A DNA stretch of 64,000 nucleotides from Chara braunii (GCA_003427395.1 BFEA01000011.1:3975366-4039365), one strand, 5' to 3'; positions 1-64,000 are shown, counted from the first letter of the stretch. The notes: a model not told the origin generated them from the letters alone. Numbers and translations are program-made.

Positions 1-295
1 CACTGCACGACAGCGACCGGCGCTACCCAACACGTCACTCTGCTTCCTCGGTCCACCCAACCGGCCCGCCACGCTACCGGCCCGCTCCGCCGAACGACTC
101 CCGGCTGTCCACCCAACCGGCGTGCCATGCTACAGCCCCGCTCCGATGCAACCGTTCAACAGCCTGCGGAGGTCCACCCAACCAGCCCACCACGCTACCG
201 GCCCGCTCTGCCGAACGACTCCCGACGGTCCACCCAACCGGCCCGCCATGCTACCGCCCCGCTCCGACGGAACCGTGCGACAGCCTGCGGAGTCT
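1..295. repeat. GC-rich tandem repeat of about 56-66 bp
   Basis: GTCCACCCAACC..GCCAYGCTAC recurs at 52, 107, 172 and 228. Confidence 0.85.
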
Positions 296-344
296 CACGT
301 GGGCCCATCACGCGAGACCCGCTTTTTGCTTTAGGGTATTAGAG

Positions 345-960
345 ATGAATAATTTGTCCTTCAATTGTCATTTATTGACTATAACGACTTTAAGCTACCA
401 ACTTGAAGTAATCATTACACTTTCTGGAGATAAATACCAAACCATTATTGAACCACGAGATTAAAAAGGTGTGTTTATCCTTTGTAGTTCGCCAATAAGA
501 CTAGACATCCTGAATGTAGCGTTTGAATCGAGGCTGATGTAGGAGAGAAGTGTTGAGTTTATAAAACTCCTCCCTTGATCTAGTCGCTTTCTGAAATATA
601 TGGATTCCACACATCTTATGATCCACCCTCGACCAAGGACTCGGGGGAAAAAACGGTCACCCCTTGTAAGACCCTGTTCAAATCCTCTGACATCAAGATG
701 AGATCAATACGTGACTTTTTTTAATTTATTTATTTATTTATTTTTGGACTGATTAGGGGAACAATTATTACGAATGCATGTATACAAACGTTCTCGTGGA
801 AAGAAACGTCTATAGGTGTGATATTCTGAGAACTTGATATTCTGAAGCTGATATTGGGTCTCGCCACACTACTCAATGTACTCATGGAACGACAAAAATT
901 ACGAGGGCATATACTCACTGTTGTTTTCATGAGCGGTGTGCCAAGTTGCCAACCCCTATT
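345..960 (-). mobile_element. Decayed LINE endonuclease fragment
   Basis: Minus strand reads RIDLILMSEDL...DH at about 715-615, resembling the APE C-terminus. Frameshifted. Confidence 0.45.
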
Positions 961-2341
961 CTGGTCTGCTATAAGCTGATCTGGTAGGTAATGCAGTCCA
1001 GAGAGGCTTGCAGATCTGCAAAAAGTTGCCAGCTTTGTCTGAGATCTTGATTGGCACACCCTCCTCCACTGTAGTACAACCCCATAGCAGGGAGGATTTT
1101 CAGAATTGATGCACGTGGCACCATGTGGCACTTCCTGATGGCCACGTTGGCGTGTGGTAGTTGTTGTGCACAGGGGAGGGTCAGGGGGGCAAATAGCAGC
1201 AAGCACTGCTGGCTGCTGCACACCCCCGGAGGGGGGGGGGGGTGCGGGGCGTGGAGCAGAGCAGGGAGGTAAATAGTAGTGTGCTTGCTGCTACTGTTGT
1301 CAAGAGGGGGAAACATATAACAGGGTGGAACCTATTGAAAATGTTGCTGCCACAAATTATACATGTGTTAGCACACTGGCCACGTCTGCATGAGAGCAGC
1401 AGCTGCCTAGGTTCCACCTTAGCGGTCGTAAGTTGCATATCAAGAGTGGGTGACTGGTCTTGGCAGTGTGCTATGGGAAAGGGATGGGGGGAAGCTGATT
1501 TTTGTTCCTTCTTCTTTTTGCTGCTTTGCTTGAGGTTGGAGTGCAGCAGTGAAACATGCTAAGGTGCAGGGCATAGAAAACCGCTAGAGCCTAGTGGGAG
1601 ACGGCGGATTTGGTCATTAAGAGCTGTAGTGCAGAACTTCTTTTTTGGAGTGCAGTCGGCGATGGCAGGGAGTGGGGGCCAAAAAGGTGGAGTGCGGTGG
1701 AAAAGGTGATAGTTGGCAGATGATGGTGGGCGTGGGGTGCGGGGTGGGGTGGGAGCAACAAAGGGATGGCAGCAGCTTGCCTGTCGTTGCCTTCATCTTC
1801 GACGATGTTCCTCTCCCGCCTTGTTGTTCCCTGCTACGGGGGGAACAGGAGGGGATGGTCTCAAGCCACTTTGACACCAGGGTACCATGATACTGCCAAT
1901 GTGGCAAATACCATCCAGCCCAGAAGGAAAAGAGGAGATGGAGGATGATGGGGTGGAGCTGGAAGGATGATCAAGCATGGAGGCAACAACACACAGCACA
2001 CACCGTAGACTCTCACAGTGACTGTACACGGCGTACTCCAAGACTCACATGAAGAGTAAGGAACGAATCGGAGTACAGACTGCAGTTGGGGTATACCCCT
2101 CATGGACTGACTCGATTGGATTGGACTGGTACCAGATGCAGTACCGGACTGGACATATTTACAGCCTGTGGGAATGGCGGAACAGACACGTAGTCAAAGT
2201 AACCTGGCCTAAGGAATATCACTGCACACAAATACACACTCTATTTTGATTACAAAATTGATCTGGAGGCCTGATATGGACGTATCGGACAGGAGAGTGA
2301 TGGTCTTGTGCTGGCTTGACAGTGCCACCATGGGTTCTTAC

Positions 2342-2549
2342 CGGGTCAGTGCTGAAGTTGCTAGGTGGATATGTCGTTATAGACACTCCATCTCCTTCCC
2401 CGAAAGTCTTCATGAGTTTTCGAAGTGTCGCCTGCACCACCTTTAGCCTGGTTAGGCCAGCCATCAATGGACCAATCGGGTCATCCATAGCCTTCCTCAA
2501 GTCGACGAGGATGGCAACATTCTTTCGCGGGGAAATCGCCTCTGTAAAC
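2342..2549 (-). CDS. Exon 5 of the alpha2delta/CACHD1-like gene (start of VWA domain); gene apparently continues leftwards
   Basis: tttcag|G completes the split Trp codon. Encodes FTEAISPRKNVAILVDLRKAMDDPIGPLMAGLTRLKVVQATLRKLMKTFGEGDGVSITTYPPSNFSTDP, then |GTAAGA. This fits the VWA beta1/alpha1/beta2 pattern. 208 nt. Confidence 0.88.
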
Positions 2550-2641
2550 CTGAAATATCACAAAAGGAAACAAAATGGGTTCAGAAGCAACGCACATGTG
2601 CGTGAATGGAAAGAAAAAGCAGGCGCACCCGAGTGCACAAG

Positions 2642-2687
<46 letters not shown>

Positions 2688-2702
2688 NNNNNNNNNNNNN
2701 NN

Positions 2703-2768
<66 letters not shown>

Positions 2769-4820
2769 CTTTTTGTTGAGGGGGGAGGAGGGGAACAATG
2801 CTCCAGTCTATTCGTGGGGAGCAACACATACAAGGAACTGGGCCCAGCATCTCAAATGACACCTCTTTTGAGTTATCAACTTCTTTTGTTTTCTTTTTTA
2901 AACGGGCTCTGCCTACTAGGAGGGGTGGTACAAGCAGCCTCCCCTAGTAAGCTCGTTGGTTGCTCCGTTCCATTGGTGGGGGACAGCACCTGCTGGGAAA
3001 CGGGTCCAGCATCCCATTACAAGATGGAGAACAGAGTAGGATTTGACCCAGCCCGCCAGCACTGATCACCCCAGAAAAGTGGGGCAGGGAAGTGATTCCA
3101 AGGTGACCTCTTCAGTCCTGCTACTGGGTGCCTGATTATTATCCTGTTTTTACTAGCACACCCTGATCACCGACCCTGAAGCTTTTGGATGAGAGAAGTG
3201 CCCTAATTCAGGGGCTTTCCTGATGATTCTGAGAAGACATGAAGGACTGAGAAGCCATGAAGAACAGGAGACCCCAACCCTTCAACCCTAAACCCTAGAC
3301 CCTGAGTCTCCTCACACTTGCTCTAAGCTGTATCGACTCCGGTTCACCAGGCACAGGGAAGAGGGTGGGAATAGGTCGGGGAAGTCTAAGAAAGGTCACA
3401 GTGATGTATAGAAGTGTCCAGCTTGGTCCAGTCGCAGAAGACAAGGCGGTAGTCCCTGATCATGTTCCCTTGGGTTCCCCCTTGTAGGCTTGTCCCCCAT
3501 TGCACTCCACTTTCCCAATCCTCCCCCCGTGACCCCCCCCAAGCCAGCTGTTACTGAACTGTTGGATGAACTAATGCATTTCAGGTCGGAGTGGCGGTGA
3601 TCAAGTTGTGTTGTCACCCCTTGCCATTGTGTTATGATGTCAGTTTGAACCTGTTGTTTGATAGTGTCTGTAAATTCAGGACCGGACAATCGCACTCCTT
3701 CCATTTGATGCGTGGAGCCTCGCCACCGCATGACCCAGAACATGGCACGTTGACCTGATTTAAACAAATTTATTGTGAATTCACTCGGCAGAGTCGGCTG
3801 GTCAGGGTGCCAAGTTTCACAAAGCAGAGCCAGCCAATCCCATGGCCAAGGGTGGGATGCCCCGAGCTGACTCCATATCCGATCCCACCACTGCCAGAGC
3901 CAATGGCCCCTGGACATTAGAGAAAGATGTGTTCCATTGTCTCAGGCATCTTCCGGGCTGGGAATGCGGTACTGTACAACCAGGGATAGACTAGCCCCCT
4001 CTGTTCCAGGGAAGTTTGATCGACAAGCCTATTGGGTTTGGCAGGCAGTGGTGGTCCACCTACTACTGAAGGGAGGTGAGTTTTGGCGGTTTTTGGCTTG
4101 ATGGTGGGAAACCATTTGATTGGTCGTGAGGACTCCTTACTGATGTTGAGGTGTTTCATCGAAAGGGCCTCCACCTGGTCCCGGAGGTTAATCTTGGGCC
4201 TGAGCATACAATAGGTGGAGTTCATTGTCAAGGTGTGCAGTGTGTGAGCGCAGGACTTACCTCGCCCAGCCGGGCTCGTCCAGATTCCGCTGGCCGGGTC
4301 AAAGGCCGGCTGGGAGATAGGGTATTGGGTTTAAGGGTCAGACAGCGGTTCCTTTGTAGCAGGATCCTGATTCTAAAAAGCTCAGTTTGTGGGAACCGGG
4401 GTCTCTTTTGGCTAAGAGTTTGTGGAGGGTGTAGTCATGCCAGAGCTCGAACAGGTTCAGCAATACCTTCCCATCTGGGTGTCTATCCACTACATTACCA
4501 ATCAGTTGGGGTTGATCCTGTATGGCTACCCAATCTCCTTCTTGCCGGGTGGGGCCCTTTCGAAGGATGCGGACACAGCCCAAGGGGATTAGGTCGCCAG
4601 GGGGACAAACCTACAAGGGGAGGAGGTACCGGTTGCTTGGGAGGCCGAGCGGCCTGGAAGTCACCGCCCAGGAGGCAAGTAGGCCGCTATATGAAGAGGT
4701 CGAGGGAAGAGCCCGGCCTAATTCTTCAGTGTGCAAGTTTGGCGACACGCTGTTGGAGCGCTGGCTGGAGGAGCGCTGGCTACTACAGCGCTGCTGGGAG
4801 GAAGAAGCCGGGAGCGTCCA

Positions 4821-4990
4821 CCTTGGCTACGGTGGAGCTCTACCGGTGGGAGGAGGAGGGAGAAAGGGACCAAGGAGGAGAGTGGCGGGGTACCTACCTT
4901 GGCTATGGTGGAGCTCTACCGGTGGGAGGAGGAGGGAGAAAGGGACCAAGGAGGAGAGTGGCGGGGTACCTACCTGGCTATGGTGGAGTC
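4821..4990. repeat. Tandem duplication of about 76 bp
   Basis: ggctayggtggagctctaccggtgggaggaggagggagaaagggaccaagg occurs twice. Confidence 0.9.
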
Positions 4991-5769
4991 GTGGACACCA
5001 TCTTCATCACCTTGATAGGCGCTGCATCCGGAAGGCCCCAGTTGGGGTAGTGCCGCACCAAGGAAGCTCGGGGCAGAGACAGGCATGGCGGCCTAATGAG
5101 CAGCAGCATAGCTGCTTNNNNNNNNNNNNNNNNNNNNNNNNNNNNNNNNNNNNNNNNNNNNNNNNNNNNNNNNNNNNNNNNNNNNNNNNNNNNNNNNNNN
5201 NNNNNNNNNNNNNNNNNNNNNNNNNNNNNNNNNNNNNNNNNNNNNNNNNNNNNNNNNNNNNNNNNNNNNNNNNNNNNNNNNNNNNNNNNNNNNNNNNNNN
5301 NNNNNNNNNNNNNNNNNNNNNNNNNNNNNNNNNNNNNNNNNNNNNNNNNNNNNNNNNNNNNNNNNNNNNNNNNNNNNNNNNNNNNNNNNNNNNNNNNNNN
5401 NNNNNNNNNNNNNNNNNNNNNNNNNNNNNNNNNNNNNNNNNNNNNNNNNNNNNNNNNNNNNNNNNNNNNNNNNNNNNNNNNNNNNNNNNNNNNNNNNNNN
5501 NNNNNNNNNNNNNNNNNNNNNNNNNNNNNNNNNNNNNNNNNNNNNNNNNNNNNNNNNNNNNNNNNNNNNNNNNNNNNNNNNNNNNNNNNNNNNNNNNNNN
5601 NNNNNNNNNNNNNNNNNNNNNNNNNNNNNNNNNNNNNNNNNNNNNNNNNNNNNNNNNNNNNNNNNNNNNNNNNNNNNNNNNNNNNNNNNNNNNNNNNNNN
5701 NNNNNNNNNNNNNNNNNNNNNNNNNNNNNNNNNNNNNNNNNNNNNNGGTACACTTAGAGTGGCGTAGTC

Positions 5770-5917
5770 TATCTACAAAAAAAAAAAAAAAAGGGAAAGA
5801 AAATAGGCCCCGGGACGAGGTTTGGCAGGCCCTGAACTGCCGGACAGACGGGGCCCGAACCCCCGATTGTCCAAGTGGGGGGGTGACCCCCTTCGAACGT
5901 TCAGGTCGGCAACCCTG
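5770..5917. mobile_element. One end of a hAT-like MITE inserted in LINE RT
   Basis: Ends in GGCAACCCTG (CAGGGTTGCC terminus) exactly where RT similarity stops. The other end is probably in the gap. Confidence 0.45.
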
Positions 5918-7834
5918 ATCTTTGATGTTTCTTCCTTTAATGTAACCTTTCTGGACCGGGTCTATAATGTCTCCAATGACTTCTATCGTGCAATTTGCGA
6001 TTGCCTTAGCGACCATCTTGTAGACCATTGTGAGGAGTGTAATGCATCGATAGTTTCCAATATTGGTTTTCTCGCCCTTCTTGTAGAGGAAAGTCAACAC
6101 CCCTTGGTGCACACCCATTTGCCCTGATAGCCAAACTGAGTGGTAGTAGTCCATTAGGTCTTGTGATAGGCTATCCCACAGGCCTTGCCAACACTTGGGA
6201 AGTCTGTCAATGCCCGGGGTCTTTTCCTCCTCCATCAGCATGAGGGTTGTCCAAACCTCCTCCTTAGAGAGGGGTTTGCCAAGTTCCTCTTGCTGCTGGT
6301 CAGTGAGGGGTTTTGTTATAGGGAGGAGGAAATCATTGATCTCTCGTGCTCGTTCAGGCTATGGGAGGTGTCTACACTGGATGTGAAAAGGGTCCGGAAA
6401 TTTTCCCTAGGAATTTGTGTGCTTGCTGCCGTCGATGTAACTAAGGGGTCTTGTTGTTGTCAGGGGTCGGGTTGGGCCTCAATGCTTGTCCTACCCGATC
6501 TGGCCTTTGTCATTGCAAAGAATCTGATGCCCATTTATCCTTCCATTTGGTGGCGCCGTCGTTTGCCATGGATGAGTGTACCCTGCCCTCGGTGTTCCAT
6601 ATGAGTCGGTAGTTGGTCTTCCAGTTCTTGGATGTTTGTAGCGAGTGCTGCCAACTTAGACACATCATCTAGGTTATCTTCCTGTTGTTGGAGGTGCTGC
6701 AAGCGCTGATGTAATTGCACATCTTCCAAGTGGCGATGTGCTGAAAGAAGCTTGGAGTATTCATTGCACTTGTCCTCGAGGTTAGTTTTAGATCTGTTCA
6801 CAGAGAGAATATATGTATTTCGTTCGTAGAAGTCTCAGGCTTGATCTGGGTTTCGTATGAAGGAGAGGATGGCCATGCGCATCGCATGATCAAGGTCGAG
6901 GAAGAGGCCTCGGGGGAATATTTCAGCTACCTGCAATGCCGTTGTAGCTCGTCTAATATTGGGATGAGGTCAATACGAGATTTAAAGGCCCCGTCTGTTT
7001 GGCTTTTGCGGCAACATGTGAACATGCGCTGGGTTGGGAATGACCTTCTGAAGGTGTGGTACAAATTGCGCCATTGGCAGAGGTATGCAATAATATGTTT
7101 GTTGGTTTCCACACATGAGGGACATGCGGAAGGGATTTGTCAGCGGTTCAACCGGTAGTCTGGGGCTGCATTGAAGTCCCCGGCCGTAATTATCGAGATA
7201 CCCACCGGGAGTTTTATTTTGATATTCTCAAAGAAGCATTGTCGCTCCGTTATCTCATTTGGACCATATACACACAGAATGTTGACCGCCTGCAATTCGA
7301 GCATGACAAGTGATGGACCCATCGACCTTCGTCGGGGTCTGCTGCCTAATTGAGTGGTTCTATCTTGAACCAGGGGGGGCCAGATGACCACCCTCGCACT
7401 CCCGGGCCTTCATGCATGTGCTCAATAAGATTGATAGGGACATATCTCTTTGTGGGTGTGGTTGTGCTCTGTGGTGTCCACTAGGTGGGTTTCCTGTATT
7501 ATTAGTAATAACCAGGATATTCACAATTCCATATATATCCAAATTTCGAAGAGGGAATCAAGCATATCGGTGGGGAACCTACAGTAGGGGATTGTCTTAA
7601 GGGATCCCAGTAGGAGGGGTGTTAGTAGACAGACTCTGGTGGAGGAAATCATTGGGGAACCTGCAGTAGGGGGGGGGGGCTATCTGAGGGGGGATCCTCC
7701 AAGGTAGGATGGTCTGGGTCCCATAAATTAGTTGTTGACTGTAGATAGGTACCTGTCGTGGGTCCAGAAACCGACCTAACAAGGAACTGGTCCACTATAT
7801 AAGCCATCATTTAAAAACTAAAAGAAAAAGAAAT

Positions 7835-8367
7835 AACTGCGCGGGTGACTGCTGCACAGTTTCAAATTCGCAGGAATAACAGTCCACTGCAAGCTTGGGC
7901 GAAGACCAGTTCGAAACTTCAAGAAAAACAGTAAGGTGGGAACACGACGGCCTACCGGTTCAGTAATTGGCAAAAACGGGAGGTGGCGGTCGTGTTTTTT
8001 TTTTTTTTTTTTTCCTTCCTTGTCTGCAACTTTTTTTTTCTTTTTTTTTTACTGCGCCCGCTTATGCCACGGCCGCGCTGTCTAGGCCACACCCGTGGCT
8101 GGGCCATGGCCGAGATGTCTTGGCCACGCCCATGGCTGGGCCACGGCCAAGATGTCTAGGCCACACCCGTGGCTGGGCCACCCGAGATGCCTAGGCCACG
8201 CCCGAGATGCCTAGGTCATGCCCGAGATGCCTAGGCCACAACCCTGGGGAAACGAGCCAAGACTGGGAGGGCCTGCTACGGGTGTGGCCGTGGCAGACGC
8301 GAAAAAAAAAAAGTCGAAGGTGCGAAAAAAAAAGTCGAAGGCGCAAAAAAAAAATTCAAAGGCACAG

Positions 8368-8404
<37 letters not shown>

Positions 8405-8569
8405 CAACAACACAACCGCCACCGCCCTTTTTTGCCAATTACTGAACCGGTAGGCCGTCGTGCTCCCACCTTACTGTTTTTCTTGCAGTTTCGAACTGGT
8501 CTTCGCCAAGCTTGCAGTGGACTGTTATTCCTGCGAATTCCAAACTGTGCAGCAGTCACAGGCACAGTT
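7835..8569. mobile_element. Foldback element with about 160-bp TIRs and internal GGCCGAGATGTCTNGGCC repeats
   Basis: 7835-7995 is the inverted repeat of 8410-8569. Confidence 0.85.
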
Positions 8570-9169
8570 GTCTCAAAGAAAAATTAAAAAATCCCTTTGG
8601 GGAAAACAAAATGAAGAGAGCGCAGCGTCTGAGCATGTCAGCGTTGATCCTCCCGCGATGCGCCTACCCTGCCAGGCACCACAGCTGTGTGAGAGCCATG
8701 GCGGACAGTGTCTTGGTGTAGCCTATCCCTTGAGTGGGATAGGGAGTGCCTTTGCGCTCGTACACCAGGGCATCCTGGCAGCCCTGTACCGGACCTTCAT
8801 ACCATACCATACCCTCATACCTGATGAGATCCCGACACCAGAGGAGCCATCCTCCCCTCAAGCCTCAAGCTCGAAAAGGGGGGCTCCTTTCTCACCACCC
8901 AAGAGGAGTGTGGTTCACCTCCACTCACCTCTTCACGCCAGGATGGCAGCAGCGTCAGCGGAAGCAGTGGGAGGGCTTGCGACGGCAGTGGGAGTGCTGC
9001 CGACACTGCCAAGATACAACCTGATACACTATACATTTGGCTATACTGATGATTCCATCTTTCACCTCTGCTCAGACGACTCTCCAAGGTGGATACATCA
9101 ACTTTTGTCATCAACTAGATTAAGGTTGGCAGCAGCATCGGTGGGAGCAGTGGGAGAGCTTGCTCAGCG

Positions 9170-10473
9170 CAGCTGTCTTTTAGTCGTATTTTAGGGTACC
9201 ATCTTTCTGTGGTATGTTGTTGTTTCCTGAATTCCGTGAGAAATGAAACTCGTATTGTTCCTTTCGGTTCTGCTACATGCATCACCGTTAGTGTTTTGTA
9301 TTTAGAAATATGTAGGGTAAATAGTTCGGACATAGTAATGGGCTATAGAATTGTGGGTGGGTAGGATTTTGGTTTATATTGGTTTTGAGGTTGAAATGTC
9401 TGCAGTGGTTTAGGGTTAAACTCACGGGACTACCAGTAAAAGTACAGGGAGGGCTAGGAGTTGTTCCAGGATTAGGAGACCAGAATTGCTGATATAGCAT
9501 AGTCTTTTATATTTTTTCTATACTAATCATCATCATCCTTAGCATCATCATCATTAGTATGATTATCTCACAGTTTACACAGAAATTCATCATCATTATC
9601 ATCATCGTCATATGAGGGACGCTGAGCCCGGTTCTCAGCATGTTCTGTTCGGTCACTCGGGGTAGACTGTGACGACCCCGGCCTTAATCTTCTTATTGGT
9701 AATATCAGCCTTGGGCATTAGGCCCGTTTAAAATTAAAAAAAAAAAAAAAAAAAAAGTGTCTCGAGGAGCAGTGAGAGTGCAACAAGAGGCAGTGGGAAC
9801 TCTACTGGTTTGGTGGTAAGAGAGACCCGGTAAACAGCAAACTTGAGTTGTATCCGATGGGTGCGTGGTGGGAACCCGTCTAGGCAACTCAGGCTCCTTA
9901 CAGTGTTTTGGACAGTGATGATGAGAGGGCAGCCTTGACACTGTTGACGGACATGTTGCTATCTGTTTGGAGTTCGAGAAGGGTGGGGTTATCTATATTT
10001 GTGGCTATATTCACTATGGATTTCGGTAGTAAACATTGACCTCTTTTTCTAGTTGTTTTCTAGGCTAATATAATTTATGTGCTGCTGTCTTTCAGCCGTA
10101 TCTTAGGGCACCGCTATCCCTCGGTATGTTGTTGTTTTCTGAATTTCGTGGGAAGTGGAATTTGTATTGTTGCTTTCGGTTCTGTTACTTGCATCACTTT
10201 TAGTGTTTCGTATTTAGAAACACGTACTGTAAACAGTTTGGACATAGTAATGGGTTATAGTATTGTGGGTGGGTAGGAATTTGGTTTATATTTTTTTTGA
10301 TGTTGGTATGTTTGCAGTGGTTCAGGGTGAGACTCGCAGGATCTGGAAGATATGAGAGACCCGGTGAAGAGCAAACTAGAGTTGTATCCATTGGGTGCGT
10401 GGTGGGAAACCCATCTAGGCAACAAAGGCTCTTTACAGTGTTTTGGACAGTGATGATGAGAGGGTAACCCTAA
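9170..10473. repeat. Diverged local duplication (9170-9430 matches 10080-10340; 9820-9930 matches 10355-10465), with a poly(A)-tailed insert ending 9756
   Basis: Direct similarity seen by eye. Confidence 0.7.
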
Positions 10474-10616
10474 TGCTTATTCTTCCTTCCCAGCTCCTAG
10501 TCATTGAGCCTATAGGCTACTTTTAGTTTCTAAGGTTTAGCCGTTTATTCGTGCCGAGTTAGGGAACTGAGCATGGTTCGATAGTAGTTTAGTATCGATG
10601 AGCAGCACTCCAATGA

Positions 10617-10617
<1 letters not shown>

Positions 10618-10651
<34 letters not shown>

Positions 10652-11197
10652 GAAAAATAAGCTCCATCTATTGGTGGGGAGCTGCACCTGCTGGAAACCG
10701 GGACCAGCGTCCCTTACATCATGAAAAAACAACAGATGAAAACCCTTGGCTGGAAACCGGGTCCAGCGTCCCCTTCTTACTGACTTTTCAATCCAATAAT
10801 AGGGCCTATTCTATTCTACCAATGTTTGAAGGAAGAGTCCTACTAGTCAAGATGAAGCCTCTTCAGTCCGATATCTGACCGCCTGTTGGGAAGAATAAAA
10901 CCTAGCCTCCTCCTAATAGGACCCTCTCCAGCCTGCTCCTATGCTATGTCCCCCCCTCCTCCAAACCACTCAAGGTCCACCAGTGCTAATGGGGCAGGTG
11001 GGAAGGGATCGGCAAACAATTCGGGAGCTCTCAAAAAGGCCCCTGGTTGAATATCTAACCAATTCTGAAAGTTAATCTGGTAATCCCGTTTGATCCTCCC
11101 TTTCTCCTCTTCCTCCCCTGGCCATATTATATCCCCCAATTTCTCGCCAGCTGCATCCCCTAGCCATTCTAGTTGGAACTTTCGTATTCCTTGTTTG
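10618..11197 (-). mobile_element. LINE 3' end with poly(A) tail
   Basis: T-run of about 30 nt at 10618-10647. Shares the GCTGGAAACCGGGTCCAGC 3' motif with other LINE ends. Trp-rich C-terminal ORF remnant. Confidence 0.65.
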
Positions 11198-12540
11198 NNN
11201 NNNNNNNNNNNNNNNNNNNNNNNNNNNNNNNNNNNNNNNNNNNNNNNNNNNNNNNNNNNNNNNNNNNNNNNNNNNNNNNNNNNNNNNNNNNNNNNNNNNN
11301 NNNNNNNNNNNNNNNNNNNNNNNNNNNNNNNNNNNNNNNNNNNNNNNNNNNNNNNNNNNNNNNNNNNNNNNNNNNNNNNNNNNNNNNNNNNNNNNNNNNN
11401 NNNNNNNNNNAAAAAAAAAAAAAAAAAAAAAGGGAAATAAGTTGGAAATAACGAGAAACTAATGCGCTATACGAAACATCCCCTATAGGCTACAACCCTT
11501 CAAAGCTCATCGGTCTCATGAGCCATTGTCATCACCAACAGGCTCATTCTTTTTACAGTTTTGCTGCATCTGGCCCATGCAGTCGACAACACTGATCGAC
11601 TTTCACGTCTGAAGTGAAAATCGGCCCTTGCGGCTTTCTTTCTCCCCTATTGTCTTATGCAGAATGTTGGGGTTCCCTGCTATCTGATCTCGACTAGGTA
11701 TGAGGCGGAAGATCCACAACATCTTTGGGTCACTTGGCCAAATGCCGAAGTGGTATGGACACAGTGGCATCATTTACATCTTGCCCCTTGGACATGGGGT
11801 GACCTACGATGTGAAAGTGCGATTTTGTTAAGCACAATATTGACTCCCCTCGTTAACCCACGAGCGTATGTGTTTGAAACTCTTCGCACCATGATATTGT
11901 GGCCTCTCTGGATATGATATTGTGAGGGCTGGGACCACTCCCTCCAAACAACTAGTTTACCATGGCATCAGGCGAACTCTGAGACATTATTTGCCTGGAT
12001 TGGTGGAAGTGAGTCAGTAATGTTGTGACTTTGACAGTCGCTTTCATGTTTCAGAAAATATGGGCGGCCTGTTCTGCGTTGGTCACCAATGATGGTTGTG
12101 TGGCTGTGCCTGTGGAAGGTCTAAATGGGCACTGAGTGTGTCGAGTGTGTATCCTGGCTGCAACTGTGCTGCGGTGGGCTGAATGTCATGACCGGTATGG
12201 CCTCGCTTTAGAACACCGTGTCATAGTTGAAGTGGTAAAGGGTTCGATTCCGTCTGGTGCAGATTGATCCTGGCAATATACTGAACAGAATGAGCTGGGT
12301 GGCATGGACAACTGTGTATCCTGTTCACTGAAAATACAGAGTGTTTGAGGCTATGAAACCCGGGGGCAGGCCGGGGGACGGGAAGGGAAGTGGGAAAAAA
12401 ACAAAGAAAAGCAAAGTCTGCCCAGCAAGTCCGGAAAATGAGTGCCCTTTTTCACCAAAAAAAAAGAACAAAAATCGAAAAAGGCCTTTCAGTTTCCAAA
12501 TTTTGAATTTAATCACAAAGATGGAATTGTGGAGACTCAC

Positions 12541-12599
12541 CAAGGCCGTTGGCGTGGATCATACTCCTCACAATTGTATGGGTATGTTCCTGGAGCTTG
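12541..12599 (-). CDS. Exon 4 of the alpha2delta/CACHD1-like gene (YDPRxRPW motif)
   Basis: gctcgcag| QAPGTYPYNCEEYDPRQRP-TG |GTGAGT. Phase 0 in, phase 2 out, 59 nt. Confidence 0.88.
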
Positions 12600-14436
12600 C
12601 TGCGAGCAACATATTTGAAAGAATAACATAAAACTATAAAATTAAGAGCTCATCTAAAGAATATCTATTCAGTTAGCAAAAAAAAAAAAAAAAAAAAAAA
12701 ACATTGTTACTGATTTGTTAGTTATTTAAAAATAATAACAACAATAAATCAGAACATTCAGAACATTCAAAATTCCACATCATCTTGGTGTCTTTTTGTA
12801 AGCCATCATTTTCTGGAAATTGTGTTCTGAAAACACTGCAGTTATCATTGCCCATCCTTCTCTCCTTGTTTTCTCCATTTCTTCTCTTCTTATTCTGTCT
12901 TCTTTCCCCCCCATTCCCCCCCCCTTTCAAAATACATTGTGCATATACATTTTACCCTAGGCTCCCAGCTGGGATGCCCTGGGCACCCTGTTTGGCCGGG
13001 CTGCCCGGACGTGGAAGGACCGGAAATTCCATTCATGGTGGCTGCTTCATATGATGTAAGCTATATGTGCAACCAACCCCTGCATGATGATATATAATGA
13101 TCAACCACTCCCCCCCGTGATGATATCATAAAGGCACTGGTATGCTTTGGGTGGTGGAATACCACAGTTAGAAAAGAAGAAGTTGGGTTGATGCTAATCA
13201 CAGGGGGAAAGAATGTAAGTACAGCTGCATTACAGGTGCCGACTACTGGAAGACAGTGGATCTTGAAGAAATGGTAACGTTCATCGAATTGGACTTGAGG
13301 CATACCTGTACGCGTGCTACTGGAGTCCAATTGGAAGCAGCCCGTGGCTATCCGTACTATGGGTAAGAGTACAAACCCTCCTTTGGTTCGCATTCTACAA
13401 ACATAAGAAGAGTACCAGATCGTGGGAAGTGTGGGCAAGTTCAGGAACAGGGTTTTGGGCATCTGGCTTATGGATGACGTGAGAAAGATGCCTGCCTCTT
13501 CAGCCTTAAAAGCCGCCAAATCTAACATGGCATACCAAGCAGCTACATCAAATCTTTTCCTCACTGCACAAGAGTTATCACCCCTCATCCGACACTAGTC
13601 CTTTATATATAAAACGATTATGGCATCTCCACCAGCGCTAGATGTGATGGGGGAAAAGGGTCTGCAAAGTCCCTGGGGTCCCTGAGTGAGGCTCCTGGTC
13701 GTAGTGAGAACCAGTTCTTGAAACAGAGCTGGAAGTCTCTTTTAAAGGAGACATCCGGTCCTTCTCCCCCTGGCCACGTCACTTCTCCCAGACTCCTAAT
13801 AACTGTATTAAGTTATTAACTGTTAACCAGGAAACCCGACAGTCAAGAGGACTGATGGTGATTAAGGATCCTGCCAGTGGGAGTTTTTGCCCAATGGATA
13901 TCCTTACGTCTGTATGACTAGTACCAGTAGGTAGGGTCAATTTGTATGGATATCCATACGTCTGTATAACTAACTACCTAATGTGCAGGGTCAATTCAGA
14001 CTCGGATACCCAGGAATGAGACCTCAATGCAGAATGACAATTGCCAGAAAGTTCAAAATTATGGGCAATCATTCGAATCATGGGGAGTGGGGACGCCAGA
14101 ACCAGGAGAGAGCCATTGTGTGTGGGGTACTTGCATCATTTCTTTTCGAAACAACGGCGGACGCATCAGGTTTTGAGTTCGCAAAGGTAAAAACAACACA
14201 CGCCAGCAAAGAAAACAGGTGCCTACTTCGAAAAGGAAATTTGGGTCGAAAATTATCCGTTGTGCAGTTTTTTTTCCTTTTTCTTTCCCCACCTGACACC
14301 ACGGCTGATCCTTGTAAATATGAAACCCGGCCTGACACCGCGACCGTTGGTACTTTCATAAAGTTTCATTGCTTTTTCGAACTCAGTGCCTGGTCTCTTT
14401 GCCGGTGTGTGTTTTTTGTGCTTGTTTGATGCTTAA

Positions 14437-14586
14437 ACTACCAGTACTTGGTCCAGCTATCTGCCGCCGGAAAAAATAGAGTCAAAACGTCTCTAGTCAG
14501 ATGAATTTGGGCGATCTGGTAGTGGCCCATACGTTTCCTAAAATTGTAGCTTGTATACGGGTACGGCTTTCGGAAGTACTGGTGGT
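14437..14586. mobile_element. TTAA-family MITE (inverted relative of 52110-52260)
   Basis: TTAA|ACTACCAGTACTT...AAGTACTGGTGGT|ATAA. The internal sequence aligns to the reverse complement of 52110-52260. Confidence 0.85.
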
Positions 14587-14630
14587 ATAAAAGTGACATG
14601 AACGTACTTACGTCTTCCTTCTTTCTTTAC

Positions 14631-14701
14631 CGTGTCATCCTGGTGCAGGGGCCACGCTAATATTCTCTGTTCTCTGTACCGTTCCAATTTCAACGGATGT
14701 C
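14631..14701 (-). pseudogene. U6: U6 snRNA fragment (truncated at both ends, ACAGAGA duplicated)
   Basis: Minus strand GACATCCGTTGAAATTGGAACGGTACAGAGAACAGAGAATATTAGCGTGGCCCCTGCACCAGGATGACACG matches the plant U6 core. Confidence 0.9.
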
Positions 14702-15601
14702 AAACAGTCAAACTGATTGTCATACAATTATCAGATCTGAGATTCCAGGAAGTGAAGTGAAGTAATGCAGGACACCTGAAGGCAGGTATAAAAAGATTCA
14801 CAGATACAAGAACAGCCTTTGAAATACCTGTCGGTATCTGGATGTCAAGGTTAAGTGGTGGCGGAAGTGCGTTTGTGGGAAGAAAGCTGCAGTCTTGGGC
14901 AGAGTGTAAGGCGAACACCCCCTGAGGAGGACTGCTGGGCAGCAGTTGAAAATGTGGCGTCGGGGAGCCATACCTGTTCTCATTCGGTTTGTCATTTATC
15001 ATTTTCAATGGAATTTAGTTCTTCTTCGTTCCAAGCAGAGACAATCATATCTATTGCCGATCTAACTCGAGATTTGTTTCACATACTTGCGCCGCAATTG
15101 TCGCGGCTATGTGTCTCGCGTTCTGGTCAGCTGTGCACTGGCTCGTGCTGTTTTTCTCTCATCTATCCAGATAACTGGACTGTGTTAATGCTTGCTTCCT
15201 CATGTCTGAGCACTCTGCTTTTTTCACAGCATGAGCACTTGCTTTTTTTTACTGCATGAGCACGTGCTTTTTTTACTGCATGAGCACGTGCCTTCTGCAC
15301 GTATCTGGACATATTCAACAGACTAACTAACTCTGTTGCCCGGGACCAAAAAAAATAAAAGTAAGACTCTGACTCCCTGCCATCCGTCCACGGCTGATCA
15401 TCCATCAGACAAGTTGTAGGGGTTCTATCCTTTTCTGATGGACAGACACCCTCCAGTGTTTTTCAGGGAAAAAAAGGCTTGCATGCATGCATCTCTTTGT
15501 AAGAACTCTTTCTCCAAAAGGGTCAGTGAGAGAGAAGGAAAAAAAAACAAAAACAAGACAAAGTAAAACAAAGAAATGGCTTTAAAAAAGGGGACCCTCA
15601 C

Positions 15602-15785
15602 CTTTCCTGGGAAGATGGAGAAAGTGCCGGCCATGGTTCCGTAATACATCTGACCGGTGAGGAGGAAATCGTGTTTGGTCAGTTGCTGACGGAATGCAAC
15701 TGACAGCGGCCCCTGGATGCAGGTGTGCTGAAATATAGTCTGGTTTACGTGCTCGTAGTACTGGAGATCCTCCAGGATCGGAAAC
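15602..15785 (-). CDS. Exon 3 of the alpha2delta/CACHD1-like gene (VWA_N-like region)
   Basis: Acceptor ttttttgtgaaccag| is phase 2. Encodes FPILEDLQYYEHVNQTIFQHTCIQGPLSVAFRQQLTKHDFLLTGQMYYGTMAGTFSIFPGK, resembling the alpha2delta motif WQYFGSxxGxxRxYPG. Donor AAG|GTGAGG is phase 0. 184 nt. Confidence 0.85.
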
Positions 15786-15819
15786 CTGGTTCACAAAAAA
15801 AGTAAATAAATCAGAAAAC

Positions 15820-15857
15820 CTGTCTCTTATACACATCTAGATGTGTATAAGAGACAG
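15820..15857. other. Nextera mate-pair junction adapter (artefact)
   Basis: CTGTCTCTTATACACATCT+AGATGTGTATAAGAGACAG next to a gap. Confidence 0.98.
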
Positions 15858-15984
15858 GTTTTGGACAGTGATGATGAGAGGGTAACCCTAANNNNNNNNN
15901 NNNNNNNNNNNNNNNNNNNNNNCCCTTCTACCCTGCGACAAAAAAACAATTGCCAGAAAAACTGCCTCTGAAACCATTCACACA

Positions 15985-16018
<34 letters not shown>

Positions 16019-17481
16019 CGAGGTGCAGAAGAAAGGAAAACCAGGCCCCTTTGAGCCTACAACCAGAGTTCAACCTCACTGACGAGAACAGGACTCCAGA
16101 CTCTGAGTAGGAATACACAGGGTAAGGGGTTACAACTGGTACCCTTGTACAGCAGAATAAGGGGCCTAAGGGCTCACCCCTTCACTCATCAGGTTCCCTT
16201 TCTTTCTTTCTTTTTTGGGTTAAGTACAGCGCGGTCACGAAAGCAGTTTGTAATTGCATTTTGAACTGCGTTTTAGCACTTTAGTCAGGGCCCGAGTTTC
16301 AAATGCAGTTGAAACTCGGGCTGGCCCTTTTTAGCAGTTCAGTCAACGACGTGGCCCCATTTATTTATTTTATTTTATTTTTCCGTCTGGCGTGGCCGAG
16401 ACATCTCGGCCGTGGCCCCGCTGTCGAGCACATCGGTCCTGCAGGGGGATCCTCCCGGCCGCGTCACGCAGGATTTTGAAGGACTTCTTCCCAGTGGAGC
16501 TTTCGCTGCTCCGGCCGAGCGCGCCAGCCGCACCTCTCGCGAAGTTACACCCCGGCAACAGGATAGGGGCCATGTAAGGCACAACCTACCTCTGCCCAAG
16601 GAGATGTCACCACCCTTGGACAGACGTATCCCCTTCGAGCTACCAAAGCACGTGTGAAAGCTGCTCAGGTGCAATCGCTGACGTGACCCAACCAAGGGTG
16701 TTTCTCGTATGCTGTAGCACAGGGGTACGTGCGGTTGAACACCTTAATCGGACCTGTACACGACTCGACGCTTTGGGGATTGATTTCCCAAGCACAACTC
16801 TGAGCCAGTCGACTAGGACGGTCCATTTAACCACGCGATACACTTCGCAAAAATAAAGTTAACCAAACTTCGTACATAAACCACACTTTGTCCCTTTTTA
16901 CATCGGACCCATAACCTTTGGACGACAAAATAAACGAGTGTCACACGCGGAATTAATGAATAAATATCGCAATGACGTAGGTTTTGTCATATCGACTAGC
17001 CATGCATGAATATGTAAACAGTCATAATGGTGGCATACTATTTGGTGCTTATAATCATGCGGTCCTCAGTGGAAGTGACCCTCAAGTGTCGACTGACACG
17101 CGTTTTGAGGGGTTGATCTCTTGACGCTAGACAATCACGAGTGAGATTGTGCAACCTCCCCTCTTCTGCACACTGTGCGGGAGAGGATATACAAAACATA
17201 GATGTAAACGGGGTTACAGAACACGAGGCGATCAGTTTCAAAATCACAGTGTGACTCCCTTCAAAATATACACATGATCGCAGGGAATTCAAATCTGGAC
17301 TTCAACTCACAAAACATACATGCAATCAAACCAAAGATTCAACATCGCCAGACCAAGCACTACATAAGTTCACCTTCAACCACTATTTGTACTCATACCC
17401 CTTGCCTTATCCACACAAGCCCCAACCTTCCAAAAGAAAACACTCGGTCTTTTTTGAATGGTCATTTGATAAAAGTCCGAG

Positions 17482-17854
17482 TTGCGTAGCATCATGTTTG
17501 CGTTCGGAGCCGAACCCGGACATGTTCGCCCGAACGCAAACTAATATCCAAGAACCTCCGAACGCGAACATAAAAATATATTTAAAAAAAAAACAAATCC
17601 CAGCAAAATATAAACAAAATATATATGTCATGTAAGACAACAACACAAGGAGTTTTTGTCACGAATCATGTTCAAATTCTTAGCCAAATGTGAGTTAAAA
17701 ATAAAAAACCGGAAGCAAAAAAAATAATTTCATTTTATTTTTTACGAAAAAAAAATTATGTTCGTCCGAATACGTTTACGAGTTGTTCGTACGAACGCGC
17801 GAACACGTCCGCACAAACATGGAGGGGCGTGAACACGTTCGCTGTGCTACCTAG
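17482..17854. mobile_element. hAT-like MITE
   Basis: TIR (C/T)TRCGTAGCA...TGCTACCTAG. 8-bp TSD agtccgag/agtccggg. Same family as 20766-21105. Confidence 0.85.
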
Positions 17855-18149
17855 AGTCCGGGTAAAAACCCAAAAGAAACAACGCAACTCACAGGGGCTA
17901 AGACCATAGGTTGAGTAGCGAGAATGAGTTGGAATTTAGCCGGAAAATCGACCTGTTATCAAAATATAACAAAATACGATCCTCATAGGATCGTGTTGAG
18001 ACTAATGTGGTCTTGAAACAAAGTAACCAAGGAGGGTCTGTAACACAACACATGCCAATTCCCAAAGCTAAATTTAAGTGCACGGAGGATAAACCCCTAT
18101 GCTACATCTCACTTCAATTTATCATAAAACTAAGTTTAAACTTAGCTCT

Positions 18150-18830
18150 ATATGATATAAGAGATTAGAGAAAATTTCTAGAGCATCTCCCCTGTACAGG
18201 GTACTTTGTCCAAGTTTTTCCTTCTAAATATAATCCAACTCCTTGGAACTAGGAAAATTTCGGCAGCACTCCCTCTAGAGAAAGTATGTTTTCAGACTTC
18301 ATAATCAAATAGATACGAGATTAAAGAACAACTTTTTGACTTTACAGAGTCCAATTTTGTCTTACTCTCTGATTTAGTAGAAATTATGGCAGAATTTCCT
18401 CTAGAAAAGTAAGCTTCTTAAACTTATATTAAGCCATGTATAAACGTTAAGACAAAATTTGAGCTCTGCTAACACAAAAATTCAACCCTTTAGTTTTGTA
18501 AAAATTTCAGCAGCGCTCCCCCCAACGAAGTGTCTTCCCAAAATTTGTATAAAGCTAAATATAAATTCTAAAACTAATTTTGCCTTTACAAAGTCAAAAT
18601 TTTGTCTAACTCCTTGATTTAGCAAAACAATTGGTAGCACTCCTTTAGAAAAGTAAGTTTTTTATGTTTATACTAAATCAGATAATAAACTCGGACAAAA
18701 GTTAAACTTTGTAAAGAAAATTTTTTTACTAACTCCTTGGATTTTTAAAAAATTGGGCGGCACTTCCTTTAGCCAAAATATCTTTTCAAAATTTATACAA
18801 AGCCAAATATGATAAATAAACTTAAACTCT
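18150..18830. repeat. Degenerate AT-rich tandem repeat, unit about 120-125 bp
   Basis: Recurrent aactccttg..aaaattt..gcagcactcc. Confidence 0.65.
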
Positions 18831-18996
18831 GAAAATATAAGTTGAACTAACTTTTATAGCTCCAGCACATGACGAGCATGTAATGCAACTACCTATCAGA
18901 AGATAACTCAAATTAGACTTACAATCAAAGCGACACATACAACCAAAGTAAGTCTTTCACCAAAATCTCAATTAACTACCATTTCGTTAAAATGAA

Positions 18997-19317
18997 TTTT
19001 TTTATTTTTTTTTTACGAAATTGAAACTGAGTTTTTTCAACGTTTTTTTGTAGAAAACTCGTCTAAATTTGCTGATCCAAAGGGTTCGACATTTTTAAAA
19101 CGCTGGACTCCCTGGATGTATCAGGACTAAGCTTGAGACCAGATACATCCAGGGGGGACCGCCTGGATGTATCTCGTCTCAAGCTAGGTCCAGATACATA
19201 CAGGGAGTCCAACGTTTTAAAAACGCTGGACCCTCAAGAGCAGCAAATTTAGACAAAGTTTTCGACCAAAAAAATTGAAAAAACTCAGTTTCAATTTCGT
19301 TCAAAAAATAAAAAATG
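18997..19317. repeat. 320-bp palindrome (foldback) centred near 19156
   Basis: Arms are mutually reverse-complementary around ccagg-ggggaccg-cctgg. Confidence 0.85.
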
Positions 19318-19626
19318 TCCATCATGCAAGTAGTTGGTTAAACCCTAAGGTGATTAACCTTTTATCCCATCTTACATAGGGCATTGAATTAGGTTATTCA
19401 TCTTAGAAACAATGTCAAACTCTTCGCCTTAGTTATACACGAACAAGTTGCACAACTACTTTTTTCTTCATTGGACATGTTACTAGACCATTCATCCTTA
19501 AAACAATGTCTAATCGACCATGAACTGTTTCATAGTCAAGTTATATGTACCTCTCTAAGCTGGATGTTCAAAGTGAGCGTACGATTGAACCATTCATCTT
19601 AGAAATAATATCCGACTGACCTTGTT

Positions 19627-19693
<67 letters not shown>

Positions 19694-19866
19694 TAAACAT
19701 ATAAAGAGTTTTATTCCCAATTCTTATTAAATGTGTGTAACATTAGGCTGAACCATTCATCTTAGAAACAATGTCTATTTTTTTACTTGAACCTCCCTCA
19801 GAAGAAACATCCAAAAGAATTCAGTCATTCATCTTAGAAACAAAGCTCAACCTTTTTTCTCAGTAC

Positions 19867-20514
19867 CTGGCTAGCACCCCGTACGCGTACGCGTACGTAC
19901 TCCAGCGTACACATACGAACCCAAAATCGTGTGTACACGTACGTAAAAAAAAAAAAAAANNNNNNNNNNNNNNNNNNNNNNNNNNNNNNNNNNNNNNNNN
20001 NNNNNNNNNNNNNNNNNNNNNNNNNNNNNNNNNNNNNNNNNNNNNNNNNNNNNNNNNNNNNNNNNNNNNNNNNNNNNNNNNNNNNNNNNNNNNNNNNNNN
20101 NNNNNNNNNNNNNNNNNNNNNNNNNNNNNNNNNNNNNNNNNNNNNNNNNNNNNNNNNNNNNNNNNNNNNNNNNNNNNNNNNNNNNNNNNNNNNNNNNNNN
20201 NNNNNNNNNNNNNNNNNNNNNNNNNNNNNNNNNNNNNNNNNNNNNNNNNNNNNNNNNNNNNNNNNNNNNNNNNNNNNNNNNNNNNNNNNNNNNNNNNNNN
20301 NNNNNNNNNAGACAAAAGTTGTTTGAAATGTCATTTTGCATAACATACTTTGTTTTCGGATTTTTTCGATGTTTTTTTTTTTTTTTTTTTTTTTTTTTAA
20401 CGTATTCCCACGTATGGGAGTACATGTATGCGCGTACGTGTCGCGTATAGGAATACGTTTACGCGTGTACGCCTAATCCGCGTACACGTACGCTGTGCTA
20501 CAAAAAAAAAACAG
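19867..20514. mobile_element. Related MITE with GTACGC subterminal repeats (gapped)
   Basis: TAGCAC...GTGCTAC ends with palindromic CGTACG arrays. TSD unclear. Confidence 0.55.
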
Positions 20515-20765
20515 AGTACTCTATGACATTCATATGAGAAACAATGTCAGAGCCTGTCGAGAAATCATCCTAAAATAAACAGCCGCCAAACCATTCATCT
20601 TTGAAACAAAGTCTAACCCTTTTTAGGACTCAATCAATCGCATGTAATACCACATTCCTCCCACCTTCCCTCAGTTCATCTTTCTTTGTCTGAATTTAAA
20701 CAACAAAAATGGTAGATATATTTCACGCATGCATTCTCTTTACTTAATCTAGATTAAGTCTTGAA

Positions 20766-21105
20766 CTACGTAGCACCGTGTTTGCGTTCAGAGGCGAACG
20801 CGAACACGTTCGCTCGAATGCGAACAAGCGGCCAAAAACCTCCGAACGTGAACATAAAAAAAAAAAAAAAAAATTCTCAGACAAATTTGAAAACATATAT
20901 GTTATGTAAAATAACAATACAAACAATTTTTGCCTTGGAGTCATATTCAAATTCGTAGCCAATCATGAGTTAAAAATCGAAAAAATATTTTTTTCTTTAA
21001 TTTTTTTTTTTACGAAAAAAAAAAAGTTCGCCTGAACATGTTCGCGAGTTGTTCACGAAACACGCAAACGTGAAGGGGCGCAAACACGTTCGCCGTGCTA
21101 CGCAG
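20766..21105. mobile_element. hAT-like MITE
   Basis: TIR CTACGTAGCAC...GTGCTACGCAG. Imperfect 8-bp TSD gtcttgaa/gttatgaa. Confidence 0.85.
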
Positions 21106-23741
21106 GTTATGAACAAAAAGATAAGTCCATTGGGACACATGCACACATAGTAGACAAAGTATAGTGGTGTACTTTAATAAGGGAAGTGACATACACAAAG
21201 AAAGAGGTTTACCTTAAAGTTCTCTATCTCCAGAACCTCGCCCAGGCTCCGACAGAGCTCCCGAAATCGGTGGGCCAAACCTCCCACAAAGGCCTTGACG
21301 CGGATTACGCGTTTCCGATCTCGCCTGCCACCTTCCTCTCCGGACCAATGGACTACACTGAGAGTAAGAAGGACATAAAGAGAAAGATATAGGCACTCAG
21401 ATACAAGAGAGGTGCTCTTCGATCCGCGTGAGAGGGTCTTGTTGCCTTGAGGCGCCTGAGGGCCCCATAATGGTGGCCAAAAATCGTTGTAGGACTCGGA
21501 GGGTCAAAACACAACCAAAACACATAGAGAAACAACACCCTGACCGACCTCCAAGTCACTGCGGTATCTCCCCTTGAAAGCTTGGTATCCCCTCATATCA
21601 AAATGTCGCTACGCACCCTGGAGAGGCCACGTTTTAATAGAGCACATCCTTGTGCTTGATTCGGAAACTTAGACAAATTTAAATGCAACAGAAACTCCGC
21701 AAGAGACTATATGCTTAGCAACCGTGCGCTGCGGTGCGCAATATTACGACACCATCGCAATACACAATATAAAAAACAGCATGTCAGAGTGTTGCACAAC
21801 AATAACTCTGAGTCAGCGGTATACTGTGTGAAGCATAGCAACGCAATGTTGCCCTTTGTCTCGCCCAGCAGGCGCCCAGCAAGAACTCGGCTGCACTAAA
21901 AGCGCAACAACAGCTTCGCAAATAGCAACAACAATCTCTACGTTGTCTCAATGACAACGTGCTGCGAAGGTTAACAGTCGTACTCGAAAGCATAGCAGTA
22001 ATAACCTTGCAGCAACCACAAGTTACGGTTCGAAAAACAATTCTTGCAGCGATTCCAACTTCAAACTCTACCGTAGGTCGGACCCGTAGACTGAAGTGCT
22101 CAAACGTACTTGCAGCGAACCTTATGGTCCAGAGTCTGTAATAACGGTAACAATACCGCCGTAGTAACTAATGACAGCAGCTACCTCAACCCAACAGCCA
22201 ACGATTCAACGAATGTACCTAGATTCAAGTTTTAATCTGTATTTTAGAAATTCAAAAAGATACCACACTAGCTACCACCCGCCACGAGCAGTCAGCACGA
22301 TCACCGCATGCATCGACACTGTCACAAGCAGCAAAACGCTCACGATCAGCACCTATAACCATAACGGCCAATAACGTTGATATCACTCCATTATTCACTA
22401 AAGTGTGTAACACAAAAGCGAATCTTCTGCTAGAACAGGAAAAAGTACACAGTCGATTTTACTGCCTCTCAGCTAGTTCCTTTACACAGATAATAGGTAA
22501 GTCCGAACAGGTAGGTCCGACTATGCTACCAACTCCTTCATCCCTTCTCCTTACTCTTGTCGTCTCCCTTATCCCTGTGCACCTTACTAACCTTCTGGTC
22601 ATGTTCATACCCCCCTTCAAGCACAATGATAACTACGGTTCAGGCGACAACTTCAAAACGGTAACAGACACGACGAGCATTTGAGTACACTACGAACGCC
22701 TTGAAACCGACCACCACCACGACAAATGAGGAGCTCTCCTTGAGAATGAAGAACCCACGACGAAGAACGAAGGCACGCATGAAGGAGATCAACTGTGCGG
22801 GGTCGGTATCACCATGCAGGAGGACATGCGGAATTGCAAAAGCAAGTTGGAGGCGCCATTAACCAGATTTGCAGAACGAGTCTGAACCTTCCGCTAGGAC
22901 ATGGGAAGGGGCAACTTCTGCTAACGGCCTTGTAGACGAGCACCCTGAGTATGGTCGCCTCAATGGTCAGGAACTTTGATCATGGTGATCACGACAAGCA
23001 CGATTACCGAGCACGAGACTCGGATCCACCCTCCATTATTGCGTAAGACAAGAGTGGATTTCCCACTAGAAAAACAGGAAGGTTCATGCCCGATCCTCCG
23101 TCCCCTCCATCTCCCACGCGCAGCCTTTTACAGCCCATACCACCTAGGCAGCCGTTGTGAATCAAAATCTGCATGCACCATCCAACTCGCCTTGTGTCGT
23201 AACCCCAAGATCGACACCTTCCTCGCTCGTTTTCGTTGGGAAACGAGCGTGATGCAATTTCTACTCTCGCCCTTTCTCATTTCTTTCTCCTTCCTCAACT
23301 CCCCCGTGCACGCCTTATCTCTCCCTTCTCCTATTCTACTCCTCCAACCACGTTCTAAGTGCAAATTTAGAGTCGCAGAGGTCCAAGACCTCATAATCGA
23401 GCCTTACACCATCCGATTCTACTAAGAAACAGGGGAGGTATGACTCTCTTTTCACCACTACGCCTCCCTCCTCCTTTGAATGTACCTAACGCGTTAGCCC
23501 CTGAGATGATCATCACAGTCTACGAAAACCTCTGGGATCCATAATGACGTCCTCCGCAGCCTTCGCAACTACGAAGATGCCCAAGCTGCTGTGAAGAGGA
23601 GTGTCGCTCATCTTCACCCTTCCTCTCTTCGTTTTGATAGCCCACTCCGCTTCCCGTAGCACAGCCACTTAGCACATGGTCTGATCGAAACGTGAAGTGG
23701 AAAAGTGTGAATGAAACAACAACAACAACAACAACAACAAC

Positions 23742-23818
23742 AAAAAGCTCGGACCATTTCTCGATTTATGTGTGTCATCCTCGCGCTGGGGCCATGCTAA
23801 TCTTCTTTGTATCGTTCC
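23742..23818 (-). pseudogene. U6: 5'-truncated U6 snRNA copy followed by a (GTT)9 tail
   Basis: Minus strand GGAACGATACAAAGAAGATTAGCATGGCCCCAGCGCGAGGATGACACACATAAATCGAGAAATGGTCCGAGCTTTTT, then (GTT)n. Confidence 0.92.
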
Positions 23819-24112
23819 GAAGGATGAGGAAGGGTCGAAGCACCATGGCAACCACCAGACAGCCAAGCGGCCCAGGCAAAATCAGACGTATGTTATTCTA
23901 TCATCTGACCGTATCTGGATTTGAACTTAGGCCTGTATTTCAACAGTTCAGAGGAGACCTTAGGCCTGTATTTCAACAGTTCAGAGGAGAACTTAGGCCT
24001 GTATTTCAACAGTTCAGAGGAGTACCAACTGATCCAGGGCAGTTGGTTCGTTCACCGCCGGTGCCAGTTCCCAGCACCCGACCACACAGCGGCGCGCTAA
24101 GCTGTTAACAGC

Positions 24113-24315
24113 TCCTGCTATCCTGTGGGAACTTTCAGAGGAAACCAGCTACTAGACAGTTCGATTAGTCTTTAGCCCCTATACCCAGTCCGACGAATGA
24201 TTTGCACGTCAGTATCGCTGCGAACCTCCACCAGAGTTCCTTCAGGCCTTTCCCTGCTCAAGCATAGCCCACCATCTTTGAGGTCCCAAAGGACATGCTC
24301 ATACGCATACCTCTC
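24113..24315 (-). pseudogene. Diverged 25S/28S rRNA fragment
   Basis: Plus strand ...GCTATCCTG..ACCAGCTACTAGA..GTTCGATTAGTCTTTAGCCCCTATACCC..GATTTGCACGTCAGTATCGC..CCTCCACCAGAG is the antisense of a conserved LSU core region. Confidence 0.9.
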
Positions 24316-25666
24316 ATAGCAAATTGTGAGAGGCGGACAGTGCACTCGCAATTGCACTGTCCCTATCAAACTCCCCATCTGGCTCTAGTAGAGTTTGACT
24401 CGGGCCTGTATTTCAACAGTCCATGGGTGTAAACTCCGCTAGGCTCTTGGGTTACATGACCAGCCCCGAAACCAGTTGTAGGGGCCATGCCAGTCTTCTC
24501 TGTATCATTTCAATTTAATGGATGTCCTGAAGGACTACCTCGCGAGGTGACGGCCTTGAGAATCTGATATCATCGCCGAACTGGCCAACCGTCGTTACCA
24601 GCCCCGAAAACGGGACTAAAATAATGAAACAAAAATAGGTAAAGCAATAAAGATAGGTAAGAAATAAAAAAATAGAATATGAGGTTGCATAGAAAAAGAA
24701 CTGACGAGGGGATAGTGGGGGTTGTTGGTACGTCCCTGTGCCCACCGATTGGGTCCGCGGCCAGGACCTGGCGACAAAACCAAGGGGAATAGCCCTGCCG
24801 GGCCCTCCACCCCTCAGTCCTTTTTACGCAGCTCCTTCACTCCCTTGTCGCCAGGTGCTGGTCTCGATCCCCGAACCTGCCTGCTGAGAGTCCCATATCG
24901 TAACAAATAGTCCTAGGCCCAAAGCCGAGATTAGCCCCTGCAAAATTCGCAGCCAGGAGGCTGCGCTTGTGTGGGTTCCATTTTCGTCGTTTCATGTTCT
25001 TTCTATTTTCGGTAAGATCGTGCAGTACAGCTTGGCTAGGACGTGTTCGTTTGGGGTCTCCGACAGCAGAAAATAGGGTCCGGTCGCAGTCGTCCCTAAG
25101 ACCGGTTGTAGGGCAGGTTATCTTGTTGAGGTCGTTGCAATTTAGTATAGGTCGCCGTCCGTTGTTTCCCTTTTGAGGGATAGAGTTTTTTTCCGTTGCA
25201 AACTGGGGGCGGGCGATATGGGTCTGCGCAGGCTATTTGGGTCTGTTTTGTTTTTTTTCTCTTCTACTGCATCTCCCAAGAAATACAGTATGGAGGCATT
25301 CTGCTGTTTACCGCGACCAAGTAACGAAATCTAGAACGGACTGCCCTGCCTTGTTGGCAGGGCTTACTAAGGAAAGGAAAGAAAAGAAAAACGTACTGAC
25401 TTTCAGAAAAAAAAAGAAGAAAAAACGTACTTACCTTTGCCACGAGAGCTGTGGAAATCAAGGGCCTTGCTCCACTACCGACCAAATGTGCAAAATGAGC
25501 ATGAATCTTCTGGTAGAACATAGGTAGATGCACTGCTAGTAATTTAGAGCTTGAAATGCCCTTTTTCCTGGCCGCGTGTGGGGTGGTACAGCCCTCAGCA
25601 GCTTGCTCTTCGTTTTTCCGTATTTTTTTTCCCCCTCTCCTGCGATCGAAGAATCTGGGCTCCATC

Positions 25667-25880
25667 CAGCGGCCTAGCTCAATTGGTTACACACGCAAGT
25701 GGCATTCAGGAGGTTGTGTGGTCAATCCCCATGGCCGCCTGTGGCACTCTTGGTGCCAACCAACTGAAATAGTCAGCTGGATCCTCCCAGTCGGTATCAG
25801 TAAGGTCTTCAGCCAACGCGGGTGTGAGTGCGCGTGTGAGTGGGTTGAGTGTGGTGTGTGCGAGAGTGTTGGCTTTAGAC
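25667..25880 (+). mobile_element. tRNA-derived SINE (TGGCAT anticodon-like loop)
   Basis: A-box TAGCTCAATTGG and a degenerate B-box. A homologous head lies at 49372-49447. Confidence 0.7.
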
Positions 25881-27251
25881 ACTACCATCCAGAAGGCTGC
25901 CTATCCCCCACTTCATAAGACCTTTGCCAAGCTTACTGTGTAGAACATAAATCATGCTACCCGAATGGCTGCGTCCCGTGTCAAACCCGGTATAACAGTA
26001 CCATATAAACAGTTCCGCCATGTGTGTGGCACTACCGAAACACTCCAAGGGCACATCTTCGTTTACCGGTCGAACCTGCGGCTGCCAAATGTCGGCACCC
26101 ACCATACGAAGGGACCTGGTTCTGCTCGTAGCAGCCACACGCATCACTTTCCACTCCAAAGTCGTGCCTTTACCATTTCAGTGGTGAAAGCTCGAACTTC
26201 GTTTGCGGTAACTCCCTCTCCGCATGCCTTCGCCGAGGCTGCCATGGGATTCCTACAGGCGGACAGACACCACAAAATGCCCAGCTGCACCGCGCGCTAC
26301 GCTACCTCGAAATCCCTTCGAATAAAAATAAAGGTAGTTACCTCTAAAAAGCTCGCAGCACCGCAGTCAAAACTGATGCCGGCCATAACAATTCAACCTC
26401 CGCGCGCGCGTACGCACCATTGTAATTGTACCTGACCAAAAGAAAAAATCTTATAATCCTAATTTGATAAAAAACAAGCAGGTGACCAGCAATTATGCCG
26501 CCTTCGTAATCATCAAAAGAGAAAATCACGTGCGCCTCAAAACTGCGCGCACACACACACCCTATTCTTCCTCTGACGCACAGTTGGTCACAAGGAGAAA
26601 AACTGGCCGCGGCTCTCGCGGCGTACCCAAATTTCCGAGTTGATTCCCACTCCTGTCTCTTGCAAAAACCAGGGCAGATACCCTTGTAACTTGTAAGGAT
26701 ATTCGCACCGACACTGCCACACAACAAGATGTTTTTTTCCCCCTCAGGTGGGGCCGAGACATCTCAGCCGTGGCCCCACCAGGCGACGGAAGAGAAAAAG
26801 AACAAGGAAAGAAAAGAAAAGGAAACTTAGGAGAGCTCAGGGGGGGGGGGGAAAACAAAAAAAGCCCGAAAAAGATAAAAAAGGGGCCATGTGACTGACT
26901 GAACAGCTACAAAAGGCCAGCCCGAGTTTCAACTGCATCTGAAACGCGGGCCCTGACTAAACTACTAAAACACAGTTTGAAATGCAATTACAAACTGTAA
27001 CCCTGGCTGCGCCATAGTTTCTCTTCTTTTTTTCTCCTCTTTCTTCCTTTCTGACTCTAAACCATCTGTGGCATTGGGCGACTTCACTGAGGTAGGTCAA
27101 AGCTGGGTCTTCAACCATCTGCAGCGTTGGGTGACTAGCAGTGCTGCGATCGAAGGCTCAGAACATTTTACAGTGGGAGGGTAACCAATATAATAAGAAA
27201 TAGTGTTCTCAAGATGTCTAAAACAGTTTTCCACATATTAGTTGTCATTAA

Positions 27252-27440
27252 ACCACTAGTACCTTTCCCGGCTATAGACACCGACCCTAAAATTGGCCTG
27301 CGCTTCGGAAAAAAAAGAACCACGTGGACCTCCTTTTGGCTGGCGCCACCAGCCATTTTGGTCCGGTACCGCGACCCCTCAAAATGTGGCCATGAAAGAG
27401 ACACATATTTGTTTTTCAAGCGGGGACAAGTACTGGCGGT
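27252..27440. mobile_element. TTAA-family MITE with a different interior; a further copy starts at 27445
   Basis: TTAA|ACCACTAGTAC...GTACTGGCGGT|TTAA|ACCACCAGTAC. Confidence 0.75.
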
Positions 27441-27637
27441 TTAAACCACCAGTACCTAGCGCTTGTTAAGGCCCGTGGCTCAGCCTACTGGTATCCCAAA
27501 CCTCCGAGCCTCGAGCTACCGGTAGGTAGACATCGGAAGAAAAAAAAGACAAAAAAAAAAATTGACACTCGTCTGCCAAAGAAAAAGAAATTGAAAAACA
27601 AAGACGCCCGTTTTGCACTTTCCATCTTTGGGTCGTG

Positions 27638-27691
<54 letters not shown>

Positions 27692-28120
27692 AAATATATT
27701 GCACTGCAAATTTAAACGAGAATGAATCTTCTGCCTCCTGTGTGGAAGATTCATTCTCATTTTGAGCATGAACAGCTGTTCTTATTCACTCTGGTGTTTT
27801 TCCTCTACTCCAGGACTGGTGGGAGGAGGATGTCATTGTGTAGACACACGTTCAGCATAAGGAGTCTCTTCCCCCGTTTTCCCCCGTTTGTGGATGCTAG
27901 AGCCTGCAAAGCTCCGAGTCTACTTCTGTAGAGCTCCCTCCCTCCCTAGGCTCCCTGCTGCCAGTATCTCTTGCAGGCTCCCCTGGTGGAAACAAAAAAC
28001 TTGCAAAGTTGCGATGAGCTCTACTTTTTTGTGTCATAGGGGATTCAATAGCATCCCGTCGACCTATAAGTAGTATAAAACATTCCTCAAGTTTTTGACA
28101 CAATCACAGTGACTTAGTAC

Positions 28121-28322
28121 CTGATGAATGGCTCCGCAAACGAGGTGAGCAGTTCTGCACAAGGTCGACCAGGATTACTTGTGTTCAGCACGCCGCCTGG
28201 CAGACAATTCTTTGTATTTGTCTTAAAGTTCCCGACACACTCGAACGATGTCGTCGATCCAGTGTAGGAGCACGCCAGCCTGCCCCGCCGTGTAGTGTTA
28301 AAATAGCAATCCTGCAAAGTGA
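28121..28322 (-). CDS. Exon 2 of the alpha2delta/CACHD1-like gene (Cys-rich extracellular segment)
   Basis: Acceptor ttttttgggtgcag| is phase 1 and matches exon 1. Encodes VTLQDCYFN...AEPFIR. Donor AG|GTACTA is phase 2. 202 nt. Confidence 0.75.
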
Positions 28323-29340
28323 CTGCACCCAAAAAAGATAGGCAAAACACAGTCCAGGGGCAAGCTCCTCCTGCCTAGCATGGGTACTGCATATCTGGCT
28401 GTCGTTGATCTCCTCAATCTACAGCCAGAAACACAGAATCCATGCTAGGTAGGAGGACCTTGGCCCTGGAATGCAAATCAAATGTGAGCAGTCAGTAAAA
28501 ACATAAAAAGTCCTTTTTGCTTATTCCAGAGGCAAAAAAGAAGGGCAAAGTCCCACTACCCTACAGTTTTTTTTTTTTTTTTGCTTGAAGAGAAGGTTGG
28601 AGCAGTTTTCTTTTCAAGCAGGTGTGCCACCCCCTGCCTTCCCCTCTGAAAATCCATGTCATGGTCAGTCATTCTCTGGCTACGCCAGTCGTGTGGTAGG
28701 ATAGGTGGGTTGCTGTAACAGTTGTAGGGATAGAGCAGTGGTGGTCCTGGTGGAGTCTGTGGAGAGCTGTGCACAGGCGGTGAGCCGGAGAGGCTGACCC
28801 GGCACAGCTCGGCGTCATGGTTGAGTGTATCACTCAGGTGTGTGCAAAATCGGACAGTTGTTTTAACCAGATTATGTAAGAGACTTCGACTTTCCCCATT
28901 TCTGCTTGGTCTCTGTCAGTCATGTGCATGGCCAGGTGATGGCCTTGGCTGCGAGGGTCGGATGTGTATCTGGTTTTGGTTTTGTGCTTGCGGAATGGTC
29001 CCTATAAGGAGACAAAACAAGTTGACTGAGTGTGTGAGCTAAGTTGAATAACTGGTCCGGGAGTGCATCTCACTCATTATACTCTGACACTCTTTCTCTT
29101 ACATATGAAATGACATTGTATGGATGATTGATCGAGTCCCACACTCGCATAATTTGATGACGTATGTCGGTGGGTGCATGTACGTGTGATCCCAGAGGGA
29201 TTAATAATCTTGCATGTCAAATTATCTTCGGCGCTTGCTACTTTACACTCTTCCTCTTGCACAAAAACTAGCACTGCAGGGGGTGTGTTATAAGGAAAAA
29301 AAAAAAAAAAAAAAAGGGATAACTGCTCCCGGGTCACACT

Positions 29341-29850
29341 TCAAGTTCAAAACGGCCAAAAAAACACTTAATGGTAACATCCTCGTCGTCCAAGTTCAAA
29401 ACGGCCAAAAAAACACTTAATGGCAACATCCTCGTCGTCCAAGTNNNNNNNNNNNNNNNNNNNNNNNNNNNNNNNNNNNNNNNNNNNNNNNNNNNNNNNN
29501 NNNNNNNNNNNNNNNNNNNNNNNNNNNNNNNNNNNNNNNNNNNNNNNNNNNNNNNNNNNNNNNNNNNNNNNNNNNNNNNNNNNNNNNNNNNNNNNNNNNN
29601 NNNNNNNNNNNNNNNNNNNNNNNNNNNNNNNNNNNNNNNNNNNNNNNNNNNNNNNNNNNNNNNNNNNNNNNNNNNNNNNNNNNNNNNNNNNNNGCCGAGA
29701 TGTCTCGGCCACACCCCAGATTGGCCACCGCCGAGATGTCTCGGCCACACCCCAGATTGGCCACGGCCGAGATGTCTCGGTCACACCCCAGATTGGCCAC
29801 CGCCGAGATGTCTCGGCCACACCCCAGATTGGCCATGGCCCAGATATATC
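29341..29850. repeat. Repeat of about 50 bp (29341-29444) and 36-bp tandem repeat (29694-29850) around a gap
   Basis: GCCGAGATGTCTCGGCCACACCCCAGATTGGCCAC x4. Confidence 0.9.
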
Positions 29851-29875
29851 GGCCAAACCCCGGCGTGGCCCGACC

Positions 29876-29912
<37 letters not shown>

Positions 29913-32235
29913 CGTTTCAGCCGCCGCGCGGCCATAACGACGGATTAAAAAAAAAAAAAAGACAAAAGTGCCTGTTTGGAACAGGCACCATGTGTATAAC
30001 GCGGGCCACTGTTATTATTGCCGTTTTGAACTAAGGTCGGGACGAACCTGCGGATGACTGTTTTTTTTGCCCATTCAAAACGTGGGTTGTGACCCACGAG
30101 CCGTTGCCCCAAAAAAGAATGGTATGTGCCATGTGGTGGTGGGGGTTTTGTGTCAGGATGAAGACTTCCCACCTAGATAGTGGACACACATATAAACTCA
30201 CCACCTACATTTCTACGTCTATGCAAGGTAATGGAAAAATGCCAATGTTTGAACTTCGAATTGGTCTGCCATAGCAGCCTTCCTGACTTCCCCACTGCAG
30301 CTGAAGATGCTATATACTCAGGCTGCCATGCGGATGTGAGGAGTGCGCTGTTGCAAGCTGATCTGATTCAAGTTCACTTCTATAAAGCTCGTCATTTTGG
30401 TGGGGATGGGTTTGTTCTGATTGATTGTTTGGACTCCCCTCACCGGAGTCACCGTCCTCAGGTAATCCTTCATGATTGTCTGGACTCCCCTCACCGCCCT
30501 CAGATAATCCCTCAGCACATGCCACATGGAACCACCGCTATAACTGTCGTTGGTGCAAAGCAGGGAACTCATGCTTGTGGCGATGATTGGCACTGCGACA
30601 TCAGGGCACACTGTGCTTTCTGAAAATCAATGCCTGTAATAGGAAAGCTTCTTTATCCCCATTCCCCCGCCTCCACCGCCCTCCGGTGACGACTGATCTG
30701 ATGGAGGCTACGCCAGCGGAATATCTCACCCCTTCTTTTTTAATTAGAACGTAGCGGAGCCCCTTTTTGTCTTCCAGGCCCGATGAACCTCCCTTCCCCT
30801 TCTTTTTCTTTGGCCAATCCCTGCCCCTTCTTTTTCTTTGGCCAATTGGTGACTGCCCATCAGCTGGTCCTTTCTCCTCCCCAATCTAGTGAAAGCCTTC
30901 CCTCCTATGCTCCTCAGAGGCCCTCGTATGCTCCCAAACTATCTCTTCTCTCCCTTCTAAACTATTTAGGTATCCTTTGCACCTCGGACTGATGCAAGAA
31001 ATTCCGGTCCTGTCTCGGATTTCAACCCCCTTGCCTAAAATCCCCGGCTGTGGCCCATACTCTTAATATAGTCGTAACCCACACGGGTATGAAATACTAA
31101 GAAATGCTGCATCGGGCGCGAGGTTGTGCAGCACAGGCCACTTGATACCCACATGTTCCATTTCTGATCATGACCATGATAGATGAATGGCCTGAAATAC
31201 TGTCCGTGCAACTCCAGCAAGTGAAGTGGCCTGAAATTATACTGTCCAGGCAACTCCAGAACAAGGTTCAAATGGCAACTTGAAGGTACAGAGAGCTGAG
31301 AGAGGGTTAGAATAGGGGGCCCAAAAGGTCCACATGTAGAGAAAAAACCTTCTCGGTGTCGAGTTTAGTTTATCGGGCCTAGCGTCCGGGTTACTATGCA
31401 TGTTTTTTTTTTTTGGGTTCCCCTCCTTTTCNNNNNNNNNNNNNNNNNNNNNNNNNNNNNNNNNNNNNNNNNNNNNNNNNNNNNNNNNNNNNNNNNNNNN
31501 NNNNNNNNNNNNNNNNNNNNNNNNNNNNNNNNNNNNNNNNNNNNNNNNNNNNNNNNNNNNNNNNNNNNNNNNNNNNNNNNNNNNNNNNNNNNNNNNNNNN
31601 NNNNNNNNNNNNNNNNNNNNNNNNNNNNNNNNNNNNNNNNNNNNNNNNNNNNNNNNNNNNNNNNNNNNNNNNNNNNNNNNNNNNNNNNNNNNNNNNNNNN
31701 NNNNNNNNNNNNNNNNNNNNNNNNNNNNNNNNNNNNNNNNNNNNNNNNNNNNNNNNNNNNNNNNNNNNNNNNNNNNNNNNNNNNNNNNNNNNNNNNNNNN
31801 NNNNNNNNNNNNNNNNNNNNNNNNNNNNNNNNNNNNNNNNNNNNNNNNNNNNNNNNNNNNNNNNNNNNNNNNNNNNNNNNNNNNNNNNNNNNNNNNNNNN
31901 NNNNNNNNNNNNNNNNNNNNNNNNNNNNNNNNNNNNNNNNNNNNNNNNNNNNNNNNNNNNNNNNNNNNNNNNNNNNNNNNNNNNNNNNNNNNNNNNNNNN
32001 NNNNNNNNNNNNNNNNNNNNNNNNNNNNNNNNNNNNNNNNNNNNNNNNNNNNNNNNNNNNNNNNNNNNNNNNNNNNNNNNNNNNNNNNNNNNNNNNNNNN
32101 NNNNNNNNNNNNNNNNNNNNNNNNNNNNNNNNNNNNNNNNNNNNNNNNNNNNNNNNNNNNNNNNNNNNNNNNNNNNNNNNNNNNNNNNNNNNNNNNNNNN
32201 NNNNNNNNNNNNNNNNNNNNNNNNNNNNNNNNNNN

Positions 32236-32503
32236 AGGAGACAGCTAGCTCAACGGAAAGTGGCGAGGGTAGGGGGAGTAGTATTCGAGAGAAAAGATTT
32301 ACTTCTGCTTTTTGTTGTAAGAAAAAGCAACAATAGTCTCTATTGCCTTTTTTATTAAAAACGGACGGCTAAAGGAGACAGCTAGCTCAACGGAAAGTGG
32401 CGAGGGTAGGGGGAGTAGTATTCGAGAGAAAGGATTTACTTCTGCTTTTTGTTGTAAGAAAAAGCAACGATAGTCTCTATTGCCTTTTTTATTAAAAACG
32501 GAC
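32236..32503. repeat. Tandem duplication of about 137 bp at a contig edge
   Basis: Two near-identical copies. Confidence 0.9.
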
Positions 32504-34552
32504 AACCGTTGTCGCGAACAGTCACACAGCGTCGAAAACCAACGTTGACCTAGCTCAACGGAGCTAGTGGGGACAACCAGTCCAGGGAACCGGGACATAG
32601 GAGTGACCAGCCCAGGGAACCGATGATAATACCTCAAGTCCAGGGAACCGGGACATTGTACAGACTCGATGGGACAACCAGTTTGTGCTCTTGGGGAAAA
32701 CTTCCAGACGACGGCCACCGTCGCCCTGTTGCCCCCAGGCTGAAGAAACGATTCGTGGTGCTATCCTTACGGCTCTTCGGAGGATGTTCCACCGTTTTTG
32801 CTACAGTGTGACCTTACGCGGCCTTTTTGGGACTAGTGGCGGCACTCCGATGTCCCGGTTCCACATATACAGACTCTATGGGACAACCAGTTTGTGCTCT
32901 TGGGGATAGCTTCCAGACAACAGCCACCGTCGCCCTGTCACCCCCGGGGAGGGGAGTTTTCGATGGACTGTGTACGACTGTGTACGGCTGCCTTGCCACT
33001 GGGAGCCTTCCCCACTTTGGCCTTTTCTGACTTCTTTTTGTGATAGTTTTGAATCTGTGATACTGACTGAATGTGAATCTAAGACCTTGTGTACATATGT
33101 TACCATATGTACGAATAGGTGGGTGGGGTGGAGTCTGGTGGGTGGGGTGGAGTGTAAGACGTTGTATATGGGTTGGTGACTGCAGTAAATAACTGGATGG
33201 TAGGAGTTTGGACAGTTACTAGATAGCAGAGGGTGGCTTTTACATGATTGTGGCCTTTTTCCATTGCATTGAAGTGTGGTTTGAGTAGCTGAGTGTTTGG
33301 ATATCATGCAGATAGGATAAGGTTGCTTCAGAATCTATAGGATGGTAGCTCTTTTTGTCCCTTCCGAACGCTTGGTTTTCCTTTTCTTTCATCTTCGCAA
33401 CATTGCGCCCTGTGGCGTGGGGGAGGCCGGGGTCTCAGCGGCTGGATGGCTGTGGTTGGGGATGGGACTGGCCGGGAGTGCCTTTCTCAGCTCCGTGCGC
33501 GGTCGCAGCATTCATGTGAGGGTCGCTGGGAGGGTCGCTGGGCTCGGTTCCCGGTTTTAATTGAGAAGTTTTTTTTCTTAAAAAAAAAAAGAGGACGAGA
33601 AAATAAATATTCTTGTTCGTAACACTACTATTTCTTTCACTATATTCCCAGCATCAATCCGCGGCCACACGGAATCGAGGAAAAAAATAAATAAATAAAA
33701 AATCGAGGTGATCTCGGCCATAACAGCCGGATGCCTTACCACTGCAACTGGGACGAAACTAAACAAACACTGGCTACTGGATGGGAACCCACCGACACAC
33801 ACACACACACACACACACACANNNNNNNNNNNNNNNNNNNNNNNNNNNNNNNNNNNNNNNNNNNNNNNNNNNNNNNNNNNNNNNNNNNNNNNNNNNNNNN
33901 NNNNNNNNNNNNNNNNNNNNNNNNNNNNNNNNNNNNNNNNNNNNNNNNNNNNNNNNNNNNNNNNNNNNNNNNNNNNNNNNNNNNNNNNNNNNNNNNNNNN
34001 NTTTGCAAATAATAATAATAATAAATAATAATAATATTAAATAATATTAATGATAAATAATATTAATAATACGGTTCGAGTTTGAAAGCAGTTTTTAGCA
34101 AGGAAGGAAGCTAAGCCTTGCACATAAATCAGAACTCTGAATGCAAAAAATAAAAAGTAAAAAAGGAATAACTCCCAATGCATTCGCAAGGGCGAAACGT
34201 TCTTCCCATGCCCTTCTCCGGCCTTGCTTGACAATTACAACTCCAAATATAAAAAAATATATTAAAAAAAAAGAACTGCCAATGCATTCGCAAGGGCGAT
34301 ATTCTCTGGGTTAAGCACATATTATTTTATAAAACACCAAAATCAGAAGAGGAAGAGGGCGAAGAAAATTGCAAATTTTTACACTAGTCGATGGCCTTGA
34401 GGTATTATCATCGGACTAACCAGCCCAGGTACTACTTTCGCAAAGAAGCCAGCAATTCTTTCTCATATACGATATCTCCTGTCCGAAAGGGAAGGGGGGG
34501 GAGGGGGGGGGGGGCGAATCCTGTCCCCAAGTACAATAGCATCAAACACCAG

Positions 34553-34765
34553 CTGGCCTAGCTCAGTTGGTACACTCAAGAACTGTTGAAATAAACACGC
34601 AAGTTCGAGAACCCAGAATCCAGATGCATTCAAATGAGTGAGAATAACCGTCTTCGAGTGAGGACGGTAGCTCAGTTGGTACACCCACGAACTATTGAAA
34701 TACAGACCCAGGTTCGAACCCAGATAAGATACAATCAAAAGTCATTGAGTGAGAATAACTGTTGT
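34553..34765 (+). mobile_element. Two tandem tRNA-like SINE heads (CTGTTGAAATACAG family)
   Basis: TAGCTCAGTTGGTAC...GGTTCGAACCC. Relatives at 46735-46830, 24385-24445(-), 23905-24040(-), and a split copy at 47910/50475. Confidence 0.7.
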
Positions 34766-34948
34766 AAATGAATCAACCTGGGGCCGGTCAATTCAAAGAT
34801 GATATCTAAATTCAGTTCTTTTTTCTTTTTTTTTTTTAATGTATCAAAGAGGAGGAAGGACAAGTGGGTGGAGCTCAGCTTGGAGGAGCTGGGCTGCGGA
34901 AGCACCCGTTACAGATGTCCATGAAACGTGACGCGAGAGACAGAGAGA

Positions 34949-35002
<54 letters not shown>

Positions 35003-35231
35003 CGCAGGCTTTTTCATCGTTCTCCTGCGCACAATTTGCTAGGTAGCGGACGCGCTTCTCGGCGCCGTCGATGAAACTCGACATATCGAGGCTCGAGCTG
35101 TTTAAGGGGGGTAAGGTTCCCGCCACACCAGCGGAGGTGTCTTGACCCTTCACTGCAGGTTCTCCGAGTAGCAAAGCAATCGCCAAAGCCAAAATACACG
35201 AAGCTGCCGCACCCATCGCCATGATCTTCAT
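35003..35231 (-). CDS. Exon 1 of an alpha2delta/CACHD1-like Cache-VWA protein (signal peptide)
   Basis: Reads MKIMAMGAAASCILALAIALLLGEPAVKGQ... (hydrophobic signal peptide) through ...AQENDEKAC. Ends G|GTAAGT (phase 1), 229 nt. The exact start Met is uncertain. Confidence 0.8.
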
Positions 35232-35386
35232 ATCTGAGTAGCCCAGTCGCCCACCGCTGTTCACACCTACCGGCACTTCGCAAGTTCGCAGCTCTTTGTC
35301 GCCAAACAACTAAAGGAATTAAGTGAATCGCCAATAGGCTGCAGTCTGGTTGTGGGAGAGTTTTTGTGCGCTGAAATCCCCACTGC

Positions 35387-35822
35387 CGTGCTAAGTGCGC
35401 GCAAAGTGCCTGCTTAGTGCGTGCTAAGTGCGTGCTAAGTGCGTGCTAAGTGAAACACTCTGGCAAGAACCAGACCAAGTCCGTGCTAAGTGCGTGCTAA
35501 GTGAAACACTCTGGCAACAACAAGACCTGGTGCGTGCTAAGTGCGTGCTAAGCGCGTGCTAAGTGCGTGCTAAGTGCGTGCTAAGTGCGCGCTAAGTGCG
35601 TGCTAAGTGCGTGCTAAGTGAAACACTCTGGCAACAACAAGACCTGGTGCGTGTTAAGTGCGTGCTAAGTGCGTGCTAAGTGAAACACTCTGGCAACAAC
35701 AAGACCTGCTGCGTGCTAAGTGCGTGCTTAGTGAAACACTCTGGCAACAACAAGACCTGCTGCGTGCTAAGTGCGTGCTGTAGGTGCGTGGTAAGTGAAA
35801 CACTCTGGCAAGAACGAGACCT
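35387..35822. repeat. Composite satellite: (GCGTGCTAAGT-type 10-mer)n interleaved with GAAACACTCTGGCAACAACAAGACCTG
   Basis: About six copies of the long unit are separated by variable numbers of 10-mers. Confidence 0.95.
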
Positions 35823-36622
35823 ATGCTATACCCACAGTGCAGGTGGGACAGGAAGAGTGATCAGATATTATATCGGATAAAATCTTATAGTGTGAATAGA
35901 ACCTTCGTGTGATGATGATGAGTGATTTTGATTTATTTAGTTATCGACTGTCAGTGATTGATTGTCACTGAAGGAGACTGCTATATGAGGGATCCCGATC
36001 TGCAGTAGAGCTTGTTGGTTCCCGCCCTGCCCTTGGGACCGAATGATCGGATCAGATGTGGACAAGGTGAGCGACAGGACTCGTTTTACTGCACTTGAGC
36101 GTTTTCAGCTGAATCTGACCCTGTAAGACGGAAACATTCATCCTCGGCAGTCCTCGATTTATTTCAGGTTATGCCTGTGATGATAACAAGAGATCGCAAT
36201 CAATCACAGCATGTCACTACGCTGAAGTTTCAGATGAAGATTACAAAGTCAATCATAGTGACTGCTGGAAATCACTGTAGGATGAAAAATGGTGGTGATG
36301 GTGGTAAACAGTGAAAATAAAAAATTCAAATTAAAAATGCTCGCGCTGATGTAGTGTGATGCTAGCAAGGGGACACAATTCACAGCAATAAATACTTCAA
36401 AAAAAAACAATGACTTGCAATAATTCGATAGTAAATAAATCGTTAATTTAATAAATTTAATACAAATAAAACTTAATACTAATAAATTTAATACAAATAA
36501 ATTTAATACAAATAAATTCAGTTAAAAATTAACACGATTCATATCGGAAAAATAAATATCATAATGGTGATGGAATTACAGCGCTTTGTTTCCAGACCTC
36601 GAAACGTCGTAATCCGTTGGTC

Positions 36623-36772
36623 GTGGGGGGAAAGAACAAAAAAAAGGGGGAATGAGTGTGTGGGGGGAAAGAACCAAAAAAAGGGGGAATGAGTGTGTGG
36701 GGGGAAAGAACAAAAAAAAGGGGGAATGAGTGTGTGGGGGGAAAGAACAAAAAAAAGGGGGAATGAGTGTGT
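36623..36772. repeat. G/A-rich minisatellite of about 37 bp, x4
   Basis: GGGGGGAAAGAACAAAAAAAAGGGGGAATGAGTGTGT. Confidence 0.95.
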
Positions 36773-39216
36773 GACCTCTATATCAGTAGGCGGAGCGGAG
36801 CATATCCCCCACCACCACACTTGGTAAGTAGATAGGTAGGTAGTTGGGGTAGGCCCGGTAGGGTAGGGTAGGGTAGGGTAACGGTAGGTACGACTTTTTC
36901 AACGGAATCTAGACAGAGTGAGAGTCCGATACATCCAAAAAGTCCCCTTTGTCATGAGTGTGTCTTAGTACGTGGTACTGTAATCATTATTATGAATTTA
37001 TAATTCTAATTATACTTGATTGCCAGCTGAGAAAATACGCCAGAGAGAGGATGAACGCATCATCAGACAGACGCGAAGTTCACACGCGACATCTCTTCCC
37101 TGGTGAAACGTGGGTACAAGGACTTTCCTAGATGAATCTGACCTCAATCGGAGCCGCTTCCGGATGTATCTGACCGCAATCAGGTCCAGATAGCAGTAGA
37201 AAAAGTCATAGTCTGACTACTAAAACAATGAATTTTCTCTCAATCAAGCGGGAGCGAGCATATGCTGAAGAGCTGCCGGGCGGGGCGGATGTGATGATGA
37301 AAGTTCCAAGCGTTCGTTGTCAACAAGGGGGGCTGAGAGAACACTCAAGCTACCGGTAGCACAATCTTACATGTATCTGGCCGTGACCACGGTCCTACGA
37401 GTAGTACTTGGATGTATGTGACGGCAATTACGTCCAGAAATTAGGTGGCAAAAAGAAGTCCTGATGTGAGGCATGCTCACACTACAGTAGGCAAATTGAA
37501 TTTTCCCGTTCTCTGTGCACGTATTCGCGGTCAGGTGTCAGGTGCATCCTGCCCAGGTCGGAAAAGCGGTCATATACATCCGTGAAACTTGTGAAAGTGC
37601 TACTACTCGTGTGAGTATGCCCTAAGTTGCGGGGAATGGCGACACTTTTTTTTTTTGTTTTTTTTTTTCCCGCAAACGCTGAGAACACGTGCTGAGAACC
37701 TGCTACTGAGAAAATACCGAAGATGTACGGAGAGATTACCCAGACACTACCAAGAAAGTACCGAGAAAGAACAGAGAAAGTACGGAGAAAGTACCGAGAA
37801 AGTACCGAGAAGAAAGTATGCGGAAACGTGCTGAGAAAGTGCTGTGAGAACGTGGAAGTCTGCTGACTCTCCTGCTGAGAACGTTCTGTTCTGCGAAAAG
37901 GAATTGCGAGAAAGTACCAACTTGAAGAGAGTACAGACAAAGCACCGAGAAATGAAATTCCACTGAATTTACTGAGAAAGTTCTGAGCACGTGCAAGTGT
38001 GCGGACTCTGCTGCTGACAACCGTTCTCAAAAATGGAATAATTCCGAGGAAGTACCGAGAACGACGATAACTTCTTTTTTTTTCCTTTCTATTCCTGCCG
38101 TGACTGCTGCTATTACCAGTACTACCGTAGTCGCTCTCAGCGAAAAACTTTCAGAAGGAAGAAGCTACTATAAAGGAAATTAACACTGAACGAGCAGGAC
38201 AAGCTGAGGAGATGGATGAGGATTTTCCTTACAATTTGAAAGTGGAACTCGATCCGATGACGACCGACGTAATAACACCAATACGAATAAGAGACGTGGT
38301 TGCTGACCGGCAAATCAAATCAAATCAAATCAAATCAAACGATGACGCACACCGCAAAACAGACCAGACACCATAGCCAAGAAGCGCGCGTGGTGCTCCG
38401 CGGCGGTCCCCCAGCAGGCTGCGAGTAGCAAGTGCTCGGCGTACCAACGAAAGCGAAGAACATGGCAGCGAATGGCGATGAAAGATTTTGGTACGAGCAG
38501 AGGTCAACATGAACATCGACGGCATATACTCACGCCGCGGACCTGATATAACCCAAAAGCCCTCGCTGCACTACTCTCGACATCGACGAAAGACAATACA
38601 ACAGATGGTTGTGTGTCTTTGCATGTTCTGGCGGAGGGTTCAGTCTCATTTTGCACATTTCCAGAGTTGCGCAGCGCAGAGTAGTGCAGCGCAGGCCCAA
38701 GGTCTCAAATTTTGATCTAGATTTCGGCGGGGTTCACATCGGGCCCCCCGGCCACGCCACCCCGCGCTCGAAATGTGAAAAAGACGAAAATGTGGCGGGA
38801 AGTGAGCACATTTGTTATGAGGACTTTCTGGCGACCATTTTGTCAGCGGCCTCAGTGATGAAATGTGGAAACTGAGAATGAACTTCCCGCGAGATGTTTT
38901 TGCTTTGTCCTTTTTTTTTTTTCTTTTTTTTTTGATATTGAAATTGTCCCATAATGCCAATGGACTGGCAGTGGAAATTACTGCCCAGTAATAACCTGGG
39001 CAGTACAAAACACATGAATGAACAACTGGCAGTGCAAGCCAGTGCCAGGTAATGCCCTGGACAAGAAAAATCATACAAATGGAAACCCGAGAGGTCTGAT
39101 GTGCATGTGTGCATGCATGCTATCACAGTCTGAAGAAGCATTTGTGCATATGTGCTATCACAGTCTGAATGCACATGTACGCATGTGTGCTATCGCATGT
39201 TGCTCACCAGAAGTGC

Positions 39217-39255
<39 letters not shown>

Positions 39256-39579
39256 TGTTGTCTATACACAACTGCACAAAAAGAGGCATGGTGCCTGTGT
39301 TTGCCTGCACGTGCATGAATGTGTGTTCTACAAGTGCAAGGCATGCCAGTGCATGTGAGCGTGCATGTTATCACATGTCGCTCACTAGTGTGTGCATGTG
39401 TGCTCTACAAGTGCAAGGGTATGCAGTGCTATCCACACACATTCATTCCCCCCGGTTCTCAAGGAATCAGAGCTAAAGTTGCCATACCAGTGCTCTACAA
39501 GTGCAAGGACATGGCCCACACGTTCATCCCCCTCCCCACCTTCCCCCTCCCTGTACTCAATGAATATAAGCTGAGGTTG

Positions 39580-42489
39580 TCATACTGGGTCTCTTGACAT
39601 TGATTTCTTGGGGAGCTTTCGAAGAAACTCAGCTCGTAGCTTGGGTGAGGTAGAAAAGCATCCGAGCATTGCCGTANAGAAGGTGTTACTGCAAACCTGC
39701 TTCACTCCNCGGGCCATCATGCACAAGTGGTTGGCCTCCAGGACAACCATGACCCCTAAGAGATCAAATAACGACACAAGCCTCCGTGCTACCTGCCGTC
39801 CCAGTCTTTCCTGGACTTGCAGGCGTCTGCTATATGCACTGACAATCTGTTTCAGAAAACGTCTGTCCACAACACCTACCTGCTCCTCTTGCTCCCAACC
39901 TGATCCTTGTCTTAGCAATGATGANGAGGATGACCTGAAGACGTATGCCNCGTGTACCTGACCATAGAATGGCAACAGGTGGTGCTCGCATAANGAAGAA
40001 AAAGGCAAGCACAACTCCGATGCCATGGTGTGAGGAGGAACAGGAGGAACAGGGGCAATCTCTGAAAAACTTGCCGCCACATCATTTGATCCCTTCTCCT
40101 TGCATCGAGGAGAACTCGTCGCATGTGAAGTGAACTCCGGTTTCCCATTAAATGGCCGTCTCGTACAGTTTCCGATTCCAGCACCCACACTTGAATCCAC
40201 ATTATTCTTATTCAACCATCCATTATGGTTTCCAGATGTCACAGTTGCAGCACCATTGACACCACTGTCCACCAGAGGACCCAACGATTTCCACGAACTG
40301 ACTTCAACTTCGTCTTGCAACCCCTCACGGGTAGACCATAACAACCATTGAACGTATCGGATTGCAGTTCTTTTTATCGTGTTCCACGGCAAGTTCCCCT
40401 TCAATGCTATATACAAGAGCGATTCTACTGCCGACAGCATAGTCGGCACTGAGTCTGCTCGNGGTTCCNCTGAAGTTGCAGATGCATCCTCCCNGNCACA
40501 ATCTCCAACCAAATCCAGTCTTCTTTCACCTGCAACCTCCCGCNGATGGGAACCTTCGACTTCAAAATCAGGTTTGCACCCCAGACGNCACCAGNAGTCA
40601 CATGAGTCGATTGACCGCCGTTCCTTTTGCAACCATGAGTCGCTTCTCACAGGCACCAACTCCCTGAAGTTGTCCATTTGAAGCGAAGCAAGAAACTCGT
40701 CCCAATGCCCTTGATTGTGCTGAAGAATGCCCCTTGCAGCACCCTGAACATGGTGCACCCAGATCCCGGGCTCGCAGCTACCTGCCTCATCCAACATCAG
40801 GGCTCCGCTTGCATCCCCATGCACATCGAGAACATGTTTCTGCAGGCGCCTCTGGGAAGAGGACAAAGAGAGTAAGGAGCCTGGGCTGCGAAGGTGCCAG
40901 GTTTCTACGACCACTCCAACTCCATGGCTGGGAACCACACCATGCACACTTTCGGCCAGGTTATCGGCCATTCGCCATGGGCTCTGCAAGCGCCTTGCAC
41001 ACATTTCGCCTATCCGTGGAAGCTTGCTGAGACCTACTATTTGGTGCTTAGAAGGCACATAACCAACATGACAATGATGACATCTGTCAGTGATTCTGAG
41101 TGGCGAAAGACAGCCAATACAAATAGAGGATAGGTCGATGTCCCGGACAACAACAACTCCTGCACACCCGTGACAACTATCCCCTTCTGCCGACACTGCC
41201 ACTTCCTCACGGAACAATGCTGTCCCAATGACATCCTTTGCTGTCTGTCCATACCCTTCGGTGAAAAACTGAAGTGCTTTCGCAACACGAAATGGAGTTC
41301 TCAGCAGGCCCTCTCTCTCCACGTCTTCTCCCAGTCCCTGAAGCAAGGTGGTAACACATCCCTCCATACAGCTTGGCACCTCATCATTACAAGCACGATG
41401 ATTGTCATCACCATGATGACCCCCGCCAACGCCAGTGTCATCACCTTCATACGCATCATCGCCATATTCAGTGCCAGATTGTTCTGAACGACTCTTCCCA
41501 TTCGTCTTTGTTGTGTTACCCTCACAACCCTCTCTCCTTGATCCTCCACGCACCTCAACTCGCCATGCATGACTCGCCGAATGCNGATGAGAAGGCCCNC
41601 CATTTTCAACCAACTGCGCCGCATCATTGAAGCCATTTGAAACACCCTGGTCTGCATTTTGACGCGCGGCATTCACAAAGCTCTCCGAAGCGAGTTCGCT
41701 GTTGAATTGTTTCTTCTCTGTTGTGTTACCCGGACAGCCTTCTCTCCTTGATCCTGCATTCACCTCAGCTCGAGTTAGGGGCCCACCGTTTTCGACCGAC
41801 TGCGCTGCATCATTGAAGCCATTTGAAACACTCTGGTCTGCATTTTGACGCGAGGCATTCAGAGCATTCTCCGAAGCGAGTTCGCTGTCGAATTGTTTCT
41901 TTTTTGTTGTGTTACCCGGACAACCTGTTGTGTTACCCGGACAACCTGTTGTGTTACCCGGACAACCTTCTCTCCTCGATCCTGCATTTACCTCAGCTCG
42001 AGTTAGGGGCCCACCGTTTTCGACCGACTGCACCGCATCATTGAAGCCATTTGAAACACCCTGGTCTGCATTTTGACACGAGGCATTCAGAACATTCTCC
42101 GAAGCGAGTTCGCTGTCGAATTGTTTCTTCTTTGTTGTGTTAACCTGACAACCTTCTCTCCTTGATCGTGCATTCACCTCAGCTCGCCATAGATAACTCG
42201 TCGAGTGGCGATGAGAAGCCCCAACATTTTCAACGAACCGCACTGCGTCCTCGAAGCCATTTGAAACAGCCTGGTCTCCATTTTGATGCAAGGCATTCGG
42301 AACATTCTCCGAAGCAAGATGATCGCATCCATTAGGAGTCACTATGCCATTCGGGATGTCGGCATCACCAAAGTACCATCCGGTCCCCGAACTCACACCG
42401 TTGTCCGAACTCGAACCGTTGACGGAGTACAATATCGGCTCAGAGCGCGGGCTGCTGCATCTGAGGGAGACCCCCAAGGAGTCCCCCAT
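39580..42489 (-). CDS. GCH1: GTP cyclohydrolase I, plant-type with two tandem GCH1 domains and a long repetitive N-terminal extension
   Basis: 969-aa ORF. Domain 1 motifs: LGEDVEREGLLRTPFRVAKA, VVVRDID, HVGYVP, VGLSKLPR, RRLQ. Domain 2 motifs: LCEHHLLPFYG, SRRLQVQERL, EANHLCMM. Confidence 0.95.
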   Translation of the reverse strand: MGDSLGVSLRCSSPRSEPILYSVNGSSSDNGVSSGTGWYFGDADIPNGIVTPNGCDHLASENVPNALHQNGDQAVSNGFEDAVRFVENVGASHRHSTSYLWRAEVNARSRREGCQVNTTKKKQFDSELASENVLNASCQNADQGVSNGFNDAVQSVENGGPLTRAEVNAGSRREGCPGNTTGCPGNTTGCPGNTTKKKQFDSELASENALNASRQNADQSVSNGFNDAAQSVENGGPLTRAEVNAGSRREGCPGNTTEKKQFNSELASESFVNAARQNADQGVSNGFNDAAQLVENXGPSHXHSASHAWRVEVRGGSRREGCEGNTTKTNGKSRSEQSGTEYGDDAYEGDDTGVGGGHHGDDNHRACNDEVPSCMEGCVTTLLQGLGEDVEREGLLRTPFRVAKALQFFTEGYGQTAKDVIGTALFREEVAVSAEGDSCHGCAGVVVVRDIDLSSICIGCLSPLRITDRCHHCHVGYVPSKHQIVGLSKLPRIGEMCARRLQSPWRMADNLAESVHGVVPSHGVGVVVETWHLRSPGSLLSLSSSQRRLQKHVLDVHGDASGALMLDEAGSCEPGIWVHHVQGAARGILQHNQGHWDEFLASLQMDNFRELVPVRSDSWLQKERRSIDSCDXWXRLGCKPDFEVEGSHXREVAGERRLDLVGDCXXEDASATSXEXRADSVPTMLSAVESLLYIALKGNLPWNTIKRTAIRYVQWLLWSTREGLQDEVEVSSWKSLGPLVDSGVNGAATVTSGNHNGWLNKNNVDSSVGAGIGNCTRRPFNGKPEFTSHATSSPRCKEKGSNDVAASFSEIAPVPPVPPHTMASELCLPFSXLCEHHLLPFYGQVHXAYVFRSSXSSLLRQGSGWEQEEQVGVVDRRFLKQIVSAYSRRLQVQERLGRQVARRLVSLFDLLGVMVVLEANHLCMMAXGVKQVCSNTFXTAMLGCFSTSPKLRAEFLRKLPKKSMSRDPV

Positions 42490-42586
42490 GTCACTTCAAG
42501 TGGGCCTGACCAGACTGCCACAACTACCAAACAGCGCAATCCAGACGTAAGCAGCTAAGTCAAAATGACCCACAGTCTGCAACCAG

Positions 42587-42885
42587 TGGCTTGTACCGTG
42601 GCCCACAATGTAGCTAAGTTGTGGCTTGTTCACTGGCCCACAGTTTAACTAACCTCTGGACCGCTGGTCCAAACCAGATTCCAAGGACAGGTTCAAACTG
42701 CCAGGTGCCTGGACTATATATACCTACACACCACTGGTTCAAGTTATGTGCCAAGTTATGGCTTGTACTGTGGCCCACAGTTTAACTAACCTAACCGCTG
42801 GTCCAAACCAGATACCAAGGACAGGTTCAGACTGCCAGGTGCCGAACTATATATAGGTACACACCACTGGTTGAAGTTCTGTGCC
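42587..42885. repeat. Tandem duplication of about 175 bp just upstream of GCH1
   Basis: ggcccacagtttaactaacct..ccgctggtccaaaccaga..ctatatat..acacaccactggtt occurs twice. Confidence 0.85.
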
Positions 42886-43038
42886 ACGGCATGGCCCACT
42901 GGGCCAGCAAACCCACTTGCTGATCGCACACACAGCTCACTTTCCAAAACAAGAAGATATACGTAGGCTCGTAAAACAGCTCACTTTCCAAAACAGGATG
43001 CTAGGCTCGTAAAACCCGAAGGACACAGAAATTTGGCT

Positions 43039-45741
43039 CTAAGATAGACCCCCAAATATCGTGGAAATAACCCATTTGCACAGTAATGCCAGATTCTGGT
43101 GCATTGGGTCCAAGATCCCCAGGCCCCCCTGGAGCCTAGATTGAGCAATGCAGTCCCAGGCAACCTTCCATATAAAGCCTTGTACAGAAAGTGGGAACCA
43201 CAACAAAGAGAAGGCCGCTGAAGTCAAGACCAGGGCGCGTCCGAAGAGTGAGAGTTTGAAATTACGGGCCCACCCTGCAATTCGTGCCGAAATCTTATCT
43301 GCAAATAAAGCATCTTGGGTTTCTGAACAATCTGACAGAGAGACTTGGACTCCCAAAAAGCGGTCCGAGGTATTGGCCGGGATCCGTTTAAGACCCCAAT
43401 CCACGCTCAACACCCGTGAGGGGGGTAAGAAGTAGACTGACTTTTTGCAGTTTATGGAGGCTTCAGAGAGACTGCAGTAAGAGTCATTTGCTTTACGGAG
43501 TTCATTAAGGGCCCTAGGGCTGTTGTCACAAGCTATCGTCAGATCGTCAGCAATTGCTCCCCACTTCCATACAAGCCGGGGGGTAAAGCTCAGACCTTGA
43601 ATTCTGGGGTTGATTCTAATATTGTCTAATAGTACTTCTAATTGCAGAACAAAAAGCAGAGGGGCTAATGGGCACCCCTGCCTTAAAGAATGAGTCAATT
43701 GGAATTCCTCGGACAGTCTCCCATTGACGATTACGGCTGAGGTAGCATTCTTATAGCTAGCGGATATCTATGTTCTGAAACTCGGGCCAAAGCCCAACCT
43801 CTTCAAGGTGGTGTGCACAAAGCCCCACCCCACCTTGTCGTAGGCCTTCTCCATATCAAGGAGAAGGATGGCGACGTCCCTCTTCTCTTTGCTTATTACT
43901 TCCAGGGCCTGTACTGTTGATAGAATATTTTCAAAAATAGAGCGGCCTTTAACAAAGGCCCCCTGTTCCCAGCCAATCAACCCTGGGAGAAGTTTGGCCA
44001 GCCGAAGGGCTAGAGCCTTGGCGAGTATCTTATATGTAACATTTAAAACCGATATCGGACCCCAATTGCGCACATCACATCGATCCCCCTTTTTATACAT
44101 AAGCGAGATCATGCCCTTGGTGAAGCCTTTAGGAAGGCAGCCCAAGGCTATGGCCTCATTATAAATCCCGCACAAAAAGGGGGCGAAAGCAGACCAGGTT
44201 GCCAAGAAAAGTTCGATGGGCAGGCCGTCCAGGCCGGGGCATTTGCCCTTTGCCATTGACTTTGCTGCCACGAGAAGTTCAGCTTCAGAGATTGGTCTGT
44301 CCAGCTCCTCAGCAGCCGATTCAGAGATGGGGGTAAGCGAGCAGTTCCAAAAGTCGGAGGATGTAGAGAGGTCCATCTGGGGGTGGTCAAATGGGCGACG
44401 TGTCGTCACAATATCTCTATAATACTCTAAGGCGTAACTGCACATCTGAACTGTATCTAATGCTAACGGGGCTGATGCATCAAAAGGATGGGCCAGCTCT
44501 CGAATCGCAGGTCTAGCCTGGCGTATCAAAAGAGAACGAAAAGTAAGTTTGGTCATTCTATCATAGCCAACTATACCCCTAAATCTCAGAAATTCAAGCC
44601 TATCTGCTTGTTTTTTAATCTCCAATGATTCTAATTCTACTAAGGCGTCTCTTCGGATCTTGGACCAATAGAATTCAGTGAACGGGTCTTTACCCATTTC
44701 CGTTTCGGCCTGACAGATTATTTTCTGCAAGGATTTCTCTTTCCAAGATAGGTTGGCCGCTTTCATCCTTGAAAAGGTGATCAGGGCTTGCCTGACTATG
44801 GCTATGGCTGTGTCAGCCCACGTGTTAGAGTTCTGAAATAAGTCCTTGGCTTCCATCCATTCAGTCATGTGCGTTTTGACCCAGTCGCAGATACCCTGGT
44901 CTTTTAGGAGACAGATGTTCAAATGAAAAGGGGGACGATGGCGGTCTACTATGTCTTTGGCCAACACATCCAGGAGGACTGGGTTATGGTCAGATAAGGA
45001 TCCAGGGAGGGTCTCGCACCACATACTCCTATCCCACGGAGTTCCTCGGACCACAAAAAAATCTAACCTCTTTTTGGGGGCCGGGGTCGAGCGGGAGGGG
45101 GGGGGGGGAAACCAGGTATATCCATTTGCATGGGGATTAAACATCCGGAAGGGGTCGTTCAAGGACTGCGTCTCACAGAAGGAGGACAGAAGGAGCGAGT
45201 CTGAGCACCGCGGAGACGGATAGAATGAATCCAGAACGGGGTCGAATACTGTATTCCAATCACCCGTGATAATGAGGTTTTCCGAGTCTGGAATTGAGGC
45301 CGGAAGATTGGCGAGGAAATGGGTACGATCAATGTAGTCCACCGGGGCATATATTGTCATAACAGCCCATTCCTCATCATCAATGGAGAATTTCATCCAG
45401 GCCCACCGGCCTTCCATGTCAGCATACGAGTCTAGGACGGTGATGTCTAAATCCTTATTAATAAGGATAGCAACACCGCCCTTCGAGCCATGGGCCGGGG
45501 CCCAGATCTGTGGGCCCTCCCACCATCTGTGCAGAGCATTGATTTTATGTTGATCCAATTTCGTCTCTTGTATGCAAGCAATTTGCACATGTTGAGAATG
45601 CAGCCAGGCTTTAAACCTTGCTTTCTTATATTTTTTTGCTGAATCACCAAAACCGCGGACATTCCAGGTCATTAGTCTGATTCTACTGGGTAGAACAATG
45701 ACCTGGGTTTTTGCCGCGGGTGTTTTGGATCCGGCTAGCAT
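43039..45741 (-). mobile_element. L1/Tx1-like LINE ORF2 (APE endonuclease + RT), interrupted and 3'-truncated
   Basis: Endonuclease motifs TWNVRG, CIQETK, IYAP, GDWN, RLDF, SDH. RT motifs KCPGLDG, PISVLNVTYKILAK, QGAFVKGRSI, DMEKAYDKV, LRQGCPLAPLLF, IADDL, GGLGI. Stop at 43768. Confidence 0.95.
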
Positions 45742-46016
45742 TATCTTTCTTTAGTAGGAGGGCCTTATGTTTTGTCCTTTTCACATTTCGGGAGAGTGGT
45801 GTGGTGAGGCCCTCAGACACAAAAGGGGGCTCAGGTGGGAGACCCACGCAGTCACTGTGTTGAGATGCAGACCCAGAGTTCAGATGCAAGCGGCGGATGA
45901 CCAGAACAGCATTCTAAATCAAAAATGAAAAAAATAAAATAAAATAAATTGAAGTAGACACCAAAGGCGGCTCAGGTGGGAGACCCACGGAGTCACTGTG
46001 TTGAAATGCAGACCCA

Positions 46017-46112
46017 GGGCCAAGTCCCACTTACCTGATCCTCCATTCCCGACCGTAGATCATGAAAATCAACGGCCAGAAGTGAAGAATCCGGTCAAGT
46101 GGGACATGGCCC
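46017..46112. mobile_element. 96-bp MITE (GGGCCAAGTCCCACT family)
   Basis: 3-bp TSD CCA. The empty site is visible in the neighbouring tandem copy (gacccagagttc at about 45870). Relatives at 46371-46541 and about 47052-47219. Confidence 0.75.
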
Positions 46113-46599
46113 CCAGAGTTCAGATGCATTCTGAAACAAAAATGCAACGAAGCGAGTCGCGGTGTTGAAATGCAGACCCAGAGCAGAACAGCATTTTGAA
46201 ACAAAAATGAACAAAAAAAAGAAAAATAGAAGTAGGCGCCTCCTTGGGGGGAGCACGTTTCTTCCAATCGAACGAGGACCCTAAGGGCATAGGGCATAGG
46301 GCATAGGACCTCGCTTCGCTACTCACCGAATATGCAAAACGAGAATGAGTAGAACATATGAAGATACACAGGGGGCCAAGTCCCGCTAGGATAGGAGCGT
46401 TGCGTTTCCGCAACGCCTGAATCTGGACGGGGTTGACGAAATGTGCAGAAATGGCGTTGAGTTTCGTCGACCGCACATCTCCACGAACACGTCCAGATTG
46501 AGGAAATTCAACCCTGCAGTGGTGGGACTTGAACTTGGCCCCGGCATTTTTTCGGTCGTTTTTTTCACGTGGTGAGTAGTGGAGCGAGACCCATACCCA

Positions 46600-46721
46600 C
46601 ACAATAGGCCTTAAAAATCGCAAAATCACAAAATGAGCGGGTGTAAAGGAAGGACTAGATCTGGCCGCTCATTTTGCGATTTTGCGATTTTGCGATTTTG
46701 CGATTTTAAAGGCCTATTGTG
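46600..46721. repeat. Hairpin element with TTTTGCGA subrepeats
   Basis: cacaataggccttaaaaatcgc...gcgattttaaaggcctattgtg. Confidence 0.8.
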
Positions 46722-47718
46722 ACTATGCTCAGGAGCCTAGCTCAGGGGGTACACCATTGAACTGTTGAAATACAGACCTGAGTTCGAACCTAGATGATGG
46801 AATTTGATGAGTAAAACCAAATATTAAAAAAAATATATATATGGCCTAAACCCCCTCAAAATCGCGGAATCGCAAAACCGGCGGCTGGCCAGGCCTCTCT
46901 CCTATAATACACAACACGCTACATGAATTTGGATGCTTTGTGGACCGCGTGCACTGGGACGAGTTCAACACTTGGAATATATATCGAGTTCAGAAAGAGT
47001 CCAAAGGCCGGTAGAGTGTTATGTAGTGGAGCGAGCCCCCAGAGCCAGGCTGGGGCGAGGTCCCACTAGCAACGAGGATTGGATTGAAATCCTGAATCTG
47101 GACTTTTTGGTGGACAGGTGCAGAAAATCGAGACTGAACTGCTTTTCTGCCTCTCTGCGTAAAACACGTCCAGATTCAGGCATTCGAGCCGATCCACGTT
47201 GCTAGTGGGCCCGCGGGCCAGTCCTTCTGAAGGGCATACTCACACTACGACTTTTTTACATATTTTTTGATGGAATTGGGGCCACATACATCTAGCCATG
47301 GGCGTGATTGCCGTCTGGTACATTTGAGATAGTCCTATAATGTGACTAGGCCCTAAAACGGAGGACTCGTGAGCTGTCTGGATTGCGGTGATTGCAGCGG
47401 GCCTGCTGTGACAAGTTCATTGAACCTTATCATTTTTTTTCTTTTTCTTTTCCTGTTTTTTTGTAACTTATCATTTAGAGGAAGGACCAAAAAAAAAAAA
47501 AAAAAAGTCGTTACAAGGCCCCCCGCCACGCCACTCTCGAGACGAAAAACGAGCGAATCCATCATCCCCAGAAAAAGGTCAGATGCGTTCGTTGCTATCC
47601 ACAGAAACGGATGCATATTGCCATGCTCTGCGTGAAGATGCAGTCGTACTTTTTTCGTTTCGTTAGTTTCTTTTTTTGTTTTTTTGTTTTACAATGCAAA
47701 CATTGATTACAACGGGGC

Positions 47719-47755
47719 CAAGGTTTCCGTAGGTGCAACCGCGGAAGGATCATTG

Positions 47756-47782
<27 letters not shown>
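47719..47782 (+). pseudogene. 18S rRNA extreme 3' end followed by A27
   Basis: CAAGGTTTCCGTAGGTGCAACCGCGGAAGGATCATTG versus the canonical CAAGGTTTCCGTAGGTGAACCTGCGGAAGGATCATTG. Confidence 0.85.
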
Positions 47783-47787
<5 letters not shown>

Positions 47788-47977
47788 TCCGAGTCGATCT
47801 GACCGTTGACTTTGCCATTCCACAATTTGGGGGGGAATTACTGCTCCTTCCTGACATCTGGCAGCGCGCGGGAGTCAAAGGGGGGCGTTCGCGCTCGACA
47901 AAACCCGAAGCCTAGCTCAGGGCATACTCACACTAGCGCGTACTTGGGCAAATTTTACGGATGTGAATTTGCGTTTA

Positions 47978-49196
47978 TGGCCTCGCCACACCACAGTCGA
48001 AAGGCCAAAAAAAACGTTGTTTAAAAAAAAAAAAAAAAAGCAAGCATGGCTGTCAGAACAAATTCGACAGCCTCCATTCTACAGTTTGCGCCCCGTTTGC
48101 CACACCGCACTGTAGAGTGCAGGCACTTGTGAAAGCAAGATGGATTAGGGCCTCGTTCGACACCACTACAAAACCCTTACTTTGTAAGGGTGCCCTTACA
48201 GCGAAAAAGTGATTAATTCCACAACCACTTATGAAAACCCTACACTTAGGCGCACTTACATTTCAGGTGCCTCGGTTTGCATTCTAAGAGGCCGAAAGAC
48301 ACACCTGATGTTAAAAAAAATAAAAAATAAAAATGGTTCTTTCGCGGATGTAAGCGTGCCACCCCTTACTTTCAAGTCACCTCCACGGGCCTCCTTACAT
48401 CAGGGTCCGTTTTGGCTGGGGAGTCCTTACTTTTGTAGGGCCAGCCCTGACGGCCGCGAATGTGAAAACAAGTTCTACTTCTTTTTCTTCGGGATTAGGG
48501 AGGGGTGGAACGATGAAAACCTTACATGTAAGGGTTTTGTAGTGGTGTCGAATGAGGCCCTTAGTCCATCCCGACCTTACCCCCACTCACCAAATTTCGA
48601 AGGGAAGTTGGCGGCGCAGCCGAGGACGGTCGAAAGCATAGTAGTAGCAGGCTGGGGATTCAACGACTTTCGACAGGAGGCGTTGAGAAGCATTCTCTGA
48701 CAACTTGCAAAGCTTCTTCACATCTCCTACTTGGAAAGCCTGTGTGGCAAAGAGGAACTGTCTAAAATCGCATTTTTGAGGCCGCCGCACGGCTACCGCA
48801 CCACTGTCGAAAATGCGATTTTAGACAGTTCCTCTTCGCCACACAGGCTGTCCAAGTAGGAGACGGGAAGAAGATTTGCAAGTTGTCAGAGAATGCTTCT
48901 CAACGCCTCCTGTCTAAAGTCGTTGAATCCCCAGCCTGCTACTACTATGCTTTCGACAGTCCTCGGCTGCGCCCTCGACTTCCCTTCGAAATTTGGTGAG
49001 TGGGGGTAAGGTCGGGATGGACTAATGCTTGTCGTACCCTCAGGCCCGTTCGTCTTTTTCCATCTTGCTTTCACAAGTACGTGCACTCTACAGTGCGGTG
49101 TGGCGAAGGGGGGGCAAACTATCGAATGGAGGCTGTCGAATTTGTTCTGACAGCAGTCGAATTTTTTCGACTTTCGACAGTGGTGCGGTGAGGCCC
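47978..49196. mobile_element. Foldback PIF/Harbinger-like element, almost fully palindromic
   Basis: Ends GGCCTCGCCACACCAC...GTGGTGCGGTGAGGCCC. 48049-48144 pairs with 49059-49153, and 48561-48777 pairs with 48809-49025. Confidence 0.85.
48148..48560. mobile_element. Tourist-like (PIF/Harbinger) MITE
   Basis: 33-bp TIR GGGCCTCRTTCGACACCACTACAAAACCCTTAC with TSD TTA. Confidence 0.9.
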
Positions 49197-49371
49197 TATA
49201 TGGCACCTGCGGGTCACACTGCTCACCCGTTTTTCGCCCAAAGCAGAAAGGACAGGGTAGCGACCTGGCCTTGAGATGGGAAAATACGTTGTGTGCAGTC
49301 AGACAGCACAATGCACTTTAAATTGTAATTTTTTGCTTCGGGAAAGCAGTAGAGGAAGAAGAAATAGGATC

Positions 49372-49700
49372 CAGCCGCCTAACTCAGTTGGTAAGGCTCG
49401 CAAGTGGCATTCAGGAGGTCGTGGGTTCAATCCCCATTGGCCTCCTGTACCTTCCTGGGGATGTCTGGCGCCTGCCACCTAGAGGTAGACCACTGGATCC
49501 TCCGATCGACATTGAGCAGAGTCTGTTGATGTTCTAGGGGGGGGGACCACCACCTGAATGGAGGCACAGGGATTGGTCCTGTTGGCATGGTCCCTGATGC
49601 AACCGACTGTCCCCTACGTAGCCCGCATTGCCCACCTGCAGGTTGGGAGCAGCCCCCGCATGTTCTCCGGTGAACACGGTTCTGGCTGCTACGGAGGTAG
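49372..49700 (+). mobile_element. tRNA-derived SINE
   Basis: TAACTCAGTTGGTA...GGGTTCAATCCCC (A and B boxes). The acceptor stem is imperfect and the 3' limit is approximate. Confidence 0.7.
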
Positions 49701-49913
49701 TTTGACGTGAAATTGAGAGAAGAATATAGCCTTTTTAAAAAATATTGAAAAAAAAGAAATACAATTTTGCAATATGTAAGCCCGCGGCTGTCCAGGCCGC
49801 CGACATTTACGTGCCCTTTTGTGTGAACATGCAAAATACGTGCCTCTTGTGACCCGAAAAACTACATGAAGTTTGCTATTTTGCGAAAATACGTGGTAGT
49901 GTGAGTGTGCCCT

Positions 49914-49954
<41 letters not shown>

Positions 49955-50074
49955 AATGCGCATAGGGAGATAGAAGCAGACCCGCTGCTGCTCCCTATGT
50001 GCAAATGAGAATGAATCTTCCACAAAAACGCGGCTAGACTCTCTCATTCTTTCAAGTTCGGAAGCCCGTGCGTG

Positions 50075-50162
<88 letters not shown>

Positions 50163-50202
50163 NNNNNNNNNNNNNNNNNNNNNNNNNNNNNNNNNNNNNN
50201 NN

Positions 50203-50292
<90 letters not shown>

Positions 50293-50788
50293 TCTCTATC
50301 TCTCACACACACGCGAAGAGATTCGTGCTTTCTTTTCTTCTCTTTTCTTTCTTTCTTTCTTTNTTTCTTTNTTTTCTCTTTTTTTTTTTTAACAAGTGAC
50401 CGGACGTTGGCTTGCCCTACCGCCGAAAGTCGCGGCGCGTTAACGGCTGCAACTTCTAAAAAACAACGGGGAGGTCCAGACCCGAGTTCAAATCCAGAGA
50501 AGGTACTTTACGAGTAAAACCAAATATTTCTAAATTGCCTGGGCCCGGGGCCTGGAGTCCTGGACCCATTACTGAAGTAGGCCCTGGTTACACTACTCGC
50601 CATCCACCAAGCTTTCGAATGCATCATGACAAAACGATGTCCACATGCAATGAAAATGTTGGCGGATGGTGAGTAGTGCGACGAGGCCTGTATTCTACCA
50701 CTCCGTTCAGGATTTCAATCACGTGTGGCCTCGAGTGAAGGAGTACGGCTGTCGAATACATCGGATTTGGACGGCCTGGGGACTGTAA

Positions 50789-51194
50789 GGGCCTCGCCAC
50801 ACCATTGTCGAAAACTGAATTTTCGACATTTTCTCCTCGCCACACAGCATGTCGAAATCCGAGATGCAAAAAGAAATCAGGAGCTGTCAGGGAAAGGGTT
50901 TCGACACCTGCTCTCGAGACGGGCTCGTTTCCCAGCCTGCAACTTGGACATTTTCAACAGTCCTCGACTCCTCGGATGGGATGTCGAAATCTTGCCCGAA
51001 TGTCGAAAAAGAGAACGCACCAACGCTTGTCCTATCTTCACCCCAGTTTGTCTCTTTTGTGCACAGGACTTGTGAGCTCTTCACTTTTACATGCTGTGTG
51101 GCGAAGAGGGGTTTTCTGTCAAAAGAGGGAATGTCGAAAATCTCCTGACATATGTCGAATTTCGTGATGTTTCGACATTGGTGTGGCGAGGCCC
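50789..51194. mobile_element. Tourist-like (PIF/Harbinger) MITE
   Basis: TIR GGGCCTCGCCACACCAWTGTCGAAA with TSD TAA. Confidence 0.9.
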
Positions 51195-51589
51195 TAAAGA
51201 TGCCCACCTCCCGTCCAATGAGATGCGTCGGAAAACAAAAAAAAAAAACAAATTTGGACATGATAGCTCGTGGCTTTGCGTGGGCGGGAAGTCTGGATTT
51301 TATGGACTTTTGGGGGTTGATTTTCAGACTTCGTTTTTTTTTTTTTTGGCTCTGAGAAATAGAACTTGAAACGCGAAATTCAAATATTGTGGTGGATCTG
51401 ACAGGAACGCTTCCGCGTCTGTCGGATGGCCTGTTAGAGGCATCATGAGACACATGGTGATGAATGTATCCCCATACATGCATTCGGGTGCACAGCTGTT
51501 ATTCTCTGTTTTNNNNNNNNNNNNNNNNNNNNNNNNNNNNNNNNNNNNNNNNNNNNNNNNNNNTTAAAATGATATGAAATCAAGGCCGG

Positions 51590-53057
51590 GGACCTCACAA
51601 TTCTACCCGGGAGAACACTGGGGCCATTACCAGATTAGGCTTGTCTGAAAACCGGGTCCAGGATCCCATCATAAAAGGACTGAATAATCCATCTACTTTT
51701 CTGCACACTATTCCCGTACCTCTCTTCCCAAAAAAATAAACTTGAAGCTCCGTAAAAGTAAGTTAGCACCTTTCCCCTTCTAAATATAATTCAAAAAAAC
51801 TTGAAGCTCCGTAGAAGTAAGTTAGCACCCTTCCCCTTCTAAATATAATTCAACTGCCTGGGTAGAAGGAAACCAACTGACTGTAGGAGAACTTTTACAT
51901 GCCAGGCCCTGAACGACTTCCTCATAGTTCCATTCAGTCAGGTTTCTCCTTTTGAAGCCAGCGTGCGAAGCTTAAACGTCCCTCCGGTGATACCACACAA
52001 AAGGCCCCATTGGCTGTCCACAATTTTGCAAACTTCAGTACACCTCCTCCACCCCTAGAGTGTGCTGACTTCCAGTCAGCCAGAATGGAGAATCGGAGGC
52101 TAGACTTAAACCACCAGTACTTCCTAAAGTCGCGTAGCGTTAACGCTACATGATTTTCAGAAACGTACGGGCCACCACAGGAGCGCCCAAATTCATCCAA
52201 CTAGAAACGTTTCTACTCTAGTTTTTTCCGCGGCCGATAGCTGGGCCAAGTACTGGTGGTTTAATCATGTGCTTATGTTGTTCCAGTGTGACCGTCTCAT
52301 TCACAAATACCCGGGAGTTCCGGGCCTTCCATATAACTTCCATGATAGTTCCTCTGCATATTATTAGTGCCATGTAGCTCCAACTGTCCTGCAAGCCTTT
52401 TCCCTCCAGAGGGATGACAAACAGAATCCAATTATCAGTCCACTCCCAGTCTATCTTCAATGTGTCTGTCCACATTTCCTTCCACCACATCCAAACTTCA
52501 TCAGCCAAAGGGAAGTATATCCACAAGTGTTCTGTGGATTCCCAACCCCAATAGCAGCGCATGCACATACTGCTCACCTCCATTCCCTTAGTTTGGAGCC
52601 ACAATGCAGAGATAGTCACCTGCATTGACTGTACCCACTGAAGGCTTGCTTGCCTTTGGGAAGGCACTCTTTTTAACAGTTTCCGAAGGGATGTGAAGTT
52701 AGGGCACTGAACATTATTAGTTTGTAATCTTCTGAACCTTTGGGTCGCCACCTCCTCTGGCTTTCTCCTATCCTTTCTGCTGGTCTGGACCCCTATCCTT
52801 GTCTCGTAAAAAAACGAAGGGGTTTGTTTTCCTGTTGAATCTATCCATCCAAAAAGCAGAGGGTCTACCTAATAATCCTGGGCCTGTGACGAACCAGTTC
52901 CCGGACCCACGCCATCTTTCGGACCCCTTCCCTCCCCGTATTTCCTCTGCATCTAGAGGTGTCCTGATCGGCCCCCGAGAACCCCCCCAGGGCATCTGTT
53001 TTTGTTCGATTAAAGGTACCTCGTTGAAATCTGTATCTTGTCAGCACTGGTAGCTCT
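51590..53057 (-). mobile_element. LINE 3' part (zf-RVT domain and 3' UTR), interrupted by a TTAA MITE
   Basis: CMRC...ESTEHLW...IWKARNSRVF. The shared 3' UTR motif lies at about 51645. Confidence 0.8.
52110..52260. mobile_element. TTAA-flanked 151-bp MITE
   Basis: TTAA|ACCACCAGTACTT...AAGTACTGGTGGT|TTAA. Confidence 0.88.
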
Positions 53058-54198
53058 TGAAATTCCGCCTATTTTTTTTAAATCTGAAAATGCATGGGAA
53101 ATTCGCGCTCCTTAATGAGCGCGGTCAAAATTTGGCTCAACAGTTAGGAATTCCGGAATTAATGGAACGCGGCGTGACCTTTCACGCTCGAATGTTCTTG
53201 GCCACGACATGGAAGACTCTGGGAATTTTGTAGGAATATGGATTAGCGTAGGACTTACATTCTTTTCCTGCGTCTACTTTCCGTGCGGATATGGTGATTT
53301 CAATTTTTGAATTAACGTAGAGTTGGAAAAAACTGCAACTGTTTCAGTGCCCATTCTTCTTTTGCTGTTCGGCACCATGCAAACGAGCTCCCTCCTCCTT
53401 CCTTCTTGCGCCCCTCTCAGCGCCTTCTCTAGCGTGCACATGCTTTCTCGCTCCCTCCCCCTGTAAGGGTTTTTCTCTCTCCTTCCCCGCGCACGCCCTT
53501 TTTCTCTTTCTTGATCATCTGAATCTTGGACCCGTTTCGTGCTATCCTTCGCACTCCTCTTCTAACCGCTCTAAAACCCGCGCTCGAAAAACCCGGTCGA
53601 TCCTCTCTTCCCATCTAGCCAACGAGAAGCGCCGTGTAAGAGGAGATTCCTACTGCGCGACGATTCTGATTGGCTGAGATCGAGTTGTGAGCGATCAACA
53701 TGGCTTTCAACGGGCGATTACTCTCAAGCCCTCCCTTACCTTCCTCTACCCTACTCTTCATCTTTCCCCGCATCTCTCTCCCTTCTCGCAACTATAAATT
53801 CCGCCGGCCCATCCGCAAATCTCTCTCTCAACTCGTCAGCCAGCTTCCGGGAAGCAGTGGCTAGATGATGTGTATATAGTGCGAGCCGACAAGTCCTGAC
53901 AGGCTGACTGTAGACTGGCTGGCTGTGCGCTAGATCGCCACGATGGACTATGGGATCCGGGCAAGCCACGTCGAGGCTAAGTTGGTAGGGTTGTGACGCC
54001 CAACCTCACACCCAGCGCGACTTCCTGATCGGAGTAGGATGTGGGCCTGGAAGTGCGAAAAGGGGTGTGCCAAGGATTTTTGGGAAGTGGAGTCCCAGGC
54101 CTTGAGATCTCCTGTGGCAGGGTTTTTTGGGGGCACGAGTGCAATTTGGCGGAGAGGGCGGACCGCCTCTGGTTACAAGGCAGATGGGTGCGGGTCGC

Positions 54199-54690
54199 TC
54201 AAGGCCGAGCGAGCCATTGGTTTCGGGGACGGCGTTTCGCGGGCGGGTCCCTTCGGGATACATGGGGTTCCGATGATTCAGGCTGTCGGGAGTTGCCACA
54301 TGGCGCTGGTCGTCGCGCGTTCGGGTTAGGCCTCCGGAACTCCGGGGTTCTCTGATCGCCGCGTCGTCGGCAATTCCGACAGGGTGTGCTGGGCCAGTAG
54401 GGGCCTATGGCCGACCACGGAACGACGCTGAGTTGATGATACGGAAGAAGAAGGCGAAAGGGGGGGAAACAGGTGGGGATAATGACAAATCCGGGGTGGA
54501 TGAAGTAGTAGGTATGGTCCGGAGAAGGGAAATCAGAGCACCGGGGGTCGCTAGCGGTGGCGCAGTGGAATTCCTGAGGACACAGTCGGTTCTCGGTTAG
54601 GTAGGGATATCTCTGTCGGAGGAGTTCGTTTATCCAAGGGGTGAAGTAATCCGGGTCGTAGGATGAATATGAATTCCAGGATCGTGTCAT
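54199..54690 (-). CDS. Unknown Pro/Tyr/Cys-rich ORF, probably part of the same element
   Basis: 163-aa ATG-initiated ORF co-oriented with pol. No recognised domain. Confidence 0.3.
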   Translation of the reverse strand: MTRSWNSYSSYDPDYFTPWINELLRQRYPYLTENRLCPQEFHCATASDPRCSDFPSPDHTYYFIHPGFVIIPTCFPPFRLLLPYHQLSVVPWSAIGPYWPSTPCRNCRRRGDQRTPEFRRPNPNARRPAPCGNSRQPESSEPHVSRRDPPAKRRPRNQWLARP

Positions 54691-56846
54691 CGTGTCATCG
54701 CAGAGCTACGAGTTGCCTAAGGGTGGGTCCGTGGCGATTGTGATTGCCACGTGCGAGCCCTCGCAGGCCTTGCGAATTAAGTCGGGCTTACGTGTGTTCG
54801 TACGGGGCGACTGCGCCGTTGCAGGCCTCGGGTTGGCCCTGCTTTGTCAGACAATGCGTCCGTGATCAAGGGTTTCGTTGGGATTGACGAATCGTCGGTC
54901 GGGGATGCGTGTAAGAGCGCAACTATGATTGCGTTTACACGTGTCCTCCGGTGGCGTTTGCCAAGCCCAACATTCGGTCGTCTAATCACTCCGTGCTGTT
55001 TTGGGGCATGCAAGATGCAACAACCATAATCAAGACAATCAAAAGATACGTGGAGACAAATTGCGCAAAATGCCTATTCCGCTTACGAATGTATCAAATG
55101 CGACGAACAAAAGCAAAAACAAAGATCTGACAAAAAGATAAACAATCAAACATGGCATCCATACCTCCATTCATTCAGCAATCATACACATAGTGCATCT
55201 GAATCGCAAAGACAAGTGCGAGCAAAAATCCAAGTCCAGGTTCCGAAAAACAGAAGGGAAAACAAAAACAAGCGAATCGCCCGGAGCCGTAAATCAAAAT
55301 TTATGTACACAGGCAAAGAGGGGGAAAAGACAAAGAAACAACAAATCGGCGTCCATCCGCCTCAACTCTCTCTTCCCCTCTCTCTTCTTCTCCGATGCGG
55401 ACAGTCCGTCGTCGCGCACCAACCCACGAAGTCGTCACCCCGCTTAGTCCTCCCGCACCCGTCAGGTTCGCCTGCGCCCACAGTCCGTCGTGGCCCGCGT
55501 CAACCCCGAGCGTCCGGCACTAGCTCGTCGGGTCGCCCGACTCCTACTCTACTCACCTCTTACTGCGCTCGTGTGCCTACCCTCTCTGATCGCGCAACCT
55601 CGAGCTTCCAACAGCTGGTTAAGAGAGTTAACTAATCGCACAGCCGGAATTTATAGTGTGCATGCGTGCACGAAGAACACGGAATAACCAGGACTTAGAA
55701 GAAGGGAAGGGGGAGGGATTGCCTACTTCTACATGGTCTGATCGAGGCGTGGGGGACGTAGCCGCTCTCCACGCATCGATCCGATCATGCAGACCGCGGT
55801 TACCAAAAACGCAGCAAAAGAAAGAGAAGAAGGGCGGGAAAGACGAAGTGCAAGAAGAAAGATATAGTTACAGTGGGCAAATGACGCCCGCCCAAAATTA
55901 AAGTTACAGACACGATTAAAGGCGCCTACTAATCAGAGTTCCATTGCAGCCGCATGAAGAAGCGCGTAGACAAAAAGCGTCGCGCGACAAGGAAAATCCT
56001 AATTACAAAACTCCTAAATTCCTATCTAATGCGAAGAAGCAAAAAACACAAATTCCAAAAGAAAAGTCCGAAATTCCGAGAGCTATCGGGGCTCAATAAA
56101 ATTCGAAAAAGATTTTAAAAAAAAATTCAAAAAGAATGAAGCAAATTCCCGCGCAATGTCTGCGCCCAAAAGTTTGGAACCGAAACAAAAGAAATGACGT
56201 CAACATTTATTAATTGCGCGCGCGGCGGCGCGCCAGCCATCCGGTCAACCAATCAATCAACCGGTCGTCCCAGGACACACCCAACTCCGAACCCAGCCAT
56301 TCGAAAAGAAGCGACGAAAAAGACGAAAAAGCAAGGACACTGATGCAATTTCCCACCGATCCCGATCTCCCGTAATTGGCCCAACCTTCCCAACTTAGGA
56401 CCCCTCATTGCAACCGCGCAGAAAGTCGCGCGTTACAGAAAGTGGTTCATCACATATGTGACGCCCAGGGGGTTCCAATATTAGCAAGCTCCTGCTTGCT
56501 TGTTGACACGTGTCGATTTCTCTAATCGACCGACACGCGGAGCTGTTCTTTCTATACCACTTACCGTTCAATTGAGTGTGGACGTCTTCCAACGTGGCAT
56601 GCAAGCTCTACTACTATTTCCTCAGGAAGGGCTATTGACAGCCAAGNNNNNNNNNNNNNNNNNNNNNNNNNNNNNNNNNNNNNNNNNNNNNNNNNNNNNN
56701 NNNNNNNNNNNNNNNNNNNNNNNNNNNNNNNNNNNNNNNNNNNNNNNNNNNNNNNNNNNNNNNNNNNNNNNNNNNNNNNNNNNNNNNNNNNNNNNNNNNN
56801 NNNNNNNNNNNNNNNNNNNNNNNNNNNNNNNNNNNNNNNNNNNNNN

Positions 56847-57509
56847 GACGTTCCCGGGGAATGGCAGTCGAATCATCGAGGGTGGAGGTGGCGGATGGTT
56901 CAGGGGGAGAGGGGGCATGAATCGATTGATGGCGGGAGAGGTGAAATCAGAAAGGGTTGCGTAGTGGAAGGAGCGATGGATGCGGGGGAAGCGAGGGACC
57001 TCATGGAGATGGCGAAAAGTGGCGATGTAGTCGGGGTAGATGGTAGAAAGGGTCCGTCGCAGGGTGGCGCGAAAATCTTCGTAGTTTTCGCAGGCGGGAA
57101 TAGTTCTAGATATAATACAGTATATTTCTACGTGGTTATATTCCCGCCAGTCTGCGCTAAACAGAAGCACATGAAGGAGAAAGGAATCAACCACAGAGCG
57201 GGTGGTGGCATGCGGGTAAATGGAGACTAGAAGGCGGGTAGCGTAGAGATGATAGAAAAGGTGATGGGGGAAAGGACACCAACCATCGGGGAACGGGGGT
57301 CTATCGGGAAGACGGGTAAGCATGAGGTAGTCACGGGGTTGGCGAGAGAATGACCGGGGACGAAGCCCGAACGCCGAGATCTTGATGTAGACGAATGGAG
57401 GACCGGGACGGGGAGCCGGAGGAAGCTGGCGATTCACTTCTTCTTCTTCTTCTCCGAGATCCCTCTGCTGCGGTTCCATCGTCTTCTGCTTCTGGCGGCT
57501 CCGGATCAC
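56847..57509 (-). CDS. Unknown retroelement-associated ORF (aromatic/Pro-rich), running into a gap
   Basis: About 220 open codons (PFVYIKISAFG...PFPGNV), co-oriented with pol. No recognised domain. Confidence 0.45.
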
Positions 57510-58332
57510 GCCACGGATCCCCGATTGATGGATCGATAGGAAAAACGTTTGTCGTGGGTCGCTTTCCCTCTACGGTCTCCTGATGCTTTCGCTTCCTCTG
57601 CTCTTCCTCCTCTTCATTCTTTTTACGCGGCTGGATCGATCCGCTAGCTATCCCCGTTTCTCTTTCCGGGACGTAGTCCGGATCGTCCCGTTCTTCACTC
57701 GATGGCTCCTCTTCTTCCTCCTCTTCCCCTGCTCCCCCTATCGTCCTGCGCCGCATTTCTCCTCGCGATCGGGTCCCAAAACGTGAGATCAGTAATGTCG
57801 ATCTCCAAGTAAAGCGCCTGGGAGGGATAGAGACAGTTGTCCTCGTCAATCTCCGTACACGTGGACCACACAAGGTGCGGCTCGAGCGTTCGAGATAGCA
57901 CGTAGGTGCCAGGCTGCTCGTCACTGCATGACAAGATGTCTAGGGGCAGATCATCCACCAGCTGAGTCAGAAACACCAGCAACTTATCCGTGATCAAGGT
58001 GAAATTGCCCTCCTCCACCTTCCCGGATACGAATCCCAGCAGATCGTCCTGCTCTGCCGTTCTCCAGCTTGGATGATCAGAAGCTCCACGCTGTCCTCTG
58101 GGTGCTCTTGTCCTTCTCCGAACGGGGCCGCTTCTGACCAGCGGAACTCTATCTCCACTAGACAGAAAGCGAGCTCGATGTAGTCCTCCCACCACGCGTC
58201 CCACTCTTCTTCGCTCAATAGCGACGCACTATTCTTATTAATACGGTAGGAGAGAGTAGGGGCCCGCGCAGACTGCCAAAGGGTGGGGGTGCTGGAGGGG
58301 AGGCCGAAATAGGAGACGTGACGATAACTCAT
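57331..58332 (-). pseudogene. Frameshifted unknown retroelement-associated ORF with an acidic/low-complexity C-terminus
   Basis: Three overlapping frames join into one plausible protein: EEEWDAWWEDYIELAF..LLIIQA / WRTAEQDDLLGF..LEPHLVWSTCTE..FWDP / EEEEEEPSSEERDDPDYVP. Confidence 0.55.
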
Positions 58333-58410
58333 TGGGGCGGCGCAAAGGGACGAAGCTCAGGAAGCACGATCGCTGGCAACCCTCGAGACGAGCGGAGATG
58401 GAAGTCCGTG

Positions 58411-58947
58411 TCATGCGCCGGCACGACGGTATCTCCTCGTCGGGCAATGAGATCTGTCCATGCTACCCGCACTTCCCCGACCTTCTAACCATCGATAATC
58501 CTGAGCCCTCTCGTTAGCCCTCCTCCGATCTTCCTTGGTGAAATCCTGGAGGGGTTTACCCACTAAGGTGGCAATCAAGGCGATATCAGCCGATACTTCG
58601 GCCCTTCTAAACTTCCGGGTCTTTTTCAACCCTTCTGACGTGGCATCCAAAAAGCGAGCCTCGGTCGGAATCTTGTCAGTCTGACACAAGGGGCACAACC
58701 ACGGTTTACTGTCGTTTCTGTATTGGATGTACGAGCCATGGGCTCGTGCGACACACTGTCGACAATCTATCCATTCCGCATACCCTTCCCCGTTAGGACG
58801 CATGAAGACCGAGTACACGTGGGAGATAGCTTCGCAAAAATAGCAAAATTTGTCAGGCAGGGAGAGGAGAGACGAAGAGGAGATGGGAGAAAGAGGGGTT
58901 GTGGGGTTAACTCCATCACCCATGGCCACCGTTCTTCTTCTTGCCAC
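58411..58947 (-). CDS. PHD-finger-like ORF directly after Gypsy RNaseH
   Basis: FCYFC...WIDCRQCVARAHGSY...WLCPLC has C4HC3 spacing. The sixth ligand is TAC (Tyr), one substitution from TGC. Confidence 0.65.
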   Translation of the reverse strand: MARRRTVAMGDGVNPTTPLSPISSSSLLSLPDKFCYFCEAISHVYSVFMRPNGEGYAEWIDCRQCVARAHGSYIQYRNDSKPWLCPLCQTDKIPTEARFLDATSEGLKKTRKFRRAEVSADIALIATLVGKPLQDFTKEDRRRANERAQDYRWLEGRGSAGSMDRSHCPTRRYRRAGA

Positions 58948-59136
58948 GTAGGAGAACTGCCACTTGTCCGTACTTAGGCTCGTTTGTCAAGTCCGGCTCC
59001 TTCCATGGTGTAATTTCCTCGCCATTTGGTACTTTAGCAGGTCGATGCAGACGTGTCAGTCCGTCCGCGTTGTCGTGTCGCTCTGTCTTTCGATGAACGA
59101 TATCGAAGTCGTACTCTTGTAGTCGCACCGCCCAAC

Positions 59137-60618
59137 CTACGTTACCACGCGTTCATTGAACGCGGGTTTCGCGTTCAAGATATGAACGCAGTGAGCGCGC
59201 GTTCACTGAACGCGCGTGAATGCATTTAACGCGTTCGCGCAGGGGGGCGGGCGGGGTGTGGGGTTGCTTTGGGCAGTGTGGGGAGCGGCGACGGTGCTTG
59301 GGGGGGCTGTGGGCAGTGTGCGGAGCGGCGGCGGTGCTTGGGGGGGGGTGGAGGCCAATGCCCCATGCGAAACGGGAAAAAAAAAAAAAAAAAAAAAAAA
59401 AACCAGTGTCTGTGGGCGTGTGTGCTAAAGGTCCTTTTTTTTTTTCGAGGGGTTGGGGGAATCCCCCTAACACAACTCAGACAGCCCATGCAGGCTATCT
59501 GAAGGGTCCACGCAACCATGTAGCGCAGACCCCCCCACCAAAATCGAGGCAAGAGTGAATATGAAATTGAGCACGAGCTGGCCGAATATATACCTGAGAT
59601 TAGAATTCCGGTCTGTGCTTCAGCAGTTATGGGTTGCTCACGTAGCTAGGGCCTGTTGGTCTGTGCACGTGACTCTTAGGGCTTGGCTGCACTACTCACC
59701 AAATGTGCAAACTTAGAATGAATCTTCTTCAGAACATGGAATAATTCACCGCCATATATTTTGTCTTTTGTGCTTGTGGTGAGTAGAGGCCCTTAGGGCC
59801 ACTGCACGTATTCCTAAGAAAAGAAAAACGAGAAAAAAAGAAAAACAAGAAAAATGAGAAATGATAAAAAAGAAAAAATAAAAAAAAAATAAAACGAGAA
59901 ATTTCTCGTTTTTCTTTTCTTAGGAATACGTGCAGTGGCCTTAAGGGCCTCTACTCACCACAAGCACAAAAGACAGAATATATGGCGGTGAATTATTCCA
60001 TGTTCTGAAGAAGATTCATTCTAGTTTTGCACATTTGGTGAGTAGTGCAGCCAAGCCCTAAGAGTCACGTGCACAGACCAACAGGCCCTAGCTACGTAAG
60101 CAACCCATAACTGCTGAAGCACAGACCGGAATTCTAATCTCAGGTATATATTCGGCCAGCTCGTGCTCAATTTCATATTCACTCCTGCCTCGATTTTGGT
60201 GGGGGGGTCTGTGCTACATGGCTGCGCNNNNNNNNNNNNNNNNNNNNNNNNNNNNNNNNNNNNNNNNNNNNNNNNNNNNNNNNNNNNNNNNNNNNNNNNN
60301 NNNNNNNNNNNNNNNNNNNNNNNNNNNNNNNNNNNNNNNNNNNNNNNNNNNNNNNNNNNNNNNNNNNNNNNNNNNNNNNNNNNNNNNNNNNNNNNNNNNN
60401 NNNNNNNNNNNNNNNNNNNNNNNNNNNNNNNNNNNNNNNNNNNNNNNNNNNNNNNNNNNNNNNNNNNNNNNNNNNNNNNNNNNNNNNNNNNTGCGTTCAG
60501 TTTTTTCGTGCCACGTGGCGCGCAGCGCGTTTGAACGTGAATGAACGCGGCCCCGGGGGGTATGAACGCGCGCGTTTGAACGTGAACGCGCGTTCAGCGC
60601 GTTCACCCGGTTACACAG
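59137..60618. mobile_element. hAT-like MITE inserted in Gypsy RNaseH
   Basis: Perfect 8-bp TSD cgcccaac at 59129-59136 and 60619-60626. TGAACGCG subterminal repeats. Removing it restores MIGCWAVRLQEYDF. Confidence 0.9.
59511..60226. repeat. Near-perfect long inverted repeat (foldback), arms about 325 bp with an A-rich loop
   Basis: 59511-59836 is the reverse complement of 59901-60226 with few mismatches. Confidence 0.95.
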
Positions 60619-61371
60619 CGCCCAACAGCCAATCATGCCCGTGTAATTAGTGAGCTTCTTCAACGCCAGCAAAGGCTCGTGATCTGTTACGAGGCGAAAC
60701 TTCTGTCCGTAGAGATACGGATGGAAGTGCTGGATTCCCTCGACTACTGCATATCATTCGCCTTGAGGTGCTGAGTCATTCCTCTGCTCGTCTGGCACCA
60801 TTCGCGACGCGTACTCGATGGCATGTTCACGACCATCGTTCCCCTTCTGCGCTAGAATAGCGGAGATAGCTTCCGGTTGCCAGTCTGTGATAAGAATGAA
60901 CTGTTTCAAGGGGTCCGACCGAATCAAAATAGGGGCCGTCGCCAGAGCATCCTTGAGGTTTGCGAAAGCCTGTTGGCACTCTGCATCCCAACTGAGAGGC
61001 TGGTCCTTCCGTAGTAGGCCCGTTAGTGGTCGTGCAATCGCGGCGAAACCGTTGATGAAGCGATGATAGTACAATGCCAACCCCAAGAAGGCTCGAACCT
61101 GCGTCAGTGACGTGGGAACTAGGGCTTCTCTTACCGCCGCAACTTTTCTTAAGTCCGGCCGCAGTCCTCCACGTGTCACGACGTAGCCCAAGAGCGAAAT
61201 TTCTGAAAGGAAAAATTCGCTCTTTTTTAGCGCGATTTTGAACCCAGCATCTCTCAGCGCTCCCAGTGTCCACTCGATGTGTTGCGCGTGCCCGTGATAG
61301 GTCTCCGAGTAGACAAGGATAGCATCCATGTAGACGATGACGCAGAAGTTGATCATTCCTTGAGTCAGTCG

Positions 61372-61409
61372 CTGTCTCTTATACACATCTAGATGTGTAT
61401 AAGAGACAG
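61372..61409. other. Nextera mate-pair junction adapter (artefact)
   Basis: The identical 38-bp palindromic double mosaic end, near a gap. Confidence 0.98.
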
Positions 61410-64000
61410 GTAATAGGCCATGCTCTGCGTGAAGATGCAGTCGTACTTTTTTCGTTTCGTTAGTTTCTTTTTTTGTTTTTTTGTTTTACAATGCAAACAT
61501 TGATTACAACGNNNNNNNNNNNNNNNNNNNNNNNNNNNNNNNNNNNNNNNNNNNNNNNNNNNNNNNNNNNNNNNNNNNNNNNNNNNNNNNNNNNNNNNNN
61601 NNNNNNNNNNNNNNNNNNNNNNNNNNNNNNNNNNNNNNNNNNNNNNNNNNNNNNNNNNNNNNNNNNNNNNNNNNNNNNNNNNNNNNNNNNNNNNNNNNNN
61701 NNNNNNNNNNNNNNNNNNNNNNNNNNNNNNNNNNNNNNNNNNNNNNNNNNNNNNNNNNNNNNNNNNNNNNNNNNNNNNNNNNNNNNNNNNNNNNNNNNNN
61801 NNNNNNNNNNNNNNNNNNNNNNNNNNNNNNNNNNNNNNNNNNNNNNNNNNNNNNNNNNNNNNNNNNNNNNNNNNNNNNNNNNNNNNNNNNNNNNNNNNNN
61901 NNNNNNNNNNNNNNNNNNNNNNNNNNNNNNNNNNNNNNNNNNNNNNNNNNNNNNNNNNNNNNNNNNNNNNNNNNNNNNNNNNNNNNNNNNNNNNNNNNNN
62001 NNNNNNNNNNNNNNNNNNNNNNNNNNNNNNNNNNNNNNNNNNNNNNNNNNNNNNNNNNNNNNNNNNNNNNNNNNNNNNNNNNNNNNNNNNNNNNNNNNNN
62101 NNNNNNNNNNNNNNNNNNNNNNNNNNNNNNNNNNNNNNNNNNNNNNNNNNNNNNNNNNNNNNNNNNNNNNNNNNNNNNNNNNNNNNNNNNNNNNNNNNNN
62201 NNNNNNNNNNNNNNNNNNNNNNNNNNNNNNNNNNNNNNNNNNNNNNNNNNNNNNNNNNNNNNNNNNNNNNNNNNNNNNNNNNNNNNNNNNNNNNNNNNNN
62301 NNNNNNNNNNNNNNNNNNNNNNNNNNNNNNNNNNNNNNNNNNNNNNNNNNNNNNNNNNNNNNNNNNNNNNNNNNNNNNNNNNNNNNNNNNNNNNNNNNNN
62401 NNNNNNNNNNNNNNNNNNNNNNNNNNNNNNNNNNNNNNNNNNNNNNNNNNNNNNNNGTTTGAGGGGGTTCCAAGGAATCGACCATCCTCGAAATCTGTAC
62501 GAGGGGTTCACCCAAGATCATCGCCTTGGTCCTTTGAATGTTCCGACTGGTTAGATGCATCGTTCTTGCTATCGTTCTGGGTGACGGGTAGTAAACACGC
62601 TGTCGTGCTAGCTTCGAGATTTCCGGATCGTCCTCATCACTGCTGTCCGCATCATTCGTTGATGACTCGCCGTCCGCGGACTCTGACCAGGAGATCATAC
62701 GGAGAGTTCCTGCTAACATCGGCGAGACCCGTGGGACCGCATTAGTGGTAGTACGAAGGGTTAATCTCACAGGTACAACATAAGGTTTTCCTCCCGTATT
62801 TCGGAGGATAATCGATCGTCGTTCGAAGTCCAGACTCGCTCGTAATGCCACGAGAGCGGGAAGTCCGAAAAAAACGTCGTAGGTATTTACATATAGTCCC
62901 ACAACATCTCCCAATGCGTGCACCTTTCCTAATCGGAAGGCGACATTGGTCATTCTTCCCACTGTCTTAATCTTTTCTTCGTCCGCCGAAACGAGCTGGT
63001 CTTTTTCGGCAAGCATGATCAGATCGTTTTTCCTACCTGCCCTCTCAACCACTCTTAGTGAAATAGCCAAAACAGCAGCTCCCGAATCTATACATTGCGT
63101 TATAAGGATTTCCTCAAATTTCAATGTCGCATTCTGCGGATTTCCACGGGATGGGTTTAATTCGTAGGAAATGATCGTCTTTCTGGATTAACCCTACTCG
63201 TATCGGATCCGAAGTGCCAGCCGAGTTTTCCTCGGGCGCGGGATTTTTAGGCTTTACGTTCGGTATTCGGGCGAGGGCGAATCGTTTTCGGTTCGTCTTG
63301 CAGTGCTGTAGCATTCGCTCATTAGCTTGCTCAGAGATTGAGAGCAGATCACCGATCGGAAGTAGAATTCGATGGTCCAAGGCTCGGATAATGTTTAACA
63401 CGTCGATTTCCCCTGTGACGAAGGTGGGTCCTCCCGACTCCATTTCTCCTGGAGAGGGTCGCCAATCCGCCACTTCCTTCTGTTCTGGCGCTGGTCTGAT
63501 CGTTCCGATCATTCCAAGCCGGGATAACAAAGTGATACGTACTGATCTAACGGGATGAGCTCAGCAGCCTCTTCCGTGGTGGCTAGGGCACTTCCCCCAC
63601 CCTCTACTTCTTCCATTAAAGCTCCGACTCGTCGTGGTCCGTTAGCGATGGGGGCCGCGGTCATCGGCGCGACCCCGACACGTTGTTGCGGAGGCCTATG
63701 AGGGCAATCACGGGCTAGATGCCCTGGTTGATGACATGCATAACAGACGTTCAGATTGCTTGCGACTCGTCCAAGAGCGGGTGCCGGGGCTAACCCTTGC
63801 TGAACCGGAGGGGCACGCACCGCAATGGGCCGGATGTTCCTCATCATGGCTTCCAACCGAGCATTGTGCTCTCGCTGCTCCTTTTTACTTTCCTGAATTA
63901 GGTTAATTAACGTTTTGGTCAGCTCAAAGATAGCAATAGACTCATTGGTTCTTGTCGGGTTTTCAACGGGTGGCGGGGGTAACGCCCTTACGGGTGTTGG

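Follow-up and report, generated by a model that had tools for sequence, protein, structure and literature searches.

Exon structure of CBR_g5640 and its public model

The 64,000-nucleotide stretch of the Chara braunii genome analyzed here (hereafter, the window) contains five short minus-strand exons that, judged by their sequence, are real and comprise the 5′ end of the gene CBR_g5640 (Table 1). Spliced together, the exons yield 882 nt, that is, 294 codons with no stop; all exon borders are of the GT..AG type, and the AG of each intron is preceded by a pyrimidine tract. The phases across the four junctions are 1, 2, 0, and 2, and the split codons encode V, R, and W, the W at the exon 4/5 junction completing the sequence RQRPW. 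The exon-by-exon arithmetic thus bears out the original prediction of a five-exon, 294-aa open frame with this succession of phases, and the motifs that it quoted are found on the minus strand where it placed them. The start ATG at 35231 is preceded, 81 nt upstream, by an in-frame TAG, with no ATG in between. Residues 8–22 are strongly hydrophobic (mean Kyte-Doolittle value of 2.7), resulting in a signal-like N-terminus, and the exon peptides combined contain five N-x-S/T sequons and 10 cysteines.

Table 1 Features of CBR_g5640 in the window, in the order of transcription.
Feature	Position	Strand	Length and phase	Splice sites, gaps, and content
Exon 1	35003..35231	-	229 nt, ends in phase 1	GT donor 35002-35001, open frame; start ATG, signal-peptide-like hydrophobic N-terminus (~35231-35145), one N-glycosylation sequon, first cysteines
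Intron 1	28323..35002	-	nominal 6680 nt (estimate)	N gaps 29445-29693, 31432-32235, 33822-34001
Exon 2	28121..28322	-	202 nt, phase 1 to 2	AG 28324-28323, GT 28120-28119; Cys-rich segment; five cysteines, two sequons
Intron 2	15786..28120	-	nominal 12335 nt	N gaps 15892-15922, 19960-20309; U6 copy, LSU rRNA fragment
Exon 3	15602..15785	-	184 nt, phase 2 to 0	AG 15787-15786, GT 15601-15600; pre-motif portion of first Cache module, peptide ending in ..GQMYYGTMAGTFSIFPGK
Intron 3	12600..15601	-	3002 nt, gap-free	U6 retro-copy at 14604-14713
Exon 4	12541..12599	-	59 nt, phase 0 to 2	canonical splice sites; QAPGTYPYNCEEYDPRQRP and two bases of the W codon
Y-x4-R-x-W motif	12563 to 12541	-		in exon 4; last base supplied by 2549 (exon 5)
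Intron 4	2550..12540	-	nominal 9991 nt	N gaps 2688-2702, 5118-5746, 11198-11410; degenerate reverse-transcriptase fragment 5747-6358, dispersed repeats ~7.8-10.7 kb
Exon 5	2342..2549	-	208 nt, phase 2 to 0	GT donor 2341-2340; start of VWA domain (strand 1, helix 1, strand 2)
MIDAS-equivalent DLRKA	2503-2489	-		in exon 5
Start of intron 5	1..2341	-		remaining exons (GBG60467.1 residues 101 onward) beyond the window

In the public annotation, CBR_g5640 is represented by GBG60467.1 (381 aa, “hypothetical protein”), residues 32–100 of which are 100% identical to the exon 5 peptide (E = 3e-36). This model begins at an internal Met of exon 3 (MAGTFSIFPGK) and joins exons 3, 4, and 5 exactly as predicted, with identical junctions K/QAPG and RPW/F. 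It lacks exons 1 and 2 as well as the 5′ part of exon 3, so that the description of the gene as hidden applies to these unannotated parts but not to the rest of exon 3 and to exons 4 and 5. A tblastn search with residues 101–381 of GBG60467.1 produced no match inside the window. After approximately residue 272, the model resembles a stop-containing sequence located next to an LTR element in L001, which also holds a same-scaffold paralogous exon; the sequence beyond this point is probably not coding, and the 3′ end of the model is probably wrong.

Long introns and a diverged Chara family

The intron lengths are as originally given (Table 1), those of introns 1, 2, and 4 being estimates because only intron 3 is gap-free. 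All eight runs of N in the gene span are intronic, leaving the exons and splice sites untouched. The order and orientation of the exons across the gaps are backed by colinear hits of the paralogue GBG81560.1 to all five exons, with no segment missing, as well as by the joining of exons 3, 4, and 5 in GBG60467.1. An untrimmed Nextera mate-pair junction adaptor is present in intron 2, at 15820–15857. The introns had been portrayed as filled with transposons, and this is partly the case: they contain a sub-threshold reverse-transcriptase fragment, two U6 retro-copies, and one LSU rRNA fragment, and about 15% of the non-N intron bases are repeated, a value that is based on comparison with no more than 96 kb of sequence.

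At least four loci (CBR_g5640, g5633, g32551, and g49453) make up the small, diverged family in Chara of which the gene is a member; it is characterized by very long introns that bear repeats, GBG81560.1 spanning about 200 kb. Exons 1, 2, and 3 match residues 70–120, 131–183, and 196–243, respectively, of GBG81560.1 (P0003), with BLASTP E-values of 2e-4, 4e-4, and 9e-11. Four cysteines match in the aligned block of exon 2. Reading the sequences by eye, we found further features common to the two genes: a fifth cysteine, C-x5-C spacing where exons 1 and 2 join, and F[IV]R[FY]P spanning the junction of exons 2 and 3. Thus, the cysteine spacing and junction residues are kept although the identity with the paralogue in these comparisons is only 29–38%. 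For exon 5, comparison with the same-scaffold paralogous exon L001:6053-6259 gave a dN/dS of 0.156 (22.7 synonymous vs 15.3 non-synonymous changes).

These observations bear on the possibility that the family member described here is decaying or non-functional, its exons being relics of an alpha2delta-like gene that was broken by transposon insertions and yields no complete protein. The public models of the family, all fragmentary and one fused to a Ty3-type element, would fit such decay, as would the very long introns, the loss of the MIDAS site (see below), and the apparently transposon-derived 3′ end of GBG60467.1. Fragmentary models are, however, to be expected because the assembly is rich in gaps and the introns are very long. 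Furthermore, the five open exons with canonical splice sites and matching phases, the retention of cysteines and junction residues at low identity, and the low dN/dS of exon 5 all speak against decay, which we accordingly regard as unlikely.

Relationship to alpha2delta and the dCache_1-VWA class

When GBG60467.1 was compared with the PDB (phmmer, 177,635 sequences), the 13 best distinct sequences were all alpha2delta-1 (E = 6e-6). A profile of the Chara family (A2) also produced significant matches to alpha2delta-1 only (E = 1.3e-7), the next-best hit reaching E-values of 0.47–0.63 in the phmmer and profile searches. The alignment spans residues 18–271 of GBG60467.1 and 222–457 of alpha2delta-1, and runs from the pre-VWA motif through the VWA domain to the post-VWA strand W..Y.DA..G; the motif in exon 4 is aligned with YDVRRRPWY of alpha2delta-1. 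The paralogue GBG81560.1 matches alpha2delta-1 over the same YDxRxRPW motif with an E-value of 0.022. By language-model features, the nearest clusters are alpha2delta fragments carrying VWA and VWA_N (score 0.93). These matches corroborate the claim of an alpha2delta/CACHD1-type protein, and the alignment supports the proposed order, in which the first half of a dCache_1 module is followed by an inserted VWA domain.

Two further comparisons had been suggested along with the original prediction. Foldseek returned alpha2delta-1 chains as the top three matches, albeit with a poor, low-confidence AlphaFold model (pLDDT 44). The Pfam domains, in turn, were not recovered as anticipated: VWA_N (PF08399) had no match at E ≤ 10 in the exon peptides, GBG60467.1, GBG81560.1, or their sub-ranges, nor did dCache_1 (PF02743) at E ≤ 10 in the family proteins. 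The VWA domain (PF00092) was detected in residues 1–275 of GBG60467.1 at 18.7 bits (E = 0.0022), below the gathering score of 23.8, and the exon 5 peptide alone produced nothing in the Pfam VWA search. A weak VWA signal without Cache or VWA_N is what one would expect of a generic secreted VWA-domain protein in which YDxRxRPW resembles the Cache motif by chance. Such coincidence is extremely unlikely, given that alpha2delta-1 alone matched in a PDB set that includes many VWA and integrin I domains, that the alignment reaches beyond the VWA domain, before and after it, into two Cache half-segments, and that the same-scaffold paralogue P0005 carries the PVF...G[VI]..MDV strand of alpha2delta.

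With alpha2delta-1 (CACNA2D1; PDB 8HLP chain F, 7MIX chain D), the Chara protein shares the signal peptide, the pre-VWA Y-D-x-R-x-R-P-W motif, SP[RK].. followed, within a few residues of the motif, by the first VWA strand (ILVD), the VWA domain's insertion into the first Cache module, and the post-VWA W..Y.DA..G strand. The identity is about 20–25%, and the Chara protein differs by an 8-residue insertion after strand 1, a reduced MIDAS site (DxSxS/T/D replaced by DLRKA/P/F), and a Cys-rich N-terminus without a Pfam VWA_N match. Alpha2delta-1 possesses a second dCache_1/VGCC_alpha2 region, alpha2/delta cleavage, a GPI anchor, and a channel partner, the comparison being confined to the Chara protein's N-terminal portion. 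There was no significant direct sequence match to CACHD1, which is similar in its alpha2delta-type Cache-VWA architecture and disrupted MIDAS motif (PMC6231325) but has its intact amino-acid motif in the second dCache_1 (PMC8915833), whereas in Chara the motif of the first module is largely kept. CACHD1 is held in the membrane by a single-pass transmembrane anchor.

The dCache_1 amino-acid motif consists of YxxxxRxWY and Y[x27-34]D and, in alpha2delta, is interrupted by the VWA domain; its N-terminal half, YxxxxRxWY, lies in the region that Pfam denotes VWA_N, and the boundaries of the eukaryotic dCache_1 versions are uncertain (PMC8915833). The earlier identification of YxxxxRxW with the first half of this motif agrees with the published definition. 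In the Chara protein, the N-terminal half is present as Y-DPRQ-R-P-W-F, encoded by exon 4 and the first bases of exon 5, with F, not Y, as the final residue. As for the C-terminal half, GBG60467.1 contains the Y (RRYADA aligned to NVYLDA), and the model lacks the exon that carries the D. The paralogue P0005 continues as ...RRYEDAFDMGNITTLVMPVFRKTGHLIGVAAMDV, with 29 residues between Y and D, inside the published x27-34 range.

Proteins with dCache_1 and VWA are widespread in eukaryotes, including Archaeplastida, and some of those in Streptophyta are fused to Ser/Thr kinases (Gumerov et al. 2022, PMC8915833). It is into this published eukaryotic dCache_1AA-VWA class, already described for Archaeplastida and Streptophyta, that the Chara gene falls most naturally: with the non-animal members (PMC8915833), it shares the streptophyte host, the VWA-interrupted dCache_1, and the N-terminal half of the motif. 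The public model and the window, where the 5′ part of the gene lies, show neither a kinase nor a second Cache; similarly, GBG60467.1, GBG81560.1, and P0005, all truncated models, contain no kinase domain. The core [YF]G..G.....P......YDPR.RPW[YF]..A preceding the ligand pocket is shared even with bacterial dCache_1 chemoreceptors (PctA and the Vibrio MCP 6IOP), among which 6IOP_A gave a weak, non-significant local match at the motif (E = 1.7); the bacterial domains, however, lack the VWA insertion and have transmembrane helices as their flanks.

In view of this evidence, we consider it quite likely that the window holds the true 5′ end of CBR_g5640, of which the public model is a truncated version, and that the gene encodes a secreted or extracellular N-terminal module of the alpha2delta/CACHD1 type.

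MIDAS loss and possible roles in ligand sensing and excitability

In the HMMER alignment to alpha2delta-1, only one of the five MIDAS residues, the first D, survives in the Chara protein: DVSGS is replaced by DLRKA, T by P, and the D of TDG by F. The paralogues carry DLTND and DLRRG at the equivalent position. In alpha2delta-1 and -2, by contrast, the motif (DxSxS...T...D) is intact. Alpha2delta-1 holds the channel loop via its MIDAS site (PMC6231325), so that the destruction of this site speaks against binding to a channel in the manner of alpha2delta-1.

The original prediction attached special interest to the protein should the host be an excitable charophyte, as Chara braunii indeed is. 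One could accordingly imagine an auxiliary subunit of a Cav-type Ca2+ channel in the characean action potential that acts, like alpha2delta-1, on trafficking and gating by contacting the pore subunit extracellularly. The nearest relatives of solved structure are all alpha2delta-1, Chara braunii is a classic excitable cell of the plant lineage, and CACHD1 modulates Cav channels despite its disrupted MIDAS (PMC6231325). Nevertheless, we deem this role very unlikely, given the near-complete loss of the MIDAS residues with which alpha2delta-1 binds the channel loop and the wide occurrence of dCache_1-VWA proteins, kinase-fused in some streptophytes, because of which homology does not imply association with a channel (PMC8915833). 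A search of the literature found no paper that ties Chara braunii to alpha2delta.

For the extracellular Cache-VWA module that we favor, the predicted architecture starts with the signal peptide, followed by a short, glycosylated segment that is helical and rich in cysteine, and then by the first half of the dCache_1 sensor module up to YDPRQRPWF, with the VWA domain inserted in the module. The VWA domain would probably serve as a scaffold rather than clamp onto a partner through a bridging cation. As the likeliest mechanism, we infer that the split Cache module might close on a small ligand with a carboxylate or an amine, an amino acid for example, which would be contacted by Y, R, and W before the VWA domain and by Y...D after it. 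The signal could then be passed to the C-terminal half of the protein, which could be a membrane-anchored second Cache module or, as in some streptophytes, a Ser/Thr kinase.

Cache-VWA proteins having been reported in the green lineage before, the main yield of this analysis is the correction of a truncated public gene model. Far more speculatively, and with only a slim chance of being right, the MIDAS-less Chara family could act outside the cell as a ligand-sensing accessory to the Ca2+-permeable channel of the plasma membrane by which the characean action potential is triggered. If true, excitability in the sister lineage of land plants would be tied to amino acids or comparable cues from outside the cell.

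Exon structure of the 5′ end of CBR_g5640

All motifs quoted in the original prediction, in which five minus-strand exons were spliced into one frame, were found on the minus strand at the places assigned to them. Every intron opens with GT and closes with AG behind a pyrimidine tract; as claimed, the phases run 1, 2, 0, 2 (the three split codons encode V, R and W, the last of which completes RQRPW in an exon-by-exon reading), and the joined sequence is indeed a single open frame of 882 nt, that is, 294 codons with 0 stops. An in-frame TAG lies 81 nt upstream of the ATG at 35231, and no other ATG occurs between them. Residues 8–22 of the exon-1 peptide comprise a strongly hydrophobic stretch, and the exon peptides encompass five N-x-S/T sequons and 10 cysteines; these features are what would be expected of a secreted protein.

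Features of the window
Feature	Coordinates	Strand	Remarks
Exon 1	35231-35003	-	229 nt
Exon 2	28322-28121	-	202 nt
Exon 3	15785-15602	-	184 nt
Exon 4	12599-12541	-	59 nt
Exon 5	2549-2342	-	208 nt
Degenerate reverse-transcriptase fragment	5747-6358		intron 4
U6 snRNA copy	14604-14713	-	intron 3
U6 snRNA copy	23743-23846	-	intron 2
LSU rRNA fragment	24145-24416	-	270-nt, intron 2
N run	31432-32235		intronic
N run	33822-34001		intronic
Nextera adaptor	15820-15857		between exon 3 and the gap at 15892
Nextera adaptor	61372-61409
GTP cyclohydrolase I ORF	39580-42489	-	969 aa
LINE-type ORF	43768-45741	-

The five exons were searched singly, and information on the joined sequence comes only from two public Chara proteins, GBG60467.1 (CBR_g5640) and its paralogue GBG81560.1 (CBR_g32551). 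The single-exon peptides produced no Pfam match at E ≤ 10, and phmmer searches of the PDB with the peptides of exon 3 and exon 5, each by itself, returned nothing relevant; a word search with the exon-5 peptide and the two public proteins returned Chara proteins only, although its length window excluded full-length relatives, so that it says little on other species. Therefore, an exhaustive phmmer search was run with the 69-aa exon-5 peptide. Its matches were three proteins from Chara and a spurious hit to a Calx-beta repeat protein; apart from the latter, there was no match outside Chara at E ≤ 0.001, which, for such a short query, is weak evidence.

The exon-5 peptide is 100% identical to residues 32–100 of GBG60467.1 (“hypothetical protein CBR_g5640”, 381 aa, Chara braunii, 7.28-Mb scaffold). 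This model begins at an internal Met of exon 3 (MAGTFSIFPGK) and reads K/QAPG...RPW/FTEA...STDP/ETVQ (slashes denote exon boundaries), which reproduces exactly the two predicted junctions, 3/4 and 4/5, as well as the donor of exon 5. The gene, originally described as hidden, is thus hidden only in part: exons 1 and 2 are absent from the public model, but the junctions of exons 3, 4 and 5 were already in it. Residues 101–381 of GBG60467.1 are not encoded in the window, and therefore, the gene continues leftward. After about residue 272, the public model resembles a stop-containing sequence beside an LTR element at the locus of the same-scaffold paralogue CBR_g5633 (L001, BFEA01000011.1:3,507,592-3,540,173). 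This likeness points to a repeat, rather than coding exons, as the source of the last 110 or so residues of the public CBR_g5640 model, a part that is probably mis-annotated.

All five exons were matched, in order, by GBG81560.1 (512 aa) in a tblastn search of the window, with residues 70–121, 131–185, 184–243, 252–272 and 273–345 corresponding to exons 1, 2, 3, 4 and 5, respectively. When the peptides of exons 1, 2 and 3 were compared with this paralogue by pairwise BLASTP, the E-values were 2e-4, 4e-4 and 9e-11, respectively (in a MAFFT alignment, A1, the rows for exons 1 and 2 and for CBR_g5633 were misplaced, and it was set aside in favor of the pairwise comparisons). Four cysteines of exon 2 match within the aligned block. 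Direct reading adds three features common to both proteins: a fifth cysteine in exon 2, C-x5-C spacing where exon 1 joins exon 2, and F[IV]R[FY]P where exon 2 joins exon 3. These E-values, cysteines and junction residues in exons 1 and 2 lend support to the exon-2 acceptor at 28323, as originally placed. Use of another AG close by, at 28312, would disrupt the reading frame. The corrected 5′ structure of the gene would comprise a signal peptide followed by a Cys-rich segment and the first half of a Cache module.

Introns, assembly gaps and neighboring sequence

The span of the five exons contains eight N runs, all of them intronic, so that frame continuity across the gaps is not an issue; intron 3 (3002 nt) is the only gap-free one, and for introns 1, 2 and 4 only nominal lengths can be given. 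Two independent protein models, GBG60467.1 and GBG81560.1, are colinear with the exons and so back their order and orientation across the gaps; because no residues are missing between exons in comparison with GBG81560.1, no exon is apparently hidden in a gap. Untrimmed Nextera mate-pair junction adaptors (the 19-mer and its reverse complement) remain at two sites in the assembly, both within about 35–100 bp of an N gap, and the stretch from each adaptor to its gap may be chimeric rather than local sequence. The exon 3 acceptor is on the safe side of the nearby adaptor.

The prediction of transposon-filled introns is borne out in part: they contain a reverse-transcriptase fragment, RNA-gene copies and repeats, and about 15% of their non-N bases were found to be repeated against a comparison sequence of only 96 kb. 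The intronic U6 and LSU rRNA pieces look like retroposed pieces of RNA genes. An uninterrupted ORF with a strong GTP cyclohydrolase I domain (residues 376–533, E 6e-56) lies just 5′ of exon 1, likewise on the minus strand; it is intronless, in contrast to the long-intron genes around it, and includes several single N letters. Encoded in the LINE-type ORF are an endonuclease/exonuclease/phosphatase domain and the beginning of a reverse transcriptase.

Distant homology to alpha2delta and the metal site

The predicted likeness to alpha2delta was borne out by searches of all PDB sequences, where GBG60467.1 matched alpha2delta-1 only (thirteen distinct sequences, E 6e-6, no composition bias). The alignment starts at PYNCEEYDPRQRPWF (YDVRRRPWY in alpha2delta-1), spans the whole VWA domain and ends at RWARRYADAFDMGNITTLVMP. 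A profile of Chara family members (alignment A2) again retrieved alpha2delta-1 as the sole family (E 1.3e-7; next match, E 0.63), GBG81560.1 aligned with it at E 0.022 with the same pre-VWA motif, and the language-model neighbors were VWA plus VWA_N clusters that represent alpha2delta fragments (score 0.93). Taken literally, the Pfam comparison proposed along with the prediction fails: the protein has no match at all to VWA_N or dCache_1, and VWA scores 18.7 bits, below the threshold of 23.8. An AlphaFold model built from a shallow 6-row alignment had alpha2delta-1 chains as its top three Foldseek matches, but the model is poor (pLDDT 44), and the matches are therefore only a hint. Together with the Pfam failures, the exclusive PDB matches point to homology to alpha2delta that is significant but distant.

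The dCache_1 amino-acid motif consists of YxxxxRxWY and Y[x27-34]D, two halves that in alpha2delta are set apart by the VWA insertion (Gumerov et al. 2022, PMC8915833). The first half in CBR_g5640 is Y-DPRQ-R-P-W-F, with F in the last position, and GBG60467.1 retains the Y that belongs to the second half. The CBR_g5633 protein, which has 68% identity to that of CBR_g5640 where the two overlap, goes on as ...LVMPVFRKTGHLIGVAAMDV, with Y-x29-D, mirroring PVFN...LILGVMGVDV of alpha2delta-1; an exon at L001:22388-22579 encodes the pattern PVF..G..G[VI]..MD.

Unlike in alpha2delta-1, where the metal site of the VWA domain (MIDAS) is intact, the PDB search alignment has DVSGS replaced by DLRKA, T by P and D by F; the paralogues have DLTND and DLRRG. 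Judging from these residues, the MIDAS of CBR_g5640 is destroyed, and the comparison shows a small, diverged Chara family with putative VWA domains lacking the metal site throughout. In alpha2delta-1, MIDAS holds the first extracellular loop of the channel, whereas CACHD1, in which MIDAS is disrupted as it is in CBR_g5640, still modulates channels (PMC6231325). The protein might act as a channel accessory in the Chara action potential, but the loss of MIDAS makes this unlikely. Literature searches yielded no paper tying Chara braunii to alpha2delta and nothing usable on a Chara Cav channel.

The Chara family and its known class

At least four loci in Chara belong to the family. One of the models is a fusion with a Ty3-type element, and one gene, that for GBG81560.1, spans about 200 kb. 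Comparison of exon 5 with the paralogous exon at L001:6053-6259 gives 22.7 synonymous and 15.3 non-synonymous changes (dN/dS 0.156), which indicates purifying selection since the duplication, albeit from only 69 codons. At L001, a Ty3-type LTR retroelement (about 22.6–32.2 kb; direct repeats at about 22.6–23.4 and 31.4–32.2 kb) is inserted directly after the CBR_g5633 exon encoding PVFRKTGHLIGVAAMDV, and the stop-containing sequence (31165-31368, minus strand) is 49% identical to residues 260–320 of GBG60467.1. The first 235 aa of the public CBR_g5633 model bear no relation to the family and probably reflect mis-annotation.

Proteins with dCache_1AA and a VWA insertion have been reported in Archaeplastida, with none in angiosperms, and in some Streptophyta are fused to a Ser/Thr kinase (PMC8915833). 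Given that such green-lineage proteins were reported in 2022, CBR_g5640 is a new, partly unannotated member of an already known class, not a new kind of system. The locus illustrates how Chara gene models are broken up by very long, gap-ridden introns, and the ectodomain is a concrete target to clone and test for researchers of characean excitability or Cache-sensor evolution.
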